NCBI GenBank assembly: GCA_965223485.1
Contig: OZ244993.1
Location: 177,438 to 241,437 of the forward strand
Source: Rhodothermales bacterium
Lineage (GTDB): Bacteria > Bacteroidota > Rhodothermia > Rhodothermales > VXPQ01
Length of the DNA: 64,000 nt
Reading direction: 5' to 3'
Shown one piece after another: positions 1-64,000 of the stretch. Each line of letters opens with the position of its first letter. The stretch's first letter is position 1. Both the position numbers and the translations under genes were made by a program. The notes below the pieces were generated by a model. It had not been told where the DNA came from. It did not search any database and saw only the letters and a program-made list of their open reading frames with translations.

Positions 1-3000
1 CGCCGTATCCGTCGTACTCCCCCGTCCCGTCCAGACGTATGTGTACTCGGAACCTGCCGGAGCACCGGACGCCGCGCAGTCCAGAGCGAAGTCCGCAGAT
101 CCCTCGTACACAGAACCGGGATCCGCGCACGTAACCGTGATAACCGGCCTGTTCAACACGGTTACGGTAATATCTTCGGTAACGTCAGCAACCCCGCTGG
201 CCGACAGCGTCACCGTGTAGTCGTAGTCCGTGTCCGCATCTACGTTGTCCGGGACATCGAACATCGGTGCAAGGATAGCCGTGCCGATCAGGTCGTTCGT
301 ATCCGATGTGCTGCCTCGGGGCGCCCACGAATACGCCGCGTCCGAAGGCGCGTTCGTCACCGAACAATCCAGCGTAATATCGGCCGCACCCTCGTATACC
401 GCGGTATCGTTACACGTAACAAAAGGACGCGGCGCATCCGTGTGCAGCACCGTCACTGTAACCTCGGCCCTGCCGTCTTCCGCATTCTCCGCACTCGCCG
501 TTACCGTGTACGTATACGTCGTGTCTTGCGGTACATCGTAAGGCACGTCGAATGTCGGCGTTGCCGTATCGTGATCCGTAAGACGATCGGTCGGAGACCA
601 TAACCACGTATACGAAGAGCCGCTCGGAGCGCCCGACGCCTCGCACTCCAGTTCAATGTCGGCCGAGCCCTCGTACACGGGATCGGGATCCGCGCACGTA
701 ACAGCGATTGCAGGCCTTGGCAGTACTCTTATCGTAATATCCTGGCTCGCGTACAAGTCTACCGTTAGCGGCGCACATCCCCCCGGACATCGGCCTCTCC
801 AAACCCCCAGAGTGTACTTGTAGGTCGTAGCGCTATTCACTGTTGCAGGCATGCGGAACGTCCCCGACCCGTATCCGGTAACGGTCAATCCCTGCGGCCT
901 CGGCCACCCCGTCGGCCATCCCCCGCTGCTGGAGATGGTATGGGGAAGGCCATCGGGGGTCCAGGCCGCCCACAACCACCGGAAGATGCCACCACCCGAC
1001 CTGCTCGAGAGTCTGCAACTCAATTCAATGTCGTCCGATCCGGCGTGCCTTTCAAAATAGGTTCCGTCACAAACCATCTCGCCGGGAAGACCCCTGTCGA
1101 GCACTGTCACCGTCACATCTTCCCTTGCCGATTTCGCGTTCTCCGCCGAGACGGTCAGCCTGTACTCGTACGTCACGTTTCTCGTAATAAAGGGCGGCGC
1201 TCTGAAGGTAGGCGAAGAAATGTCCGTCGCGCTAAGGCGCTGAATGTGCCAATTGTCCGGCGGACTCCCCCGGGCCGTCCAGACATAGTCGTAGGCGGAA
1301 CCCGAAGGCGCGCCCGACGCCGAGCAGTCCAGCGTGGTGTACCCCGAACCCTCGTACACCTCGTACGGATTGCCGGCGCAATCTACGTCGATCGCAGGCT
1401 TGTTCAGTACGGTTACCGTAACGTCTTCGCTGGCCTGCTCGACGCCGCCGACCGACAGCGTCACCGTGTATTCGTAGTCCGTGTTTGCACTTACACTAAC
1501 CGGCACGGCAAATGTGGGGGTAATGCCGTCCGTACCGCTCAACCGATCGGCGACGTCCGTGCCCGTCCAGCTGTACGCAGCATCCGACGGCGCGTTCGTC
1601 ACCGAACAGTCCAGCGTAATATCGTCCGCACCCTCGTACACCTCGCTATCTGCGCATGTGAGCGAAGGATCCCTATCCCGCACGATCACAGTAACGTCCG
1701 CCGAAGCAGACTCTGCATTCTCGGCGCTTACCGTCAGCGTGTAGTAGTACGTCTCTTCCTTTGCAACTTCATCCGGCACATAGAACGTCGGGGAAGCGAT
1801 GTCCGCAGCGCTCAAGTACGCCGGATCCGGCGTATCGCCACCCTCCGTCCAGACGTACGTATACTGTGGGCTGTCGCCCGGAGCCCCCGACGCCAGACAG
1901 CCCATCTCGAAATCCGGATCGCCCTCGTAGGTATACCACAAGTACTGGAGGAACGCAGCAAACCCATCGGTAGGCTTCGCACATGTGATCCTCAACGCTT
2001 CCTTGTTCAGCACCGTCACCATTACATCGGCGGTTACATCATCGATCCCGGCGGCCGACAGCGTCACCGTGTAATCATAGTCCGTGTCTGCGCTTGCACT
2101 ACCAGGCACGACAAACGTCGGAGTGAGACTACTCGTGTCCGTCAACCGATCGGCGACGTCCGTGCCCGTCCAACTGTACGCAGCATCCGACGGCGCGTTC
2201 GTCACCGTACAGTCCAGCGTAAAACCGGCCGCACCCTCGTAGACCTCGGAATCATTGCAGGTGATGGAGGGAGGAGGCGCCGTATCCGTGTCGAGCACCG
2301 TCACCGTAACGTTGGCGGTCTCATCGTCCGCATTCTCCGCCGTAGCCGTCACCGCGTACGTATACGTCGTGTCTTGCTCTACACTGCCAGGTACAGCGAA
2401 CGTGGGCGTACCCGTATCGTGATCCGTAAGACGGGTATTCGGAGACCATGACCACGTATATGAAGAGCCCCTCGGAGCCCCCGACGCCTCGCACTCCAGT
2501 TCAATGTCGGCCGATCCCTCGTACACCTCGTAGGAGCTTTCGCACATGACCGTTATATCTATGTCCCACACTATCAGATCAACCCACGCTACAGCGTCAT
2601 CCGCGTTCGCGGCGCTCACGGTCAGCGTATACGAGTACCTCTCGTCCTCGTCCACCGCATCCGGTACGTCAAACGTCGGAACTTCTATGTCCGCCGCGCT
2701 GAGCAGCGCCGTATCCGGCGTACCGTTCCGAGCCGTCCATGCGTACGTGTAACCGACAGGCCCTCCTTCCCATCCGCTTGCACAAGCGCGTAGTGGATAA
2801 TCCCGGCTGCCTTCAACAAGACCTAATGTTGTTAGAAAATGGCTTAACATTCCGGGTACTGACGGGCAATAGATATCCGGCTTCTCCAATACCGTTACGG
2901 TAACGTCTTCGCTGGCCTGCTCGACGCCGCCGACCGTCATCGTCACCGTGTAGTAATAGTCCTTATCCGCCTCGTCCGGCTCGTCGATATCGCCCGGCGC

Positions 3001-5433
3001 CGAAAATGTGGGAGTAATGCCGTCCGTACCGCTCAACCGATCGGCGACGTCCGTGCCCGTCCAGCTGTACGCAGCATCCGACGGCGCGTTCGTCACCGAA
3101 CAGTCCAGCGTAATATCGTCCGCACCCTCGTACACCTCGCTATCTGCGCATGTAAGCGAAAGGGGCACCTTTATCTGAGTCTGCACCGAAGCGTCGTCCG
3201 CGTTCTCTGCGCTCACTGTCAGCATATACGAGTAATACGAGTACGTCCCGATGACGAGGTCGCTCTCTACCTCGTCCGGCACGTAAAACGTCGGAACTTC
3301 TATGTTCGCCGCGCTAAGCAGGTCGGTGTTCGCCGTGCCGAGGGAGGACAAAGCCGTCCATGCGTACGCGTAAACGGCGCCAGCGCCCGGGGCGCCTGTC
3401 CATACACCGTACGGACAAAAGCGTAATGGAAACTCCCGGGTACTTTCATGCAAGGTGAATACAACTACTACTCTTCTCGGTGCAGAACAATAGATATCCG
3501 GCTTCTCCAGCACGGTCACCATAACGTCCTCGCTGGCCTGCTCGACGCCTCCGGCGGTCATCGTCACCGTATACTCGTAGTCCTTATTCGCACCGTCCAC
3601 CTCATCGATATCGCCCGGCGGCGCGAACGTCGGTTGCAGAATAGTCGTACTGCTCAGGTCGTTCGTATTCGATGTACTGCCCCGCACCGCCCACGCGTAC
3701 GTAGCGCCTGTCGGCTCGTTCGCCACCGAACAGTCCAGCGTAATATCGTCCGCACCCTCGTAGACCTCGGAATCATTGCAGGTGATGGAGGGAGGAGGCG
3801 CCGTATCCGTGTCGAGCACCGTCACCCTAACCTCGGTAGCGCCGTCGTCTGCATTCTCCGCGCTCGCCGTTACCGTGTACGTCCAGGTCGTATTCCGGTC
3901 TACATCGTCCGGCGCGTCGAACGTGGGCGTAGCCGTATTGCGACCCGTCAGATCGTCGGTCGGTGACCATGACCACGTATAGTCCGGATCGTCCCCCGGC
4001 GCGCCCGACGCAGAGCAGTCAAACTCAATATCGTCTGCGCCCTCGTCAACATCATCAGGATCCTCGCATGTAATCGTGATCGCAGGCTTGTTCTTCACCG
4101 TTACCGCGACATCGGCGCTGGCGCGCAGGGTGTACGCAAGAAGGCCATCGCCCCGCGAAGTATACAATGCTACCGTGTATTCATACATCTCGTTCTGATT
4201 CACCAAATCAGGTACGTCGAAGGTTATTCTGTAATACGATGGATTCTTCAATCTGGGCGTGGGCGCTGCCGAAGCAGGTGGGAGAATCTGCTCGCCACGA
4301 CGCGACCATCTTACGAAATTGTTGCCTGCCGGCTGATCATGAATCGAGCAATTAATTCCAAGATCGCTTGCTCCCTCGTACACCTCGTAGGGACTATCCG
4401 AACAAGTGATGCCGGGATCAAGCATATACCCCGAAACTTCTTCTTCGCCGACGACCCTGACCGTCACTCTTCTGCGCGCCGTGCGGGGCGTCCCCGAAGC
4501 CTGCGACGTCATGCTCGCTATGTAATGGTACTCCTCGCCCGCACTGCCCGCAGGAGCCGTAAACAGCGCAGACGACATATCCGTCGCATCCAGAAGCGAC
4601 GTGCTCGCGCCCCAAAGGCCCTCCCACAACCATTCGATCGACGCCCCGTCCTCGTCGTAGTCCATACGATGCGACAGCGGATCCGCCCCCTCGCAATCGA
4701 GCGAAACAGCCGAACCCTCCTCAACCGCTACCTCCAGGGGACAATACACGCTCGGACGACTGCCCGATACGTACACCTCCACTTCCCGCCACGACGAAAG
4801 ACCCGTAGCACGAGACGTCGCCGTCAAACGGTACCGGTAAAGAAACGTCGTCTCCCCCGAATAAAACGACTCCAGCGTCTCGTACGCCGGAGCCTCCGGA
4901 GCCACTACCGACGGGTTCGGCGCATCCTCGGGCGTCAACCTCGGATTGTTCAGATAGTCCCGCGTCGTACTTCCCACAGGCTCCCACGAATACTCCAGGT
5001 GTTCCTCTCCCGAAGCGTCCCATGCATGACACTCGACCTGTCCCGTCTCGAGCTCCTCCAGAAAAACAGCCACGGGACACTCCAGACGAGGAGGCGTCCG
5101 CCAGGCGGGACCGGAAGGCTCGCCCGGGCGCGCTTCTCCTTCCGGACCGAATCCGAAAGGATCCGGCGTCTTCTCCCGAGGCGCGCAGCTTTCCCCGAAC
5201 TCGCCGGGAACCGTAAAAGGATCGCATTCCTCCTGCACAACGGGCGCCCAGGCCGATTCCTCCGCAACGCCGCCCTTTACCGGAAAACCCTCTTCCCGGA
5301 TAACCTGACCCTGCGCCGAAGAAACGCAGAGCAGCGCCCCAACGGCAAGCACGCACGCCAGACGCCGAAACGCGATGGCGTTGCAGAAACTGCGATCGCC
5401 GTCAAACAGGATAACGGGGCGGGGATCGTTCAT
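1..5433 (-). CDS. Giant secreted Ig/PKD-like repeat protein, paralog D. Partial: the 3' end runs off the left edge, with >1,810 codons in the window.
   Basis: The minus-strand frame from the ATG at 5433 appears open to position 1: the track lists no ORF fragments in that frame. Spot translations fit the family, e.g. 781-900 gives RPQGLTVTGYGSGTFRMPATVNSATTYKYTL. The N-terminus MNDPRPVILFDGDRSFCNAIAFRRLACVLAVGALLCVSSAQG/QVIREEGFPVKGG is collinear with paralog B. The body is successive ~98-aa modules (C-x16-C ... YxYxW ... PTFxVP ... YxYxLTVS ... VTVTVL). Confidence 0.8.
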   Translation of the reverse strand, partial: MNDPRPVILFDGDRSFCNAIAFRRLACVLAVGALLCVSSAQGQVIREEGFPVKGGVAEESAWAPVVQEECDPFTVPGEFGESCAPREKTPDPFGFGPEGEARPGEPSGPAWRTPPRLECPVAVFLEELETGQVECHAWDASGEEHLEYSWEPVGSTTRDYLNNPRLTPEDAPNPSVVAPEAPAYETLESFYSGETTFLYRYRLTATSRATGLSSWREVEVYVSGSRPSVYCPLEVAVEEGSAVSLDCEGADPLSHRMDYDEDGASIEWLWEGLWGASTSLLDATDMSSALFTAPAGSAGEEYHYIASMTSQASGTPRTARRRVTVRVVGEEEVSGYMLDPGITCSDSPYEVYEGASDLGINCSIHDQPAGNNFVRWSRRGEQILPPASAAPTPRLKNPSYYRITFDVPDLVNQNEMYEYTVALYTSRGDGLLAYTLRASADVAVTVKNKPAITITCEDPDDVDEGADDIEFDCSASGAPGDDPDYTWSWSPTDDLTGRNTATPTFDAPDDVDRNTTWTYTVTASAENADDGATEVRVTVLDTDTAPPPSITCNDSEVYEGADDITLDCSVANEPTGATYAWAVRGSTSNTNDLSSTTILQPTFAPPGDIDEVDGANKDYEYTVTMTAGGVEQASEDVMVTVLEKPDIYCSAPRRVVVVFTLHESTREFPLRFCPYGVWTGAPGAGAVYAYAWTALSSLGTANTDLLSAANIEVPTFYVPDEVESDLVIGTYSYYSYMLTVSAENADDASVQTQIKVPLSLTCADSEVYEGADDITLDCSVTNAPSDAAYSWTGTDVADRLSGTDGITPTFSAPGDIDEPDEADKDYYYTVTMTVGGVEQASEDVTVTVLEKPDIYCPSVPGMLSHFLTTLGLVEGSRDYPLRACASGWEGGPVGYTYAWTARNGTPDTALLSAADIEVPTFDVPDAVDEDERYSYTLTVSAANADDAVAWVDLIVWDIDITVMCESSYEVYEGSADIELECEASGAPRGSSYTWSWSPNTRLTDHDTGTPTFAVPGSVEQDTTYTYAVTATAENADDETANVTVTVLDTDTAPPPSITCNDSEVYEGAAGFTLDCTVTNAPSDAAYSWTGTDVADRLTDTSSLTPTFVVPGSASADTDYDYTVTLSAAGIDDVTADVMVTVLNKEALRITCAKPTDGFAAFLQYLWYTYEGDPDFEMGCLASGAPGDSPQYTYVWTEGGDTPDPAYLSAADIASPTFYVPDEVAKEETYYYTLTVSAENAESASADVTVIVRDRDPSLTCADSEVYEGADDITLDCSVTNAPSDAAYSWTGTDVADRLSGTDGITPTFAVPVSVSANTDYEYTVTLSVGGVEQASEDVTVTVLNKPAIDVDCAGNPYEVYEGSGYTTLDCSASGAPSGSAYDYVWTARGSPPDNWHIQRLSATDISSPTFRAPPFITRNVTYEYRLTVSAENAKSAREDVTVTVLDRGLPGEMVCDGTYFERHAGSDDIELSCRLSSRSGGGIFRWLWAAWTPDGLPHTISSSGGWPTGWPRPQGLTVTGYGSGTFRMPATVNSATTYKYTLGVWRGRCPGGCAPLTVDLYASQDITIRVLPRPAIAVTCADPDPVYEGSADIELECEASGAPSGSSYTWLWSPTDRLTDHDTATPTFDVPYDVPQDTTYTYTVTASAENAEDGRAEVTVTVLHTDAPRPFVTCNDTAVYEGAADITLDCSVTNAPSDAAYSWAPRGSTSDTNDLIGTAILAPMFDVPDNVDADTDYDYTVTLSASGVADVTEDITVTVLNRPVITVTCADPGSVYEGSADFALDCAASGAPAGSEYTYVWTGRGSTTDTA

Positions 5434-5477
5434 CGGATTGGCCTTAAATGGCGATCGACTCTGAGATATCCAACGGT
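5380..5477 (-). other. DCC-gene-derived junction between paralogs C and D: the C-D intergenic 44 bp plus the first 18 codons of D.
   Basis: 5434-5477 and 5380-5433 align base-for-base, with few mismatches, to 25468-25511 and 25414-25467. Those are the spacer after giant B and the first 18 codons of the intact DCC gene. The same block recurs at 30954-31051. Confidence 0.85.
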
Positions 5478-8400
5478 TCATTGCAATGCGCTCTTCGGGG
5501 TTGTTCTCCGTTCTTTTTCCCCGGCGGCCCCTATGTCTCTTCCCGGCGCATTCCACTCAACGGATGTGGGCTCGGGTACTCGACTCGATCCCCAGGGCGC
5601 AAATCGTAAAAACACCACCTCTTCCTCAGGCATACGAGCCAGCGGCACGCGCACGCGGCTGCGCGTGTACACCAGCGTCTCCCGGCGGCCCAGCTCGCGG
5701 CCATCCCCGTCGTACGCCACCACCTCGCCCGCAAAAGGACGATCCTCGGTCTCCAGCAAAAACGTCGCGGACATGGAAACCCCATACGACAACGACAACA
5801 GCGTGGCCCGTAGCTGAGACGCCCCTTCGCCGGGTACGTACACCCCCGGAACGCGCATCGTCACGCGAGCCGTCCTCTCTCCCGTAACCTCCTCCGGCAT
5901 ACGGTCCGAACGCACGTACTGACGAGGAGATGACACCACATCGAAAAACGCCGCGTAGCCCTGCTCCGCCATAGCCGCAAGCGCTCCCTCCTTCACCCCG
6001 TAACGCACCAGACCCTTCTCTCCAGGCTGCAATACCACAACCGCCGGATGTATGTCCACCACCTGGGACAAATCGCCCAGGCGTGAGTCCGAAGCATCCT
6101 CTACTACCACCTCCCGGCCGTCCCTTGTCGCCTCCGTATACCCGAATCGAGCAGACACCGACACCTCCAGCGGAATGAGCGACGGATTCGACAACTCGAA
6201 CACGCCGTGAGGCTTCCCTTCCGTCAAAAACGCAACATCGGGATAGATGCTCAGGTTCTGCTCCTCCGTCAAGCCCGCAGCAAGCTCACGTGATGTGCTG
6301 AAGCGAACCCCTCCGGGGCCTATCGTGATCACACGCTGCGAAGGTACGACCGTCACTTCCACCTCCACCGAGTGCGTCTCTTCGCTCTCGCCCGAACGAA
6401 GAACGATGTCCATACTCCCCGCATACCGCCCCGAAGGCGCGTCCGTAAGGTCCAGTTCGCCTCCGAAGCGAAGAAGGCGGCAGGCGCCCTCCGTAAGCGT
6501 CGCCTCCGTATACAGCCCGCCTATCGCCTGAGAAGAAAGCTGCTCGCACGACTCCGCAAAGGACCAGGAAGGAGAAAGAACGAGCGAAGACGGCTCGGCA
6601 GCGCCCTCACGCTTCAGAAGAACCGGAGAGACAACCTCTATGGACAGGTCCATCTCCCCGTTCTCGTCGAACGATGCGCCGCCGCCCGGCGAAAGCGTCA
6701 TACGGCCTGCATGGTACGGACCCGATACGCGCGTCGATATCTGATCCGTCATCGGATCGAGCGACGCCCGCGTCTGCGCCGACTGCACCCCGAAACGCAA
6801 GGACGATGCGCTTACCGTTACGCCAAGGGCCGTCGGATCCGAAGGCGCCCGTGAGGAAGACCCCGCTACGGGAGGCTCTTCTGCGGGAGGCGAAACAGGA
6901 TCCGGGGCAGGCGTCCGTATCCGGTCGAGCACCGTTACGGTCACCTCCGCCTTCGCATCTTCCGCATTCTCCGCACTGACCGTAAGCAGGTATTCGTACG
7001 TCTCGTCCTCGTCTACCTCATCCGGTACGTAAAACATCGGGGAGGAAACGTCCGCAGCGCTGAGCAGCGACGTATCCGGCGTATCGCCCCGAGCCGTCCA
7101 GGCGTACGTATACTGCGGGTCGTCGCCCGGAGCCCCGGACGCCGAGCAGTCGAACGTGGTATCTTCCGATCCCTCGTATACCGAACCGGGGTCCGCGCAC
7201 GCAATGCTAAGCGCCCCCTTGTTCAGCACCGTCACCGAAACCTCTGCCGCAGCGTCTTCCGCGTTGTCGGCGCTCGCCGTAAGCAGGTATTCGTAGGTCT
7301 CGTCCTCGTCCACTTCGTCCGGTACCGCGAACGTCGGGGACGCAATGTCCGCAGCGCTGAGCAGAGCCGTATCCGGCGTATCGCCCCGAGCCGTCCACGC
7401 GTACGTATACTGCGGATCATCGCCCGGAGCCCCGGACGCCGAGCAGTCGAACGCGATGTCTGCCGATCCCTCGTACACCGGAGAAGGCATCGCGCATACC
7501 ACGCGCAGCGCTCCCACATTCAACACCGTCACCGTCACATCCGCCGAGGCGTCTTCCGCATTCTCTGCCGAGACGGTCAGCGTGTATTCGTACGTCTCGT
7601 CCTCGTCTACCTCATCCGGTACGTAGAACATCGGGGAGGAAACGTCCACAGCGCTGAGCAGCGACGTATCCGGCGTATCGCCCTGCGCCTCCCATGTATA
7701 ATTGTAGGTGGAACCAGCCGGAGCCCCGGACGCCGAACAGTCGAATGCAACGTCCTCCGAGCCCTCGTACACCGAACCGGGATCCGCGCACACGAGCGCA
7801 AGCGTACCCTTGTTCAGCACCGTCACGGTAACGTCCTCTGTCACAGACTCCGCATTGTCGGCGCTTACCGTCAGCGTGTATTCGTACGTCTCGTCCTCGT
7901 CCACCTCCTCCGGCACGTCGAATGTCGGGGCGGGACCGTCCGCACCGGCAATAAGCAGGTTCGTGTTCGCCGTACCGTTCCTGGCCGTCCACTCATATTC
8001 GTAGGTGGAACCCCCGGGAGCGCCCGAAGCCGTGCAGTCGAATGCAATGTCCTCAGATCCCTCGTAGACCGAACCGGGGTCCGCGCACACGAGCGCAAGC
8101 GCACCCTTGTTCAGCACCGTTACGGTTACCGCCGCCGCAGCGTCTTCCGCGTTGTCCGCCGATACCGTCAGCGTGTATTCGTAGGTCTCGTCCTCGTCTA
8201 CCTCATCCGGTACGTAAAACATCGGGGAGGAAACGTCCGCAGCGCTGAGCAGGGCCGTATCCGGCGTATCGCCCCGAGCCGCCCAGGCGTACGTATACTG
8301 CGGGTCGTCGCCCGGAGCCCCGGACGCCGAGCAGTCGAACGCGAAGTCTTCCGAGCCTTCGTATACCGAACCGGGGTCCGCACACGCAAGCGCAAGAGCG

Positions 8401-11400
8401 CCCTTGTTCAGCACCTTCACCCTAACGAGCGCCACCGCAGACTCCGCATTCTCAGCGCTCACCCTCAACCTGTACTCGTAGGTTGTCGTTTGCGGCACGT
8501 CGTCCGGCACATGGAACGTCGGCGACGCTATGTCCGTCGCGCTCAAGAGACCCGTGTCCGGCTTGCCGCCCTGAGCTATCCACGAGTACACGTAGGCGGA
8601 ACCCCCGGGAGCGCCCGAAGCCTCGCAGTCGAACGCAACGTCCTCCGATCCCTCGTACACCGAACCGGGATCCGCGCACACGAGCGCAAGAGCGCCCTTG
8701 TTCAGCACCTTCACCCTAACGAGCGCCACCGCAGACTCCGCATTCTCAGCGCTCACCCTCAACCTGTACTCGTAGGTTGTCGTTTGCGGCACGTCGTCCG
8801 GCACATGGAACGTCGGCGACGCTATGTCCGTCGCGCTCAAGAGACCCGTGTCCGGCTTGCCGCCCTGAGCTATCCACGAGTACACGTAGGCGGAACCCCC
8901 GGGAGCGCCCGAAGCCGCGCAATCCAGAGCGAAGTCCTCCGAGCCCTCGTAGACCGAACCGGGGTCCGCACACGCAAGCGCAAGAGCGCCCTTGTTCAGC
9001 ACCTTCACGGTAACGTCGGCGCTGGCGGGATCCGCATTCTCCGCCGAGACGGTCAGCGTGTATTCGTACGTTGTCGTCGCATCTACCTCCTCCGGCACGT
9101 CGAATGTCGGGGCGGGACCGTCCGCACCGGCAATAAGCAGGTCCGTGTTCGCCGTACCGTTCCTGGCCGTCCACTCATATTCGTAGGCGGAACCTGCCGG
9201 AGCGCCCGAAACCGCGCAATCCAGAGCGAAATCCTCCGATCCCTCGTACACCGAACCCGGATCCGTGCATATAACGGCAAGCGCACCCCGGTTCAAAACC
9301 GTCACGGTCACCTCTGCCGTAGCGTCCTCCGCATTCTCCGCCGAGACGGTCAGCGTGTATTCGTACGTTGTCGTCGCATCTACCTCCTCCGGCACGGCAA
9401 ACACCGGGGAAGCAATGTCCGCCCTGCCAAGCATATCCGTATTTGTCGTAGAGCCTCTGGCCGTCCAGGCGTATCCGTAGGTAGAACCCCCAGGCGCGCC
9501 CGAAGCCGTGCAGTCCAACGCGAAGTCCTCCGAACCTTCGTACACCAAGGGGGGCGATGCGCAAACGAGCGCAATGGAGCCAAGGTTAAGCACCGTCACG
9601 GTCACCTCCGCCGAAGCGGACTCCGCATTCTCCGCGCTCGCCGTAAGCAGGTACTCGTACGTCGTCGTCTCGTCCAACGCATCCGGCACGTAGAACGTCG
9701 GAGAAGGTATGTCCGCGGTACTCAATCGGGACGTGTTCGGCGTCGCGCCTATGGCTGTCCACTCGTACGCATAATCGACGTTGTCTCCCGTATCCCCTGA
9801 GATCGAGCAGTCCAACGCGAAGTCCGCCGAACCTTCGTACACCAGGGGAGGCGATGCGCAAACGAGCGCAATGGATCCGAGGTTAAGCACCTTCACCGTC
9901 ACCTCCGCCCTTGCGGACTCCGCATTCTCCGCCGAAACCGTCAAAAGGTACTCGTACGTTTCGTCCTCGTCCACTTCCCCCGGCACGTCGAATGTCGGGG
10001 CGGGACCGTCCGCACCGGCAATAAGCAGGTCCGTGTTCGCCGTACCGTTCCTGGCCGTCCACTCATATTCGTAGGCGGAACCCCCGGGAGCGCCCGAAGC
10101 CGCGCAGTCGAATGCAATGTCCTCAGATCCCTCGTAGACCGAACCGGGGTCCGCACACGCAAGCGCAAGAGCGCCCTTGTTCAGCACCGTCACGGTAACG
10201 TCGGCGCTGGCGGGATCCGCATTCTCCGCCGAGACGGTCAGCGTGTATTCATACGTCTCGTCTTCGTCCACTTCTTCCGGTACGGCAAACGTCGGAGAAG
10301 GATCGTCCGTATTGCTTAAAAGCGACAGGTCAGGAGTCGCGCCCCGAGGCTCCCAAACGTATGTATAGATAGAACCCGCAGGAGCGCCCGACGCCGCGCC
10401 GCAATTCAACGGGAAATTCGCCGACCCCTCGTACACCGGAGCCGGGTCCATACATACCACCGAGAGAGATTCCTTGTTAAGTACTGTCACCGTAATCCCT
10501 GCCGTCTCAGAATCCGCATTGTCGGCGCTCACCGTCAGCGTGTAGTCGTATGTTTTGTCACTATCTATCTCTTCCGGTACATCGAACGTCGGCTTCGCAA
10601 TAGTCGTACTGCTCAGCCTGCCCGGGACCACGGTACTGCCGCGTCCCGTCCATACGTAGTTGTAGTTGTCAGTACCCGAAGGATCGCCCGACGCCGAACA
10701 GTCCAACGCAAAGTCCTCCGATCCCTCGTACACCAGAGGATAAAATTGGCAGGCTATGATCACATTCGGCTTCTCCAGCACGGTTACGGTAACGTCTTCG
10801 CTGGCCTGCTCGACGCCGCCGACCGTCATTGTAACCGTGTACTCGTAGTCCTTATTCGCTTCGCCCGGCTGATCGATATCGTACGGCGCCGCAAATGTGG
10901 GAGTAATGCCGTCCGTACCGCTCAACCGATTGCCAATATCCGTACCGGTCCACGCGTACGTAGCGCCCGGCGGCTCGTTCGCCACCGAACAGTCCAGCGT
11001 AATATCGGCCGTCCCCTCGTATACCTCCGAATCCGAACAAGTGACAACAGGTGCAGGCGTGTCCGTGTCAAGCACAAGTACCGCAACCGGCTCCGAAGCG
11101 TCATCCGCGTTCTCTGCGCTTACCGTCAGCGTATATTCGTATGTTTCGTCGCTGTCCACCTCCTCCGGTACCTCGAACGTCGGCTTCTCAACGGTCGTAC
11201 TACTCAACCTGCTCGTGTCGCCGCCGCCCCGCGCCGTCCATTCGTACGCGTAGTCGGAACCCGCAGGAGCACCCGACGCCGAACAGTCCAACGCGAAGTC
11301 CTCCGAGCCCTCGTACACCGGAGAAGGCGTCGCACACGCAAGCGCAAGAGCGCCCTTGTTCAGCACGGTTACGGTAACGTCATCGCGGGCCTGCTCGAAG

Positions 11401-14180
11401 TTGCCGATCCACATCGTCACCGTGTAGTCGTATGTTTTGTCACTATCTATCTCTTCCGGTACATCGAACGTCGGCTTCAGGATATTTATGCTGATCAACC
11501 GAAACGTACCAAACGTACTGCCGCGAGTCGCCCACCTGTACGTAGCGCCCGAAGGCTCGTTCGTCGGCGTACAGTCGTCCAGCGTAAAATCGGCCGCACC
11601 CTCGTAGACCGGGTCGGGATCTATACAGGTTATGCCAGGTCTCGGGGGATACGTATCCGTGTCCCGCACCGTCACCTTAACCTCGGCGGTCCCAGCATCT
11701 GCTTTATTCGCCGTAGCCGTTACCGTGTAGGTATACGTCGTGTCCCTGTCTACATCCCCGGGGACATTGAACGTGGGCGCGCCCGTGTCGTAACCCGTCA
11801 GGTTGGCGGTCGGAGACCATGACCACGTATACTGCGGATCGCCCCCCGGGGCGTCCGACGCCTCGCAGGCCAGCGTGACGTTATTGTCCCCCTCGCTCAC
11901 AGGGTAGAGATCGCTTTCGCAGGTGACCGTGATATCAGGCTTCTCCAGCACCGTTACGGTCACATCGTCCTGGGCCACGACGGATCCCCCGGACATCATC
12001 GTCACCGTGTATTCGTAGTCCTTATTCGCATCGCCCGGCTCATCGATATCGCCCGGCACGATAAATGTGGGGGTAATGCCGTTCGTACCGCTCAACCGAT
12101 TCGCGACGTCCGTACCCGTCCAGGCGTAGGTTGCGCCCGCCGGCTCGTTCTCTACCGAACAATCCAGCGTAAACTCGCCCGAGCCTTCGTACGCCGGATC
12201 GGGATGCGTACAGGCGAGCGAAGGCGGGGGGGGATCCGTGTCCCGCACCGTCACGGAGATATTAGCATCGTCCGGACCACCATGGAGAGGGTTAGTACGT
12301 CTGAAAACGTACCGGTATTCCGTGTCCGCATCCACATCCTCGGGCACTTCGAACTCGGGAGTAAGGACATCCGTAGCGCTTAAACGCGCCAAAGCCTCCG
12401 AATCGCCTTCCCAGGAGTAGACATAATCTGCAACAACGTGGGCGCTTAAGGAGTGGTCGTACACCAACTCAAGGTCAAAAGTAAAATCTTCGTCCCCCTC
12501 GTCCCGGTCGTATTGCCCGGTGTAAAGAAGCAGGATGTGATTCCTGCCCGTCACCGATACCGACAGATTCGCGTCGGCGGTAGATCCGTCGCTTGCCGAT
12601 ACCTCGAGATTGTAAAGGTATTGGCGGAAGTCAAGGTTCGGTACATTCGGCACGCGGAAAACGGGATTCCGGATCGTATGATCGCTCAGGAGCGCCAAGT
12701 ACCCCGAATTGCCTGTCCATAAATACGTATACGCAGCGCCGGCCGGGCCGAACACCGGCTCGCAGTCCAGAACAAAATCGGGCGCTGTCTCTGCAACAGC
12801 ATAATAGTAGTAGATCCCCAAACGGTCGCCATCACAGGTCACTTCAAGAGAAAGGTTGCCGCGCGCCGCCCCTGAAACATTCGCCTCGTCCGCCTTGTCC
12901 GGACCGACATCCCCTATCACCCTGACCGTCACCCTGCGCCTTGCCGTGCGGGGCGTCCCCGAGGCCTGCGACGTCATGCTCGCTATGTAATGGTACTCCT
13001 CGCCCGCGCTGCCGGCAGGAGCCATAAACAGCGCAGACGACCTGTCCGTCGCATCCAGAGGAGCCACGCTCGTTCCCCAAAGACCCTCCCACTCCCACAA
13101 TATCGACGCTCCTTCCTCGTCGTAGTCCATACGATGCGACAGCGGATCCGCCCCCTCGCAATCGAGCGCGATCGCCTCGCCCTCCTCAACCGATACCTCC
13201 AGCGGACAATACACGCTCGGACGGCTGCTCGATACGTACACCTCCACTTCCGAGGACGACGAAAGACCCGTCGCGCGGGAGGTCGCCGTCAAACGGTACC
13301 GGTAAAGAAACGTCGTCTCACCCGAACGGAACGACTCCAGCGTCTCGTACGCCGGAGCCTCCGGAGCCACTACCGAAGGATTCGGACTGTCCTCGGGAAT
13401 CAAACGAGGATTCTCCAGATAGTCCCGCGTCGTATTGCCCACGGGCTCCCACGAATACTCCAGGTGTTCCTCTCCCGAAGCGTCCCACGCATGGCACTCG
13501 ACCTGTCCCGTCTCCAACTCCTCCAGAAACACCGCCACAGGACACTCCAGACGAGGAGGCGCCTGCGCAAAAGGCCCGCCATCCGAAGAACCGGGAAATT
13601 CCTTGTCCTCTGCGCCCGGCGACCCCGGAAAAGACGGCCAGGGAACGATCCCTTCTTCTCCCGGAACCCCGAAAGGACCCTGCGGCGGAGCCTTCTCCCA
13701 GGGAAGACAACCTTCCCGATCTCTCACAAAACCGGAAAACGTATCGCACTCCTCTTCGCGAGCCCCGGATGCTCTCTCAGCCCCCTGAACAAGACCCTCC
13801 ACCGTGACCGCTACCGACGCCGTCGCATAAACGCCCGCCCCCGTCGCCGTCAAAAGGTATGCGTACTCCTCTCCCGCCCCCGATAAGGAAGCCGTGAATA
13901 AAGGCGCCAGGGCCTGCGCATCGCTCAGAAGACGAAGCCCGTCGCCCGAGACCGCCTCCCACGCGTAGCGGATGCCCTCCTCGGGTACCGATGTCGCAGT
14001 ACACGATAACGAAACGGCCTCGCCTGCTGCAACATAAAGGCGAGGAGAGCAAGACAAGGAAAACGACTCTCCAAAAACGTCCCCACCCTTGACGGGAAAA
14101 CCGCCTTCCTCGATCACCTGACCGTATGCGACGGATGCGCATGCCAACAGCGCAACGGCAACGGATAGCATGCGCGCCAT
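5478..14180 (-). CDS. Giant secreted Ig/PKD-like repeat protein, paralog C (~2,900 aa).
   Basis: Track ORF 5478..14225 (its first codon is TTG). I place the start at the ATG at 14180 (MARMLSVAVALLACASVAYG/QVIEEGGFPVKGG), which gives a canonical signal peptide. The protein has three N-terminal Ig-like domains, irregular modules, 18 regular 98-99-aa modules, then a 482-aa conserved C-terminal module (5478-6926). Confidence 0.9.
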   Translation of the reverse strand: MARMLSVAVALLACASVAYGQVIEEGGFPVKGGDVFGESFSLSCSPRLYVAAGEAVSLSCTATSVPEEGIRYAWEAVSGDGLRLLSDAQALAPLFTASLSGAGEEYAYLLTATGAGVYATASVAVTVEGLVQGAERASGAREEECDTFSGFVRDREGCLPWEKAPPQGPFGVPGEEGIVPWPSFPGSPGAEDKEFPGSSDGGPFAQAPPRLECPVAVFLEELETGQVECHAWDASGEEHLEYSWEPVGNTTRDYLENPRLIPEDSPNPSVVAPEAPAYETLESFRSGETTFLYRYRLTATSRATGLSSSSEVEVYVSSSRPSVYCPLEVSVEEGEAIALDCEGADPLSHRMDYDEEGASILWEWEGLWGTSVAPLDATDRSSALFMAPAGSAGEEYHYIASMTSQASGTPRTARRRVTVRVIGDVGPDKADEANVSGAARGNLSLEVTCDGDRLGIYYYYAVAETAPDFVLDCEPVFGPAGAAYTYLWTGNSGYLALLSDHTIRNPVFRVPNVPNLDFRQYLYNLEVSASDGSTADANLSVSVTGRNHILLLYTGQYDRDEGDEDFTFDLELVYDHSLSAHVVADYVYSWEGDSEALARLSATDVLTPEFEVPEDVDADTEYRYVFRRTNPLHGGPDDANISVTVRDTDPPPPSLACTHPDPAYEGSGEFTLDCSVENEPAGATYAWTGTDVANRLSGTNGITPTFIVPGDIDEPGDANKDYEYTVTMMSGGSVVAQDDVTVTVLEKPDITVTCESDLYPVSEGDNNVTLACEASDAPGGDPQYTWSWSPTANLTGYDTGAPTFNVPGDVDRDTTYTYTVTATANKADAGTAEVKVTVRDTDTYPPRPGITCIDPDPVYEGAADFTLDDCTPTNEPSGATYRWATRGSTFGTFRLISINILKPTFDVPEEIDSDKTYDYTVTMWIGNFEQARDDVTVTVLNKGALALACATPSPVYEGSEDFALDCSASGAPAGSDYAYEWTARGGGDTSRLSSTTVEKPTFEVPEEVDSDETYEYTLTVSAENADDASEPVAVLVLDTDTPAPVVTCSDSEVYEGTADITLDCSVANEPPGATYAWTGTDIGNRLSGTDGITPTFAAPYDIDQPGEANKDYEYTVTMTVGGVEQASEDVTVTVLEKPNVIIACQFYPLVYEGSEDFALDCSASGDPSGTDNYNYVWTGRGSTVVPGRLSSTTIAKPTFDVPEEIDSDKTYDYTLTVSADNADSETAGITVTVLNKESLSVVCMDPAPVYEGSANFPLNCGAASGAPAGSIYTYVWEPRGATPDLSLLSNTDDPSPTFAVPEEVDEDETYEYTLTVSAENADPASADVTVTVLNKGALALACADPGSVYEGSEDIAFDCAASGAPGGSAYEYEWTARNGTANTDLLIAGADGPAPTFDVPGEVDEDETYEYLLTVSAENAESARAEVTVKVLNLGSIALVCASPPLVYEGSADFALDCSISGDTGDNVDYAYEWTAIGATPNTSRLSTADIPSPTFYVPDALDETTTYEYLLTASAENAESASAEVTVTVLNLGSIALVCASPPLVYEGSEDFALDCTASGAPGGSTYGYAWTARGSTTNTDMLGRADIASPVFAVPEEVDATTTYEYTLTVSAENAEDATAEVTVTVLNRGALAVICTDPGSVYEGSEDFALDCAVSGAPAGSAYEYEWTARNGTANTDLLIAGADGPAPTFDVPEEVDATTTYEYTLTVSAENADPASADVTVKVLNKGALALACADPGSVYEGSEDFALDCAASGAPGGSAYVYSWIAQGGKPDTGLLSATDIASPTFHVPDDVPQTTTYEYRLRVSAENAESAVALVRVKVLNKGALALVCADPGSVYEGSEDVAFDCEASGAPGGSAYVYSWIAQGGKPDTGLLSATDIASPTFHVPDDVPQTTTYEYRLRVSAENAESAVALVRVKVLNKGALALACADPGSVYEGSEDFAFDCSASGAPGDDPQYTYAWAARGDTPDTALLSAADVSSPMFYVPDEVDEDETYEYTLTVSADNAEDAAAAVTVTVLNKGALALVCADPGSVYEGSEDIAFDCTASGAPGGSTYEYEWTARNGTANTNLLIAGADGPAPTFDVPEEVDEDETYEYTLTVSADNAESVTEDVTVTVLNKGTLALVCADPGSVYEGSEDVAFDCSASGAPAGSTYNYTWEAQGDTPDTSLLSAVDVSSPMFYVPDEVDEDETYEYTLTVSAENAEDASADVTVTVLNVGALRVVCAMPSPVYEGSADIAFDCSASGAPGDDPQYTYAWTARGDTPDTALLSAADIASPTFAVPDEVDEDETYEYLLTASADNAEDAAAEVSVTVLNKGALSIACADPGSVYEGSEDTTFDCSASGAPGDDPQYTYAWTARGDTPDTSLLSAADVSSPMFYVPDEVDEDETYEYLLTVSAENAEDAKAEVTVTVLDRIRTPAPDPVSPPAEEPPVAGSSSRAPSDPTALGVTVSASSLRFGVQSAQTRASLDPMTDQISTRVSGPYHAGRMTLSPGGGASFDENGEMDLSIEVVSPVLLKREGAAEPSSLVLSPSWSFAESCEQLSSQAIGGLYTEATLTEGACRLLRFGGELDLTDAPSGRYAGSMDIVLRSGESEETHSVEVEVTVVPSQRVITIGPGGVRFSTSRELAAGLTEEQNLSIYPDVAFLTEGKPHGVFELSNPSLIPLEVSVSARFGYTEATRDGREVVVEDASDSRLGDLSQVVDIHPAVVVLQPGEKGLVRYGVKEGALAAMAEQGYAAFFDVVSSPRQYVRSDRMPEEVTGERTARVTMRVPGVYVPGEGASQLRATLLSLSYGVSMSATFLLETEDRPFAGEVVAYDGDGRELGRRETLVYTRSRVRVPLARMPEEEVVFLRFAPWGSSRVPEPTSVEWNAPGRDIGAAGEKERRTTPKSALQ
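6927..12230 (-). repeat. In-frame tandem array of ~18 units of 294-297 bp inside paralog C.
   Basis: Shadow ORFs recur at exact 294-bp spacing, e.g. identical translations starting at 8452 and 8746. The protein repeats LALACADPGSVYEGSEDFAxDCxASGAPxGSxYxYxW...PTFxVPxxV...TYEYxLTVSAENA...VTVTVLNKGA. Confidence 0.9.
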
Positions 14181-14550
14181 GCAATCAGGCAGGGCGCCGC
14201 AGCGACCGACAAAACCCGGGCTCAAATCGCCCTTTATTATATATATATATATACAAATGAGGTTCTTGCAGCCTATACTCTCTCTCGCCGGTTCGATGAC
14301 CGGGGGCCCGGCTTAGGCCAAGGGTTGATGCCGGTAGCTACCCTTTGAGGTCTCCGGTGCATCTTCCATCCGTTCGGTTTTTCTTGCTTCGGGCGTGTCG
14401 GATATGCAGGCTGCACCCATCTTGTGAATTACGTCTTCATAACAAATTATCAACGTATCAATATATTTTCAAGGCACTTATGTGCCCTAATTGTGATATT
14501 ATAGGCTATATGCGTGATTCTATTGTGAACTTCCGGGCAGACCGCTCATT
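14181..14550 (-). promoter_or_regulatory. Upstream/leader region of paralog C, duplicated upstream of paralog A.
   Basis: 14181-14550 matches 40415-40787 except for a few substitutions, a 1-bp and a 6-bp indel, and the TA-tract length. It contains an AT-rich stretch (~14424-14530), short palindromes (GGTAGCTACC; GGCAC-N4-GTGCC) and the TA tract. The promoter position itself is not determined. Confidence 0.5.
14238..14253. repeat. (TA)8 dinucleotide microsatellite, 58-73 nt upstream of the paralog C start codon.
   Basis: Read directly: ...tttat TATATATATATATATA caaatga. The paralogous position upstream of A has (TA)6. Confidence 0.95.
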
Positions 14551-14654
14551 CGGTATCATTCGGGCCAAGTCGTTGCAGAATCGGGATTGCTTTATCCGAC
14601 GACGCACGGCGCGAACCCCGGGTGCTGCCTTCAAAACAAATCGAGGTGCGGAAA

Positions 14655-17045
14655 ATGAATAAATCCAACGAGATGGAAGCGGAAATACGGGCGCTTCGCG
14701 AGCGCCTCTCCAAGTTGAGCGCGGCCGTTCTGCGAATCAGCACGAGCCTCGACCTCGATACCGTGTTGCGCGAGATCGTGGCAAGCGCCCGCGCCCTGAC
14801 CGGCGCCCGCCATGGCGGGGTCACGACCATTGACAAGGCGGGGCAGGTCCAGGACTTCGTCACCTCCGGCATCACGCCCGACGAGCACCGGCAGCTCGTG
14901 GCTTGGCCCGACGGGATGCGGCTCTTCGAGCGCCTCCGGGACCTGCCGGGCGCGATCCGGCTGCGGGACCTGCCCGCCTACGTCCGCTCGCTCGGTTTCT
15001 CCTCGGACCTGATGCGTTGGAAGACCCTGCAGGGAACGCCGATGCGCCATCGCGGCATGCACGTCGGCACCTTCTTTCTCGCCGAGAAGGAGGGCAGACC
15101 GGAGTTCACCGATGAGGACGAAGAGGTTCTGGTGCTGTTCGCGTCGCAGGCGGCGACAGCCATCGCCAACGCCCGCACGTACCAGGACGAGCAGCGAGCC
15201 CGGTCCAACCTGGAGGCTCTGGTCGATACCTCGCCGGTGGGCGTCGTGATCTTCGATGCGAGGACCGGTCACCCGGTGTCGCTCAACCGGGAGCTGAAGC
15301 GGATCGTCGGTGGCCTGCGCATGCCGGACCGCACGCCGGAGCAGTTGCTGGAGGTGTTGACGTACCGGCGCGCCGACGGGCGGGAGGTTACCCTGGACGA
15401 TTTCCCGCTGGCTCTGGCGCAGGAGCTGGGCAGCCTCGAGCTGGTTCGCGCCGAGGAGGTCGTGCTCTCGGTCCCCGACGGCCGGAGCGTCAAGACGCTG
15501 GTCAACGCCACGCCGATCCTCTCGGCGGACGGTGCGGTCGAATCCGTGGTCGTCACCCTGCAGGACATGACGCCGCTGGAGGAGCTCGAGCGGATGCGTG
15601 CCGAGTTCCTGGGCATGGTGAGCCACGAGTTGCGAGCTCCCCTCGCCTCCATCAAGGGCTGCGCTGCCACCGTGCTGGGAGCCTCATCGGCATTGGACCC
15701 TGCCGAGACGCTACAGTTTTTTCGCATTATCAACGAGCAGGCCGATCACATGCGCGACCTGATCGGCGACCTACTTGACGCGGTCCACATCGAGACGGGT
15801 ACGTTGTCGGTGACTCTCGAACCGGCGGAGGTGACTGTCATGGTGGATCAGGCCCGGACCACGTTCCTGAGCGGAGGGGGCAGCAATACCGTCCAGATAG
15901 ACCTGCCGCCGGACCTGCCGCTCGTACGGGCAGACAGGCAGCGCATCGTTCAGGTCCTGGTGAACCTGTTGACCAACGCGGCCCTGAACTCACCCGAGTC
16001 GTCCGTGATCCAGGTATCGGCAGTACGGGAGAACGTCCATGTGGCGGTCTCGGTCACCGACCAGGGACGAGGCATTCCCGCCGAACGTCAGCCCCACCTG
16101 TTCAAGAAGTTCGCCCGCAGCGGCCTGGAAGAACGAGGGCGCGGGGTCGGCGCGGGTCTGGGCCTGGCCATCTGCAAAGGCCTGGTGGAGGCCCATGGGG
16201 GCCGCATCTGGGCCGAGAGCGAGGGAACGGGCCTGGGCACGCGGTTCACCTTCACGATTCCCCTGGTCGAGGAGGTCGGGACCGGTGTCATGGAGGTCCC
16301 GACGCATAGGCCGCTCCGCCCGCGGCGCGCAGATCGGCAGAAGCCGCTCGTACTCGTGGTGGACGATGACCCCCTGGTACTGGGGTATATACGGGGGGTC
16401 CTTGAGGACGCCGGTTTTAGCCTGCTCGTGACCGGCGACCCGAAAGAGGTGTCCGACCTGATCAAGACGCGCCAGCCCGACCTGGTGCTGCTGGACCTGC
16501 TGCTGCCTGGTACGGACGGCATACAGCTGATGCAAGACGTTCCGGCGCTGGCCGATCGACCGGTTATCTTCCTGTCCGCATATGGCCGGGATGAAACGAT
16601 TGCAAGGGCCCTGGAGATCGGAGCGGTCGATTACATCGTCAAGCCGTTTTCGCCTACGGAGCTGGTGGCCAGGATCCAGGCGGCGCTGCGTAAGAGCGAC
16701 TTGCCCTCCGAAACGTACCGGTCAGGGGGTCTCGTGATCAACTACGAGGAACGCCGGGTGACTGTGGACGGATGCGCGGTGCGACTTACCGCCACCGAGT
16801 ACGATCTGCTCCGCGTCCTTTCGACCAACGCCGGCCGGGTAGTGACCTACGAAAACCTGCTGCGTAGCGTGTGGCGCTCGCGCAGCTCCGGCGACGCGCG
16901 CCTGGTGCGGGCTTTCGTGAAGAAACTGCGCCGCAAGCTGGGCGACGATGCGAGCAACCCAACGTACATCTTCACCGAGCCGCGGGTAGGCTACCGCATG
17001 CATAGACCCGACGACGCGTCAGAGGCCGCGAGTGTGTATAAGTGA
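14655..17045 (+). CDS. Single-polypeptide two-component system: GAF-PAS-histidine kinase fused to a receiver and an OmpR/PhoB-type winged-helix DNA-binding domain. No transmembrane segment.
   Basis: Motifs seen: H-box MVSHELRAPLASIKG; ATPase boxes DQGRGIP and GVGAGLGLAICKGLVEAHGGRIWAES; receiver LVLVVDDDP...DLVLLDLLLPGTDG...DYIVKPF; wHTH LTATEYDLLRVL...VKKLRRKLGD...TEPRVGYRM. The track ORF starts at a GTG at 14622. The ATG at 14655 is preceded by GAGG 8 nt upstream, so I prefer it. Confidence 0.85.
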   Translation: MNKSNEMEAEIRALRERLSKLSAAVLRISTSLDLDTVLREIVASARALTGARHGGVTTIDKAGQVQDFVTSGITPDEHRQLVAWPDGMRLFERLRDLPGAIRLRDLPAYVRSLGFSSDLMRWKTLQGTPMRHRGMHVGTFFLAEKEGRPEFTDEDEEVLVLFASQAATAIANARTYQDEQRARSNLEALVDTSPVGVVIFDARTGHPVSLNRELKRIVGGLRMPDRTPEQLLEVLTYRRADGREVTLDDFPLALAQELGSLELVRAEEVVLSVPDGRSVKTLVNATPILSADGAVESVVVTLQDMTPLEELERMRAEFLGMVSHELRAPLASIKGCAATVLGASSALDPAETLQFFRIINEQADHMRDLIGDLLDAVHIETGTLSVTLEPAEVTVMVDQARTTFLSGGGSNTVQIDLPPDLPLVRADRQRIVQVLVNLLTNAALNSPESSVIQVSAVRENVHVAVSVTDQGRGIPAERQPHLFKKFARSGLEERGRGVGAGLGLAICKGLVEAHGGRIWAESEGTGLGTRFTFTIPLVEEVGTGVMEVPTHRPLRPRRADRQKPLVLVVDDDPLVLGYIRGVLEDAGFSLLVTGDPKEVSDLIKTRQPDLVLLDLLLPGTDGIQLMQDVPALADRPVIFLSAYGRDETIARALEIGAVDYIVKPFSPTELVARIQAALRKSDLPSETYRSGGLVINYEERRVTVDGCAVRLTATEYDLLRVLSTNAGRVVTYENLLRSVWRSRSSGDARLVRAFVKKLRRKLGDDASNPTYIFTEPRVGYRMHRPDDASEAASVYK

Positions 17046-17148
17046 GGGCTACCTTCGCCTTGAACGAAGGACTATGGGTTCTGCGTGTGCGTCTTGACAT
17101 GGGTCTCGTCGGGTTGATCGGATCGGAACAAGGTCGCAACGGTACACC

Positions 17149-17672
17149 TTAAATTCCGCGAAAATCTGTCCAATCAAACCGAACCACCTCTACGGTCACA
17201 TCTTCGGTGACGTCATCAATGCCCGCAGCCGACAGCGTCAGCGTGTAGGCGTACGTCTGCTTGTAATCATCATTGTCCCCCCGTATATCGTCCGGCACGG
17301 CGAACGCTCGTTCGCACCGTTCAAAAGATGAAGCCCGTCGCCCAAGATCGCCTCCCAGGCGTAGCGAACGCCCTCCTCGGGCGCGCCTGTCGCAATACAC
17401 GAAAACAGAACAGATTCCCCTACCTGAACGGTAAGACGGGATGGACAAGACAAAGAAAACGACTCACCCGAAATGCCGTTGCCTTTTACAGGAAACCCGC
17501 CTTCCTCTATAACCTGACCCTGCGCCGTAGATACGCAGAGTAGCCCGGCGGCAAGTATGCAGATCATTCGGCCGACAAGCCCCGAATGCATTTTTATTGC
17601 CCCTCTCTGGAAATCGTTACAGAAAGACACAACGCTGCCAATGCAACATACACAGGTCTTGATACTACTCAT
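17149..17672 (-). pseudogene. Frameshifted remnant of the giant-protein family: signal peptide and first Ig-like domain joined out of frame to the tail of one repeat module.
   Basis: ORF 17238..17672 encodes ...MHSGLVGRMICILAAGLLCVSTAQG/QVIEEGGFPVKG...RYAWEAILGDGLHLL and then derails. ORF 17149..17448, in another frame, ends ...FAVPDDIRGDNDDYKQTYAYTLTLSAAGIDDVTEDVTVEVV, which is a module tail. There is no C-terminal module. Confidence 0.75.
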
Positions 17673-17678
17673 ATACCT

Positions 17679-19217
17679 CTACTGCCCCGACCTTGCGGCG
17701 CGCAGCGTCCTGTAACGATCCAGAATATCCCTTACTTTTTCAGTGTCTCCTATCCGGCGATACAGGTTGCCCATGAGCGCGAGGTAGGCAAGCTGATTTT
17801 CCCATTGCATCGCATCGAACACTTTTTCGATCCGGGGCTCCAGCAACCGGGCCTGCTCCGGATTGTAGCGCGCAAGCCGCAACGCTTCGACAAAGGCCCT
17901 GCCGGTATACTGGCTCCCGACTTCGGTTACCTGCAGCAGATAGGTGAACGCCATGGCAGAGGCGCCCTCCCGCCGGTGCTCCAGGGCGCGTTCGAAGAGC
18001 GTCGTAGCATATGTCTGCCGCAGATCGTCCACGAATTCGGGATACGGCGCTCTTTGCGTTTCGCTGCTATCGGCAACGAGATTCCACAGAACTTGCAGGG
18101 TATCCAGAGCGCCTTCCTGGTCGTCATGCTCCCAGGACAGCAATGCATGATTGTAACTGGCCTCCATACGTGCGGATGTTTGCGTCAGGCGAGGAATCAG
18201 CCAGGCCAGTCCTTGTTGTGCTCCGGAAGGATCGGTGGCGAACAGTGTTTGCAGGCTGTCATAGACCAACCGGTTCTCGAAATTATGGTGGTCCCACAGG
18301 ACCCAGCCCATTTCGTTGCGGGCATAGTCTTCCTGCTCGGATGTGGTCGTATACTCCTGTGCCAGGGACAGGGCATGGCGCACTCCCTCTCCATCCCGGC
18401 TTTCAACAAACGCACGATACGAGCGGACATAATAGGTAAAAAGCGTAAGGCTATCCGGCGGCGGGCGCTCCGTGTCCGGCACAAAAGCGAGGCGGGAATC
18501 GTCCAGAACGGCTTCCGTAGCTTGCAACCACGTGAGTGCGCTGGCAGGAAATTGATTCAGGTTTTCCAGAACGACAGCCACTTCCGCCCACAGGGCGTGA
18601 TCGTCGGCGCGGAGAGCCAGTAATCCCCGCAGCAATGTGAGCACTTCCTCCCACGCCTCCTCTTGCCTCAGCCATTGGGCCCGAACACTGTAAACCTGAG
18701 CCAGCTGGTGGCGTGCATCCTCATGCCGCGGATTGAGAGCCAATGCGTTTTCAAAAAACTGCTGAGACTGTGCAAGAAGCGTCCGAACGCGCAGGCTGTC
18801 CTGCTGCGCCTGGGCCTGGGTCGCTTCTATGAGTGCCAGTTGGGCCTGCGTATGGGCTTCCGTAAACGCCGTCGTGTCGACCGGTGCAGTGTTCGTAGAG
18901 TCGTCCGACGCATCCAGCGACGCAAGAGGCGGATCCCCGTTCAACTGGCTCAGGGTGTTGTTTATGCGCTCAAACAAGGCACGGCCTTCCAGGAAGTTTT
19001 CCTCTGCTTCGGTTTCTGCCAGAACGTGCACAAAGGTGCTGTGGAACGAATTCAGCACATCCGCAATAACCAGGCTATCCACGCCAGGCAGAGGGGGCGA
19101 AACCGGGGCCGTGGGAACAGGATCACTCTCGGTGATCACCGTCTTCGAGGAGCCACACCCCCATAGAAATGCGAGACACAGTGCGCCTGCCGCCGGAAGT
19201 ATTGCGAATCGATGCAT
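17679..19217 (-). CDS. TPR-like helical-repeat lipoprotein (512 aa).
   Basis: Lipobox LAFLWG/C at the N-terminus. The body is long, Ala/Leu/Gln/Glu-rich and helical, with TPR-like stretches (ALALNPRHEDARHQLAQVY...). Last gene of a tightly spaced minus-strand operon. Confidence 0.55.
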   Translation of the reverse strand: MHRFAILPAAGALCLAFLWGCGSSKTVITESDPVPTAPVSPPLPGVDSLVIADVLNSFHSTFVHVLAETEAEENFLEGRALFERINNTLSQLNGDPPLASLDASDDSTNTAPVDTTAFTEAHTQAQLALIEATQAQAQQDSLRVRTLLAQSQQFFENALALNPRHEDARHQLAQVYSVRAQWLRQEEAWEEVLTLLRGLLALRADDHALWAEVAVVLENLNQFPASALTWLQATEAVLDDSRLAFVPDTERPPPDSLTLFTYYVRSYRAFVESRDGEGVRHALSLAQEYTTTSEQEDYARNEMGWVLWDHHNFENRLVYDSLQTLFATDPSGAQQGLAWLIPRLTQTSARMEASYNHALLSWEHDDQEGALDTLQVLWNLVADSSETQRAPYPEFVDDLRQTYATTLFERALEHRREGASAMAFTYLLQVTEVGSQYTGRAFVEALRLARYNPEQARLLEPRIEKVFDAMQWENQLAYLALMGNLYRRIGDTEKVRDILDRYRTLRAARSGQ

Positions 19218-19229
19218 AACGAACCTGCC

Positions 19230-19604
19230 TCAGGAAGGTGTAATAGGTACAACCAGAACGAGAAAAACAGCTTGTCTTCCGGCTCTTTGCACGAGGCTGT
19301 TCGCATTGAGCATCAGGTATGCGGGAGCATCCTTGTCGGCCGTGAACTCGACCGTGCGATCCGGATGACTCGCAACCAGCATGGCATAGAAATCGGCAGG
19401 GTCAAGTACCACAGGAGGCCCGTCCCTTGCGGGAGTAAGAAATGTTCCATCATTCGATATGGCCACCTGAAGAGGCTGGAGCTGAGGCAGCCCGGCTTCC
19501 GCCTCCCGGCTCGTGGGCGGCTCCACCTCGAATGTGGGAACGGTACTGATCGCCACGAGCGTGGCCAGCAGAATGAGTACGATGTCTACCAGGGATTCAT
19601 CCAT
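19230..19604 (-). CDS. ExbD/TolR-like biopolymer transport protein (124 aa).
   Basis: The internal ATG at 19604 gives MDESLVDIVLILLATLVAIS (an ExbD-type N-terminal TM helix). The periplasmic part ends ...VEFTADKDAPAYLMLNANSLVQRAGRQAVFLV, which resembles the ExbD signature. It starts 7 bp after the upstream gene's stop. Confidence 0.55.
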   Translation of the reverse strand: MDESLVDIVLILLATLVAISTVPTFEVEPPTSREAEAGLPQLQPLQVAISNDGTFLTPARDGPPVVLDPADFYAMLVASHPDRTVEFTADKDAPAYLMLNANSLVQRAGRQAVFLVLVVPITPS

Positions 19605-19611
19605 CTTTAAA

Positions 19612-20739
19612 CTACATGGTTTGGCTTTCCTGCTGCCACCAGGCAAGAAAAAATTTGAAAAAATCCCTTGCCTCGGGACTTGTAGGAGAAAAATCCTCGC
19701 TCTCGACAAAGTCGACGCGTTCCAGTTCATCCCGGTCAACGATCCCCTTCTGGAAATACTGGGCGCGCTTCTGAAATCCAGGATCGACGAAGTAGTAAAT
19801 ATCGCCTTCCTTGATTAGAGCGATCCGAATTTCCCTGTTGGAGGGCGTATACATGATCTGTATCTCGGAGGGCTCGGCCTCGATCATGGTTTGCGCCTTG
19901 GCGCTGATCGCCGGGGGGGCAAAATGGAAGAGCGATCTGATCCCGGGATCCAGTTCGGCCTGATTATTCATGATCCATTGCAAAAGAGAGTCCGAGGGAA
20001 CGGAAATATCTCCTTCGCCAAGAGCCAGATTGTTCATGCGGGCTCCCGAACCGGACGAAGACTCCAGCGACATCTCGCCCGCCCCTCCGGTGGCCCGAAT
20101 CGTTGCCCGACCAGACCCATCAGAGAAGGAGAGCCCATCCAAATTGCCTGTGTAGGAGCGGGAACCGCTCGATTCGCGCAAGGACGCAAAAGACTCCCCG
20201 ATAAGATTGGATGAAAGGGAGCGCGATGAACGGGAAGGATCACCGGCGTCTTGCAGCAGATCCTGTGTCAGGTCCAACCCGAAGGCAGATTGCTGGGAAG
20301 ACGACTCGGAAAAAATCGCCAGATCCTGATCCGTCAGCGAGACGACCTCCCGGTTGCTTTGTTGCGTCTCCGGCTCTCCAAGAGACACGTCGGAAAAGGA
20401 AAACGACTCAAACGCTTCGGCCATCAGCGCCTCAACGTCTTCCGTGAGAAGTTCGTCGGCCGGTGCTTCGGGATCGAGGGGTATTTCCAAAGCATCTTCT
20501 TCGTCCGGTTCAGAAGGAACTGCTTCGTCCGCAGCAGACGCCGCTTCTACTTCTTCAAGAAAAGACGACAAATCCAGGCTTTCCAACATGAGCGTCTCCA
20601 TCGCGGTCTCGGCGAATTCCCGACCGGGAATAGGTACGATGGTAAATGCCAGGGTAAAGAGCGCAGAAATGCCGATAAACAAAAACCACGAAATGCGGCG
20701 CGTTTTTCTTTCTTCTCTTTCAGACCAGGATAATGCCAT
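19612..20739 (-). CDS. Membrane-anchored, extremely acidic protein with TonB-like topology (N-terminal TM, Pro/Glu-rich spacer, unrecognised C-terminal domain).
   Basis: RRISWFLFIGISALFTLAFTIV is a TM helix. It is followed by EAVPSEPDEEDALEIPLDPEAP..., a Ser-rich middle and a C-terminal globular part. It sits between two ExbD-like genes, where Bacteroidota Ton clusters usually carry tonB. I could not recognise a TonB_C motif. Confidence 0.4.
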   Translation of the reverse strand: MALSWSEREERKTRRISWFLFIGISALFTLAFTIVPIPGREFAETAMETLMLESLDLSSFLEEVEAASAADEAVPSEPDEEDALEIPLDPEAPADELLTEDVEALMAEAFESFSFSDVSLGEPETQQSNREVVSLTDQDLAIFSESSSQQSAFGLDLTQDLLQDAGDPSRSSRSLSSNLIGESFASLRESSGSRSYTGNLDGLSFSDGSGRATIRATGGAGEMSLESSSGSGARMNNLALGEGDISVPSDSLLQWIMNNQAELDPGIRSLFHFAPPAISAKAQTMIEAEPSEIQIMYTPSNREIRIALIKEGDIYYFVDPGFQKRAQYFQKGIVDRDELERVDFVESEDFSPTSPEARDFFKFFLAWWQQESQTM

Positions 20740-20754
20740 GGAACAATGGGAAAA

Positions 20755-21138
20755 CTAATTATTGACGGTGCATTGCCAGCCACGCCGGGAGCAGAGATCG
20801 AGCATGGATACCAACTGCTGGACGGTAGCTTCGCCCTGCGGGGAAAGTACAAAGACCGTTTTCATATCCTGCCTGTATGCCTGCTCCAGACACCCCGCAA
20901 GACTTGCGAGGGTTGTGGGAACGCAGGCCGCCTCACTCTGGGGTAGCCGCAGGACCAGAAAACGCATACGGTCGTCAAACTGAACCTCATACAGCGGTAC
21001 GGGGTCGCTCTCCTCCTGCTGCCCGTCAGGAAGCGGCACCTCCACTTCAGGGGTCGTCTCGGTCAACATGAGAAAACCGACCAGGAGAATAAATCCCAGG
21101 TCGATGAAAAGAAGGAGATCGGAACGGTCTTTTTCCAT
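20755..21138 (-). CDS. ExbD/TolR-like biopolymer transport protein (127 aa).
   Basis: The ATG at 21138 gives MEKDRSDLLLFIDLGFILLVGFLML (TM). The C-terminal ...TVFVLSPQGEATVQQLVSMLDLCSRRG resembles the ExbD periplasmic domain. Confidence 0.55.
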   Translation of the reverse strand: MEKDRSDLLLFIDLGFILLVGFLMLTETTPEVEVPLPDGQQEESDPVPLYEVQFDDRMRFLVLRLPQSEAACVPTTLASLAGCLEQAYRQDMKTVFVLSPQGEATVQQLVSMLDLCSRRGWQCTVNN

Positions 21139-21149
21139 AGACAAAAATG

Positions 21150-21890
21150 TTATTGACAGGAACGGGAAGCGATGCTTCCACCTCTTGTCATACTTTCGAC
21201 GACAACACAGCCCTCGCTGTCGATGTAAGAACGAACCTCCGGTTGTTTGTGCACCATGATCACCAGCGGATCCGATTCCCGCAGGTCCGGCTGGATGCAT
21301 TGCGTAGCCTGAGGCACAAAGGTCCAAAGGTCTTCTTCGTAGTTCCAGAACGTAATATGTACGTCGTCTCCCCGCTGAAGAAGATGGATTTCCATAGGCC
21401 CTTCAGGGTAGTAGTGCAACAGAGACCCTAATATAGCCCCCGCAAGGGCCTTTTTCGCATCCTCCTCTACTTCTCCTTCGTCAGCCAGCAGGGGACTCCT
21501 GCTGCGCACTGTGTTGATTCGATAGTCCGTTTCCAGATTCAACGAGACCAGCGTATTGAGCATAGCCTCCGGAAAGTACTGGCTCAGCGAAAAGTGTTCT
21601 TCGCTGGGATAGAGCACAAGAATATCGTTCGAGCCGAACCCGTCCTCCGTGACATCCAGAAAGACCGCATGGGTATAATCGGGATCGTTCGGAAAGATGA
21701 TTTGGTCTTCCAGAAAACGATCTATGAAATCCAGGTCATATACTTCGGCGGCAGGGAGGACGCGCTGGTTCACCTTTGCTTCCTGTCCGCGGGCGCCCCA
21801 GCAAGGCAAAAGCAACAGACCTGCAAAAATAAGGGGACGGCCCATGATTCCAAACGAAATCACAAGAAATGTCTTGAGAAAATCGGACAT
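21150..21890 (-). CDS. Secreted or membrane-anchored hypothetical protein (~246 aa), first gene of the ExbD operon.
   Basis: The ATG at 21890 gives MSDFLKTFLVISFGIMGRPLIFAGLLLLPCWGARG/QEAK (signal peptide, Gln at +1). No family recognised. The longer track ORF (to 22127) would overlap the mini-paralog. Confidence 0.45.
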   Translation of the reverse strand: MSDFLKTFLVISFGIMGRPLIFAGLLLLPCWGARGQEAKVNQRVLPAAEVYDLDFIDRFLEDQIIFPNDPDYTHAVFLDVTEDGFGSNDILVLYPSEEHFSLSQYFPEAMLNTLVSLNLETDYRINTVRSRSPLLADEGEVEEDAKKALAGAILGSLLHYYPEGPMEIHLLQRGDDVHITFWNYEEDLWTFVPQATQCIQPDLRESDPLVIMVHKQPEVRSYIDSEGCVVVESMTRGGSIASRSCQ

Positions 21891-22110
21891 GGCTTCAAGT
21901 ACGCTGTGATGACGAGCGCATATCATCTCGTATAGTGATTTGCTATCAGCAAGATACGTCATGGACGGCAAGATTGTCAATCGACCGGCAGGGACACATC
22001 GCCTTCGTGCAAGTTTCACGCGCCCCGGTGGATAGAATGAGTCGCTCAGCTTTCCCCAAAAACGATTCCGGCGAATCCACATAGGTCTTACACACTCCAT
22101 GATCGACCCC

Positions 22111-22941
22111 TCAGGGTCTCTGAACAAGCGTTTCCGGAATCCTTGTGCGGTCTTTATCCTCGGCGGCGCCTATGTTCCTGCGCGGCGCATCCCACTCAAC
22201 GGACGCCGGCTCAGGAACACGGTCCGATCCCCTCGGCGAAAAACGCAAAAACACTGCGCCTTCCTCAGGCATGCGGTCCAAAGGTATCCGTACACGGCTA
22301 CGCGTGTACACCAGCGTCTCGCGACGACCCAGCTCACGACCGTCCGTACCGGCAATCAGCAGGTCCGTGTTCGCCGTACCGCCCCGGGCCGTCCACACAT
22401 ACATATAGTCGGAACCCGAAGGGGCGCCCGAAGCCGAGCAGTCCAGATCGAAGTCCGCCGAGCCCTCATACACCTCGTAGGTATCCGTACAAACGAGCGC
22501 AAGCGCACCCTTGTTAAGCACCGTCACCGTCACCTCTGCCGTCCCGTCCTCCGCATTCTCCGCGCTCGCCGTCAAACGGTACGCGTAGTCCTCGCCCGCG
22601 CCCGACAAGGAAGCCGTGAATAGCGGCGAAAGCTCGTGTGCGCTGCTCAAAAGATGGAGACCGTCGCCCGATAGCGACTCCCACTCGTACCGAATGCCCT
22701 CCTCGGGCACCGCTGCCGCAGAACACGACAGTACGATAGACGAACCCGCCTGGACTACAAGGCGAGATGGACAAGACAAAGAGAATGACTCACCCGAAGC
22801 ACCCCCGCCCTTCACGGGGAAACCCCCTTCCTCTATCACCTGGCCGTACGCCACAGATGCACAGGCCAGCAACGCGACGGCAAGTGTGCACACCATACGC
22901 CCACGTATGGCGCCAAAGCGACCGATAAGCCTCGAACACAT
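22111..22941 (-). CDS. Collapsed mini-paralog of the giant family (276 aa): signal peptide, first Ig-like domain, about half a repeat module, fused in frame to the last ~75 aa of the C-terminal module.
   Basis: ...MVCTLAVALLACASVAYG/QVIEEGGFPVKGG...VLNKGALALVCTDTYEVYEGSADFDLDCSASGAPSGSDYMYVWTARGGTANTDLLIAGTDG|RELGRRETLVYTRSRVRIPLDRMPEEGAVFLRFSPRG...WDAPRRNIGAAEDK. The junction lies near 22340. Confidence 0.8.
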   Translation of the reverse strand: MCSRLIGRFGAIRGRMVCTLAVALLACASVAYGQVIEEGGFPVKGGGASGESFSLSCPSRLVVQAGSSIVLSCSAAAVPEEGIRYEWESLSGDGLHLLSSAHELSPLFTASLSGAGEDYAYRLTASAENAEDGTAEVTVTVLNKGALALVCTDTYEVYEGSADFDLDCSASGAPSGSDYMYVWTARGGTANTDLLIAGTDGRELGRRETLVYTRSRVRIPLDRMPEEGAVFLRFSPRGSDRVPEPASVEWDAPRRNIGAAEDKDRTRIPETLVQRP

Positions 22942-23237
22942 ACCGGATTTCCCCACCGTGTTTACCGTTCCAATCCACCGAACTGAAGCACCGTGCATAG
23001 GAAGAAGAAATGCACCTTGGTGAGTCCTGGGGGTACAACTACAGCAGCAATGAAGGTATGCACCTTCTGCGGCATTTGTGATTCAAGTATACCCGACGGA
23101 AGCGTCAATATCAATCCTCGATTCATATATTTTCATATGTATTGTCTCCATTTGCTCACTGCAAAAAATGAGGGAACCGAAGCCCGGAGCCACCCATACC
23201 GTACCCCCTCACCAACACAACGCCAACCCCCCGCCCC

Positions 23238-24548
23238 ATGCGCATTACCCATGTAGAAGCCCGGGATATCCGGTTTTCCACCTCGCGGATGCTGGACGGA
23301 TCGGATGCGGTCAATGTCGATCCCGATTACTCCGCCGCATACGTTACCCTCCGAACCGATCAGGACGGCCTCGAAGGCAACGGCCTTGCATTCACATGCG
23401 GGCGCGGGACGGAGATCGTGGTCGCGATGATCCGGGCCTTTGCACCGCTCGTCGAAGGACTGACGCTCGACGAAATCCGCGAAGACATGCTGGGGTTCTG
23501 GCGGCGCCTGACTTCGGACAGCCAGATGCGGTGGCTGGGACCGGAAAAGGGGGTGATCCACCTTGCCACGGCGGCCATTACCAATGCCGTATGGGACCTG
23601 CTGGCCCGCTGCGACGAAAAACCGCTGTGGCGGTATCTGCTGGATATGCCTGTGGAAACGCTGGTGGCGTGTATCGAATTCCGGTACGTCACCGACTTGA
23701 TTACGCCGGAGGAAGCAGCGTATATGCTGCGGGCGCTCAAGCCTTCCCGTGCCTCCCGGCTCTACCACTTGCGCAAGAACGGCTATCCCGCCTACACGAC
23801 CAGCGCCGGCTGGCTGGGCTACTCCGACGAAAAGCTCCGCAATCTATGCCGCGAGGGCGTTGCGAACGGATGGACCCGCTTCAAACAAAAAGTAGGTGTG
23901 AATGTCGAGGACGACCGGCGGCGGGCGCGCATCATCCGGGAAGAGATCGGAGAAAACGGCATCCTGATGATGGATGCGAACCAGTACTGGGACGTAGACG
24001 AGGCGATTCGCCATATGAACCGCTTGCGGGAGTTCGATCCGTACTGGATCGAGGAGCCGACCAGCCCGGACGACGTGCTGGGGCATGCCGCCATCGCCAA
24101 AGCGCTCCGGCCCATTCGCGTGGCGACCGGCGAGCATGCGCAGAACCGCGTCCTGTTCAAGCAATTCCTGCAGGCGGACGCTATCGGCGTGTGCCAGATC
24201 GATGCCTGTCGCCTGGGCGGCGTAAACGAGGTACTGGCGGTGCTGCTCATGGCTGCAAAATGCGGTGTGCCGGTGTGTCCCCATGCCGGGGGAGTCGGCC
24301 TGTGCGAGTACGTACAGCACCTGTCCATCTTCGATTACGTGGCCGTGAGCGGCGGGCTGGAGCACCGCGTGCTGGAGTATGTGGATCACCTGCACGAGCA
24401 CTTTGTCCATCCCGTAACGATCAAAAACGGGAACTACGTCGTGCCGGAAACGCCCGGCTACAGCATCACGATGCACCCGGCCTCACTCGACCGGTACGAG
24501 TATCCCGTGGGGGCGGCCTGGAAGGGACAGCTACCCGCCACGTCATGA
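23238..24548 (+). CDS. fucD: L-fuconate dehydratase (enolase superfamily, mandelate racemase subgroup).
   Basis: The 436-aa ORF is collinear, as far as I recall the family, with characterised FucD: MRITHVEARDIRFSTSR...DPDYSAAYV...MDANQYWDVDEAI...DPYWIEEPTSPDD...ATGEH...CQIDACRLGG. The partner pathway genes at 40797-42540 support the call. Confidence 0.75.
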   Translation: MRITHVEARDIRFSTSRMLDGSDAVNVDPDYSAAYVTLRTDQDGLEGNGLAFTCGRGTEIVVAMIRAFAPLVEGLTLDEIREDMLGFWRRLTSDSQMRWLGPEKGVIHLATAAITNAVWDLLARCDEKPLWRYLLDMPVETLVACIEFRYVTDLITPEEAAYMLRALKPSRASRLYHLRKNGYPAYTTSAGWLGYSDEKLRNLCREGVANGWTRFKQKVGVNVEDDRRRARIIREEIGENGILMMDANQYWDVDEAIRHMNRLREFDPYWIEEPTSPDDVLGHAAIAKALRPIRVATGEHAQNRVLFKQFLQADAIGVCQIDACRLGGVNEVLAVLLMAAKCGVPVCPHAGGVGLCEYVQHLSIFDYVAVSGGLEHRVLEYVDHLHEHFVHPVTIKNGNYVVPETPGYSITMHPASLDRYEYPVGAAWKGQLPATS

Positions 24549-24609
24549 CCAGCGGCGGACCCGGAGATAGCTTGCGGATACACTCTCAACCGGCAATCCC
24601 CGGTCGGGG

Positions 24610-24641
24610 CGAAACCGGTTTCTTTCGGGTCTGTTATTTTT
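24610..24641 (+). terminator. Possible weak intrinsic terminator after fucD.
   Basis: CGAAA-CCGGTTTC-TTTCG hairpin followed by GGTCTGTTATTTTT. The stem is short, so this is weak. Confidence 0.25.
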
Positions 24642-24868
24642 GCCTTGCCGGGGCGCCTGTGTACAGCAAACAAAGGTGAACCGGCACGTCAGAGGCGGTA
24701 TGCTTCCCCTGTGAAGACCGGGAGGAGATCGGAACGAAACAAGGGAAAAACGGGTGATTATTAGATATGGCGTGTTGTAGCTGGTATCCAACGGGGCATC
24801 CAAAAAACCGCTCCACCGCGCGCCTCGCAATGAGGGCGCCGCATACCCGCTGCCGTATTGCCGATACC

Positions 24869-24944
24869 GGGGCCATAGCTCAGTTGGTAGAGCGCTACAA
24901 TGGCATTGTAGAGGTCAGGGGTTCGATTCCCCTTGGCTCCACCA
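24869..24944 (+). tRNA. tRNA-Ala: tRNA-Ala (anticodon GGC) with encoded CCA.
   Basis: Hand-folded cloverleaf. Acceptor GGGGCCA/TGGCTCC includes the G3:U70 alanine identity pair. D arm GCTC-AGTTGGTA-GAGC. Anticodon arm CTACA-ATGGCAT-TGTAG (GGC). T arm AGGGG-TTCGATT-CCCCT. Discriminator A plus CCA. Confidence 0.93.
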
Positions 24945-25011
24945 GTCCGCCGGGACAAACAGGCGGGGTAAGCGGGCATACCGTATCCGCGACCTTGCAG
25001 AACGGCGCATC

Positions 25012-25467
25012 TCAGTTTCCCGGTCGCTCGTCATCAACACCCAGGTCTTCCTCCGTTTCGAGGAAGCGGGAAGCAAAATCCGGCGAAGGCGCCGGGCACG
25101 CAGCGCTTCCGCCGAACCAGCGACGGCGGTTACGGGCAAAAAAACGGTAGACGGGATCCCGCAGTGATCGCGGGACAGCTAACGCAACGGCAAGGACCGG
25201 CCAGGGAAAGCGCAAATACCGGGCGATACGGAGGGCAGCGGAGGAAGCTGTGTAGATGCCGTCTTCGTCCACAAACACCATGCTGTCGGGGAGCGCTTCA
25301 AAATCGATTCCGGGGTCGGCGAAAGCGATAATACGGCGGGCCGCGGGAGACTGAAGACGCGCGAAGTGGAGCCGCCCGTACTTGTCCCGCTCTGCGGTCC
25401 GGCGAACGGTCGTGTTGCAGAAGTTGCAATCGCCGTCAAACAGGATGACGGGGCGGGGATCGTCCAT
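25012..25467 (-). CDS. DCC-family (DUF393) putative thiol-disulfide oxidoreductase (151 aa).
   Basis: The ATG at 25467 gives MDDPRPVILFDGDCNFCNTTVRR..., the D-C-x-x-C motif that names the family. It starts 44 bp after the stop of giant B. The track ORF's upstream extension overlaps giant B and is rejected. Confidence 0.75.
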   Translation of the reverse strand: MDDPRPVILFDGDCNFCNTTVRRTAERDKYGRLHFARLQSPAARRIIAFADPGIDFEALPDSMVFVDEDGIYTASSAALRIARYLRFPWPVLAVALAVPRSLRDPVYRFFARNRRRWFGGSAACPAPSPDFASRFLETEEDLGVDDERPGN

Positions 25468-25511
25468 CGAATCGGCCTCAAATGGCGATCGACTCTGAGA
25501 TATCCAATGGT

Positions 25512-28500
25512 TTACTGCAATGTACTCTCCAGGGTTGTTGTCCGTTCTTTGTCCCCGGCGGCCCCTATGTCTCTTCTCGGCGCATCCCACTCAACGGACG
25601 CAGGCTCGGGTATTCGACTCGATCCCCAGGGCGCAAATCGTAAAAACACCACCTCTTCCTCAGGCATACGATCCAGCGGCACGCGTACGCGGCTGCGCGT
25701 GTACACCAGCGTCTCGCGACGACCCAGCTCGCGGCCCTGCCCGTCGTACGCCACCACCTCGCCCGCAAAAGGACGATCCTGCGTCTCCAGCAAAAACGTC
25801 GCCGACACAGAGCCCACATACGATATCGACAACAGTGTGGCGCGTAGCTGAGACACCCCTTCGCCAGGTACATAGACCCCCGGTACGCGCATCGTCACGC
25901 GAGCCGTCCTCTCTCCCGTAACCTCCTCAGGCATACGGTCCGAACGCACGTACTGACGAGGAGATGACACCACATCGAAAAACGCAGCGTAGCCCTGCTC
26001 CGACATCGACGCCAGCACTTCCTCCTGCACCCCGTAACGGACAAGGCCCTTCTCTCCAGGCATCAGAACCAGAACGCCCGGATGGACGTCCACCACCTGG
26101 GACAAATCGCCCAGGCGTGAGTCCGATGCATCCTCAACTACCACCTCCCGGCCGTCCTCGGTCGCCTCCGTATACCCGAAACGGGCCGACACCGATACCT
26201 CCAATGGCACCAGCGACGGGTTCGACAACTCGAACGCGCCGTGAGGCTTCCCTTCCGTCAAAAACGCAACGTCGGGGTAGATGCTCAGGTTCTGCTCCTC
26301 CGTCAAGCCCGCAGCAAGCTCCCGCGACGTGCTGAAGCGAACCCCTCCGGGACCTATCGTGATCACACGCTGCGAAGGAACGACCGTCACTTCCACCTCC
26401 ACCGAGTGCGTCTCTTCGCTCTCGCCCGAACGAAGAACGATGTCCATACTCCCCGCATACCGCCCCGAAGGCGCGCCCGCAAGGTCCAGCTCGCCTCCGA
26501 AGCGAAGAAGGCGGCAGGCGCCCTCCGTAAGCGTCGCCTCCGTATACAGCCCGCCTATCGCCTGAGAAGAAAGCTGCTCGCACGACTCCGCATACGACCA
26601 GGAAGGAGAAAGAACGAGCGAAGACGGCTCGGCAGCGCCCTCGCGCCTTAGCACGACCGGAGAAGCCAGCTCGATGGACAACGACATCTCCCCGTTCTCG
26701 TCAAGCGCTTCGCCGCCGCCCGGCGAAAGCGCCATGCGCCCCGCATGGTACGGACCCGATACGCGCGTCGATATGCCATCGGTCAGCGGATCGAGCGACA
26801 CCTCGGTCTGTGACGACTGCACCCCGAAACGCAAGGACGAGGCGCTTACCGTTACGCCAAGGGCCGTCGGATCCGAAGGCGCCCGTGAGGAAGACCCCGC
26901 TACGGGAGGCTCTTCTGCGGGAGGCGAAACAGGATCCGGGGCAGGCGTCCGTATCCTGTCGAGCACCGTTACGGTTACCTCTGCCGCAGCGTCTTCCGAA
27001 TTCGCCGCCGATACCGTCAGCGTGTATTCGTAGGTCTCGTCCTCGTCTACCTCATCCGGTACAAGGAACGTCGGGGAGGAAACGTCCACAGCGCTGAGCA
27101 GCGACGTATCCGGCGTATCGCCCCGAGCCGTCCAGGCGTACGTATACTGCGGGTTGTCGCCCGGAGCCGCCGATGCCTCACAGTCGAACGCGATGTCTGC
27201 CGATCCCTCGTATACCGAACCCGGATCCGCGCACGCCACCGCAAGCGCGCCCCGGTTCAAAACCGTCACCGTCACCTCTGCCGTCGCGTCTTCCGCATTC
27301 TCCGCCGAGACGGTCAGCAGGTACTCATAGGTCTCGTCCTCGTCCACCTCTTCCGGCACGTCGAATGTCGGGGTAGGGCCGTCCGCACCGCTGACGAGAA
27401 GCGCCGTATCCGACGTATCGCCCCGAGCCGCCCAGGCGTACGTATACTGCGGGTTGTCGCCCGGAGCCCCCGATGCCTCACAGTCGAACGCGATGTCTGC
27501 CGATCCCTCGTATACCGAACCCGGATCCGCGCACACGAGCGCAAGCGCCTCCTTATTCAGCACCGTCACCGAAACCTCGGCCGCAGCGTCCACCGCATTC
27601 TCCGCCGAGACGGTCAGCAGGTACTCGTACGTTTCGTCCTCGTCCACCTCCTCCGGCACGTCGAATGTCGGGGCGGGACCGTCCGCACCGGCAATAAGCA
27701 GGTCCGTGTTCGCCGTACTGTTCCTGGCCGTCCACTCATATTCGTAGGCGGAACCCGCAGGAGCGCCCGATGCAGCACAGTCGAACGCGATGTCTGCCGA
27801 TCCCTCGTATACCGAACCCGGATCCGCGCACACGAGCGCAAGCGCCTCCTTGTTCAGCACCGTCACCGAAACCTCGGCCGCAGCGTCCACCGCGTTCTCC
27901 GCCGAGACGGTCAGCAGGTACTCATAGGTCTCGTCCTCGTCCACCTCTTCCGGTACGTCGAATGTCGGGGTGGGGCCGTCCGCACCGCTGACAAGAAGCG
28001 CCGTATCCGGCGTATCGCCCTGCGCCGCCCAGGCGTACGTATACTGCGGGTTGTCGCCTGGAGCCCCGGATGCCGAGCAGTCGAACGCGATGTCTTCCGA
28101 TCCCTCGTATACCGAACCGGGATCCGCGCACACGAGCGCAAGCGCCACAGGAGGGGGGGTCGTGTCAATCACCCTCACCTCAACGGTCGCCTCGTCCGGA
28201 TGGTGGCCCCGCGCGGTAACCCTTACCGCATACACATAGGTCGTATCTCTGTCTACATCCCCGGGAACATTGAACCTGGGCGTGCCCGTGTCGTGACCCG
28301 TCAGTTTGTCGGTCGGAGACCACTGCCACGTATACGTATGCTCGAACCACGCACCGGACGCCTTGCAATCCAGATAGAAATCCGGATCGCCCTCGTTTAC
28401 CTCATAAAAGCTGTGCGAACAAGTAACGCTTAGCTCAGGCCTGTTCCGCACAACAACCGACACTCCTATCATCGTCAGAGTGAGAGGATCGGCATTCTCG

Positions 28501-31007
28501 GCCGACACCCTTAGCCGGTATGTGTAGTACATCGTGCGATCAGGGGTTGGACTCGCCATCGGTGCGGTAAATACCGCAGTCGCCATGTCGGTGCGATCCA
28601 GCGCAGCGAGAGCAGCCTCCTCCGATACATAGGCCGTGCGAACGGGAATCCAATTGAACGCGTAATCCGAGCCTGCCGGAGCGCCCCGGAAGCCACCCGG
28701 GCAGGGATCGAACCGGCGGATTTCGCCGGGAGATACTTCACCCTCATAACCCAGGTTCGATCCGGCACACGAGATATCCGGCTTCTCCAGCACGGTTACG
28801 GTAATGTCTTCGCTGGCCTGCTCGACGCCGCCGACCGTCATTGTAACCGTGTATTCGTAGTCCTTATCCGCTCCGTCCGGCTCATAGATATCGTCCGGTA
28901 CGAAAAACGTCGGCTTCAGGATAGTCGTGCCGCTCAACTGACTCGTACCCGACGTACTGCCGCGAGCCGCCCACATGTACGTAGCGCCCGTCGGCTCGTT
29001 CGTCACTGAACAGTCCAGCATAAAATCTTCCGAATCCTCGTATACCTCCGGTGACGTGTCCGTGCAGACCACGCTCAACGCCCTCTTGTTAAGCACCCTC
29101 ACCGTAATCTCGGCAGTGCCGTCTTCCGCATTGTCCTCGCTCACGGTCAGCGTATACGAGTACGTCTCGTTTTTTTCCACTGTCTCAGGTACAAGGAACG
29201 TCGGCGACACTACGTCGTCGGCGTCCAGGAGCGCCATCGCGGACGCATCGCCTGTCCACAAGTACGTGTAGTCCGGGCTATCGCCCGGAGCGCCCGACGC
29301 CGCGCAGTCGAACTCGAAATCATCCGTACCTTCGTATACCGGAGCAGGCGGTGCGCAAACGACATCGATCTCGTCGGATGTATTGATCACGGTTATCTTG
29401 TAATCGCTAACGTTAGGATCCGCATTCTCGGCCGACACGGTGAGCTTGTATTTGTAAATCTCATCTTTAGTAACCGCAGCGGGAACCAGAAAGAAAGGTC
29501 TGTAATCGTTCGCAGGATCCAAAAGCGAGAGCGCCGCCTCCGGCGTACTGCCCCGAACCGTCCATGTATACGTATACGAGGAACCCGCAGGAGCACCTTC
29601 CCAGTCTCTATGGCAACCGCCTATTCTACGAGGTCCATACCCTTCGGGAAACCCGTATTCACTGAACGTGTGATTCAGAGATGTCCCCCTGCAATTGATA
29701 TCCGGTTTCTCCAGCACGGTTACGGTAACGTCTTCGCCGGCCTGCTCGACGCCGCCGACCGTCATTGTCACCGTGTATTCGTAGTCCTTATTCGCTTCGC
29801 GCGGCTCGTCAATATCGCCCGGCACGGAAAACGTCGGCGTGAGGCTGTCCGTATTCGTCAACCGATCGGCGATGTCCGTACCCGTCCAACTGTACATAGC
29901 GCCCGACGGCTCGTTCGTCACCGAACAGTCCAACGTAAAATCGGCCGCACCCTCGTAGACCTCGCTATCTGCGCAGGTGAGCGAAGGCGCCGCCGCACCC
30001 GTTGAGGCAACTTCCCGATCCGCGACTCTGACTCTGACCGTGACCCTGCGCCTTGCCGTGCGGGGGAGACCCGAAGAAGACGACGTCATGCTCGCTATGT
30101 AATGGTACTCCTCGCCCGCGCTGCCGGCAGGAGCCGTAAACAGCGCAGACGACAGGTCCGTCGCATCCAGAAGCGACGTGCTCGCACCCCAAAGACCCTC
30201 CCACTCCCACAATATCGACGCCCCGTCCTCGTCGTAGTCCATACGATGCGACAACGGATCCGCCCCCTCGCAATCGAGCTGAGTCGTCTCGCCCTCCTCA
30301 ACCGCTACCTCCAGGGGACAATACACGCTCGGACGACTGCCCGATACGTACACCTCCACTTCCCGCCACGACGAAAGACCCGTAGCACGAGACGTCGCCG
30401 TCAAGCGGTACCGGTAAAGAAACGTCGTCTCCCCCGAACGGAACGACTCCAGCGTCTCGTACGCCGGAATCTCCGGAGCCACTACCAACGGGTTCGGCGC
30501 ATCCTCGGGTATCAAACGAGGATTGTCCAGGTAGTCCCGCGTCGTACTTCCTGCAGGCTCCCACGAATATTCGAGATACTCCTCTCCCGAAGCGTCCCAT
30601 GCATGACACTCGACCTGTCCCGTCTCGAGCTCCTCCAGAAAAACAGCCGCGGGACACTCCAGACGAGGAGGCGTCCGCCAGGCGGGACCGGAAGGCTCGC
30701 CCGGGCGCGCTTCTGCTTCCGGACCGAATCCGAAAGGATCCGGCGTCTTCTCCCGCGGCGCGCAGCTTTCCCCGAACTCGTCGGGAACCGTAAAAGGATC
30801 GCACTCCCGCACAACGGGCGCCTTCGCCGATTCCTCCGCAACGCCGCCCTTTACCGGAAAACCCTCTTCCCGGATAACCTGACCCTGCGCCGAAGAAACG
30901 CAGAGCAGCCCCGCAACGGCAAGCACGCACGCCAGGCGCCGAAACGCGATGGCGTTGCAGAAACTGCGATCGCCGTCAAACAGGATAACGGGGCGGGGAT
31001 CGTTCAT
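25512..31007 (-). CDS. Giant secreted Ig/PKD-like repeat protein, paralog B (~1,830 aa) with a chimeric DCC-derived N-terminus.
   Basis: Track ORF 25512..31130. I place the start at the ATG at 31007 (MNDPRPVILFDGDRSFCNAIAFRRLACVLAVAGLLCVSSAQG/QVIREEGFPVKGG), 45 bp after the stop of A. The C-terminal module is 25512-26960. There are four regular modules and about six irregular ones. The N-terminal ~390 aa are collinear with D. Confidence 0.88.
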   Translation of the reverse strand: MNDPRPVILFDGDRSFCNAIAFRRLACVLAVAGLLCVSSAQGQVIREEGFPVKGGVAEESAKAPVVRECDPFTVPDEFGESCAPREKTPDPFGFGPEAEARPGEPSGPAWRTPPRLECPAAVFLEELETGQVECHAWDASGEEYLEYSWEPAGSTTRDYLDNPRLIPEDAPNPLVVAPEIPAYETLESFRSGETTFLYRYRLTATSRATGLSSWREVEVYVSGSRPSVYCPLEVAVEEGETTQLDCEGADPLSHRMDYDEDGASILWEWEGLWGASTSLLDATDLSSALFTAPAGSAGEEYHYIASMTSSSSGLPRTARRRVTVRVRVADREVASTGAAAPSLTCADSEVYEGAADFTLDCSVTNEPSGAMYSWTGTDIADRLTNTDSLTPTFSVPGDIDEPREANKDYEYTVTMTVGGVEQAGEDVTVTVLEKPDINCRGTSLNHTFSEYGFPEGYGPRRIGGCHRDWEGAPAGSSYTYTWTVRGSTPEAALSLLDPANDYRPFFLVPAAVTKDEIYKYKLTVSAENADPNVSDYKITVINTSDEIDVVCAPPAPVYEGTDDFEFDCAASGAPGDSPDYTYLWTGDASAMALLDADDVVSPTFLVPETVEKNETYSYTLTVSEDNAEDGTAEITVRVLNKRALSVVCTDTSPEVYEDSEDFMLDCSVTNEPTGATYMWAARGSTSGTSQLSGTTILKPTFFVPDDIYEPDGADKDYEYTVTMTVGGVEQASEDITVTVLEKPDISCAGSNLGYEGEVSPGEIRRFDPCPGGFRGAPAGSDYAFNWIPVRTAYVSEEAALAALDRTDMATAVFTAPMASPTPDRTMYYTYRLRVSAENADPLTLTMIGVSVVVRNRPELSVTCSHSFYEVNEGDPDFYLDCKASGAWFEHTYTWQWSPTDKLTGHDTGTPRFNVPGDVDRDTTYVYAVRVTARGHHPDEATVEVRVIDTTPPPVALALVCADPGSVYEGSEDIAFDCSASGAPGDNPQYTYAWAAQGDTPDTALLVSGADGPTPTFDVPEEVDEDETYEYLLTVSAENAVDAAAEVSVTVLNKEALALVCADPGSVYEGSADIAFDCAASGAPAGSAYEYEWTARNSTANTDLLIAGADGPAPTFDVPEEVDEDETYEYLLTVSAENAVDAAAEVSVTVLNKEALALVCADPGSVYEGSADIAFDCEASGAPGDNPQYTYAWAARGDTSDTALLVSGADGPTPTFDVPEEVDEDETYEYLLTVSAENAEDATAEVTVTVLNRGALAVACADPGSVYEGSADIAFDCEASAAPGDNPQYTYAWTARGDTPDTSLLSAVDVSSPTFLVPDEVDEDETYEYTLTVSAANSEDAAAEVTVTVLDRIRTPAPDPVSPPAEEPPVAGSSSRAPSDPTALGVTVSASSLRFGVQSSQTEVSLDPLTDGISTRVSGPYHAGRMALSPGGGEALDENGEMSLSIELASPVVLRREGAAEPSSLVLSPSWSYAESCEQLSSQAIGGLYTEATLTEGACRLLRFGGELDLAGAPSGRYAGSMDIVLRSGESEETHSVEVEVTVVPSQRVITIGPGGVRFSTSRELAAGLTEEQNLSIYPDVAFLTEGKPHGAFELSNPSLVPLEVSVSARFGYTEATEDGREVVVEDASDSRLGDLSQVVDVHPGVLVLMPGEKGLVRYGVQEEVLASMSEQGYAAFFDVVSSPRQYVRSDRMPEEVTGERTARVTMRVPGVYVPGEGVSQLRATLLSISYVGSVSATFLLETQDRPFAGEVVAYDGQGRELGRRETLVYTRSRVRVPLDRMPEEEVVFLRFAPWGSSRIPEPASVEWDAPRRDIGAAGDKERTTTLESTLQ
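26961..28150 (-). repeat. Four regular 294-297-bp in-frame repeat units in paralog B.
   Basis: Protein repeats LALVCADPGSVYEGSADIAFDC(A/E)ASGAPGDNPQYTYAW... x4. Shadow ORFs recur with this period. Confidence 0.85.
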
Positions 31008-31051
31008 CGGATCGGCCTTACATGGCGATCGACTCTGAGATATCCAACGGT
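30954..31051 (-). other. DCC-gene-derived junction between paralogs A and B: 44-bp spacer plus the first 18 codons of B.
   Basis: Aligns to 25414-25511 (intact DCC start plus upstream spacer) and to 5380-5477. Confidence 0.85.
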
Positions 31052-34000
31052 TCATTGCAATGCGCTCTTCGGGATTGTTCTCCGTTCTTTGTCCCCGGCG
31101 GCCCCTATGTCTCTTCTCGGCGCATCCCACTCAACGGACGCAGGCTCGGGTACTCGACTCGATCCCCAGGGCGCAAATCGTAAAAACACCACCTCTTCCT
31201 CAGGCATACGATCCAGCGGCACGCGCACCCGGCTGCGCGTGTACACCAGCGTCTCCCGGCGGCCCAGCTCGCGGCCCTGCCCGTCGTACGCCACCACCTC
31301 GCCCGCAAAAGGACGATCCTGCGTCTCCAGCAAAAACGTCGCCGACATGGAAACCCCATACGACAACGACAACAGCGTGGCCCGTAGCTGAGACGCGCCT
31401 TCGCCGGGTACGTACACCCCCGGAACGCGCATCGTCACGCGAGCCGTCCTCTCTCCCGTAACCTCCTCCGGCATACGGTCCGAACGCACGTACTGACGAG
31501 GAGATGACACCACATCGAAAAACGCCGCATAGCCCTTCTCCGCCATAGCCGCAAGCGCTCCCTCCTGCACCCCGTAACGGACAAGGCCCTTCTCACCAGG
31601 CTGCAATACCACAACCGCCGGATGTATGTCCACCACCTGGGACAAATCGCCCAGGCGTGAGTCCGAAGCATCCTCTACCACCACCTCCCGGCCGTCCTCG
31701 GTCGCCTCCGTATACCCGAATCGAGCAGACACCGACACCTCCAGCGGAATGAGCGACGGATTCGACAACTCGAACGCGCCGTGAGGCTTCCCTTCCGTCA
31801 AAAACGCAACATCGGGATAGATGCTCAGGTTCTGCTCCTCCGTCAAGCCCGCAGCAAGCTCACGTGATGTGCCGAAGCGAACCCCTCCGGGGCCTATCGT
31901 GATCACGCGCTGCGCGGGAACGACCGTCACTTCGACCTCCACCGAGTGCGTCTCTTCGCTCTCGCCCGAGCGAAGAACCACGTCCATAGCGCCCGCATAC
32001 CGCCCCGAAGGCGCGCCCGTAAGGTCCAGTTCGCCTCCGAAGCGAAGAAGGCGGCAGGCGCCCTCCGTAAGCGTCGCCTCCGTATACAGCCCGCCTATCG
32101 CCTGAGAAGAAAGCTGCTCGCACGACTCCGCATACGACCAGGAAGGAGAAAGAACGAGCGAAGACGGCCCGGCAGCGTCCTCGCGCTTCAGAAGAACCGG
32201 AGCGACAACCTCTATGGAAAGATCCATCTCCCCGTTCTCGTCGAACGATGCGCCGCCGCCCGGCGAAAGCGTCATGCGCCCCGCATGGTACGGACCCGAT
32301 ACGCGCGTCGATATGCCATCGGTCAGCGGATCGAGCGACGCCCGTGTCTGTGACGACTGCACCCCGAAACGCAAGGACGATGCGCTTACCGTTACGCCAA
32401 GAGCCGACGGCTCGGAAGGCTCCCGTGCCGATGAAGACGCCAGAGGAGGAGAATCCACGGGAGGCGAAACAGGATCCGGGGCAGGCGTCCGTATCCTGTC
32501 GAGCACCGTTACGGTTACCTCTGCCGCAGCGTCTTCCGCATTGTCGGCGCTTACCGTCAGCGTGTACTCGTAGGTCTCGTCTTCTTCCACCTCTTCCGGC
32601 ACATAGAACGTCGGCGAGGAAACGTCCGCAGCGCTAAGCAGCGCCGTATTTGTCGTAGAGCCTCGGGCCGTCCAGGCGTATTCGTAGGCAGAGCCCGCAG
32701 GAGCCCCCGAAGCCGAGCAATCCAGAGCGAAGTCCTCCGAGCCCTCATAGACCGAAGGCGGATCCACACATACCACGCTCAAGGCGCCCCGGTTCAGCAC
32801 CGTCACGGTCACCTCTGCCGAACCGGACTCCGCATTCTCCGCCGAGACGGTCAAAAGGTACTCGTAGGTTTCGTCCTCCTCCACTTCCTCCGGCACGTAG
32901 AACATCGGGGAGGAAACGTCCGCAGCGCTGAGCAGCGCCGTATCCGGCGTATCGCCCCGAGCCGTCCACGCGTACGTATACTGCGGGTCGTCGCCCGGAG
33001 CCCCGGACGCCGAGCAGTCGAACGCGATGTCTGCCGAACCCTCGTACACCAGGGGAGGCGATGCGCAAACGAGCGCAATGGATCCGAGGTTAAGCACCTT
33101 CACCGTTACCTCTGCCGTTGCGGGATCCGCATTCTCCGCCGAAACCGTAAGCAGGTATTCGTAGGTCTCGTCCTCGTCTACCTCCTCCGGTACGTAGAAC
33201 ATCGGGGAGGAAACGTCCACAGCGCTGAGCAGCGACGTATCCGGCGTATCGCCCTGCGCCGTCCATTCGTACACGTAGTCGGAACCCGAAGGCGCACCCG
33301 AAGCCGAGCAGTCCAGATCGAAATCCGCCGCGCCTTCGTATACCAAAGGAGGGGGCGCACACGCAACAGCCAGCGTGCCGCGGTTAAGCACCTTCACCGT
33401 TACCTCTGCCGTCGCATCCACCGCATTATCCGCCGAGACCGTAAGCAGGTACTCGTACGTCGTCGTCGCATCCAATGCATCCGGCACCGAAAACGTCGGG
33501 GTGGGACCGTCCGCGCCGCTGATGAGCCGATCCGTGTTCGCTATTGCGCCCCGATCCGTCCAGACGTACGTATACCCGGAACCCCCAGGAGCGCCCGAAG
33601 CCGCGCAGTCCAGGGCGAAGTCCTCCGATCCCTCATACACCGGAGAAGGCGTCGCGCACGCAACATCCAATGTCTTCTTGTTCAGCACCGTCACAGTCAC
33701 TCTGGCCGAAGAAGACTCCGCATTCGCCGCCGATGCCGTCAACAGGTACTCGTAGGTCGTCGTCTCGTCCAACGCATCCGGCACGTAGAACGTCGGAGAA
33801 GATATGTCCACGGCGCTCAATCGGGACGTGTTCGGCGTCGCGCCTATGGCTGCCCACTCGTACGCATAATCGACGTCCCCCGTATCCCCTGAGACCGAGC
33901 AGTCCAACGCGAAGTCTTCCGAACCCTCGTACACCAGGGGAGGCGATGCGCAAACGAGCGCAATGGATCCGAGGTTAAGCACCTTCACCGTTACCTCTGC

Positions 34001-37000
34001 CGTCGCATCCACCGCATTATCCGCCGAGACCGTAAGCAGGTACTCGTACGTCGTCGTCGCATCCAATGCATCCGGCACCGAAAACGTCGGGGCGGGACCG
34101 TCCGCGCCGCTGATGAGCCGATCCGTGTTCGCTGTTGCGCCCCGATCCGTCCAGACGTACGTGTACTCGGAACCCGCCGGAGCCCCGGACGCCGAGCAGT
34201 CGAACGCGAAGTCTTCCGAGCCTTCGTATACCGAACCGGGGTCCGCACACGCAAGCGCAAGAGCGCCCTTGTTCAGCACCTTCACCCTAACGAGCGCCAC
34301 CGCAGACTCCGCATTCTCAGCGCTCACCCTCAACCTGTACTCGTAGGTTGTCGTTTGCGGCACGTCGTCCGGCACATGGAACGTCGGCGACGCTATGTCC
34401 GTCGCGCTCAAGAGACCCGTGTCCGGCTTGCCGCCCTGAGCTATCCACGAGTACACGTAGGCGGAACCCCCGGGAGCGCCCGAAGCCTCGCAGTCGAACG
34501 CAACGTCCTCCGATCCCTCGTACACCGAACCGGGATCCGCGCACACGAGCGCAAGAGCGCCCTTGTTCAGCACCTTCACCCTAACGAGCGCCACCGCAGA
34601 CTCCGCATTCTCAGCGCTCACCCTCAACCTGTACTCGTAGGTTGTCGTTTGCGGCACGTCGTCCGGCACATGGAACGTCGGCGACGCTATGTCCGTCGCG
34701 CTCAAGAGACCCGTGTCCGGCTTGCCGCCCTGAGCTATCCACGAGTACACGTAGGCGGAACCCCCGGGAGCGCCCGAAGCCGCGCAGTCGAATGCGAAGT
34801 CCTCCGAGCCCTCGTAGACCGAACCGGGGTCCGCACACGCAAGCGCAAGAGCACCCTTGTTCAGCACCTTCACGGTAACGTCGGCGCTGGCGGGATCCGC
34901 ATTCTCCGCCGAGACGGTCAGCGTGTATTCGTACGTTGTCGTCGCATCTACCTCCTCCGGCACGGCAAACACCGGGGAAGCAATGTCCGCCCTGCTAAGC
35001 ATATCCGTATTTGTCGTAGAGCCTCTGGCCGTCCAGGCGTATCCGTAGGTAGAACCCCCGGGCGCGCCCGAAGCCGCGCAGTCCAACGCGAAGTCCTCAG
35101 ATCCCTCGTAGACCGAACCGGGGTCCGCACACGCAAGCGCAAGCGCACCCTTGTTCAGCACCGTCACGGTAACGTCGGCGCTGGCGGGATCCGCATTCTC
35201 CGCCGAGACGGTCAGCGTGTATTCGTACGTTGTCGTCGCATCTACCTCCTCCGGCACGGCAAACACCGGGGAAGCAATGTCCGCCCTGCTAAGCATATCC
35301 GTATTTGTCGTAGAGCCTCTGGCCGTCCAGGCGTATCCGTAGGTAGAACCCCCAGGCGCGCCCGAAGCCGTGCAGTCCAACGCGAAGTCCTCCGAACCTT
35401 CGTACACCAAGGGGGGCGATGCGCAAACGAGCGCAATGGAGCCAAGGTTAAGCACCGTCACGGTCACCTCCGCCGAAGCGGACTCCGCATTCTCCGCGCT
35501 CGCCGTAAGCAGGTACTCGTACGTCGTCGTCTCGTCCAACGCATCCGGCACGTAGAACGTCGGAGAAGGTATGTCCGCGGCGCTCAATCGGGACGTGTTC
35601 GGCGTCGCGCCTATGGCTGCCCACTCGTACACATAATCGACGTCCCCCGTATCCCCTGAGACCGAGCAGTCCAAAGCGAAGTCTTCCGAACCCTCGTACA
35701 CCAAGGGAGGCGATGCGCAAACGAGCGCAATGGATCCAAGGTTAAGCACCTTCACCGTCACTTCCGCCGTCGCGGACTCCGCATTCTCCGCCGAAACCGT
35801 CAACAGGTACTCGTACGTTTCGTCCTCGTCCACTTCCTCCGGCACGTCGAATGTCGGGGCGGGGTCATCCACGCCGCTGATTAGAAGGTCCGTGTTTGCC
35901 GTACTTCCCCGGGCTGTCCAGACGTATTCGTAGTCGGAACCCGAAGGGGCACCCGAAGCCGCGCAGTCCAAAGCGAAGTCCTCCGATCCTTCGTACACTG
36001 GAGAAGGCGTTGCGCACGCAAGATCCAACGCCTTCTTGTTCAGCACCGTCACCGTAACATCCTCTGTCGCGGACTCCGCATTATCGGCGCTTACCGTCAG
36101 CGTATATTCGTATGTTTCGTCGCTGTCCACCTCGTCCGGCACGTGGAAGGTCGGCTTCTCAACGGTCGTACTGCTCAACTGGCCCGGGACCACGGTACTG
36201 CCCCGTGCCGTCCATTCGTACACATAGTCGGAACCCGAAGGCGCACCCGAAGCAGAGCAGTTCAGGTCGAAGTCCGCCGAGCCTTCGTACACCGGAGCGG
36301 GAGAAGTACATACCAGGGTGAGGGTCGCCTTTTTCAGCACCTTCACCGTAACATCCTCTGTCGCGGACTCCGCATTATCGGCGCTTACCGTCAGCGTATA
36401 TTCGTATGTTTCGTCGCCGTCCACCTCGTCCGGCACGTGGAAGGTCGGCTTCTCAACGGTCGTACTGCTCAACCTGCTCGTGTCGCCGCCGCCCCGGGCT
36501 GTCCATGCGTACACATAGTCGGAATCCGAAGGCTTACCTGTCGCCTCGCAGTCCAGCAAAATATCGCCCTCCCCCTCATAGGCGCCGTAGGGGTCGCCGG
36601 GGCACGTAACCGTTATCGAAGGCTTGTTCTTCACCGTCACCGTAACGTTGGCGAAGCCGTCCTCCGCATTGTCCGCCGAGACGGTCAGCGTGTATTCGTA
36701 CGTCTCGTCGCTGTTTACACTGCCCGGCGCCTCGAACGTCGGCTGCTCAATAGTCGTACTGCTCAACCTGCTCGTGTCGCCGCCCCGGGCTGTCCATGCG
36801 TACACATATTCGGAATCCGAAGGCTTACCTGTCGCCTTGCAGTCCAGCAAAATATCGCCCTCCCCCTCATAGGCGCCGTAGGAGTCGCCGGGGCACGTAA
36901 CCGTTATCGAAGGCTTGTTCTTCACCGTCACCACAACGACCGCCGAAGCAGGGATGCTATTACCATCCGTAGACGTAACCGTCAGCCTATAAGAATACAC

Positions 37001-40000
37001 TTCATCCTCTGAAACATCAGACGGCACAAAGAACGTCGGATTAGGACTTCGGGGCCCAAGTAAGTTCGCCAGATTTTCTGTATTGACTATCGGATTCCAT
37101 CTATACGAATATTCTGCGCCATCAGGAGCACCTGAAGCTGAGCAACTGAATTCGAAATTTTCCGATCCCTCGTAGAACTCGTAATAATATTCCGTGCATG
37201 TAATAGCAAGTACCCCATCGAACGAATCACGATCCAACACTGATACTGAAACGAGGTAGGAAATGCGAGTGGCCGGTCGTGTTCGTGTTATTTCCAGGGT
37301 GTATTCATAAATTTCATGATTATCAATACTATCGGGGACATCAAAAACGGGATTGGGTATGTCCGTAGCACTTAATCTATCCGTATTTGATGTGGCTTCG
37401 CGAGCTGTCCACTCCCAATTAAACTGATCGTATGGTATGGGATCTCCGTTAAATTTAACAAAACAATTACCTATGGTTCCGTTATTATCTCCCTCAAAAA
37501 AAGATGCTTGCGGAAAACATTTATATTCATAAAGCAAATAAGGATTAATTACACCAACAAGTATATCTAATTTTTCACTTTTCGAATCCTTGCTAACAGA
37601 AACAGTATAATAAAAGTCTAAACGATTGTCTATGTCTATATCATAACCAGGGACATCAAAAACGGGATTGGGTATGTCCGTAGCACTTAATCTATCCGTA
37701 TTTGATGTGGCTTCGCGAGCTGTCCACTCCCATATAGCACCTTCTGGCACACCGAGTGCCTGGCAATTTAATTCGATATCATCCGAACCTTGATAAATCC
37801 TAAATATTGACGAAGAACCACATACAAGATTAAATTCGGTTTGATTTATATTTCTGACAACAATTCGATATTGAGCCGTGAATTCATCGGCATTATCAGC
37901 TGATATAGTATAAAGATATTCATAGATTACATTTTCCTCAACATCGTCAGGAACCTTAAAAACGGGAGTGCTAGTATCTATTTCTTCCAAGAGTGAAAGA
38001 TCATCAAGTGGTGTCTCACCTCGAACTGTCCAGTTATATTTATATTCGGATCCCTCAGGAGCTCCAGTCGGATCATTAAGACAGCCAACAAGTTCAAAAT
38101 CCGAATCCCCTTCATCAACAGTGTATGTTCCGAAACTTAGACAACTTTTTATATCCGGCTTCTCCAGCACCGTGACGGTAATGTCGGCACTGGCCGTCTC
38201 GGTGCCTGCAACCGTCATCGTCACCGTATAGTCGTAGTCCTTATCGGCTCCACCCGACTCATCTATATCGTCCGGCACGTCGAAGGTGGGTTTCAGGATA
38301 GTCATGCTGCTCAAGTCGTCCGTATCCGACGTGCTGCCGCGAGCCGCCCACGCGTACGTAGCGCCGGACGGCTCGTCCGCCACCGAACAATCCAGCGTGA
38401 AATCATCCGAGGCTTCGTATATCTCGGCATCCTCGCAAGTGATCGAAGGCGCTGGCGCGCTTACGTCCTCCACCGTCACAGTGACATCGAGTGTAAAGTC
38501 ATCCACGTTCTCTGTGCTCTCTGTGCTCACTGTCAACGTATACTCGTACATCTCGTCCTCGTCCACCGCATCCGGTGTGTAAAATATCGGAGATTCTATG
38601 TTCGTTGCGCTAAGCAGGTCCGTGTTCGGCGTACCGCCCCGAGCCGCCCATGCGAACGTGTAGTTGGAACCGGCAGGTGCGCCGTGCCATTCTCCCAGAC
38701 AACCAGTGAATATTTCCGTATCGCTGTTACCTTCAAGTGTGCTGGATAGGAACCAATAGTTGATTACGCCATCATTGCCACAGTCGATATCCGGCTTCTC
38801 CAGAACTGTTACTTTTACATCCTCGGTGACATCAGTGATGCCCGAAGCAGACAGCGTCACCGTGTATTCGTAGTCCTTATCTGCATCATCCGACTCATTA
38901 ATGTCAGTCGGCACAGAAAACATCGGTTTCAGGATAGTCGTGCTGCTCAAATCGTCCGTATCTGCCGTACTGCCCCGCACCGTCCACGCGTACGTAGCGC
39001 CCGTCGGCTCATCTGTCACCGAACAGTCCAACGTAAAATCAGCCGTGGCTTCGTATATCTCGGCATCATTGCAAGTGACGACCGGTGCACTTCCTTTGAA
39101 CATCAGCGCCGAATCATCCGCGGCGGCCTGCGCCCCTTCTGCTCCACCCGTAACCGTCACAGTCACTCTTCTGCGCGCCGTGCGGGGCATGCCCGAGGCC
39201 GACGACGTCATGCTCGCTATGTAATGGTACTCCTCGCCCGCGCTGCCCGCAGGAGCCGTAAACAGCGCAGACGACATATCCGTCGCATCCAGAAGCGACA
39301 TGCTCGCGCCCCAAAGACCCTCCCACTCCCATTCGATCGACGCTCCGTCCTCGTCGTAGTCCATACGATGCGACAACGGATCGACCCCCTCGCAATCGAG
39401 CGAAACAGCCGAACCCTCCTCAACCGCTACCTCCAGCGGACAATACACGCTCGGACGGCTGCTCGATACGTACACCTCCACCTCCGAGGACGACGAAAGA
39501 CCCGTCGCGCGGGACGTCGCCGTCAAACGGTACCGGTAAAGAAACGTCGTCTCACCCGAACGGAACGACTCCAGCGTCTCGTACGCCGGAGCCTCCGGAG
39601 CCACTACCGAAGGATTCGGACTGTCCTCGGGAATCAAACGAGGATTCTCCAGATAGTCCCGCGTCGTATTGCCCACGGGCTCCCACGAATACTCCAGGTG
39701 TTCCTCTCCCGAAGCGTCCCACGCATGGCACTCGACCTGTCCCGTCTCGAGCTCCTCCAGAAACACCGCCACAGGACACTCCAGACGAGGAGGCGCCTGC
39801 GCAAAAGGCCCGCCATCCGAAGAACCGGGAAATTCCTTGTCCTCTGCGCCCGGCGACCCCGGAAAAGACGGCCAGGGAACGATCCCTTCTTCTCCCGGAA
39901 CCCCGAAAGGATCCTGCGGCGGAGCCTTCTCCCAGGGAAGACAACCTTCCCGATCTCTCACAAAACCGGAAAACGTATCGCACTCCTCTTCGCGAGCCCC

Positions 40001-40414
40001 GGATGCTCTCTCAGCCCCCTGAACAAGACCCTCCACCGTGACCGCTACCGACGCCGTCGCATAAACGCCCGCCCCCGTCGCCGTCAAAAGGTATGCGTAC
40101 TCCTCTCCCGCCCCCGATAAGGAAGCCGTGAATAAAGGCGCCAGGGCCTGCGCATCGCTCAGAAGACGAAGCCCGTCGCCCGAGACCGCCTCCCACGCGT
40201 AGCGGATGCCCTCCTCGGGTACCGATGTCGCAGTACACGATAACGAAACGGCCTCGCCTGCTGCAACATAAAGGCGAGGAGAGCAAGACAAGGAAAACGA
40301 CTCTCCAAAAACGTCCCCACCCTTGACGGGAAAACCGCCTTCCTCGATCACCTGACCGTATGCGACGGATGCGCATGCCAACAGCGCAACGGCAACGGAT
40401 AGCATGCGCGCCAT
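31052..40414 (-). CDS. Giant secreted Ig/PKD-like repeat protein, paralog A (~3,120 aa).
   Basis: Track ORF 31052..40486. The ATG at 40414 gives the same MARMLSVAVALLACASVAYG/Q signal peptide as C. The first ~335 aa are identical to C in the track translations. There are 15 regular modules (32501-36910), about 7 irregular ones including an AT-rich block, and the C-terminal module at 31052-32500. Confidence 0.9.
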   Translation of the reverse strand: MARMLSVAVALLACASVAYGQVIEEGGFPVKGGDVFGESFSLSCSPRLYVAAGEAVSLSCTATSVPEEGIRYAWEAVSGDGLRLLSDAQALAPLFTASLSGAGEEYAYLLTATGAGVYATASVAVTVEGLVQGAERASGAREEECDTFSGFVRDREGCLPWEKAPPQDPFGVPGEEGIVPWPSFPGSPGAEDKEFPGSSDGGPFAQAPPRLECPVAVFLEELETGQVECHAWDASGEEHLEYSWEPVGNTTRDYLENPRLIPEDSPNPSVVAPEAPAYETLESFRSGETTFLYRYRLTATSRATGLSSSSEVEVYVSSSRPSVYCPLEVAVEEGSAVSLDCEGVDPLSHRMDYDEDGASIEWEWEGLWGASMSLLDATDMSSALFTAPAGSAGEEYHYIASMTSSASGMPRTARRRVTVTVTGGAEGAQAAADDSALMFKGSAPVVTCNDAEIYEATADFTLDCSVTDEPTGATYAWTVRGSTADTDDLSSTTILKPMFSVPTDINESDDADKDYEYTVTLSASGITDVTEDVKVTVLEKPDIDCGNDGVINYWFLSSTLEGNSDTEIFTGCLGEWHGAPAGSNYTFAWAARGGTPNTDLLSATNIESPIFYTPDAVDEDEMYEYTLTVSTESTENVDDFTLDVTVTVEDVSAPAPSITCEDAEIYEASDDFTLDCSVADEPSGATYAWAARGSTSDTDDLSSMTILKPTFDVPDDIDESGGADKDYDYTVTMTVAGTETASADITVTVLEKPDIKSCLSFGTYTVDEGDSDFELVGCLNDPTGAPEGSEYKYNWTVRGETPLDDLSLLEEIDTSTPVFKVPDDVEENVIYEYLYTISADNADEFTAQYRIVVRNINQTEFNLVCGSSSIFRIYQGSDDIELNCQALGVPEGAIWEWTAREATSNTDRLSATDIPNPVFDVPGYDIDIDNRLDFYYTVSVSKDSKSEKLDILVGVINPYLLYEYKCFPQASFFEGDNNGTIGNCFVKFNGDPIPYDQFNWEWTAREATSNTDRLSATDIPNPVFDVPDSIDNHEIYEYTLEITRTRPATRISYLVSVSVLDRDSFDGVLAITCTEYYYEFYEGSENFEFSCSASGAPDGAEYSYRWNPIVNTENLANLLGPRSPNPTFFVPSDVSEDEVYSYRLTVTSTDGNSIPASAVVVVTVKNKPSITVTCPGDSYGAYEGEGDILLDCKATGKPSDSEYVYAWTARGGDTSRLSSTTIEQPTFEAPGSVNSDETYEYTLTVSADNAEDGFANVTVTVKNKPSITVTCPGDPYGAYEGEGDILLDCEATGKPSDSDYVYAWTARGGGDTSRLSSTTVEKPTFHVPDEVDGDETYEYTLTVSADNAESATEDVTVKVLKKATLTLVCTSPAPVYEGSADFDLNCSASGAPSGSDYVYEWTARGSTVVPGQLSSTTVEKPTFHVPDEVDSDETYEYTLTVSADNAESATEDVTVTVLNKKALDLACATPSPVYEGSEDFALDCAASGAPSGSDYEYVWTARGSTANTDLLISGVDDPAPTFDVPEEVDEDETYEYLLTVSAENAESATAEVTVKVLNLGSIALVCASPPLVYEGSEDFALDCSVSGDTGDVDYVYEWAAIGATPNTSRLSAADIPSPTFYVPDALDETTTYEYLLTASAENAESASAEVTVTVLNLGSIALVCASPPLVYEGSEDFALDCTASGAPGGSTYGYAWTARGSTTNTDMLSRADIASPVFAVPEEVDATTTYEYTLTVSAENADPASADVTVTVLNKGALALACADPGSVYEGSEDFALDCAASGAPGGSTYGYAWTARGSTTNTDMLSRADIASPVFAVPEEVDATTTYEYTLTVSAENADPASADVTVKVLNKGALALACADPGSVYEGSEDFAFDCAASGAPGGSAYVYSWIAQGGKPDTGLLSATDIASPTFHVPDDVPQTTTYEYRLRVSAENAESAVALVRVKVLNKGALALVCADPGSVYEGSEDVAFDCEASGAPGGSAYVYSWIAQGGKPDTGLLSATDIASPTFHVPDDVPQTTTYEYRLRVSAENAESAVALVRVKVLNKGALALACADPGSVYEGSEDFAFDCSASGAPAGSEYTYVWTDRGATANTDRLISGADGPAPTFSVPDALDATTTYEYLLTVSADNAVDATAEVTVKVLNLGSIALVCASPPLVYEGSEDFALDCSVSGDTGDVDYAYEWAAIGATPNTSRLSAVDISSPTFYVPDALDETTTYEYLLTASAANAESSSARVTVTVLNKKTLDVACATPSPVYEGSEDFALDCAASGAPGGSGYTYVWTDRGAIANTDRLISGADGPTPTFSVPDALDATTTYEYLLTVSADNAVDATAEVTVKVLNRGTLAVACAPPPLVYEGAADFDLDCSASGAPSGSDYVYEWTAQGDTPDTSLLSAVDVSSPMFYVPEEVDEDETYEYLLTVSAENADPATAEVTVKVLNLGSIALVCASPPLVYEGSADIAFDCSASGAPGDDPQYTYAWTARGDTPDTALLSAADVSSPMFYVPEEVEEDETYEYLLTVSAENAESGSAEVTVTVLNRGALSVVCVDPPSVYEGSEDFALDCSASGAPAGSAYEYAWTARGSTTNTALLSAADVSSPTFYVPEEVEEDETYEYTLTVSADNAEDAAAEVTVTVLDRIRTPAPDPVSPPVDSPPLASSSAREPSEPSALGVTVSASSLRFGVQSSQTRASLDPLTDGISTRVSGPYHAGRMTLSPGGGASFDENGEMDLSIEVVAPVLLKREDAAGPSSLVLSPSWSYAESCEQLSSQAIGGLYTEATLTEGACRLLRFGGELDLTGAPSGRYAGAMDVVLRSGESEETHSVEVEVTVVPAQRVITIGPGGVRFGTSRELAAGLTEEQNLSIYPDVAFLTEGKPHGAFELSNPSLIPLEVSVSARFGYTEATEDGREVVVEDASDSRLGDLSQVVDIHPAVVVLQPGEKGLVRYGVQEGALAAMAEKGYAAFFDVVSSPRQYVRSDRMPEEVTGERTARVTMRVPGVYVPGEGASQLRATLLSLSYGVSMSATFLLETQDRPFAGEVVAYDGQGRELGRRETLVYTRSRVRVPLDRMPEEEVVFLRFAPWGSSRVPEPASVEWDAPRRDIGAAGDKERRTIPKSALQ
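32501..36910 (-). repeat. In-frame tandem array of ~15 units of 294-297 bp inside paralog A.
   Basis: Identical shadow-ORF translations start at 34317 and 34611 (294 bp apart). The protein modules fall into the same subtypes as in C and E. Confidence 0.9.
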
Positions 40415-40787
40415 GCAATCAGGCAGGGCGCCGCAGCGACCGACAAAACCCGGGCTCAAATCGCCCTTTATTATATATATATACAAATGAGGTTCTTGCA
40501 GCCTATACTCTCTCTCGCCGGTTCGATGACCGGGGGGCCGGGCTTAGGCCAAGGGTTGATGCCGGTAGCTACCCTTTGAGGTCTCCGGTGCATCTTCCAT
40601 CCGTTCGGTTTTTCTTGCTTCGGGCGTGTCGGATATGCAGGCTGCACCCATCTTGTGAATTAAGGCTTCATAGCAATAGCAAATTATCAACGTATCAATA
40701 TATTTTCAAGGCACTTATGTGACCTAACTGTGATATTATAGGCTATATGCGTGATTCTATTGTGAACTTCCGGGCAGACCGCTCATT
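40415..40787 (-). promoter_or_regulatory. Upstream/leader region of paralog A (duplicate of 14181-14550).
   Basis: See 14181-14550. Similarity ends 10 bp before the stop codon of the FAH-family gene. Confidence 0.5.
40472..40483. repeat. (TA)6 dinucleotide microsatellite upstream of paralog A.
   Basis: Read directly: ...ttta tTATATATATATAcaaatga. It is two units shorter than the copy upstream of C. Confidence 0.95.
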
Positions 40788-40796
40788 GGATCAATA

Positions 40797-41702
40797 TTAA
40801 GAAGAGTGTTGCGCCGCATCCGGACGCCACGGTCTACCGATGGGCGCCCAGGGCGGCGCCACATCCTGCCGGATTGCCCCCAGTTGCTCGATTTCCAGGT
40901 CCACTACATAACCCACCCGCAGGTATTTCGGGGGCGTCATGGCCAGCCCGACTCCCTCCGGCGTACCCGTGGACAGGATATCCCCCGGGAGCAGCGTCAT
41001 GAAACGGCTCACGTAGCTGACGAGCATGGGAACGGAAAAGATCATATCTCCTGTCGAACTGTGCTGCATCTCCTCGCCGTTGAGCGCAAGCCGCATGTCC
41101 AGATCGTGCACATCGGCGATCTCGTCCGGGGTGACGAGCGCAGGGCCCAGCGGAGAAAACGTGTCGCAACTCTTGCCCTTCACCCACTGCCCGCCCCGCT
41201 CGATCTGATATTCCCGCTCGGAAACGTCGTTCATGACCGAATACCCCGCTACATACTCCAGCGCCTCGCTTTCCGCTACATACTTCGCCCGACGCCCGAT
41301 AATCACGGCCAGTTCGACTTCCCAGTCGGTTTTTCTCGACCCGCGCGGCAGTACGATGGGGTCGAACGGCCCGCTGAGCGACGTACTCGCCTTCATGAAC
41401 AACACGGGTTCCTCCGGCACGGCCATCTTCGACTCCTTCGCATGGTTGTAGTAATTCAGTCCGATGCAGACGATCTTGCTCGGACGGGCCACCGGCGGCG
41501 CGAGACGCTCGTTCTCATCGACCCGAGGGGCATCGGCGGCCTTGCCCTCCTCCAGCCATGCGCGCAGCCGGGCAATACCATCCCCGGCAAAAAATGCTTC
41601 GTCGTAGTCGTTGGCTACGGCGGAAGCGTCCACGCGCGTCCCGTCCGGGAGCAAGAGGCCCGGCTTTTCGGCGCCGGGCGAACCGAATCGAATGAGTCGC
41701 AT
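40797..41702 (-). CDS. Fumarylacetoacetate-hydrolase-family hydrolase. Candidate 2,4-diketo-3-deoxy-L-fuconate hydrolase.
   Basis: The ATG at 41702 gives MRLIRFGSPGAEKPGLLLPDG... FAH-family stretches are present: KIVCIGLNYYNHAKE, DWEVELAVIIGR, GDILSTGTPEGVG. It is adjacent to an SDR, and fucD is in the window. Confidence 0.7.
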   Translation of the reverse strand: MRLIRFGSPGAEKPGLLLPDGTRVDASAVANDYDEAFFAGDGIARLRAWLEEGKAADAPRVDENERLAPPVARPSKIVCIGLNYYNHAKESKMAVPEEPVLFMKASTSLSGPFDPIVLPRGSRKTDWEVELAVIIGRRAKYVAESEALEYVAGYSVMNDVSEREYQIERGGQWVKGKSCDTFSPLGPALVTPDEIADVHDLDMRLALNGEEMQHSSTGDMIFSVPMLVSYVSRFMTLLPGDILSTGTPEGVGLAMTPPKYLRVGYVVDLEIEQLGAIRQDVAPPWAPIGRPWRPDAAQHSS

Positions 41703-41733
41703 CGGATAACTGATGATTGTCGATGATCGCAGA

Positions 41734-42540
41734 TCAGGGGCGAAGCAGGATCGTCCCCCCGTCCATGGGAAAAAGCGCCCCGGTAATGAATGCCGCCGCA
41801 TCCGAACACAGATACAGAACCAGCCCCGCCACTTCTTCCGGCGTCCCCATCCTGCCGATGGGCTGTGCTGCGGCCAGCCGGTCATACATTTCCCGCTCCC
41901 TGCCCGGATAGTTTTCTGCAAGGTACCCGTCCACGAACGGGGTGTGAATGCGGGCGGGCGCAATGGCGTTGCACCGTATACCCTCCTGCAGATAGTCGCA
42001 GGCTACGGAAAGGGTCATGGTCAGCACGGCGCCCTTACTCATTGAATAGGCAAAGCGATCCGGGATGCCGATGGCCGACACGGTCGAAGCCATGTTCACG
42101 ATAGCGCCGCCCCGCCCGCACATGCCCTGCACAGCGGCCTGGAGGCAATGGTACACGCCCTTTACGTTGACCCGGTAGACCCGGTCGAAATCTTCTTCGG
42201 CGGTCGTCGCCACCGTGCCGACATGGGACACGCCTGCATTGTTGAACAGAACATCTACGGGAGCCAACTCCCCGGCGATAGTCCGGAAGGTTTCATGCAC
42301 CGCCTCCCCATCGGACACATCGCAGGCATAGAAGGCCGCAGGCGAACCCATATCGGCAGCCAGCGCCTTGCCCGCTTCCTCGTTCACATCCAGCAGGGCA
42401 ACAAAGGCGCCTTCCCGCGCAAACAGCTCCGCCGTAGCTTTCCCGATGCCTGAAGCCGCGCCGGTCACCACCGCCGTACGACCCGCAAGCCGCCCGCCGG
42501 GGCGATTCGCCTCTCGCATGTCAGGAGCAGGCTGGTTCAT
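41734..42540 (-). CDS. Short-chain dehydrogenase/reductase. Candidate 2-keto-3-deoxy-L-fuconate dehydrogenase.
   Basis: Motifs VVTGAASGIGKA (TGxxxGxG), NNAG and YSMSKGAV (YxxxK). Its stop lies 31 bp upstream of the FAH gene start. Confidence 0.75.
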   Translation of the reverse strand: MNQPAPDMREANRPGGRLAGRTAVVTGAASGIGKATAELFAREGAFVALLDVNEEAGKALAADMGSPAAFYACDVSDGEAVHETFRTIAGELAPVDVLFNNAGVSHVGTVATTAEEDFDRVYRVNVKGVYHCLQAAVQGMCGRGGAIVNMASTVSAIGIPDRFAYSMSKGAVLTMTLSVACDYLQEGIRCNAIAPARIHTPFVDGYLAENYPGREREMYDRLAAAQPIGRMGTPEEVAGLVLYLCSDAAAFITGALFPMDGGTILLRP

Positions 42541-42548
42541 ATCCCGAT

Positions 42549-43946
42549 TTATTCCTCGATGCGGGCGTCGAGCTGGACCGGATAGGGGTCCAGCCCCGCC
42601 CGATGTTCCGCCACGCGCGCCGCAATTTCTTCCAGCACCTCCGGGTGCTCTGCGGACACGTCGAACCGCTCGGATGGGTCGTGCTCAAGATGATTCAGGA
42701 CTGGCGTATCGTGCGGCACAGGGTCGTCGCCGATGTAGGCCCGCTGCGTAATAAAGTGCGCTTTCCACGGCCCCACCCGCGCGGCAAAAAGGCGCGTACC
42801 CCGGTAGTACAGGATCATATCGTGGGCCTCCTCGGCACTTCCCCGGAGGATATTCCCAAGGTCCATCCCGTCGATCGTGCGGTCGTCCGGAACCGGCACG
42901 CCCGCCATACCCAGCACCGTGGGAAACACATCCATCGCCGTAACGAGCGCCGAATTGACCGCCCCCGCCGGTACGGCGCCTGGCCACCATGCAAGCGCAG
43001 GCGACCGCATGCCTCCCTCGTAGGTGGTGCCCTTGCCGTCCCGCAAAAGCCCCGCCGAACCGCCGTGCGTCCGGAAAATCAGCCAGGGACCGTTGTCGCT
43101 CGTGAAGAAAACAAGCGTGTTTTCCGCAATGCCCTCTTCCTCGAGCGTCTCCATGACCTGTCCTACGCTCCAGTCGATCTCTTCGATCACGTCCCCGTAG
43201 AGGCCCGCCTTGCTATGACCGGCGAACGCTGCGCTACGAAAAAGCGGCACATGCGGCATACTGTGCGCCAGATACAGGAAGAACGGCTCGTCGGCATGAT
43301 CGCGGATGAAGGCCGTCGCCTCCTCCGTATACCGCCGGGTGATCGTTTCCTGGTCAACCGGGCGCTCGATGACTTCCGTATCGCGTATCAGCGGCACGTT
43401 CCAGTATTCGGATTTGGGCTCCCGGAATATTTCCTGCCATTCGCCGCCGACTGCGCGATCCATGTCGTTGGAATAGGGAATACCGTAGTAGGAATCGAAG
43501 CCGTGGCTTGTCGGCAGAAACGGTTCGAGATGACCGAGATGCCACTTCCCCACCATGCCTGTAGCATACCCGGCGTCCCTGAGCGCTTCCGCAATCGTAA
43601 TTTCGCGCGCCGGCAAGCCCAGTTTGGAATCCGGGGAAAGCACCCGGCGCTGGTCGCTGGCCATCCCGCTCCGGATCGGCAGACGACCCGTCAGCAGAGC
43701 AGCCCGGCTCGGCGTACACACCGAGGCGCCCACATAGAACTGGGTGAATTTCATCCCCTCCGCCGCCATGCGGTCAAAATTGGGCGTGCGGATCGTCGGG
43801 TGCCCGTACACACCGATATCCCCGTAGCCAAGGTCATCCGCAAAGATGAGCACCACGTTCGGAGGGCGATCCTCCTGCGCCGCCGCCGGACGCCCGGCAA
43901 ATGCCGTCAGACACACGAAAAGCGCTGCGCAGATCAGGCAGCGCAT
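42549..43946 (-). CDS. Secreted arylsulfatase-A-family sulfatase (465 aa).
   Basis: The ATG at 43946 gives MRCLICAALFVCLTAFAGRPAAA/QEDRPPNVVLIFADDLGYGD. The formylglycine motif CTPSRAALLTGR is present. Confidence 0.85.
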   Translation of the reverse strand: MRCLICAALFVCLTAFAGRPAAAQEDRPPNVVLIFADDLGYGDIGVYGHPTIRTPNFDRMAAEGMKFTQFYVGASVCTPSRAALLTGRLPIRSGMASDQRRVLSPDSKLGLPAREITIAEALRDAGYATGMVGKWHLGHLEPFLPTSHGFDSYYGIPYSNDMDRAVGGEWQEIFREPKSEYWNVPLIRDTEVIERPVDQETITRRYTEEATAFIRDHADEPFFLYLAHSMPHVPLFRSAAFAGHSKAGLYGDVIEEIDWSVGQVMETLEEEGIAENTLVFFTSDNGPWLIFRTHGGSAGLLRDGKGTTYEGGMRSPALAWWPGAVPAGAVNSALVTAMDVFPTVLGMAGVPVPDDRTIDGMDLGNILRGSAEEAHDMILYYRGTRLFAARVGPWKAHFITQRAYIGDDPVPHDTPVLNHLEHDPSERFDVSAEHPEVLEEIAARVAEHRAGLDPYPVQLDARIEE

Positions 43947-44181
43947 GGAAAGCGAGTTGGATCGAAACGCGAAACACGCCGGGTGGCGGATTGCATCAGG
44001 CATCGGAGCAAACATGAAACCGGTGGACGTATCGTTGCAGGAAAAGTTTGAACGGAAGAATATGCTTCCGCCCCATAAAATACATGCGGGACAAACGGAT
44101 TTCGCCTTATCCCTCCTTTTTGGCTTCCGCAACACTCCGGCACACAAGGGGTTGCCTCGATTCAGGTCTATTGAGAACGGT

Positions 44182-44841
44182 TTATCTCTCCTTTTTCGCT
44201 TCCGCAACGCTCCGGCACAGCATGCGCGCGTTTTCTGTCAGCTTGCCGAAGGCGCCTTCTGCGATCGCCAGCTTGTCCAGCAAGGAAGACCCTACGCCCA
44301 CTGCGACGGCCCCGGCGCGAATCCAGTCGCCCGCATTCTCCGGGGATACTCCCCCGGTGGGCATCAATTTCAGGTGGGGCATGGGCGCAAGCACCGCCTT
44401 GAAATACGGCATCCCCACCACGCCGGAAGGAAACACCTTGATTACGTCGGCCCCGGCCTCGGTGGCTTCGAGAATTTCCGTGGGGGAAAAAGCGCCCGGC
44501 ATCACAGGCACACCCCGTTCGTGGGCAGCATCTATGAGCTCCTTCTTGTACACCGGGCTCACCACATACCGCGCGCCGGCGTCGACAGCCCGGTGCACGC
44601 CCGCTGCATCCAGCACGGAACCCACTCCGATCTCTACATCGCCCATGCTGCCGGCCACCTCCGTGATCGCCTGCAAGGCGCCCGGGGTCGTCATGGTGAT
44701 TTCTATGGCGGTAACCCCTCCTTCCCGGATAGCGTCCACGACGCGGAGCACATGCGCAGCGTCGGGCAAACGCACCACAGCCACCACGCCGGTGGCGAGG
44801 ATGCGCTTCAGAATCGCTTCGCGGCGGTGTACGGCGGACAT
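44182..44841 (-). CDS. eda: 2-dehydro-3-deoxyphosphogluconate / 4-hydroxy-2-oxoglutarate aldolase.
   Basis: The ATG at 44841 gives MSAVHRREAILKRILATGVVAVVRL...GVTAIEITMTTPGA...GVGSVL...DVIKVFPSG...MPTGGV. This is KDPG-aldolase family architecture of typical length (219 aa). Confidence 0.8.
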   Translation of the reverse strand: MSAVHRREAILKRILATGVVAVVRLPDAAHVLRVVDAIREGGVTAIEITMTTPGALQAITEVAGSMGDVEIGVGSVLDAAGVHRAVDAGARYVVSPVYKKELIDAAHERGVPVMPGAFSPTEILEATEAGADVIKVFPSGVVGMPYFKAVLAPMPHLKLMPTGGVSPENAGDWIRAGAVAVGVGSSLLDKLAIAEGAFGKLTENARMLCRSVAEAKKER

Positions 44842-44884
44842 ACGCTGAACTCGCTGAATTTTCGGATGCAAAACCGGGGCATAT

Positions 44885-45017
44885 CGCGCAAGACATTGCG
44901 TGTTCGTATCCGGAAGTGCGCAAGACATTGCGCGTCCATATCCGGAAGTGCGCAACACATTGCACGTTCATACCCCCTAAAGCGCGCGGCGCGAAAGCGC
45001 AAGATACGGCCTTGCGC
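44885..45017. repeat. Three tandem 32-bp units, each carrying the palindrome GCGCAA-N4-TTGCGC, plus a fourth site GCGCAAG-N7-CTTGCGC. Candidate operator array.
   Basis: Read directly: cgcgcaagacattgcgtgttcgtatccggaag / tgcgcaagacattgcgcgtccatatccggaag / tgcgcaacacattgcacgttcatacc..., then agcgcaagatacggccttgcgcc. It lies in the divergent eda / TonB-receptor intergenic region. Confidence 0.6.
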
Positions 45018-45201
45018 CGGGAACCGGAAGAGATATACCTGCAAGATGCACTATCACGCTTGACCCAAAAACAAATTTGTCTTACATAACTAATTATAGG
45101 AACCTTCGGCATCGCAGTAGTTTTTTTGCACAGCCGCAAACTCTATCCGGATCCATCGCGGAAACGGCTCTTCAACAACTCCGCCAAAACGTATACGAGC
45201 C

Positions 45202-47862
45202 ATGCAGAAACACACCCGATACCTCGTTGCAGGATTTTTTGCCTTCCTGCTCGCAGCCTGCGCCGGAAAACCCGCCATGGCGCAGCAGATCATTTCCGGA
45301 ACCGTGCTCGACGCGGTCACCGAGGCCCCCCTTGCCTCGGCAAACGTAAGCATCGTGGACACCGCGCTCGGAACATCCACGGATGGAGAAGGGCGGTTTT
45401 CGCTTGAGGTAGACGCCCTGCCAGTAACGCTTTCCGTGCGGTTTGTGGGATACATCCCCATGAGAATCCAGGTCGAAACCGGAGACCCTGTTACGTTGCG
45501 CCTCCAGCCCGAAGAGATTCTCCTCGAGGACCTGGTGGTGGTTGGATCCCGCCTCGACCCCCGGACCGTGATCGACTCCCCGGTCCCCGTGGACAATATC
45601 AAGGCCGCCGATCTGCTGGCCACCGGGCAGATCACGTTCGACAAGATGCTGGCCTATACGGTCCCGGCGTTCAACTCCACGCAACAGACCGTTTCGGACG
45701 CCACGGCGCACTTCGACCCCGCGGACCTGCGCGGGCTGGGGCCGAGCCGCACGCTGGTGCTCGTCAACGGGAAGCGAAAAAGCTACAGCGCCCTCGTCTA
45801 CATCAACGATACGCCCGGCAAAGGCGAAGTAGGCGTGGATATGAAGAGCATTCCCGCTGCGGCCATCGAACGGGTCGAAGTGCTGCGCGACGGCGCCTCC
45901 TCCCAGTACGGCTCCGACGCTATTGCCGGCGTAATCAACGTAGTGCTCAAGGATGACGTGGGACGGACAGACGTGCATGTTTTCTCGGGCGGTACGACGC
46001 AGGGAGACGGCGAAACGATCGGATACGATGTCAATACGGGCTTTGCGCTGGGCAACAGGGGCTTCCTGAACCTGACCCATTCCTTCTCGGATCGTAAGGA
46101 AACCCAGCGCGCAGGCGTACCGTGTGGGGGCAACGCGGACATTGCCACTTGCGACGGGCTTTTTGGTGGCTTGCTGGGTCTGGTCAACACCCCCGAAGCA
46201 CAGGCCTGGGTACGGGCCAATCCCGACCTCGGTATGCGCGTAGGCGCCCCCAACATGACAACCGCCGACATTTTCTACAACGGCGCGGTGCAGGTTGCGG
46301 ACAACACGGAGGTCTACGGATTCGGCGGACTCACCTGGCGCAAGGGCCTGAGTTACGCGCTGCACCGGGCGCCCTACTGGATTCCGGACCCGCATAATGT
46401 CTACCATGCTCCGGGTACGACGTACCAGGGATTCCACCCGACGTTCGAAACGTGGATCCTCGACAAGACGTTTGCCCTCGGCGTCCGCGGGCAGGCGAGA
46501 GGATGGCGATTCGACCTCAGCGACACGCAAGGCAGTAACAAGGTAGACTACCTGGTGGACGAGTCACTGAATACGGATCTCGGGGCGCAAACCCCTGTGC
46601 GCTTCGACGTGGGCGGCTACGAATTCCGAAACAATGTCGTCAACCTCGATATGTCCAGGCGAATGAACCGGTTGCATGTCGCGATCGGATCTGAATTCAG
46701 GACGGAAAACTTCGTGGCCAATGCCGGCGAGGATGCTTCCTGGGCCGGTTCGGGGACCCAGTCCTTCCCTGGCCTCCAGCCGCAAAACGAGGTGGACGAA
46801 ACGCGCTACAATATCGGCGTGTATGGAGATGTCGGACTGGACGTCAACGAACACCTGCTGGTCGGGGGGGCGCTTCGATTCGAGAATTACAGCGACTTCG
46901 GGAGCGACGTATCCTGGAAACTCAACGGCCGGCATCGTCTTGGAGATATGGGGTCCCTGCGGCTTTCCGCATCCACCGGCTTCCGCGCCCCATCGCTGCA
47001 CCAGATTTACCTAAGCAACATCCAGACACTGTTATCCGGCGGCACCGTGTCGAACCAGGGCACGTTCAATAATGCCAGCCCGGCCATCAAGGCGCTGCAA
47101 ATCCCTTCCCTGAAGCAAGAGAATGCGTTCAACGTCACCGCCGGCATCGCCTTGCAACCCGTTCCCGGCCTGTACCTTTCCGTGGATGCGTACATGGTGA
47201 ACGTGGATGACCGCATCGTCTACACGTCGAGTATTGCATCAGGCGATCCGAACACGGCCGTGGGAAAAATCCAGGAGCAGTTCAGCATCACCAGCCTCAA
47301 ACTGTTTACCAACGCGGTCAATACGCGGACGCAGGGACTGGACCTCGTCATGCAGTACGAGTTCGAAACGTCCGTCGGGGAATGGAGCATCCAACTCGGG
47401 GGCAACGTGAACAAAACCGAAATCGAGGGGCAAATCGCTACGCCTGCTCCTATCGCCGCAGCGAATGTGGACATCTTCGACCGGAAGGAACAATCGCGGA
47501 TTCTTTCCGCCCGGCCCGGCGACAAGATCATTGCCGGGGTGCGCTACGAAGCGGGCAGGGTGCGGGCAACGCTGAATAATACGCGGTTCGGGACGGTTAC
47601 CTGGCAGCATGCAAGCGATCCGGATAAGGATCAGACGTTTTCCGCCCGGATAGTTACAGACCTTGACGCGGAAATCCGGGTTCGCCCGCAGATTCGCTTC
47701 GGCATATCGATCCACAACCTGTTCGATGTCTATCCGGATGAAATCGACACCAAGGGCGACCCGCTTACCAACCTCGGCGGGCGGTTCCGTTATCCCTGGG
47801 AAGTGAACCAGTTCGGGTTCGACGGAACCATCATCATGGGCAGTGTGCGGGTCACGCTGTAA
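45202..47862 (+). CDS. TonB-dependent outer-membrane receptor with an N-terminal CarboxypepD_reg-like domain.
   Basis: Signal peptide ...KPAMA/QQ. ISGTVLDAVTEAPLASANVSIVDTALGTSTDGEGRFSL is the carboxypeptidase-regulatory-like fold typical of Bacteroidota SusC-like receptors. The plug motif VEVLRDGASSQYGSDAIAGVINVVLK is present, followed by a long beta-barrel. Confidence 0.88.
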   Translation: MQKHTRYLVAGFFAFLLAACAGKPAMAQQIISGTVLDAVTEAPLASANVSIVDTALGTSTDGEGRFSLEVDALPVTLSVRFVGYIPMRIQVETGDPVTLRLQPEEILLEDLVVVGSRLDPRTVIDSPVPVDNIKAADLLATGQITFDKMLAYTVPAFNSTQQTVSDATAHFDPADLRGLGPSRTLVLVNGKRKSYSALVYINDTPGKGEVGVDMKSIPAAAIERVEVLRDGASSQYGSDAIAGVINVVLKDDVGRTDVHVFSGGTTQGDGETIGYDVNTGFALGNRGFLNLTHSFSDRKETQRAGVPCGGNADIATCDGLFGGLLGLVNTPEAQAWVRANPDLGMRVGAPNMTTADIFYNGAVQVADNTEVYGFGGLTWRKGLSYALHRAPYWIPDPHNVYHAPGTTYQGFHPTFETWILDKTFALGVRGQARGWRFDLSDTQGSNKVDYLVDESLNTDLGAQTPVRFDVGGYEFRNNVVNLDMSRRMNRLHVAIGSEFRTENFVANAGEDASWAGSGTQSFPGLQPQNEVDETRYNIGVYGDVGLDVNEHLLVGGALRFENYSDFGSDVSWKLNGRHRLGDMGSLRLSASTGFRAPSLHQIYLSNIQTLLSGGTVSNQGTFNNASPAIKALQIPSLKQENAFNVTAGIALQPVPGLYLSVDAYMVNVDDRIVYTSSIASGDPNTAVGKIQEQFSITSLKLFTNAVNTRTQGLDLVMQYEFETSVGEWSIQLGGNVNKTEIEGQIATPAPIAAANVDIFDRKEQSRILSARPGDKIIAGVRYEAGRVRATLNNTRFGTVTWQHASDPDKDQTFSARIVTDLDAEIRVRPQIRFGISIHNLFDVYPDEIDTKGDPLTNLGGRFRYPWEVNQFGFDGTIIMGSVRVTL

Positions 47863-47882
47863 CCACCTGCGTGCGGCCGGCG

Positions 47883-48266
47883 CTACGCCCGCAATCCCGG
47901 CGACAGGGCGACCCCGACCGTATCGATCGCTCCCTCGCGGCGGAATATGCTTTCGCTGGAGGGGCGGTCGAGCGTCAATCCGTCCAGGATGCGGGTGGAG
48001 CCGTCCCGGTCCGCGATATGTAACCCTGCCCGCTCAGCCACACGATAGACGAAGGGCGTCTGGCAACAGGTGAAGGCCAGCATCATGGCCAGTGTGGCCG
48101 TAAGCGTCAACGAACTGACAGCCCAGCCAAGCTCCAGTTTGGTCAATGTAAACTGCTGCTCAATGAAGCCTACGACGCCCGAGATGACGGAGGCGTCGAA
48201 GCCCATCAGAAAGCCCCCAAGGGCTACGATCAGGGCGGTCCGGGTTATGTAGCTGCGATCAGGCAC
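47883..48266 (-). pseudogene. N-terminal fragment of an MFS sugar-porter-family transporter (only TM1-TM2 recognisable).
   Basis: TALIVALGGFLMGFDASVISGVVGFIEQQF...LGWAVSSLTLTATLAMML matches the start of XylE/GalP-type sugar:H+ symporters. After ~65 aa the similarity is lost and the ORF ends at 127 aa. Confidence 0.6.
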
Positions 48267-48370
48267 GGCATGTCCCTTTTAAATTTTTTGCGCCCCTTAA
48301 CATATCTCCCCTTCCAGCGGCATTCAAGTTTTCCGGCGATATGCCGAAAAGAAGAGGATAAGAACCCGAC

Positions 48371-51043
48371 TTACCCAAGATATTCGAGGTTCCTTCGCAG
48401 TCGGGCAATGTCTGCGGCGGCATCCTGCTCCTTTCTGCGCTCCCGTTCGACCACCTCGGGCTGCGCTCTCGTAACGAACTGTTCGTTCTGCAACTTCCGG
48501 CGCACGCTGTCGAGGAAACGTTCCTTTTGCGTGACCTCCTTGCGCAGGCGCTCGCGTTCCACATCGAGATCAATGATCCCGGCCAGCGGAACGAACACTT
48601 CGCACGGACCGGCAACATGCGAGGCGGCGCCGGTCGGGCGCGCAAGATCGCTGCCCACGGTCAGGGTGCGCACCCGGGCCAGTTTCCGGAAATAGTCCGC
48701 GCGCGCCGCCAAGGCCGCGCCAATTGCTTCCGCATCGGGGGAAACATGCACCAGCGCCTCGATCTCCGCACCGGGCGCCACCCCATACTCGCTTCGGATG
48801 TTGCGAATGCCGGATACAATGTCCTGTATCAGGTCGAACGTAGCAGCAGCGTCGCGGTCCATCAGGGAAATGTCCTGCTCGGGCCAGGGCGCCGTCATGC
48901 AGCAGGCCCCCTCCTCCCGGGGCTGCAACTGCGCCCACAACTCCTCGGTGATGAACGGCATGAACGGGTGCAGCAGCCGGATCATCGCATCGTAGAGTTC
49001 GATGGCGAGCGCCAACGTTTCCTCATCCGGCTCCTCGCCCGGCGCCGGCTTAATCAGTTCGAGATACCAGTCGCAATAATCCTTCCGGAAAAGATCGTAT
49101 ATCCGGCCTAGCGCCTCGTTGAGGCGATAGCGCGCCAGCACGCCGTTCACCTCCTCGATCGCAGCGTGCAGCCGGTGCAGCATCCACCGCTCCACCAGTT
49201 CCAGTTCCTCGAAAGAGCGGGTCCGGCGGTACGTTTTCCCTGCTTCCATGAACCGCCCGAACACCTTGAACGCATTCCATATCTTGTTCGCAAAATTGCG
49301 GCCCATCTCGAATTTCGTCGGGTCCAGCCGGATGTCCTGTCCCTGGGCGCACAAGATGACCAGCGAGAAGCGGACGGCATCGGCGCCGTACCGGTCGATC
49401 ATATCCAGCGGATCTATACCGTTTCCGAGGCTCTTCGACATCCAGCGCCCCTGCTTGTCCTTGATCATCCCCGTAATGAAGATGTCGCTGTAGGGCGGCT
49501 CGCCCATGAAGCGGCATCCCGCCATAATCATGCGGGCGATCCAGAAGAAAAGAATGTCGTATCCGGAGACGAGCACCTGCGTGGGGTAGAAATACGCAAG
49601 ATCCTCCGTCTCCTCCGGCCATCCCAGCGTGGCGAACGGCCACAACCACGACGAAAACCAAGTGTCGAGCACATCCTCGTCCTGCACCATGCCGGGAGCA
49701 GGCCGGTCCACCGAAACGACATACCCGCGCCGTTCGTCGATCTTGCCGTCCTCCCCGGCATGATACCAGACAGGGATGCGGTGCCCCCACCAGAGCTGCC
49801 GCGAGATGGTCCAGTCCCGGATGTTTTCCATCCACCGGAAATACTCGTTCTCCCAGCGCTTCGGGTGAAACGTGACCTTTCCCGTGCGAACCGCTTCAAT
49901 GGCCGGTTCGGCCAGCGGCGCCATTTTCACAAACCATTGCCGGGAAATGAGGGGTTCGATAATCGTCCTGGACCGGCTCGACACAGGTACCGTGCCTTTC
50001 ATGGCCTCTATCCTGACAAGCAGCCCTTCCGCCTCCAGGTCCGCCACCACGCGATCGCGGGCGGCAAAACGATCCATGCCCTCGTACACTCCCCCCTGCT
50101 CGTTGATCGCCCCGTCGGGCCGGATCACATTGATGACTTCGAGGCCGTGCCGCCGCCCGATCTCGAAATCGTTCCGGTCGTGGCCGGGCGTGACCTTCAG
50201 CGCCCCGCCGCCGAAATCCATCTTGACATACTCGTCCGCAATAACGGGAATCTCCCGACCCGCAAGCGGAAGCACCACCTTCTTCCCGATGAGGTCGGTA
50301 TAGCGCGGATCGTCGGGATGTACGGCGACCGCCGTATCCCCCAGCATCGTTTCCGGGCGGGTCGTGGCGACCGTAATCGCGCCGGAACCGTCCGCCAGCG
50401 GATAATCGATATACCACAAGTGCCCTTCCCGCTCCACATTGTCCACTTCCTCGTCGGACAGAGCCGTTCGGTTTTCCGGGTCCCAGTTGACCAGATAATC
50501 CCCCCGATAGACCAGTCCTTCTTCGTATAGACGCACGAACACTTCCTGCACCGCCCGCGTGAAGCCCTCGTCCATCGTAAACCGCTCTCTGCTCCAGTCG
50601 CACGAGTCTCCGAGGCGGCGTTTCTGTTCGAGAATCCTGCCGCCGTATTCGTGCTTCCACGCCCAAACGTGCTCGACGAAACGCTCGCGGCCAAGATCGT
50701 AACGAGTCTTCCCCTCTTTGGCCAGCTCCTGCTCCACGACATTCTGCGTTGCAATGCCGGCATGGTCCATGCCCGGCATCCAGAGCGCTTCGTAGCCCTG
50801 CATGCGCCGGAGGCGCGTCACGGCGTCCTGAATGGTATCCTGCAGCGCATGCCCCATATGCAGCGCGCCGGTCACATTGGGGGGCGGCATGACAATGACA
50901 TGCGGCGGCTTGCCGGAATGCGGCTGGACCCGGAAGAGATCGCTCTCCTCCCACCAGGCATACCATTTGGCTTCAATCTCGGCGGGACGGTACGCCGTAC
51001 TGCGATCGACTTGCTCCTTGCGGGACGTTTCCTTCGTAGACAT
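48371..51043 (-). CDS. valS: Valine--tRNA ligase.
   Basis: 890 aa with the class I HIGH motif (PPPNVTGALHMGHA), a KMSKS-type motif (GRWMSKSLGN) and a C-terminal coiled coil. It is collinear with ValRS. Confidence 0.95.
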   Translation of the reverse strand: MSTKETSRKEQVDRSTAYRPAEIEAKWYAWWEESDLFRVQPHSGKPPHVIVMPPPNVTGALHMGHALQDTIQDAVTRLRRMQGYEALWMPGMDHAGIATQNVVEQELAKEGKTRYDLGRERFVEHVWAWKHEYGGRILEQKRRLGDSCDWSRERFTMDEGFTRAVQEVFVRLYEEGLVYRGDYLVNWDPENRTALSDEEVDNVEREGHLWYIDYPLADGSGAITVATTRPETMLGDTAVAVHPDDPRYTDLIGKKVVLPLAGREIPVIADEYVKMDFGGGALKVTPGHDRNDFEIGRRHGLEVINVIRPDGAINEQGGVYEGMDRFAARDRVVADLEAEGLLVRIEAMKGTVPVSSRSRTIIEPLISRQWFVKMAPLAEPAIEAVRTGKVTFHPKRWENEYFRWMENIRDWTISRQLWWGHRIPVWYHAGEDGKIDERRGYVVSVDRPAPGMVQDEDVLDTWFSSWLWPFATLGWPEETEDLAYFYPTQVLVSGYDILFFWIARMIMAGCRFMGEPPYSDIFITGMIKDKQGRWMSKSLGNGIDPLDMIDRYGADAVRFSLVILCAQGQDIRLDPTKFEMGRNFANKIWNAFKVFGRFMEAGKTYRRTRSFEELELVERWMLHRLHAAIEEVNGVLARYRLNEALGRIYDLFRKDYCDWYLELIKPAPGEEPDEETLALAIELYDAMIRLLHPFMPFITEELWAQLQPREEGACCMTAPWPEQDISLMDRDAAATFDLIQDIVSGIRNIRSEYGVAPGAEIEALVHVSPDAEAIGAALAARADYFRKLARVRTLTVGSDLARPTGAASHVAGPCEVFVPLAGIIDLDVERERLRKEVTQKERFLDSVRRKLQNEQFVTRAQPEVVERERRKEQDAAADIARLRRNLEYLG

Positions 51044-51124
51044 CGTTGTTTCGGACAGATAAAATGCTCCGTGCGCTCCTCGAAATATCCGCCCGGAATA
51101 TACGTTCTTTCGCCTGCTCGTCTA

Positions 51125-52321
51125 CTACCCTGCCCGATTCGACCCGGCGATTTCGGCGTCGTAGCGGACGCGAATCTCCGAAAGACTGTCCCCACCGAAC
51201 TTTTCCAGAAATGCATTGGCGATCACCAGCGCCACCGTGGCCTCCGCAACGGTCGAGGCCGCCGGCACGGAGGTAACGTCGCTTCGCTCGTACCGGGTTG
51301 GCTGCGCAGCGCCCGAAGCCACGTCCACCGTATCGAGCGGCTTGATGAGCGTAGGAATGGGCTTCATGTAGCCGCGGACCACGATGGGCATGCCGTTCGA
51401 CATGCCGCCTTCCACACCGCCTGCATGATTGGTGCGCCGGGAAAAACCTTCCCCGTCGCCGACGATAGGGTCGTGCACCCGCGATCCCGGACGCGCTGAG
51501 CCGGCCACTCCGTCACCGATCTCGACCGCTTTCTGGCCCTGAATGGACAGGATGGCCTGCGCCAGGCGCCCGTCGAGCCGCCGGTCCCAGTGCACATACG
51601 AACCGAGCCCCGCAGGAACGCCCGATACGATCACTTCATAGGCGCCGCCCAGCGAATCCCCCTGCTGCTTCGTCGCATCGATATGCTCGATGCACTGGCG
51701 GGTGAGCGCCGCGTCCAGCATGCGCACTTCGCTCGCATCGGCGGCCTCGCTCACCTTCTCGGCCCCTTCGCCGAGAAGCTCCGCTACCCTATCCGCCCCG
51801 TCTCCCGGGCGCCCCACTTCCCCGATGCGCACCACATGGCTGCCCACCTCGATACCGAACTGGGCCAGGAATTGCCGTGCAAGGGTGCAGCACGCCACGC
51901 GCATGGCCGTCTCGCGCGCACTGGCCCGGTCGATGACGGGCCGGATATCGTCGAAGCCGTACTTCTGCAAGCCGGTCAGGTCTGCATGGCCCGGTCTCGG
52001 CAGCGTCACCTTTTCCACGCCTTCTCCCGTGCCGGTCAAAGCCATGACCTCGGGCCACCCGGAACGGTCCTTTCGGTAGGCCGCATTGTCGAGGCGCAAT
52101 GCGATGGGGCTTCCCATCGTTCTGGAAAAGCGGACACCCGAATAGATATGTATCCGGTCCCGTTCGAACTTCGCCCGGCCTCCCCGCCCGTAGCCCTGCC
52201 AGCGCCGGGCCAGTTGGCGGTCGATATCGTCGGGCGCAAGCGGTACGCCCGCCGGCATTCCTTCGACGATCCCCACAAGCGCCTCGCCGTGCGATTCCCC
52301 CGCCGTCAGAAAACGTATCAT
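51125..52321 (-). CDS. aroC: Chorismate synthase.
   Basis: The ATG at 52321 gives MIRFLTAGESHGEALVGIVEGMPAG... AroC signatures are present throughout (398 aa). The start abuts the htrA stop. Confidence 0.92.
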   Translation of the reverse strand: MIRFLTAGESHGEALVGIVEGMPAGVPLAPDDIDRQLARRWQGYGRGGRAKFERDRIHIYSGVRFSRTMGSPIALRLDNAAYRKDRSGWPEVMALTGTGEGVEKVTLPRPGHADLTGLQKYGFDDIRPVIDRASARETAMRVACCTLARQFLAQFGIEVGSHVVRIGEVGRPGDGADRVAELLGEGAEKVSEAADASEVRMLDAALTRQCIEHIDATKQQGDSLGGAYEVIVSGVPAGLGSYVHWDRRLDGRLAQAILSIQGQKAVEIGDGVAGSARPGSRVHDPIVGDGEGFSRRTNHAGGVEGGMSNGMPIVVRGYMKPIPTLIKPLDTVDVASGAAQPTRYERSDVTSVPAASTVAEATVALVIANAFLEKFGGDSLSEIRVRYDAEIAGSNRAG

Positions 52322-52323
52322 AA

Positions 52324-53931
52324 TCACCGGGGAACTTCCATTTCGTAAAACGCGGCGCTGCCGTCGCGCCGGCGTACTTTGACGAGCACCCATTCTCCCG
52401 AACGGGTCGCCCGGCTCAATGCGCGCAACGCCTGACCGGGAGAGCCGATATCCCTCCCTTCGATCTGCACGATCGCTGCATCCCTCGGCAACCCGGCCTC
52501 GCCTGCCGGACTACCGTGCTCGACCCAGGCGACATACACGCCTTCCTCTATGTCGAAATCCCTGGCCTCCTCCGCAGTAAGCTCCCGCAGGCCAATACCC
52601 CAATCCCCCAACGCATAGATGCTCTCGCGTTCTCCCGGGGAAGGAGAGGGTTCGGGAACGGGAGACTCTTCGGGCAGACGCGGTTCCCTTTCGAATTGGC
52701 CGAACCATGCCGTATACGCCGGAGCGTCGCGGGGCTGTAATTCCACCGGGAGTTCGCGAACCTCGCCATCCCGCCACACCTGTACGATCAACATATCTCC
52801 CGGACGTCTGCGCGCAATCATACTCTGCAACTCGTTGGAGGCATTCACTGTGCGATCGTCCACCGACAAGATGACGTCCTCGCCGCGCATTCCGGCAAGG
52901 GCTGCCGAGCCGTTATTCGCAACCCCGGCGATATACACGCCGCGAATCCGGTCCATACCGAGCCGGCGCGCCAGCACCGCGTCCACGGTCCGGATACGCA
53001 CGCCCATATACCCCCGCTGCACTTCTCCATACTCGATAAGGTCGCCGGCGACACGCGCCACCAGATTGACGGGGACTGCGAATCCGTACCCTTCGTACGA
53101 CCCGGTCTCGGTGGCGATGGCTGTGGAAATACCCACCAACTCGCCGTTCAGATTGACGACGGCCCCTCCCGAATTACCGGGATTGATGGCGGCGTCGGTC
53201 TGAATAAAATCCTCGATCCCGAAATCGTCCTCGATGATATTCACCTGGCGGCCCGTAGCGCTGACGATCCCCGCCGTAACGGTCGAAGTAAGCCGGAACG
53301 GATTGCCCACGGCAAGCACCCACTCGCCCGCATGCAACCCGTCGGAATCGCCGAATAAGATTGCAGGGAGATCCTCGCCGCCTTCTATTTCGAGCACGGC
53401 AATATCCGTGGAGGGGTCGGCGCCCACGATCCGGGCATCGAACGCGCGCTTATCGGAAAGGGTCACCCGGACGCGTTCCGCATGCTCCACCACATGGTGA
53501 TTCGTCACCACATACCCCTGCGGGCTGATCAACACCCCGCTCCCTACCGCTTCCTGCGACGGATCTCTCCGGAAAAAGCGCCCCTCTTCGTCCTCGAAAT
53601 CGTGATACCGATCCCCTGTGAAGGGCGCCTCCACCTCTATGTAAACCACCGAGGGCGTGACCCGGTCGGCTACCTGGCGAAATACCCGATTCAGGGCAGT
53701 GATGTCAGGCAGTCGTTCCAGCGAATCCGCAACCGGAATGTCCGATGGCGTATACGGACGACCCAACTGGATGCGCTCCACCATGCGCGTTTGCCGGGGA
53801 AGGGCACGCTCGTTAGCTCCCGTGACCAGCACCCACAAAATGCCCACTGCAAGCCCGACCAACACCAGTCCAATGCCGATCAGGACATGGATACTCGTAC
53901 GCAATCGCTTGTCGAGTCGTTTGTCGGTCAT
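52324..53931 (-). CDS. htrA: HtrA/DegP-family periplasmic serine protease with two PDZ-like domains.
   Basis: N-terminal TM anchor. Catalytic triad context VVTNHHVV, DIAVLEI and NPGNSGGAVVNLNGELVGI. Two C-terminal PDZ-like segments. Confidence 0.88.
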   Translation of the reverse strand: MTDKRLDKRLRTSIHVLIGIGLVLVGLAVGILWVLVTGANERALPRQTRMVERIQLGRPYTPSDIPVADSLERLPDITALNRVFRQVADRVTPSVVYIEVEAPFTGDRYHDFEDEEGRFFRRDPSQEAVGSGVLISPQGYVVTNHHVVEHAERVRVTLSDKRAFDARIVGADPSTDIAVLEIEGGEDLPAILFGDSDGLHAGEWVLAVGNPFRLTSTVTAGIVSATGRQVNIIEDDFGIEDFIQTDAAINPGNSGGAVVNLNGELVGISTAIATETGSYEGYGFAVPVNLVARVAGDLIEYGEVQRGYMGVRIRTVDAVLARRLGMDRIRGVYIAGVANNGSAALAGMRGEDVILSVDDRTVNASNELQSMIARRRPGDMLIVQVWRDGEVRELPVELQPRDAPAYTAWFGQFEREPRLPEESPVPEPSPSPGERESIYALGDWGIGLRELTAEEARDFDIEEGVYVAWVEHGSPAGEAGLPRDAAIVQIEGRDIGSPGQALRALSRATRSGEWVLVKVRRRDGSAAFYEMEVPR

Positions 53932-53979
53932 GGCGCAACAATCCTCGTGGGCCTCGCGAAAGGGTCATGGAAAACCCGA

Positions 53980-54753
53980 TCAGGTGCGGGCCGGATGCAG
54001 AGATACCCGAATTTGTTCAACCGCATTGCGGGCAAGTTGTGCCAATTCCTTGCGATTCCGTCCTTCGGTGGATATCGGCTGGCCGATATGCACCGTGTAT
54101 TCCACGCCCCGCAGCGCAGCCAGACCCCACAGGTGCGCCCAGAAGGACGTATGCTCCAGCCATACGATGCGGCGGCGTACATTCTCGGTTGCCGCTTCGC
54201 CCTCTACGCTCTCAAGAGACAGATACACGGGCAGCACCATACTGCCGGCCTTTCCGGCCACGGCCTCGAATGCGCCTGTCTTGAAGGGGCGGATAGAGCG
54301 CTCCTCGCTGGTGTTTCCCTCCGGAAAAACAAGCACGTTCAACCCGGTCGCCAGCCGCTCGCCAACTCGTTTGACAAAAGAAGCGGCAGCGGTCCGGCGG
54401 TCCCTGTCCACAGGAATCATGCCGTGCGAGATAGACACGTTGCCAATGAACGGCCATCCCTGCAGGTCGGCCCGGGCGACAGGCGCCATGGGCGCCACGG
54501 AAGCGAGAATAATCGAATCGAGTACTCCAAAGTGATTCGCCACCACGAGCATGCCCGACCGGTCCGGCATCTTCCCTTTCGCCCGTACGCGGATGCCCAC
54601 CCGTTCGCAAATCTGCACGCACACCTCGTGAATCTGTTGGGCCCGGCACCGCAACTCGTCCGTACGCTCCAGACCCGCAGCTTTTCGGTTCGCCTGCAAC
54701 GTACTCGAAAGCATCAGCCGGAATATCCTCAGGACGTTCAGAATGCGGTACAT
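53980..54753 (-). CDS. plsC: 1-acyl-sn-glycerol-3-phosphate (lysophospholipid) acyltransferase.
   Basis: Motifs HX4D (VVANHFGVLDS) and FPEGNTS. The track ORF starts at a TTG at 54780; the ATG at 54753 is preferred. Confidence 0.75.
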   Translation of the reverse strand: MYRILNVLRIFRLMLSSTLQANRKAAGLERTDELRCRAQQIHEVCVQICERVGIRVRAKGKMPDRSGMLVVANHFGVLDSIILASVAPMAPVARADLQGWPFIGNVSISHGMIPVDRDRRTAAASFVKRVGERLATGLNVLVFPEGNTSEERSIRPFKTGAFEAVAGKAGSMVLPVYLSLESVEGEAATENVRRRIVWLEHTSFWAHLWGLAALRGVEYTVHIGQPISTEGRNRKELAQLARNAVEQIRVSLHPART

Positions 54754-54805
54754 GCGCACAGGGGAAAGGATAACGTCCAAAGATACACCGGGAAATCCGG
54801 TTCCC

Positions 54806-55348
54806 CTATTCCTCTTCCTCCTGGTACTCCTCGAAGGTAAAATCCACGAACGCGTCGCTTCCGATGTAGGTCAGCACCTCCAGAAACTCCGGAGCCGTCA
54901 TAAAGCCGGGCAAACGGGTGATATATCTGCCTTCCTCATCCAGAAACACGGTGGTTGGAAATCCCGAAGCACCGAGGCCGGCCGCCATTTCCGAGGGGGT
55001 CAGCGTATAATCGCGGAAACTGAGACTGTCCGCCGTGTTCTCCGCATCGAGACGGGTCAGTACGAAATGGTCACGGACATACGCCTGCACCGATTCATCC
55101 GTGTAGACCTCGCGTTGCAATCGCCGGCACCAGGGACACCACGCCGCATAAACGTCTACGATCAATTTCTTGTCCTGCGTCTCTGCCTGCGTTACGGCCT
55201 CTTCGAATGCTTTCCAGTCAAGTCCTTCGGCAGGTACGCTGGCGTCTTGCGCGCGTACGTCTGCCGACGCAAGCATGCAGGCCGAAAACGCAAGCAGACT
55301 GGCAAGACCAAGCGAAATAAACGATCCGGGACGATTCATGACGCTCAT
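54806..55348 (-). CDS. Secreted thioredoxin-fold protein (WCPWC active site).
   Basis: Signal peptide ...ASADVRA/QDAS. The CxxC motif is in DVYAAWCPWCRRL. The C-terminus is acidic. The start overlaps the GT4 stop by 4 bp (ATGA). Confidence 0.75.
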   Translation of the reverse strand: MSVMNRPGSFISLGLASLLAFSACMLASADVRAQDASVPAEGLDWKAFEEAVTQAETQDKKLIVDVYAAWCPWCRRLQREVYTDESVQAYVRDHFVLTRLDAENTADSLSFRDYTLTPSEMAAGLGASGFPTTVFLDEEGRYITRLPGFMTAPEFLEVLTYIGSDAFVDFTFEEYQEEEE

Positions 55349-56568
55349 CGGAGCAATTCTCCGTAGATATGCATAAGTCGTTCTGATACCGAATCCGGGT
55401 TAAAAGTTTCGAACACGCGGGGAATGTTTTGACGCCACTGCTCCCGAAGCGGTTTCTGTGCGACGGCCCGGCGCAGGGCGGCTACAAGCGCGGTGCGATT
55501 GCCGGGTTCGACCAGGATACCTGTATCGTGCGGGGCAACCACCCGTCGGATTTCGGGCAGATCCGAGGCAACCACCGGAAGTCCGGCCATAAAGTACTGG
55601 AACAATTTGTTCGGCAGGGCGAAGCGATGGTTCAGGCAGGTATCCTGAAGCAGTGTTACGCCGAGATCGGCGGAAGCTGTGTACGCCGGCAGCCGGTCCG
55701 AAGGTACGGAATCGACGAAACGTATACGATCGGCGATCCCGGCGTCGGCCGTCTGCTTTTGCAGCGCAGGGCGAAGCGGTCCTCCACCAAGGAACACGAG
55801 CACGGCGCCTTCGATGTCCCGCATGGCGTCCACGAGTTGCTCGCAGCCGCGATCTTTCATCATGTGGCCCTGATGCAGCATCGTCACGGTGTCCGGATCG
55901 AGGTCCGGAACAAGCGGAGACGGCGACAGAGCAGGAGGTTTCCGGTCGGGAATGTTATGGAGCACTGCAGGACGAACCACCCCGTATGTTCCGGCGAGCC
56001 TGTCTGCAATGGCGTTCCCCACGGTCAGGACGGCATTGGCCCGGCGGATGTACCGGCGTTCGATCATGTACCAGAACGCACGCACCCAGGGTCTTCCAGC
56101 CGTAGCGGAAACGTGGGTGTACAATTCCCGGGCGTCGTACACGATGCGCCCTCCGTACCTGCGGGCAGCCGAACAGGCAGCCGGCAGCACGTACAGGCCC
56201 GATGCGTGATATACCCGCGCCGGGGTTTCAAGAAGCGCCTCCCGTACGCGGCGGTGCAATTCCAGAAAAAAAGAAGGACCGGAGCGCGAAGAGACAGATA
56301 TGCTGTGGAGATGTACGCCAGGTATTTCCGGAGCGCCGGATTCTCCCGATCCCGCGGCAACGATCCGGATGCGCAGGCCGGCATCGCCAAGGACCCTGAG
56401 TTGCCGGAGCGCCCTCGAATTATTGCGCAGGTCGCCGTACAGAGCAAATGCTACATCGAACCGGTCTTCGGCATGCACAGGGGTAACGGAAAAATCAGGT
56501 GAAAGGAAGAGAACCGGATCAGAAAAGCAGCACGCATGAAGTACGCCAGCCTCAAAACGCAACGACAT
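55345..56568 (-). CDS. GT-B fold glycosyltransferase (family 4-like).
   Basis: 407 aa. The C-terminal half has the GT4-type pattern ...LVFLGGGPLR...ASADLGVTLL...ALPNKLFQYFMAGLPVVASDLPEIRRVV...GILVEPGN. It starts 40 bp downstream of the giant E stop, on the same strand. Confidence 0.7.
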   Translation of the reverse strand: MSLRFEAGVLHACCFSDPVLFLSPDFSVTPVHAEDRFDVAFALYGDLRNNSRALRQLRVLGDAGLRIRIVAAGSGESGAPEIPGVHLHSISVSSRSGPSFFLELHRRVREALLETPARVYHASGLYVLPAACSAARRYGGRIVYDARELYTHVSATAGRPWVRAFWYMIERRYIRRANAVLTVGNAIADRLAGTYGVVRPAVLHNIPDRKPPALSPSPLVPDLDPDTVTMLHQGHMMKDRGCEQLVDAMRDIEGAVLVFLGGGPLRPALQKQTADAGIADRIRFVDSVPSDRLPAYTASADLGVTLLQDTCLNHRFALPNKLFQYFMAGLPVVASDLPEIRRVVAPHDTGILVEPGNRTALVAALRRAVAQKPLREQWRQNIPRVFETFNPDSVSERLMHIYGELLR

Positions 56569-56608
56569 CCGTACAGGACGGTTCCTGCCGGTCAGGCCTA
56601 ATTGTCCG

Positions 56609-59600
56609 TCAATGATCGTCAGCGACTACTACAGCCTTAACAGAATCCCTTGCCGGTGTTTTTTCCTTATAACCCACATCCCCTATATCCCTTCCCGGCG
56701 CATTCCACTCAACGGATGTGGGTTCGGGTACTCGACTCGATCCCCAGGGCGCAAATCGTAAAAACACCACCTCTTCCTCGGGCATACGAGCCAGCGGCAC
56801 GCGCACCCGGCTGCGCGTGTACACCAGCGTCTCCCGGCGGCCCAGCTCGCGGCCCTGCCCGTCGTACGCCACCACCTCGCCCGCAAAAGGACGATCCTGC
56901 GTCTCCAGCAAAAACGTCGCGGACATGGAAACCCCATACGACAACGACAACAGCGTGGCCCGTAGCTGAGACGCGCCTTCGCCGGGTACGTACACACCCG
57001 GAACGCGCATCGTCACGCGAGCCGTCCTCTCTCCCGTAACCTCCTCCGGCATACGGTCCGTTCGTACGTACTGACGAGGAGATGACGCCACATCGAAAAA
57101 CGCCGCGTAGCCCTGCTCCTCCATAGCCGCAAGCGCTCCCTCCTGCACCCCGTAACGGATAAGACCCTTCTCGCCGGGCTGCAATACCAACACGCCCGGA
57201 TGGATGTCCACCACCTTCGACAAATCGCCCAGACGAGAACCATCGGGCGACTCTATCACTACTTCCCGCCCATTCTCCGTCGCCTCCGTATACCCGAATC
57301 GAGCGGACACCGACACCTCCAGCGGAATGAGCGACGGATTCGACAGCTCGAACGCGCCGTTGGGCTTCCCTTCCGTCAAAAACGCAACGTCCGGGTAGAT
57401 GCTAAGACTCTGATCCTCCGTCAAGCCGGCGGGAACCTCCCGCGACGTGCTGAAGCGAACCCCTCCGGGGCCTATCGTGATCACGCGCTGCGAAGGTACG
57501 ACCGTCACTTCGACCTCCACCGAGTGCGTCTCTTCGCTCTCGCCCGAACGAAGAACCACGTCTATAGCGCCCGCATACCGCCCCGAAGGCGCGTCCGTAA
57601 GGTCCAGCTCGCCTCCGAAGCGAAGAAGGCGGCAGTCTGCTTCTGACAGCGTCGCCTCCGTATACAGCCCGCCTATCGCCTGAGAAGAAAGCTGCTCGCA
57701 CGACTCCGCAAAGGACCAGTTGGGCGCAAGAACGATCAAGGCAGCCTCGACGCCGCCCTCCTTACGCCTTAGCACGACCGGAGAAGCCAGTTCGATGGAC
57801 AACGACATCTCCCCGTTCTCGTCGAACGATGCGCCGCCGCCCGGCGAAAGCGTCATACGCCCCGCATGGTACGGACCCGATACGCGCGTCGATATCTGAT
57901 CCGTCATCGGATCGAGCGACGCCCGCGTCTGCGCCGACTGCACCCCGAAACGCAAGGACGATGCGCTTACCCTTACGCCAAGAGCCGTCGGATCCGAAGG
58001 CGCCCGCGAGGAAGACTCCGCTACGGCAGGCAAAGGATCGGCGGGGGGCTCTTCTGCGGGAGGCGAAACAGGATCCGGGGCAGGCGTCCGTATCCTGTCG
58101 AGCACCGTTACGGTAACGTCCGCCGCAGCGTCTTTCGCATTCGCCGCAGAGACGGTCAAAAGGTACTCGTAGGTCTCGTCTTCTTCCACCTCGTCCGGTA
58201 CATGGAACGTCGGCGACGCTATGTTCGTCGCGCTGAGCAGAGCCGTGTCCGGCGTATCGCCCCGAGCCGTCCACGCGTACGTATACTGCGGGTTGTCGCC
58301 CGGAGCCCCGGACGCCGAGCAGTCGAACGCGATGTCTGCCGATCCCTCGTAGACCGAACCGGGGTCCGCGCACGCGAGCGCAAGCGCACCCTTGTTCAGA
58401 ACCGTCACCGTTACCTCAGCCGTCGCGTCTTCTGCGTTCTCGGCGCTCGCCGTAAGCAGATATTCGTACATTGTCGTCGCATCTACCTCCTCCGGCACGG
58501 CAAACACCGGGGAAGCAATGTCCGCCCCACTGAGCAGATCCGTATTTGTCGTAGAGCCCCGGGCCGTCCAGGCGTATGTGTACTCGGAACCCCCGGGAGC
58601 GCCCGAAGCCGCGCAGTCGAATGCAATGTCCTCAGATCCCTCGTAGACCGAACCGGGGTCCGCACACGCAAGCGCAAGAGCGCCCCGGTTAAGCACCGTA
58701 ACGGTCACCTCCGCCGAACCGGACTTCGCATTCTCCGCACTGGCCGTAAGCAGGTACTCGTACGTCGTCGTCTCCTCCAACGCATCCGGCACGTGGAACG
58801 TTGGAGAAGATATGTCCGCAGCGCTCAATCGGGACGTGTTCGGCGTCGCGCCTATGGCCGTCCAGGCGTATCCGTAGGTAGAACCCCCAGGCGCGCCCGA
58901 AGCCGCGCAGTCCAAAGCAAAGTCCGCAGATCCCTCGTAGACCGAACCGGGGTCCGCACACGCAAGCGCAAGAGCGCCCTTGTTCAGCACCGTCACGGTA
59001 ACGTCGGCGCTGGCGGGATCCGCATTCTCCGCCGAGACGGTCAGCGTGTATTCGTACGTTGTCGTCGCATCTACCTCCTCCGGCACGGCAAACACCGGGG
59101 AAGCAATGTCCGCCCCACTGAGCAGATCCGTATTTGTCGTAGAGCCTCTGGCCGTCCACTCATATTCGTAGGCGGAACCCCCGGGAGCGCCCGAAGCCGC
59201 GCAGTCGAATGCAATGTCCTCCGAGCCCTCGTAGACCGAACCGGGGTCCGCACACGCAAGCGCAAGAGCGCCCTTGTTCAGCACCTTCACCCTAACGAGC
59301 GCCACCGCAGACTCCGCATTCTCAGCGCTCACCCTCAACCTGTACTCGTAGGTTGTCGTTTGCGGCACGTCGTCCGGCACACGGAACGTCGGCGACGCTA
59401 TGTCCGTCGCGCTCAAGAGACCCGTGTCCGGCTTGCCGCCCTGAGCTATCCACGAGTACACGTAGGCGGAACCCCCGGGAGCGCCCGAAGCCGCGCAGTC
59501 GAATGCAATGTCCTCCGAGCCCTCGTAGACCGAACCGGGGTCCGCACACGCAAGCGCAAGAGCGCCCTTGTTCAGCACCTTCACGGTAACGTCGGCGCTG

Positions 59601-62600
59601 GCGGGATCCGCATTCTCCGCCGAGACGGTCAGCGTGTATTCGTACGTTGTCGTCGCATCTACCTCCTCCGGCACGGCAAACACCGGGGAAGCAATATCCG
59701 CCCCACTGAGCAGATCCGTATTTGTCGTAGAGCCTCTGGCCGTCCACTCATATTCGTAGGCGGAACCCCCGGGAGCGCCCGAAGCCGCGCAGTCGAATGC
59801 AATGTCCTCAGATCCCTCGTAGACCGAACCGGGGTCCGCGCACACGAGCGCAAGCGCACCCTTGTTCAGCACCGTCACCCTAACGAGCGCCACCGCAGAC
59901 TCCGCATTCTCAGCGCTCACCCTCAACCCGTACTCGTAGGTTGTCGTTTGCGGCACGTCGTCCGGCACATGGAACGTCGGCGACGCTATGTCCGTCGCGC
60001 TCAAGAGACCCGTGTCCGGCTTGCCGCCCTGAGCTATCCACGAGTACACGTAGGCGGAACCCCCGGGAGCGCCCGAAGCCGCGCAGTCGAACGCGAAGTC
60101 TTCCGAGCCTTCGTATACCGAACCGGGGTCCGCACACGCAAGCGCAAGAGCGCCCTTGTTCAGCACCTTCACCCTAACGAGCGCCACCGCAGACTCCGCA
60201 TTCTCAGCGCTCACCCTCAACCTGTACTCGTAGGTTGTCGTTTGCGGCACGTCGTCCGGCACATGGAACGTCGGCGACGCTATGTCCGTCGCGCTCAAGA
60301 GACCCGTGTCCGGCTTGCCGCCCTGAGCTATCCACGAGTACACGTAGGCGGAACCCCCGGGAGCGCCCGAAGCCGCGCAATCCAGAGCGAAGTCCTCCGA
60401 GCCCTCGTAGACCGAACCGGGGTCCGCACACGCAAGCGCAAGAGCACCCTTGTTCAGCACCGTCACGGTAACGTCGGCGCTGGCGGGATCCGCATTCTCC
60501 GCCGAGACGGTCAGCGTGTATTCGTACGTTGTCGTCGCATCTACCTCCTCCGGCACGTCGAATGTCGGGGCGGGACCGTCCGCACCGGCAATAAGCAGGT
60601 CCGTGTTCGCCGTACCGTTCCTGGCCGTCCACTCATATTCGTAGGCGGAACCCCCGGGAGCGCCCGACGCCGCGCAGTCGAATGCAATGTCCTCCGAGCC
60701 TTCGTACACCGAAGGCGGATCCGCGCATACCACGCGCAGCGCTCCCACATTCAACACCGTCACCGTCACCGCTGCCGAACCGGACTCCGCATTCTCCGCA
60801 CTGGCCGTAAGCAGGTACTCGTAGGTTGTCGTAGCATCCAGCGCATCCGGCACGTAGAACGTCGGGGCGGGACCGTCCGTGCCACTGATGAGCCGATCCG
60901 TGTTTGCCGTACTTCCCCGGGCCGTCCACTCGTACGCGTAGTCGGAACCCGAAGGGGCGCCCGAAGCCGAGCAGTCAAACGCGAAGTCTTCCGAGCCTTC
61001 GTACACCGAACCCGGATCCGCGCACACAACCGCAAGAGCGCCCCGGTTAAGCACCGTAACGGTCACCTCCGCCGAACCGGACTCCGCATTCTCCGCACTG
61101 GCCGTAAGCAGGTACTCGTAGGTTGTCGTAGCATCCAGCGCATCCGGCACGTAGAACGTCGGGGCGGGACCGTCCGTGCCACTGATGAGCCGATCCGTGT
61201 TTGCCGTACTTCCCCGGGCCGTCCACTCGTACGCGTAGTCGGAACCCGAAGGGGCGCCCGAAGCCGAGCAGTCGAACGCGAAGTCTTCCGAGCCTTCGTA
61301 CACCGAACCCGGATCCGCGCACACAACCGCAAGAGCGCCCCGGTTAAGCACCGTAACGGTCACCTCCGCCGAACCGGACTCCGCATTCTCCGCACTGGCC
61401 GTAAGCAGGTACTCGTACGTCGTCGTCGCGTCCACCTCCTCCGGCACGTAGAACACGGGCGAGGCAATGTCCGCAGCGCTGAGCAGCGCCGTATTTGTCG
61501 TAGAGCCTATGGCCGTCCAGGCGTATTCGTAGGCAGAGCCCGCAGGAGCCCCCGACACCGAACAGTCGAACGCGATGTCTGCCGATCCCTCGTACACCGA
61601 ACCCGGATCCGCGCACGCGAGCGCAAGCGCGCCCCGGTTCAGCACCGTAACGGTCACCTCCGCCGAACCGGACTCCGCATTCTCCGCACTGGCCGTAAGC
61701 AGGTACTCGTACGTCGTCGTCGCGTCCACTTCCTCCGGCACGTAGAACACGGGCGAGGCAATGTCCGCAGCGCTGAGCAGCGCCGTATTTGTCGTAGAGC
61801 CTATGGCCGTCCAGGCGTATTCGTAGGCAGAGCCCGCAGGAGCCCCCGACGCCGAACAGTCGAACGCGATGTCTGCCGATCCCTCGTACACCGAACCCGG
61901 ATCCGCGCACGCGAGCGCAAGAGCGCCCTTGTTCAACACCGTTACCGTAACGTCCGCCGAAGCAGGAATAGTATTTCCCCCGCTAACCGTCAGCCTGTAC
62001 GAGTAGGTCCTGGTCTCGTTTATAGCACGAGGCACCGCGAACGTAGGGGTGGGACCGTCCGCGCCTGCAATTAACCGCGCCAGGTCTAACCTACTGCCCT
62101 GCCATTTATATGAATATGCGACGCCTGCAGGAGCGCCCGAAGCCGAGCAGTCCAGGTCGAAATCCTCCGAACCCTCATAGACCGAAGGCGGATCCGCGCA
62201 TACAAGAGCAAGTGTCGCATCGAACGCATCACGGTCAAGCACTGTCACTGAAATGAGGTAGGAACCACTGCCTCTGCCCCATGTGACTTTCAAGGTGTAT
62301 TCATAGATTTCATGGTTATCAATACTATCGGGGACATCGAAAGAGGGATTTGGTATGTCCGTAGCGCCCAATCTATCCGTATCTGACGTAGTTCCCCGTG
62401 TCATCCATTCCCATGTAAAATGGGAATCGGGTAATATATCGCCATTAGCTGTTACAGCACTACAATTGGCTATAGTTTTGTCCGAATCTCCCTCAAAAAA
62501 AGATGCTTCCGTTGAACAACTCATCGTCCATCCACCCGCAGTCTTTACTCTAACAACAATATTTGTTTCGTTACTCTGAATACCTGCACTGACAGAAACG

Positions 62601-64000
62601 GTGTAATAGAAAAGCAAGTCTTCCGTGTATGTATCTATCTCATCCCATCGGGGGACGTCAAAAATGGGGTTAGGTATATTTGTAGCGCTTAATCTATCCG
62701 TATCTGACGTGGTTTCGCGAGGGATCCACTCCCAAATGGCGCCTTCCGGCGCACCCGGGGCGGAGCACTCCAGTTCAATATCCTCCCAACCTGCATAAAC
62801 ACCATAGTACACCTCAGAACACGCAAGATTAAATCTATCGAAATCCAGATCTCTGATCACCACCGTATATCTGGACCTGAATTCATCGGCATTATCAGCT
62901 GATATGATACGGGAATATTCATAAACCATGTCTTCCGGAACATCGTCAGGGACCTGAAAAACGGGAGTACTAACCTCTGTGCTGCTCAAGAGCGAAAGAG
63001 CGCTGGTCGGCGTAACGCCCAGGTTTGTCCATGTGTATCTGTAAATGGGATCGTCTCCCGGAGCCCCTTGCAGGGGATCGAGACAGCCAACGAGACTGAA
63101 ATCCGGCGCCCCTTCATTTTTCTCGTATGCCCGACGGCCTATACAACTTTGGATATCCGGCTTCTCCAATACCCTGACCGTAATGTCGGTGCTGGCCGTG
63201 TCGATGCCTGCAACCGACAGCGTTACCGTATAGTCGTAGTCCTTGTCCCACCCGCCTACTTCGCCCGGCACGGAAAATGTGGGGGTTGCTCTGTCCGTGC
63301 CCGTCAACCGATTGGCGACATCCGCGCCCGTCCAACTGTACGCAGCATCCGAAGGCTCGTTCTCTACCGAACAGTCCAGCGTAATATCGGCCGCACCCTC
63401 GTAGACCTCGCTATCTGCGCATGTGAGCGAAGGAGCCGCCGCATCCGTGTCTTTCACCGTCACCGTAACCTCGGCGGTCCCAGCATCCGCTCTATTCACC
63501 GTAGCCCTTACCGTGTAGGTATATGTCGTGTCTTGCTCTACACTGCCGGGTACAGCGAACGTGGGCGTACCCGTATCGTGATCCGTAAGACGAGTAGTCG
63601 GTGACCAGGACCACGTATATGAAGAGCCGCTCGGAGCGCCCGACGCCTCGCACTCCAGTTCAATGTCGGCCGAACCCTCGTACACGGAATCGGGATCCTC
63701 ACAAGTAACAACAATGGGTGGTTTGTTCTTGACATTCACCGCATAGGACATTAAAAAAGGATCCGCATTGTCCGCCGATACGGTCATCGTATACTCGTAC
63801 CTCTTGTCCTCGGAAACTGCATCGGGAACCCGGAAGAAAGGCTCCTCGACGTCCGTGGCGCTCAAAAGAGAGATAGCGGTACTCGAAGTGCTTCCCCTGG
63901 TCGTCCAGTTGTACCTGTAGACGGGACTGAGGCCCGGAGCGCCTGTATAATTATACTCTGGACAGTACGTCAACTGAAAATCCGCTTCTCCTTCATAGCT
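56609..64000 (-). CDS. Giant secreted Ig/PKD-like repeat protein, paralog E. Partial: the 5' end lies beyond the right edge, with >2,460 codons in the window.
   Basis: Track ORF 56609..63973 begins at an internal TTG. The frame stays open to 64000 (SYEGEADFQ LTYCPEYNY...). The C-terminal module is 56609-58099, about 14 aa longer than in the other paralogs and with a different last ~25 aa. There are 14 regular modules, then irregular modules homologous to those of A. Confidence 0.9.
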   Translation of the reverse strand, partial: SYEGEADFQLTYCPEYNYTGAPGLSPVYRYNWTTRGSTSSTAISLLSATDVEEPFFRVPDAVSEDKRYEYTMTVSADNADPFLMSYAVNVKNKPPIVVTCEDPDSVYEGSADIELECEASGAPSGSSYTWSWSPTTRLTDHDTGTPTFAVPGSVEQDTTYTYTVRATVNRADAGTAEVTVTVKDTDAAAPSLTCADSEVYEGAADITLDCSVENEPSDAAYSWTGADVANRLTGTDRATPTFSVPGEVGGWDKDYDYTVTLSVAGIDTASTDITVRVLEKPDIQSCIGRRAYEKNEGAPDFSLVGCLDPLQGAPGDDPIYRYTWTNLGVTPTSALSLLSSTEVSTPVFQVPDDVPEDMVYEYSRIISADNADEFRSRYTVVIRDLDFDRFNLACSEVYYGVYAGWEDIELECSAPGAPEGAIWEWIPRETTSDTDRLSATNIPNPIFDVPRWDEIDTYTEDLLFYYTVSVSAGIQSNETNIVVRVKTAGGWTMSCSTEASFFEGDSDKTIANCSAVTANGDILPDSHFTWEWMTRGTTSDTDRLGATDIPNPSFDVPDSIDNHEIYEYTLKVTWGRGSGSYLISVTVLDRDAFDATLALVCADPPSVYEGSEDFDLDCSASGAPAGVAYSYKWQGSRLDLARLIAGADGPTPTFAVPRAINETRTYSYRLTVSGGNTIPASADVTVTVLNKGALALACADPGSVYEGSADIAFDCSASGAPAGSAYEYAWTAIGSTTNTALLSAADIASPVFYVPEEVDATTTYEYLLTASAENAESGSAEVTVTVLNRGALALACADPGSVYEGSADIAFDCSVSGAPAGSAYEYAWTAIGSTTNTALLSAADIASPVFYVPEEVDATTTYEYLLTASAENAESGSAEVTVTVLNRGALAVVCADPGSVYEGSEDFAFDCSASGAPSGSDYAYEWTARGSTANTDRLISGTDGPAPTFYVPDALDATTTYEYLLTASAENAESGSAEVTVTVLNRGALAVVCADPGSVYEGSEDFAFDCSASGAPSGSDYAYEWTARGSTANTDRLISGTDGPAPTFYVPDALDATTTYEYLLTASAENAESGSAAVTVTVLNVGALRVVCADPPSVYEGSEDIAFDCAASGAPGGSAYEYEWTARNGTANTDLLIAGADGPAPTFDVPEEVDATTTYEYTLTVSAENADPASADVTVTVLNKGALALACADPGSVYEGSEDFALDCAASGAPGGSAYVYSWIAQGGKPDTGLLSATDIASPTFHVPDDVPQTTTYEYRLRVSAENAESAVALVRVKVLNKGALALACADPGSVYEGSEDFAFDCAASGAPGGSAYVYSWIAQGGKPDTGLLSATDIASPTFHVPDDVPQTTTYEYGLRVSAENAESAVALVRVTVLNKGALALVCADPGSVYEGSEDIAFDCAASGAPGGSAYEYEWTARGSTTNTDLLSGADIASPVFAVPEEVDATTTYEYTLTVSAENADPASADVTVKVLNKGALALACADPGSVYEGSEDIAFDCAASGAPGGSAYVYSWIAQGGKPDTGLLSATDIASPTFRVPDDVPQTTTYEYRLRVSAENAESAVALVRVKVLNKGALALACADPGSVYEGSEDIAFDCAASGAPGGSAYEYEWTARGSTTNTDLLSGADIASPVFAVPEEVDATTTYEYTLTVSAENADPASADVTVTVLNKGALALACADPGSVYEGSADFALDCAASGAPGGSTYGYAWTAIGATPNTSRLSAADISSPTFHVPDALEETTTYEYLLTASAENAKSGSAEVTVTVLNRGALALACADPGSVYEGSEDIAFDCAASGAPGGSEYTYAWTARGSTTNTDLLSGADIASPVFAVPEEVDATTMYEYLLTASAENAEDATAEVTVTVLNKGALALACADPGSVYEGSADIAFDCSASGAPGDNPQYTYAWTARGDTPDTALLSATNIASPTFHVPDEVEEDETYEYLLTVSAANAKDAAADVTVTVLDRIRTPAPDPVSPPAEEPPADPLPAVAESSSRAPSDPTALGVRVSASSLRFGVQSAQTRASLDPMTDQISTRVSGPYHAGRMTLSPGGGASFDENGEMSLSIELASPVVLRRKEGGVEAALIVLAPNWSFAESCEQLSSQAIGGLYTEATLSEADCRLLRFGGELDLTDAPSGRYAGAIDVVLRSGESEETHSVEVEVTVVPSQRVITIGPGGVRFSTSREVPAGLTEDQSLSIYPDVAFLTEGKPNGAFELSNPSLIPLEVSVSARFGYTEATENGREVVIESPDGSRLGDLSKVVDIHPGVLVLQPGEKGLIRYGVQEGALAAMEEQGYAAFFDVASSPRQYVRTDRMPEEVTGERTARVTMRVPGVYVPGEGASQLRATLLSLSYGVSMSATFLLETQDRPFAGEVVAYDGQGRELGRRETLVYTRSRVRVPLARMPEEEVVFLRFAPWGSSRVPEPTSVEWNAPGRDIGDVGYKEKTPARDSVKAVVVADDH
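58100..62215 (-). repeat. In-frame tandem array of ~14 units of 294-297 bp inside paralog E, including near-identical adjacent doublets.
   Basis: Identical shadow-ORF translations start at 59910 and 60204 (294 bp apart), with near-identical copies at 59322. Doublets lie at ~60740-61335 and ~61335-61925. Confidence 0.9.

Follow-up and report, generated by a model that had tools for sequence, protein, structure and literature searches.

Giant paralogous PKD-repeat proteins in uncultured Rhodothermales: a putative expansion of fibrillar-adhesin-type surface fibres

Fibrillar adhesins combine a stalk of tandem Ig-like domains with a binding domain, and described examples include Bap, SiiE, LapA/MpIBP and a 7,651-aa adhesin of Mobiluncus (PMC8877628, PMC10619420, PMC3492233). 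Tandem Ig-like beta-sandwiches of ~90-100 aa are also seen in the PKD domains of human KIAA0319L/AAVR, whose structures are of the Pfam PF22352 type, and tandem arrays of PF22352-type modules are common in proteins of 3,000-7,000 aa. T9SS occurs in the FCB group, and its adhesins SprB and RemA are a further point of reference, with FCB hosts, multiple giant repetitive paralogues, Sec signals and a conserved C-terminal region. Here we describe a 64-kb stretch of DNA (referred to as the window) from a marine, uncultured member of the Rhodothermales. We read it, with a probability of roughly 0.6, as a lineage-specific expansion of one family of giant proteins that are exported by Sec, resemble fibres and belong to the fibrillar-adhesin type.

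Giant genes and their repeated modules

Five giant minus-strand reading frames (A to E, Table 1) account for 36,475 nt, or 57.0% of the window, and together with one collapsed copy and one remnant they bear out the original prediction that a single family fills more than half of it. Genes A and E run beyond the window. B, C and D are complete and have lengths of roughly 1,850 to 3,120 codons, close to the >1,800 to ~3,100 codons that had been anticipated. A further ~588 codons of E are present on a contig of the same species (L037), from which its full length is judged to be ~3,050 aa. D-C and B-A are tandem pairs with ATGA stop/start overlaps, the ATG of A overlapping the stop of B and the ATG of C the stop of D. 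In the product of gene B, a signal peptide precedes three divergent Ig units and 20 PKD modules, and a Pro-rich linker connects these to the C-terminal module. An open reading frame at 48371-51043, considered as a collapsed copy, was rejected, its product being valyl-tRNA synthetase.

Table 1. Coordinates of the giant genes, their parts and their neighbours in the window
Feature	Position	Strand	Description
Giant gene A	1..5481	-	A/C/E-type N-terminus; at least 17 Ig/PKD units; C-terminus beyond window edge
Giant gene B	5478..14180	-	2,900 aa counted from ATG
C-terminal module of B	5478..6932	-	484 aa; modelled as four beta-sandwiches
Upstream region of B	14181..14550	-	Part of 1.6-kb block 12919-14550
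(TA)8 tract	14238..14253		~60 nt upstream of B start codon
Remnant	17238..17672	-	Short ORF; homology 17289-17576; residues 16-111 of B/D-type N-terminus, 59% identity
Five-gene cluster	17679..22100	-	Secreted unknown, ExbD-like, 375-aa membrane protein, second ExbD-like, TPR lipoprotein
Collapsed copy	22111..22998	-	295 aa; signal peptide, first Ig domain and 1.6 modules kept
DCC1-like thiol-disulfide oxidoreductase	25012..25590	-	Immediately downstream of C
Giant gene C	25512..31055	-	~1,850 aa; A/C/E-type N-terminus; ~12 Ig/PKD units; C-terminal module
C-terminal modules of C, D, E	25512-26966 (C), 31052-32506 (D), 56609-58105 (E)	-	Equivalents of B module
Giant gene D	31052..40414	-	3,120 aa from ATG; 3 + 22 Ig/PKD units; C-terminal module
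Low-GC cassette in D	37037..38176	-	In frame, ~1.1 kb, modules D07-D10, aa 771-1150
(TA)6 tract	40472..40483		Upstream of D; paralogous to (TA)8 tract of B
GT4 glycosyltransferase + thioredoxin-like (DsbH-like)	54806..56568	-	Directly downstream of E; same order in L037
Giant gene E	56609..64000	-	At least 20 modules + C-terminal module; N-terminus outside window
Intermediate-GC block in E	62234..63076	-	Modules E04-E06, GC3 30-52%

A module HMM built from gene B was used to delimit the Ig-like units in all copies, yielding 23 in B, 25 in D, 12 in C, at least 20 in E and at least 17 in A, with 96 modules delimited; the underlying DNA repeats with a period of 294-300 bp. The suggestion that every 98-99-aa module contains exactly two cysteines 16 residues apart holds for 87 of the 96, where they occupy HMM columns 13 and 30 (C-x16-C), and fails for the remaining modules. 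The proposed motifs YxYxW, PTFxVP and YxYxLTVS...VTVTVL are all found, the last of these in the form TYEYxLTVSAxNA...VTVTVL. Pfam PF22352 (K319L-like PKD) matches B in 16 stretches with 360.7 bits (E = 3e-110, cut-off 27 bits), C with 116.9 bits and the collapsed copy with 39.2 bits (gathering score 27), and a search of the PDB with the module profile ranks KIAA0319L (6nz0_Z) first, albeit weakly (E = 0.0011). Judged by these profile matches the modules are members of PF22352, the K319L-like PKD Ig fold, in agreement with the earlier guess of a PKD/KIAA0319-like fold; the match concerns the domain alone and does not imply a function for the whole protein. A match of the modules to a well-annotated adhesin family with a known secretion route had been named as a refutation, and this came about by half only: a named domain family is indeed matched, but no known route or anchor was found. 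The conservation of the cysteine pair suggests that each module would be stapled by one disulfide running from strand A to strand B.

Copy number, distribution and turnover of the modules

The DNA comes from a metagenome, and the 294-bp repeats, once translated, reach 98-100% identity, raising the question as to whether the multiple copies could be an assembly artefact of one gene or the product of chimeric joins within repeats; certain orthologues are also broken into several ORFs on other contigs. Such an artefact is extremely improbable. Between copies, the N-terminal type, the number of modules and the sequence all vary, the C-terminal modules share 84-93% amino acid identity with dS values of 0.09-0.35, and the unique flanks differ from copy to copy. 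Independent contigs show these loci again, with the collapsed copy, the remnant and the low-GC cassette among them. Furthermore, four closed MAG chromosomes have 1-10 copies each, the closed long-read chromosomes of related MAGs having 2-10 giant ones, with up to 10 on a closed chromosome of ~3 Mb. Because many giant copies are present per closed chromosome the copies are not assembly artefacts, and they are best described as true paralogues, as had been supposed. Orthologues in other assemblies that are split into several ORFs may reflect decay or sequencing error, and since gene callers split the giant genes in many assemblies, both their copy number and their length are underestimated in the databases.

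The C-terminal module is rare, with only 70 protein matches in a database of 5.8e9 proteins. Look-ups for exact copies of B and of the histidine kinase returned none. A scan of 185,579 species-representative genomes found 36 loci with reading frames of 1,400-3,300 aa, all of them in uncultured Rhodothermales/Rhodothermaceae MAGs, and among the genomes scanned the family is restricted to Rhodothermales. A gene linked to the giant genes in relatives (unk834, described below) is 75% identical to a homologue from 'Bacteroidetes bacterium SB0662_bin_6', and a list of sponge-associated genomes includes bins of the SB06xx series (PMC7883664); on the basis of this one named homologue of a neighbouring gene, the host bacterium is probably sponge-associated.

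A contig that matches the window at 98-100% amino acid identity in the neighbouring genes differs from it by an exact 294-bp (one-module) indel together with recombined patches, and the B orthologue is 3,168 aa long as compared with 2,900 aa in the window. The modules are mosaic between paralogues, with near-identical modules at non-equivalent positions, and the N-proximal modules are the most divergent while the C-proximal ones are homogenised. The copies change by module gain, module loss and recombination. The dN/dS values of 0.17-0.65 indicate purifying selection, as expected of constrained, working genes, such that the description of the family as rapidly evolving applies to its module architecture and not to its point substitutions.

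One segment of D departs in composition, having a GC3 of 18-38% as compared with 70-80% in the rest of D and in housekeeping genes; the intermediate-GC block of E is homologous to it (57-64% amino acid identity). No donor of the cassette was found in JGI metagenomes or IMG/VR, and the database of 5.8e9 proteins returned one weak match only. Upstream of B, the block at 12919-14550 shares 96% identity with 39153-40787, which covers the region preceding D and part of the gene itself, showing that the promoter region was duplicated along with the gene pair. The TA tract preceding B reads (TA)6 in two near-identical strain contigs. A scan for promoters and terminators gave results no different from those of shuffled sequence. 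Separately, an Rfam search returned one tRNA only.

Protein ends and possible routes to the cell surface

Two types of N-terminus are present. B, D, the collapsed copy and the remnant have an extra first Ig domain, the D N-terminus being 96% identical to that of B, and A, C and E start instead with a Cys/Pro-rich segment, which corrects the single N-terminal layout that had been described for all five giant genes. The Sec signals were judged by inspection from a positively charged n-region, a hydrophobic core and a cleavage site reading AYG-Q or AQG-Q (the hyphen marking the cut), and an [AG]-Q ending is also present in homologues that are 34-43% identical. In Bacteroidetes, signal peptidase I substrates are cleaved before Gln (the 'Q-rule'), and the [AG]-Q ending, as read from the sequence, fits this rule. 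An LLAC lipobox-like motif is also present in B and D and is not kept in distant homologues. In Pfam, NCBIfam and the PDB, the N-terminal 370-460 aa give Ig/PKD matches or none, the C-terminal 476 aa fall into no family of Pfam or NCBIfam and have no informative sequence match in the PDB, and no adhesive or ligand-binding domain is recognisable in either region.

The predicted Pro-rich linker and conserved C-terminal module of ~480 aa were both found, the latter being 484 aa in length with two cysteines that are invariant across 28 homologues. A first AF2 model, computed with 64 close homologues (pLDDT 58, weak Foldseek matches), was superseded by one that includes distant homologues (pLDDT 82.9, pTM 0.63), and this predicts an all-beta structure of four tandem sandwiches. 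Foldseek searches with the later model return PapD/FimC/Csu chaperones (TM ~0.5 over ~245 columns), as well as CFA/I pilins and ASH-domain proteins (hydin, CEP192). The C-terminal module is undescribed in databases, although bead-on-string fibre proteins are already known as a type. The last beta-sandwich, ~105 aa in length, reaches precisely to the C-terminus in distant homologues, and the proteins of the window have an extra charged tail of ~25 aa beyond this last domain.

These proteins could be T9SS cargo like SprB, with the last beta-sandwich acting as a cryptic, highly divergent CTD, a proposal that would refine rather than replace the reading of the family as fibrillar-adhesin-type fibres and that we consider doubtful, if worth retaining. 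The host belongs to the Rhodothermales, within the FCB group, the Sec signals have Gln at +1, and the final sandwich of distant homologues coincides with the end of the protein; moreover, the pattern ...ET...PF.G.V.V.D..G.ELGR...LVYTRSRV...L.F resembles CTD strands by eye, and the last 75 aa are kept in the collapsed copy. However, neither the type A (PF18962/TIGR04183) nor the type B (TIGR04131) CTD model matches the proteins of the window at E <= 1 or the last domains of 19 diverse members at E <= 10, a profile search of the PDB with the last domain finds no CTD, and CTD structures are absent from the top 50 Foldseek matches of the C-terminal model. The charged tail that follows the last domain is a further difficulty. 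As for the machinery itself, the regions covered were the 64-kb window and 20-kb loci, and these contain no T9SS genes.

There are zero GGxGxD (RTX) motifs in all copies, and the giant proteins have no PEP-CTERM, LPXTG, terminal TM helix or autotransporter barrel. As these searches reveal neither a known anchor nor a known sorting signal, the proteins may fail to cross the outer membrane and remain periplasmic; a cell-surface location is nonetheless what we infer from the Sec signals and the cysteine pairs.

The five-gene cluster of the window raises the alternative of an undescribed, dedicated apparatus for export or anchoring with its genes beside the ancestral locus, in which an ExbB/ExbD-type motor, a TonB/TolA-like protein, the TPR lipoprotein and a possibly usher-like 834-aa protein (unk834) would act together and the PapD/pilin-like C-terminal module would dock. 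The window contains no usher or PapD-type chaperone gene. The 375-aa membrane protein has a TonB/TolA-like layout, and the cluster adjoins or separates giant genes in four related genomes, three of which show the whole or most of the order unk246, ExbD, unk375, ExbD, TPR lipoprotein, 0-4 giant genes, unk834 and ExbB. Only the upstream part of this arrangement is in the window, where it lies between the collapsed copy on one side and the remnant on the other; relatives have an intact giant gene at the position of the remnant, downstream of the TPR lipoprotein gene. The collapsed copy, which is also present in two other strain contigs, is an in-frame fusion (...LIAGTDG-RELGRR..., the hyphen marking the junction) to the final 75 residues of the C-terminal module. 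In unk834 a Sec signal is present and, at the C-terminus, a CarboxypepD_reg-like sandwich; the protein has no sequence relative in the PDB and a faint match to Pfam Usher (PF00577; E = 0.28, in one of four orthologues) that is far below significance.

We consider such an apparatus unlikely. A secreted, beta-rich unk834 and a C-terminal module whose nearest folds are chaperone-usher chaperones and pilins would suit it, but there is one linked locus per genome, with D-C, E and most copies elsewhere lying far from the cluster, ExbB-ExbD-ExbD-TonB-TPR operons are ordinary TonB systems in the group, the PapD-like similarity is that of a generic Ig fold (8-13% identity), and both unk834 and ExbB lie outside the window. 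The same low standing applies to a broader proposal, in which the C-terminal module would dock giant fibres to an undescribed export and anchoring pathway (ExbB/ExbD, TonB/TolA-like, TPR lipoprotein, unk834) in sponge-associated Rhodothermales, with horizontal exchange of module cassettes between high-GC and low-GC community members and the D cassette as an import.

Proposed role and comparison with described systems

Each protein starts with a signal peptide, read as cut ahead of a Gln, which is followed by one of two alternative Ig-like 'heads' and by a stalk made up of 10-22 K319L-type PKD modules; a Pro-rich hinge then leads to a conserved base, modelled as four PapD/ASH-like beta-sandwiches. 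On the reading of the family as fibrillar-adhesin-type fibres, the A-B strand disulfide of each module would form in the periplasm, where the neighbouring thiol-disulfide oxidoreductases may help (the DCC1-like protein is a possible helper by its gene position only), and the exported rod would be ~100 nm long. The conserved C-terminal base would be cell-proximal and engage the envelope or the export machinery, while the variable N-terminal end and the N-proximal modules would be distal and face the ligand. Diversity would arise as the 294-bp repeats recombine unequally and undergo gene conversion and as whole cassettes are exchanged, and the upstream (TA)n tract possibly provides on/off or level variation. 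The likely role would be attachment to host matrix, particles or other cells.

An alternative explanation is that the proteins form a protective coat or spacer, which might act as an S-layer-like canopy, as a decoy for phages or predators or as protection from phagocytosis by the host, and are not ligand-specific adhesins. Many length-variable paralogues with no recognisable ligand-binding domain would be compatible with this, as would a strain-variable module number, which is expected of a target of phage or host recognition, and S-layer proteins of archaea are among those that contain PKD domains (cited in PMC6697440). However, S-layer proteins are usually one abundant lattice-forming species and not 5-10 different 300-kDa rods, the substitutions show no signal of diversifying selection, and the giant genes have no link to defence loci in the window, so that we think a coat improbable.

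Cell surfaces that carry giant repeat proteins are dominated by them, and a ~3-Mb genome that keeps 5-10 of them under selection makes a large investment, which indicates that the interface with the surroundings, probably a sponge host, is the main selective arena. The undescribed C-terminal module is an obvious place to study how 300-kDa rods are exported and held. Near-identical strains that differ by single modules, patches, (TA)n tracts and decayed copies offer a natural experiment in the evolution of repeat proteins.

Each of the described systems resembles these proteins in part. As compared with KIAA0319L/AAVR, the window proteins carry 10-22 copies of the domain, each with a strictly conserved C-x16-C pair, and they are bacterial secreted proteins whose C-terminal module is unrelated. 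PKD repeats of this kind are also present in the C-terminal halves of the myxosortase/rhombosortase-dependent M36 metallopeptidases (NF038112/NF038111), but these are partial matches, with scores of 636 against a cut-off of 1,500 and 58 against 1,700, covering only the repeat part (model positions ~1,190-1,570), and the window proteins have neither an M36 peptidase domain nor a sortase-type C-terminal signal. The nearest solved folds of the C-terminal module are PapD-like and ASH (MSP-type) domains, as in chaperones, pilins, hydin, the SPD-2 domain of CEP192 and P. gingivalis 2qsv, although identities are only 7-15%, no Pfam or NCBIfam family matches and there is no sign of donor-strand exchange; unlike chaperone-usher chaperones, the sandwiches here are covalently part of the fibre and not a separate chaperone. 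With respect to SprB and RemA, no type A or B CTD is detectable and the repeat is of another kind, and to our knowledge gliding motility is not known in the Rhodothermales lineage of the window. The RTX/T1SS giant adhesins (LapA, SiiE, MpIBP) differ in that the window proteins have no RTX repeats and have an N-terminal Sec signal. Fibrillar adhesins as a class share with these proteins their giant size, a long stalk of near-identical Ig-like repeats and a strain-variable repeat number. The window proteins have a Sec signal and no recognisable adhesive tip, RTX/T1SS signal, LPXTG or autotransporter anchor; their intradomain cross-links would be disulfides, where those of fibrillar adhesins are isopeptide, ester or disulfide bonds, such cross-links serving mechanical stability, and they occur as 5-10 paralogues per genome, whereas fibrillar adhesins occur as one or two.

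Giant genes and their neighbourhood

Six-frame analysis of the window reveals five very long minus-strand reading frames, the giant paralogous genes A to E, which together cover 36,475 nt, or 57% of the window. A tblastn search of the window with three parts of B (its N-terminal region, a pair of modules and the last 520 aa) located both decayed members of the family, bearing out the original prediction that five large copies, one collapsed copy and one remnant fill more than half of this DNA. What is left of the collapsed copy is the signal peptide with the first Ig domain and 1.6 modules, joined in frame (...LIAGTDG/RELGRR..., the slash marking the junction) to the final 75 residues of the C-terminal module. 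The remainder of the window is occupied by ordinary genes, including those for tRNA-Ala, an enolase-superfamily enzyme, an FAA hydrolase and an SDR, ValS, AroC and an HtrA-type protease, and an acyltransferase and a GT4 glycosyltransferase.

Features of the window and of related contigs, with repeat units counted by the module HMM
Feature	Position	Strand	Remarks
Giant gene A	1-5481	-	C-terminus cut by window edge; at least 17 units
Giant gene B	5478-14180	-	2,900 aa from ATG; 23 units (3 divergent N-terminal + 20)
Giant gene C	25512-31055	-	About 1,850 aa; 12 units
Giant gene D	31052-40414	-	3,120 aa from ATG; 25 units
Giant gene E	56609-64000	-	N-terminus cut by window edge; at least 20 units
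Collapsed copy	22111-22998	-	295 aa; 2 units; found with B segments
Remnant	17289-17576		Within ORF 17238-17672; found with B segments
ATGA stop/start overlap, B/A	5478-5481
ATGA stop/start overlap, D/C	31052-31055
Duplicated region	12919-14550 and 39153-40787		96% identity
(TA)8 tract	14238-14253		About 60 nt upstream of B start codon
(TA)6 tract	40472-40483		About 60 nt upstream of D start codon
(TA)6 at B site, strain contigs	L038 14965-14976; L039 14966-14977
Split E and C orthologues, strain contigs	L037 3613-12472; L038 1-4149; L039 1-3706		3-4 separate ORFs
Low-GC cassette, modules D07-D10	37037-38176		D aa 771-1150; in frame
Homologous block, modules E04-E06	62234-63076
Five-gene cluster	17679-22100	-	Between collapsed copy and remnant
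Cluster in related genomes	L004 429-14747; L005 6772-14511; L026 12157-16533; L025 11870-15222
Hybrid GAF-PAS histidine kinase	14622-17045	+	Fused to receiver and OmpR-type DNA-binding domain
DCC1-like thiol-disulfide oxidoreductase	25012-25590	-	Directly after C
Thioredoxin/DsbH-like gene	54806-55348	-	Two genes after E
Sulfatase	42549-44207	-
SusC-like TonB-dependent receptor	45202-47862	+	With CarboxypepD_reg domain

The conserved five-gene cluster encodes two ExbD-like proteins on either side of a 375-aa membrane protein whose layout is TonB/TolA-like; an unknown secreted protein stands at one end of this set and a TPR lipoprotein at the other. Four genomes of relatives have the cluster followed by zero to four giant genes, then by an unknown 834-aa secreted protein and an ExbB/MotA-like protein; the two decayed copies in the window therefore occupy positions at which relatives carry intact giant genes. 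Rich in beta structure and ending in a CarboxypepD_reg-like sandwich, the 834-aa protein belongs to no known family, and one of four orthologues has a faint Usher match (E = 0.28), which we treat as a lead rather than a finding. ExbB/ExbD/TonB operons are common in these bacteria, and most giant copies are not near the cluster.

The hybrid histidine kinase gene is flanked by the remnant and the B promoter and runs divergently from B on the other strand; its product could be a regulator of B. Both oxidoreductase-like genes may encode helpers that oxidise the roughly 40-57 cysteines of each giant protein; their positions are kept in other strain contigs.

Architecture of the giant proteins

An alignment of 18 B units anchored on their Cys pairs reproduces the motifs predicted by eye (C-x16-C, YxYxW, PTFxVP and TYEYxLTVSAxNA...VTVTVLN), and Tandem Repeats Finder reports arrays with a 294-300-bp period in the DNA. 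An HMM built from this alignment places the cysteines in columns 13 and 30, with exactly two in 87 of 96 units. The module matches Pfam PF22352 (K319L-like PKD; for B, 360.7 bits, E = 3e-110, in 16 stretches), and KIAA0319L is the top match of the module profile among PDB sequences; the guess of a PKD/KIAA0319-like fold was therefore right, and the domain is one already known. Matches in NCBIfam are partial and sub-threshold, to repeat parts of sortase-dependent M36 peptidases.

All of the giant proteins begin with a hydrophobic segment ending AYG/Q or AQG/Q, and the [AG]/Q end is also found in homologues with just 34-43% identity. Their N-termini fall into two types, not one: over 421 aa, B and D share 96% identity; A and C (74% identical) are without the first Ig domain, and the missing start of E, supplied by contig L037 of the same species, belongs to the A/C type. 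An LLAC motif in B and D could be a lipobox, although it is not conserved.

As the original prediction described, the last module is followed by a Pro-rich linker and a conserved C-terminal module; this has 484 aa, and B, C, D and E share 84-93% identity in it. This tail has no sequence match in Pfam, NCBIfam or the PDB, but AlphaFold2, given an alignment including distant homologues, yields a confident all-beta model (pLDDT 82.9, pTM 0.63) of about four sandwiches. Its Foldseek matches, all at 7-15% identity, are tandem PapD-like/ASH-type Ig proteins, among them the chaperone-usher chaperones FimC, PapD and CsuC (TM about 0.5 over about 245 columns), CFA/I pilins, hydin-type ciliary proteins, the CEP192 SPD-2 domain and P. 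gingivalis 2qsv. The module is neither a membrane barrel nor an enzyme. We detect no RTX repeat, no LPXTG, no hydrophobic helix at the C-terminus and no T9SS C-terminal domain, and extending the search to 19 diverse last domains does not change this.

Duplication, rearrangement and possible import

D-C and B-A are each arranged in tandem, the start codon of the second gene overlapping the stop codon of the first (ATGA), which suggests translational coupling within each pair. Duplication of the pair took in about 330 bp of the sequence upstream as well. Over 13-15 kb, two strain contigs match the window at 99.7% and 98.8% identity, and both carry (TA)6 before B where the window has (TA)8; the tract length is therefore unstable; this may be a switch altering expression, or a consensus error in a dinucleotide repeat.

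The modules themselves are mosaic. B17, D18, E13, E14 and E16 show 97-99% identity, B18 does not differ from D19, and the neighbours E08/E09 and E10/E11 share 98-99% identity; divergence is greatest in the N-proximal modules. Comparison of E with L037, whose housekeeping proteins are 98-100% identical, shows both ends to be 100% identical, with an exact 294-bp one-module indel and two patches at 65-80% identity between them, and the B orthologue in L038 has 3,168 aa. In other contigs of sample ERZ25067264, gene calls break the orthologues of E and C into separate ORFs; the frame changes lie inside divergent patches or the C-terminal module and reflect either decay in some of the strains or repeat-related consensus errors. 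Most database entries of this giant-gene family are therefore fragments.

Nei-Gojobori estimates of dN/dS are 0.25-0.33 for the C-terminal module among paralogues, where dS is only 0.09-0.35, and 0.17-0.65 for 22 module pairs. By these values the giant genes are constrained, and either young or homogenised by conversion. The predicted rapid evolution is thus seen as rearrangement but not as diversifying substitution, and change in these genes is architectural.

Modules D07-D10 have a GC3 of 18-38%, against 70-80% in other modules, the C-terminal modules and ValS, and the upstream boundary of this cassette is sharp, falling exactly between modules D06 and D07. In E, the homologous block has a GC3 of 30-52%, with protein just 57-64% identical. 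A chimera peculiar to this assembly is ruled out, since P0088, another entry with a fragment of the D orthologue, has this cassette too, 99% identical and set between flanks of the D type. JGI metagenomes, IMG/VR and the protein database yielded no further relative and no donor; the simplest reading would be a recent import of a module cassette from a low-GC organism having the same family.

Distribution and setting

A search with the C-terminal module recovers no more than 70 of 5.8 billion proteins, each of them from a metagenome assembly, and 36 loci among 185,579 species (one genome per species), every one in uncultured Rhodothermales or Rhodothermaceae MAGs. There are ten copies in the closed 3.16-Mb chromosome OZ246975.1, six in OZ220686.1 (four in tandem), two in OZ252093.1, one in OX638293.1 and several in three draft MAGs; in closed MAG chromosomes the frames are mostly 1,400-3,300 aa. 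These multiple copies in closed related chromosomes exclude the possibility that the family is an assembly artefact of a single gene. When 1.84 billion cluster representatives are searched exhaustively with HMMER, module-only matches turn up in many unrelated proteins of 3,000-7,000 aa, as do more distant members of 930-1,300 aa that have the same layout with only 4-8 modules; the architecture is therefore old in the Rhodothermales lineage, and a recent expansion accounts for the long arrays and the high copy number.

The 834-aa protein has a 75%-identical homologue in 'Bacteroidetes bacterium SB0662_bin_6', and because SB06xx-series bins are listed among sponge-associated Poribacteria (PMC7883664), a sponge-associated lifestyle seems likely. 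Proteins with PKD domains have already been considered as factors in the interaction of sponge symbionts with their hosts (PMC6697440). The sulfatase and SusC-like receptor genes in the window are consistent with use of sulfated polysaccharides. Such use is often reported for sponge and algal associates.

The original observation is confirmed save for minor corrections. The paralogous family is real and restricted to one lineage; it rearranges fast, and the domain on which it is built is already known. The interpretation as a cell-surface system is supported in part, and we infer that the giant proteins are surface-located, stapled by disulfides and adhesive. Giant genes are well documented, as are adhesins made of Ig repeats (10.1101/2023.11.21.568195, PMC8877628), and the family is best filed with the fibrillar adhesins, from the known examples of which it differs in its undescribed four-sandwich C-terminal module and in its unusually high copy number in a small genome.

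Follow-up and report, generated by a model that had tools for sequence, protein, structure and literature searches.

Two giant gene pairs of a Rhodothermales bacterium are probably mosaic members of a large, recombining family of secreted repeat proteins

The two pairs of giant genes found in a 64,000-nucleotide stretch of a Rhodothermales genome (the window), C-D and A-B, are very probably two of at least five such pairs in a family of giant secreted proteins, a family of mosaic copies that currently exchange segments. A duplicated gene pair alone would be ordinary; more notable is the genome-wide setting of 20 exchanging giants, an instance of a known mode of evolution that is unusually large in scale. 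In the source genome (G000; 3.245 Mb, one contig) the family occupies 20 loci plus a collapsed mini-gene, which together make up 5.6% of the genome (about 181 kb). Its C-terminal module has 22 matches in the genome, and the 20 loci hold 23 open frames, all long and intact. The giants, named here by letters or g numbers, are 1,800 to 3,600 codons long and share one architecture: a Sec signal peptide, N-terminal Ig-like modules, an array of 6 to 29 PKD modules and a conserved C-terminal module of about 480 amino acids (aa). Array modules are disulfide-type K319L-like PKD modules, about 98 aa long with paired cysteines in each, and match the K319L-like PKD model (Pfam PF22352; KIAA0319-like/AAVR type) with E = 1e-102 in A (336.7 bits, 16 stretches) and E = 4e-34 in B (116.9 bits), against a gathering cut-off of 27 bits. 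Unlike the K319L-like eukaryotic proteins, the giants are bacterial and carry these modules in such arrays, and the match implies no shared function. The family is restricted to one genus, in which species have 1 to 22 copies. Thirteen source-genome copies form one clade (99/99 support), within which C pairs with g4, B with F and H with g1, and the sequences point to an expansion within this species.

All giants in the window lie on the minus strand. D enters it with its 5' part (1–5481), the whole gene spanning genome positions 172287–182993 as a 3,568-codon open frame, and its candidate ATG (5481–5479) overlaps the stop codon of C (ATGA). Giant C (5478–14180) has a signal peptide, N-terminal Ig-like modules, 21 repeat-HMM domains (20 in the array) and the C-terminal module (5478–6926); its probable start is the ATG at 14180 (MARMLSV), the ORF caller having chosen a TTG at 14225. 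Upstream of it lies an element (14181–14594) with (TA)8 at 14238–14253. Giants B (25512–31055) and A (31052–40414) form the second pair, and the upstream element of A (40415–40787), with (TA)6, abuts the stop codon of an FAA-hydrolase gene at 40797. E (56609–64000), the fifth family member in the window, is about 80% identical to C and A, with tracts of 96–100%.

An earlier note had described C-D as a collinear duplicate of A-B along three diagonals. When C-D (4400–14550) was compared with A-B (29970–40787) in window coordinates, these diagonals were reproduced by self-BLASTN, megablast and an exhaustive diagonal scan. Block 1 comprises the D and B N-termini, the gene-gene junction and the C and A C-terminal modules (4337–5306 at an offset of +25,577, 87% identity; 5158–7066 at +25,574, 93.5%). 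Block 2 lies in the arrays (8275–9812 at +25,865/+25,862, 95–100%, with exact runs of 610 and 290 bp) and extends more weakly to about 10,144. Block 3 (12,796–14,550 at +26,234 to +26,237; BLAST 96.3% over 1,632 bp, exact runs of 558–571 bp) covers the N-terminal module with the signal peptide of C (12796–14180) and the upstream element. The BLAST E-values are 0 and chance is therefore excluded. From one diagonal to the next the offset shifts by 291 and then by 369 bp, as the note had it, and both steps are multiples of three. The two units are direct repeats, and their collinearity takes in non-repeat parts, namely the upstream element, the N-terminal module, the C-terminal module and the junction, at near-constant offsets.

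The likeness has clear limits. Length differences had been placed only inside the arrays, but the D and B N-termini differ by a one-codon indel in block 1 (QEEC versus REC), and the non-coding upstream elements of C and A differ by (TA)8 versus (TA)6 and by further indels of 6 bp and 1 bp; as upstream-element indels are not multiples of three, length differences are not confined to the arrays. Of the proposed whole-codon gain, loss or replacement of modules, it is replacement that accounts for the 369-bp step, a net swap of non-orthologous modules rather than a gain or loss. The N-proximal array of C (modules C2–C10, 10160–12795) has no collinear counterpart in A in the diagonal scan, its 60–70% identity there is generic module similarity, and its nearest relatives are in F, g3, g1 and g5. 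At the module level, the sole collinear array tract is C11–C16 (8275–10157), six modules that match A12–A17 (34271–36016) at 84–100% module identity, and about half of each array is non-orthologous. Alignment of D with B is limited to the first ~1.1 kb, and the exhaustive scan found no collinear diagonal between them below 4337.

A single segmental duplication of the two-gene unit, followed by point substitutions and by whole-codon module gain and loss in the arrays only, would account for collinear blocks that include non-repeat flanks. It would also fit the sum of A-C exact tracts (2,172 bp), which is the second largest of any pair, and the tree of N-terminal modules, in which A and C are sisters. 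Even so, we consider this reading very improbable, and it is already contradicted: B and D are not close relatives of one another beyond the first ~1.1 kb, about half of the C and A arrays is non-orthologous, the A/B junction equals that of I/H exactly, tree partners switch within 1.45 kb, and every block has equal or closer relatives elsewhere. In 200-bp tiles, A-B is the best match for 26% of C-D, and A-B is itself best matched by C-D in 21% and by I-H in 36%. The claim of duplication thus survives for partial copies and fails for an exclusive duplicate, as there are at least five copies of the unit and only these 26% and 21% of tiles point to the other unit as best match. The nearest paralogue of A is I, that of D is g3 and that of B is F, with C about equally close to F and A. 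For D, g3 provides 36% of best tiles (with a 1,050-bp exact tract) and B only 0.3% across the whole gene. A k-mer maximal-exact-match scan between family members found no exact tract of at least 200 bp shared by B and D; g3, H and g1, as well as F over the whole gene, are closer relatives than B and D are to each other.

Similar patchworks run through the other parts of both units. B is nearest to F over its 3' half and 3' flank (95–99.7%) and to g3 at its N-terminus (97.3%). The tiles of A go to I (36%), C (18%), E, g15 (98% over modules A2–A3) and others. The N-terminal module and signal peptide of C are common to A, F and I; the upstream element is common to A (to 14550), to F (to 14594) and to a solo copy at genome 1321232–1321548; and the upstream element with the N-terminus is found at F with 96.2% identity. 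Across the family, the exact-match scan yielded 56 matches of at least 200 bp between different members, the longest being 1,399 bp (g15–g17), and the longest named for A and C being 610 and 571 bp. These tracts sit in a background of 80–95% identity, and run-length statistics give P values of about 1e-7 to 1e-19. In the tree of whole C-terminal modules the sister of C is g4, not A; of the two halves of this module, one pairs C with g4 and A with H and the other pairs C with A, so that sister pairs differ among these halves and the N-terminal module. Exact tracts in a diverged background, together with discordant trees of adjoining segments, argue for gene conversion, for which the note had proposed the two units as substrates. 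The exchange would proceed by RecA-type gene conversion and unequal crossing-over among paralogues, and the in-phase module period of 294–297 bp would aid it.

The arrangement in pairs has a history of its own. At least five head-to-tail pairs were found (C/D, A/B, I/H, g4/g3 and g2/g1), and all five junctions carry one and the same scar, a 5' fragment of a DCC oxidoreductase gene fused to the signal peptide of the next giant. At the C/D junction (5380–5480, minus strand), this scar consists of the C stop codon, a spacer and about 20 codons from the DCC 5' end, as defined by alignment with the intact B-DCC arrangement (25380–25620), where an intact DCC gene lies downstream of B. The shared scar shows that the tandem arrangement has a single origin and spread by copying. 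Over 917 bp (402 + 515 bp across the junction), the A/B junction matches I/H without a single difference; to C/D it is 96.5% identical. Collinearity between g2-g3-g4 and g5-D-C, and between B-A and H-I, is at least that between D-C and B-A. DCC beside giants was absent in three congeners and in 36 related loci, and the scar is thus lineage-specific and not polarisable with outgroups.

Segment exchange is ongoing and visible between near-identical strains. An independent assembly from another sample matched 10 kb of the unique interval between the units at 99.7–100% per 300-bp tile. Its C allele, C', differs from C by 297 substitutions, nearly all in about seven patches, with stretches of 1–2 kb between them that have almost none. 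One patch is 100% identical to g4, and several have no 100% donor in the source genome. C' also has (TA)6 in place of (TA)8 and a 624-bp in-frame insertion of two modules, which bears out the suggested module-number polymorphism between strains. Between the source genome and the strain of a 17x contig, the giants differ by about 8% and the unique interval by 1.2%. Among other strains, A alleles were found in the 17x contig alone; an exact look-up of A's flank proteins (FAA hydrolase and SDR) returned no record, and a 38-mer of the upstream element had zero matches in an exact-pattern scan of metagenome contigs. Source-genome junctions and module counts rest on the assembly and on independent contigs from other samples and strains. 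If the giants or their order were mis-joins or uncollapsed haplotypes, the duplicate would not exist in one genome, and the genome is a MAG-type single contig, contigs do break at the repeats (L057), and at least one sample contains several strain variants (29x, 17x and 3x contigs). We regard such an artefact as exceedingly improbable: hundreds to thousands of substitutions separate the copies, whose unique flanks also differ, every copy is a long intact frame, exact tracts do not exceed 1.4 kb, and independent assemblies recover tandem C'-D', A'-B'-DCC-fucD and a giant beside a GNAT gene at the F locus.

The unique interval between the units (14622–25467) contains the genes that had been listed for it: a hybrid GAF-PAS-HK-receiver-OmpR regulator (plus strand), a five-gene ExbD-like operon (minus strand), an enolase-superfamily, fucD-like gene (23238–24548, plus) and tRNA-Ala(GGC) (24869–24944, plus). 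It also holds the collapsed mini-giant (22111–22998, minus) and the DCC1-like oxidoreductase gene (25012–25467, minus). A 370-bp segment with the tRNA and the DCC 3' end (24718–25087) has a 99.7% identical, inverted duplicate at the F locus. We infer that this locus is a decayed dispersed copy of the stretch between the upstream elements of A and C, inclusive, in which the interval is represented by its two ends. The solo upstream-element copy lies downstream of F, and the deletion joints show 6–9 bp of microhomology. An origin by circular excision and re-integration was rejected because F keeps a complete upstream element and the solo copy repeats the distal 350 bp.

In the near-identical assembly that carries C', the interval is joined to F and not to DCC-B-A. 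The arrangements of the source genome and the 29x contig diverge at 24731, within the 370-bp segment, with a 178-bp difference at the joint (24553–24730). The inverted copies lie at 0.202 Mb on the minus strand (W) and at 1.321 Mb on the plus strand (F), with the GC-skew minimum between them near 1.0 Mb. The two strains may thus differ by an inversion of about 1.1 Mb across the replication origin, for which one recombinant junction of two was seen, as the other contig (L057) stops inside the repeat. Origin-spanning inversions between inverted rrn operons or IS copies on opposite replichores are a known class. Like these, W and F flank the GC-skew minimum and a recombinant junction occurs in a near-identical strain; unlike these, the repeat derives from a surface-protein locus, of which it is a decayed duplicate, and one junction of two was observed. 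Of the suggestion that the repeats could delete or amplify what lies between them, it holds that family repeats have rearranged the interval, but no such event was seen between A-B and C-D themselves.

Concerted evolution by gene conversion is known from Neisseria opa and pilE/pilS, Treponema tpr, Mycoplasma MgPa repeats and Anaplasma msp2. The giants resemble these families in having many paralogues, mosaic identity, exact tracts in a diverged background and discordant segment trees; paralogues likewise cluster by species, and alleles of close strains differ by patches that match other paralogues. They differ in being built of PKD-type modules, in taking up 5.6% of a 3.2-Mb genome and in belonging to an uncultured Rhodothermales host and not a pathogen. 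By analogy with pilE/pilS and vlsE, and in contrast to passive concerted evolution, the variation might be programmed, with a cassette repertoire, promoter (TA)n switches and directed conversion into favoured expression loci. In line with this, the (TA)n tract sits in a putative promoter spacer and varies among paralogues and, at one and the same locus, from strain to strain ((TA)8 versus (TA)6), near-identical strains are separated by conversion patches, and the giants of the 17x strain have diverged more than the unique interval. We nonetheless find it unlikely that a program of this kind operates. In pilE/pilS, vlsE and msp2, one expression site is served by silent cassettes, whereas all giants look complete and expressible: every copy is full length with a signal peptide and start codon, and several have their own upstream element. 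No promoterless partial cassettes occur except the mini-gene, and the neighbourhoods of the loci showed no recombinase or dedicated machinery. Mosaic copies in continuing exchange remain the preferred explanation.

The C-terminal module of the giants is all-beta and has no Pfam or NCBIfam family. The last 500 aa of these proteins match no T9SS sorting-domain (CTD) family in Pfam or NCBIfam; other proteins of the source genome end in typical T9SS tails. Giant adhesins of the Bap/LapA/SiiE type are repetitive, Ig-like and exported by type I secretion. The giants share with these very long arrays of ~100-aa Ig-like beta-sandwich modules and in-frame variation in module number. They have, unlike T1SS RTX-type adhesins, an N-terminal hydrophobic signal sequence of Sec type, no adjacent ABC/MFP/TolC genes, no Pfam match to RTX/HemolysinCabind or a C-terminal T1SS signal, and a distinct C-terminal module. 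An AF2 model of this module (pLDDT 70) gave Foldseek probabilities of 1.0 but TM scores of only 0.2–0.5. The matches suggest a pilin-like domain and, after it, a PapD-like chaperone of two domains (CfaB, Saf, FimC, CsuC and CfaA; TM about 0.45–0.5 on the target). The module matched no sequence family, Pfam usher and PapD models included, and a PDB-sequence profile search gave chance nanobody matches only. Its halves also exist as separate proteins of about 170 and 270 aa, for which Pfam gave nothing but one sub-threshold DUF4402 match. One operon with stand-alone halves also encodes a DUF4402/SCPU protein and a 781-aa protein, a usher-like candidate with no Pfam family and an AF2 model of pLDDT 37, homologues of which (780–870 aa) follow giants or the ExbD-like operon in the G000, G005 and G008 genomes. 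The predicted pilin-like and PapD-like folds recall archaic, SCPU/DUF4402-type chaperone-usher systems; unlike in those, a giant protein here ends in fused subunit-like and chaperone-like parts.

The likely outcome, judged from architecture, is a varied set of putative surface fibres. A bolder reading, which we hold as a tentative and rather doubtful possibility, is a diversity generator for a new type of fibre, in which PKD fibres would dock by their C-terminal modules on a conserved usher-like protein of about 840 aa, encoded beside an ExbD/TonB-like operon, with (TA)n promoter switches; the repeats would, in addition, invert about 1.1 Mb around the origin. If the fibre reading is true, a marine-invertebrate-associated lineage could change its surface continually by means of twenty inter-converting paralogues. 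The family is uncharacterised and confined to one genus, and its C-terminal module is without an assigned family in Pfam or NCBIfam. Structural variation between strains is concentrated at the giant loci, which calls for caution among annotators and binners. Near-identical strains already differ in conversion patches, module number, promoter microsatellite and large-scale arrangement, and these differences provide a natural system in which conversion tract lengths and rates can be studied in an uncultured bacterium from long-read metagenomes.

The genome containing the window (C1:177438-241437) is one contig of 3,245,449 bp, and the window itself is dominated by five very long minus-strand frames encoding giant secreted repeat proteins: D (1-5556, running off the window; a 3,568-codon frame in the genome), C (5478-14225), B (25512-31130), A (31052-40486) and E (56609 to beyond 64000). 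All five carry a hydrophobic signal sequence and shared Ig-like modules at the N terminus, arrays of ~98-aa modules with paired cysteines in each, and a conserved ~480-aa module at the C-terminal end. The array modules match Pfam K319L-like_PKD (PF22352; in A, E = 1e-102 over 16 stretches), and the C-terminal module matched no family in Pfam or NCBIfam. The interval from C to B holds a fusion regulator (GAF-PAS-kinase-receiver-OmpR), an ExbD-like operon of five genes, a collapsed mini-gene of the giant family, an enolase-superfamily (fucD-like) gene, tRNA-Ala(GGC) and a DCC1-like oxidoreductase gene (DCC).

For the C-terminal module (C 5478-6926, B 25512-26960, A 31052-32500), the AF2 model is all-beta (pLDDT 70) and aligns with chaperone-usher pilins and PapD-like chaperones at TM ~0.45-0.5 on the target. 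Its halves are found elsewhere as separate proteins of ~170 and ~270 aa, which suggests a pilin-like subunit fused to a PapD-like chaperone. One operon combines a stand-alone half with a DUF4402/SCPU protein and a protein of 781 aa; homologs of the latter and of another protein of that operon flank giants or the ExbD-like operon in this genome and in two others (G005 and G008), and the window frame at 21150-22127 is a homolog of a small protein in the stand-alone SCPU-like operon. The ExbD-like operon (17679-22127) is linked to giants in three species and has an 85% paralog next to giant g16; related loci lie at genome positions 160259-162784 and 1776747-1783169, and a conserved, unassigned 830-870-aa protein is found downstream of a giant or the ExbD-like operon each time. 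Our working idea is that the giants may form a fiber assembled by a chaperone-usher-like route.

A six-frame scan of the genome revealed 23 family frames at 20 loci, totaling ~60,500 codons or 181 kb (5.6% of the genome). A separate search with the C-terminal module gave 22 genome matches. Some members are broken: g14 (genome 1441974-1453417) is interrupted by a ~1.29-kb repeat, an apparent insertion sequence that occurs three times in the genome, and g16 (1783380-1794826) and g17 (1798525-1809887) each lie in two overlapping frames. Relatives are MAGs labeled Rhodothermales. The C-terminal module is present in 11 of 11 other species of the genus searched, with 1-17 matches each versus 22 here and as a short remnant only in one of them; outside the genus, the search gave weak matches only. 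One congener bears the prefix used for samples in a coral-skeleton metagenome of Isopora palifera (PMC11070183; PMC9868349), from which we infer a marine-invertebrate habitat.

The earlier note described C-D as a collinear duplicate of A-B, and self-BLASTN, megablast and a scan of every diagonal from +24,000 to +28,000 all reproduced its three blocks: 4337-5306 at +25,577 with 5158-7066 at +25,574; 8275-9812 at +25,865/+25,862; and 12,796-14,550 at +26,234 to +26,237. Both offset steps (291 and 369 bp) are indeed multiples of three. Length differences are not confined to the arrays as had been proposed, since D and B differ by a one-codon indel at the N terminus, and the upstream element (a conserved non-coding stretch 5' of C, A and F) has (TA)8 at C versus (TA)6 at A, plus 6-bp and 1-bp indels. 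Collinearity is also patchy. The D/B alignment is limited to the first ~1.1 kb, and nothing in A is collinear with C 10,160-12,795. At the level of modules, only C11-C16 and A12-A17 correspond (84-100% identity), while C2-C10 and A2-A11 are different modules: the nearest relative of C2-C4 is F, a giant outside the window, A2-A3 share 97-98% identity with g15, and A5-A8 share 81-98% with giant I. The observation on C-D and A-B is confirmed and its interpretation partly supported. No direct deletion between the two units was observed.

That the two-gene unit really was duplicated can be seen from a shared scar, but it exists in at least five copies and not as one pair. In the intact arrangement, the B stop is followed by a spacer and then DCC. 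The same spacer and ~20 DCC codons (MNDPRPVILFDGD...) recur 3' of the A and C stops, where the codons are fused to the signal peptides of B and D, and the ATG shares bases with the upstream stop (ATGA). An identical scar type occurs at I/H, g4/g3 and g2/g1, and a slightly longer DCC fragment lies downstream of D and g3. In three congeners, no DCC gene adjoins giants. The common scar at all five junctions shows that the tandem layout had a single origin in this lineage, through a duplication with its breakpoint inside the DCC 5' end, and was propagated afterwards.

Assigning every 300-bp or 200-bp tile to its closest match elsewhere in the genome gives each unit several partners. By share of 200-bp tiles, C-D is closest to A (20%), F (17%), g4 (12%), g3 (11%), g1 (10%), E (8%) and B (5%), and A-B to I (30%), C (18%), g3 (8%), E (7%), g15 (7%), F (6%), H (6%) and D (3%). 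For whole D the leading partners are g3 (36%) and g4 (24%), with B at 0.3%; for whole B they are F (29%) and g5 (20%), with D at 6%. Over its 401 bp, the A/B junction shows 100% identity to I/H versus 96.5% to C/D, the exact match with I/H spanning the junction (402+515 bp), and the upstream element and N terminus of C match F (96.2%) and A (96.3%) equally well. Moreover, g2-g3-g4 is collinear with g5-D-C, with a 733-bp exact tract between the D/g5 and g3/g2 spacers and a 5-kb block across the junction. The fraction of positions at ≥90% is 0.33 for g5-D-C/g2-g3-g4, 0.22 for D-C/B-A and 0.39 for B-A/H-I; the first collinearity is at least equal to that of D-C/B-A.

Exact tracts and trees argue for gene conversion. 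A k-mer scan found 56 exact matches of at least 200 bp between different members, among them g15-g17 (1,399 bp, shared in the C-terminal module), D-g3 (1,050 bp) and A-C (610 and 571 bp). A-C has the second-largest summed exact tracts of any pair, and B-D has no match of this length. Mismatches in the A/C blocks are strongly clustered, with exact runs of 610, 558 and 290 bp (P ~1e-19, 3e-7 and 1e-7 under uniform spread). In the C-terminal-module tree, 13 copies from this genome, including A-E, form one species-specific clade (99/99) with the pairs C+g4, B+F and H+g1, and neither C+A nor B+D. Maximum-likelihood trees give A+C as sisters for the N-terminal module; of the C-terminal halves, one places C with A and the other gives C+g4 and A+H. 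Sister pairs therefore differ between segments.

The F locus occupies genome 1310383-1321548 (plus strand). In window orientation, the order is the upstream element, then F, C-like in its 5' part and 95-99.7% identical to B at its 3' end. Next come a DCC that has lost 312 bp in frame between 9-bp repeats (TCCGGCGAA) and window 25087-24718, which contributes another tRNA-Ala(GGC). From there the sequence jumps to window 14854 across a 9.87-kb deletion with microhomology, and it continues with the regulator's first 230 bp and a solo upstream element ending at the (TA)n tract. Both ends of the B-to-C interval (window 14400-14854 and 24718-25087) are present. In a more distant strain, the flanking AAA ATPase and GNAT acetyltransferase genes lie 307 bp apart, which is the empty F site. 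The F locus reads as a decayed dispersed copy running from A's upstream element to C's, so the interval would have been duplicated together with family members.

Other strains were reached through independent ENA assemblies located by exact-protein look-ups, with coverage tags in the contig names. Contig ctg834038_29x_l is 99.7-100% identical to window 14,555-24,454, tile by tile, but its interval joins F and F's left flank via tRNA-Ala and the deleted DCC instead of DCC-B-A. It also lacks window 24553-24730, a 178-bp segment separating the fucD-like gene from tRNA-Ala; this gap adjoins 24718, the break point of the F-locus copy, and 71 bp of the segment resemble a giant's 3' flank. The W copy (the one inside the window, at genome 0.202 Mb, minus strand) and the F copy are inverted and flank the GC-skew minimum near 1.0 Mb, and recombination between them would create a ~1.1-Mb inversion spanning the origin. 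We consider it reasonably likely that this inversion explains the 29x arrangement; one of its two junctions was seen, at the second the relevant contig stops inside the repeat, and the 178-bp difference at the joint counts against it. Most family members face away from the minimum on either side (exceptions are g12, g16 and g17), so copies on opposite sides are inverted repeats whose recombination yields inversions spanning it. Around g16 and g17, the GC skew is locally reversed.

Within C, the 29x allele gains 624 bp in frame (208 codons, complete modules) at ~10,949 and 3 bp at 7359, and the (TA)n tract 5' of C is (TA)8 at window 14238-14253 versus (TA)6, so the tract varies at one same locus and not just among paralogs. 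Nearly all of its 297 substitutions fall in ~7 patches, separated by 1-2-kb stretches with almost zero mismatch; one of the patches matches g4 at 100%, against 90% for the C of our genome. Contig ctg760088_17x_l retains the A'-B'-DCC-fucD-mini-operon-regulator order, and against window 15013-34943 its interval is 98.8% identical but giants A and B just 91.8%. With giants differing by ~8% and the interval by 1.2%, the family is evolving much more rapidly than the unique sequence beside it. In a 93%-identical, low-coverage variant (3x contig), the mini-gene position (window 22111-22998) is taken by a long giant, at least 2,600 codons with broken gene calls; this supports the mini-gene being a recent internal deletion. 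Both arrangements in our genome are independently supported by contigs from other assemblies, and an assembly collapse of C-D and A-B into one locus is therefore unlikely. Recombination among the giants is going on now. Homogenization and shuffling of a multigene family through conversion and unequal crossing-over is a known kind of phenomenon, and the giant family adds a large new example for which there is direct between-strain evidence.
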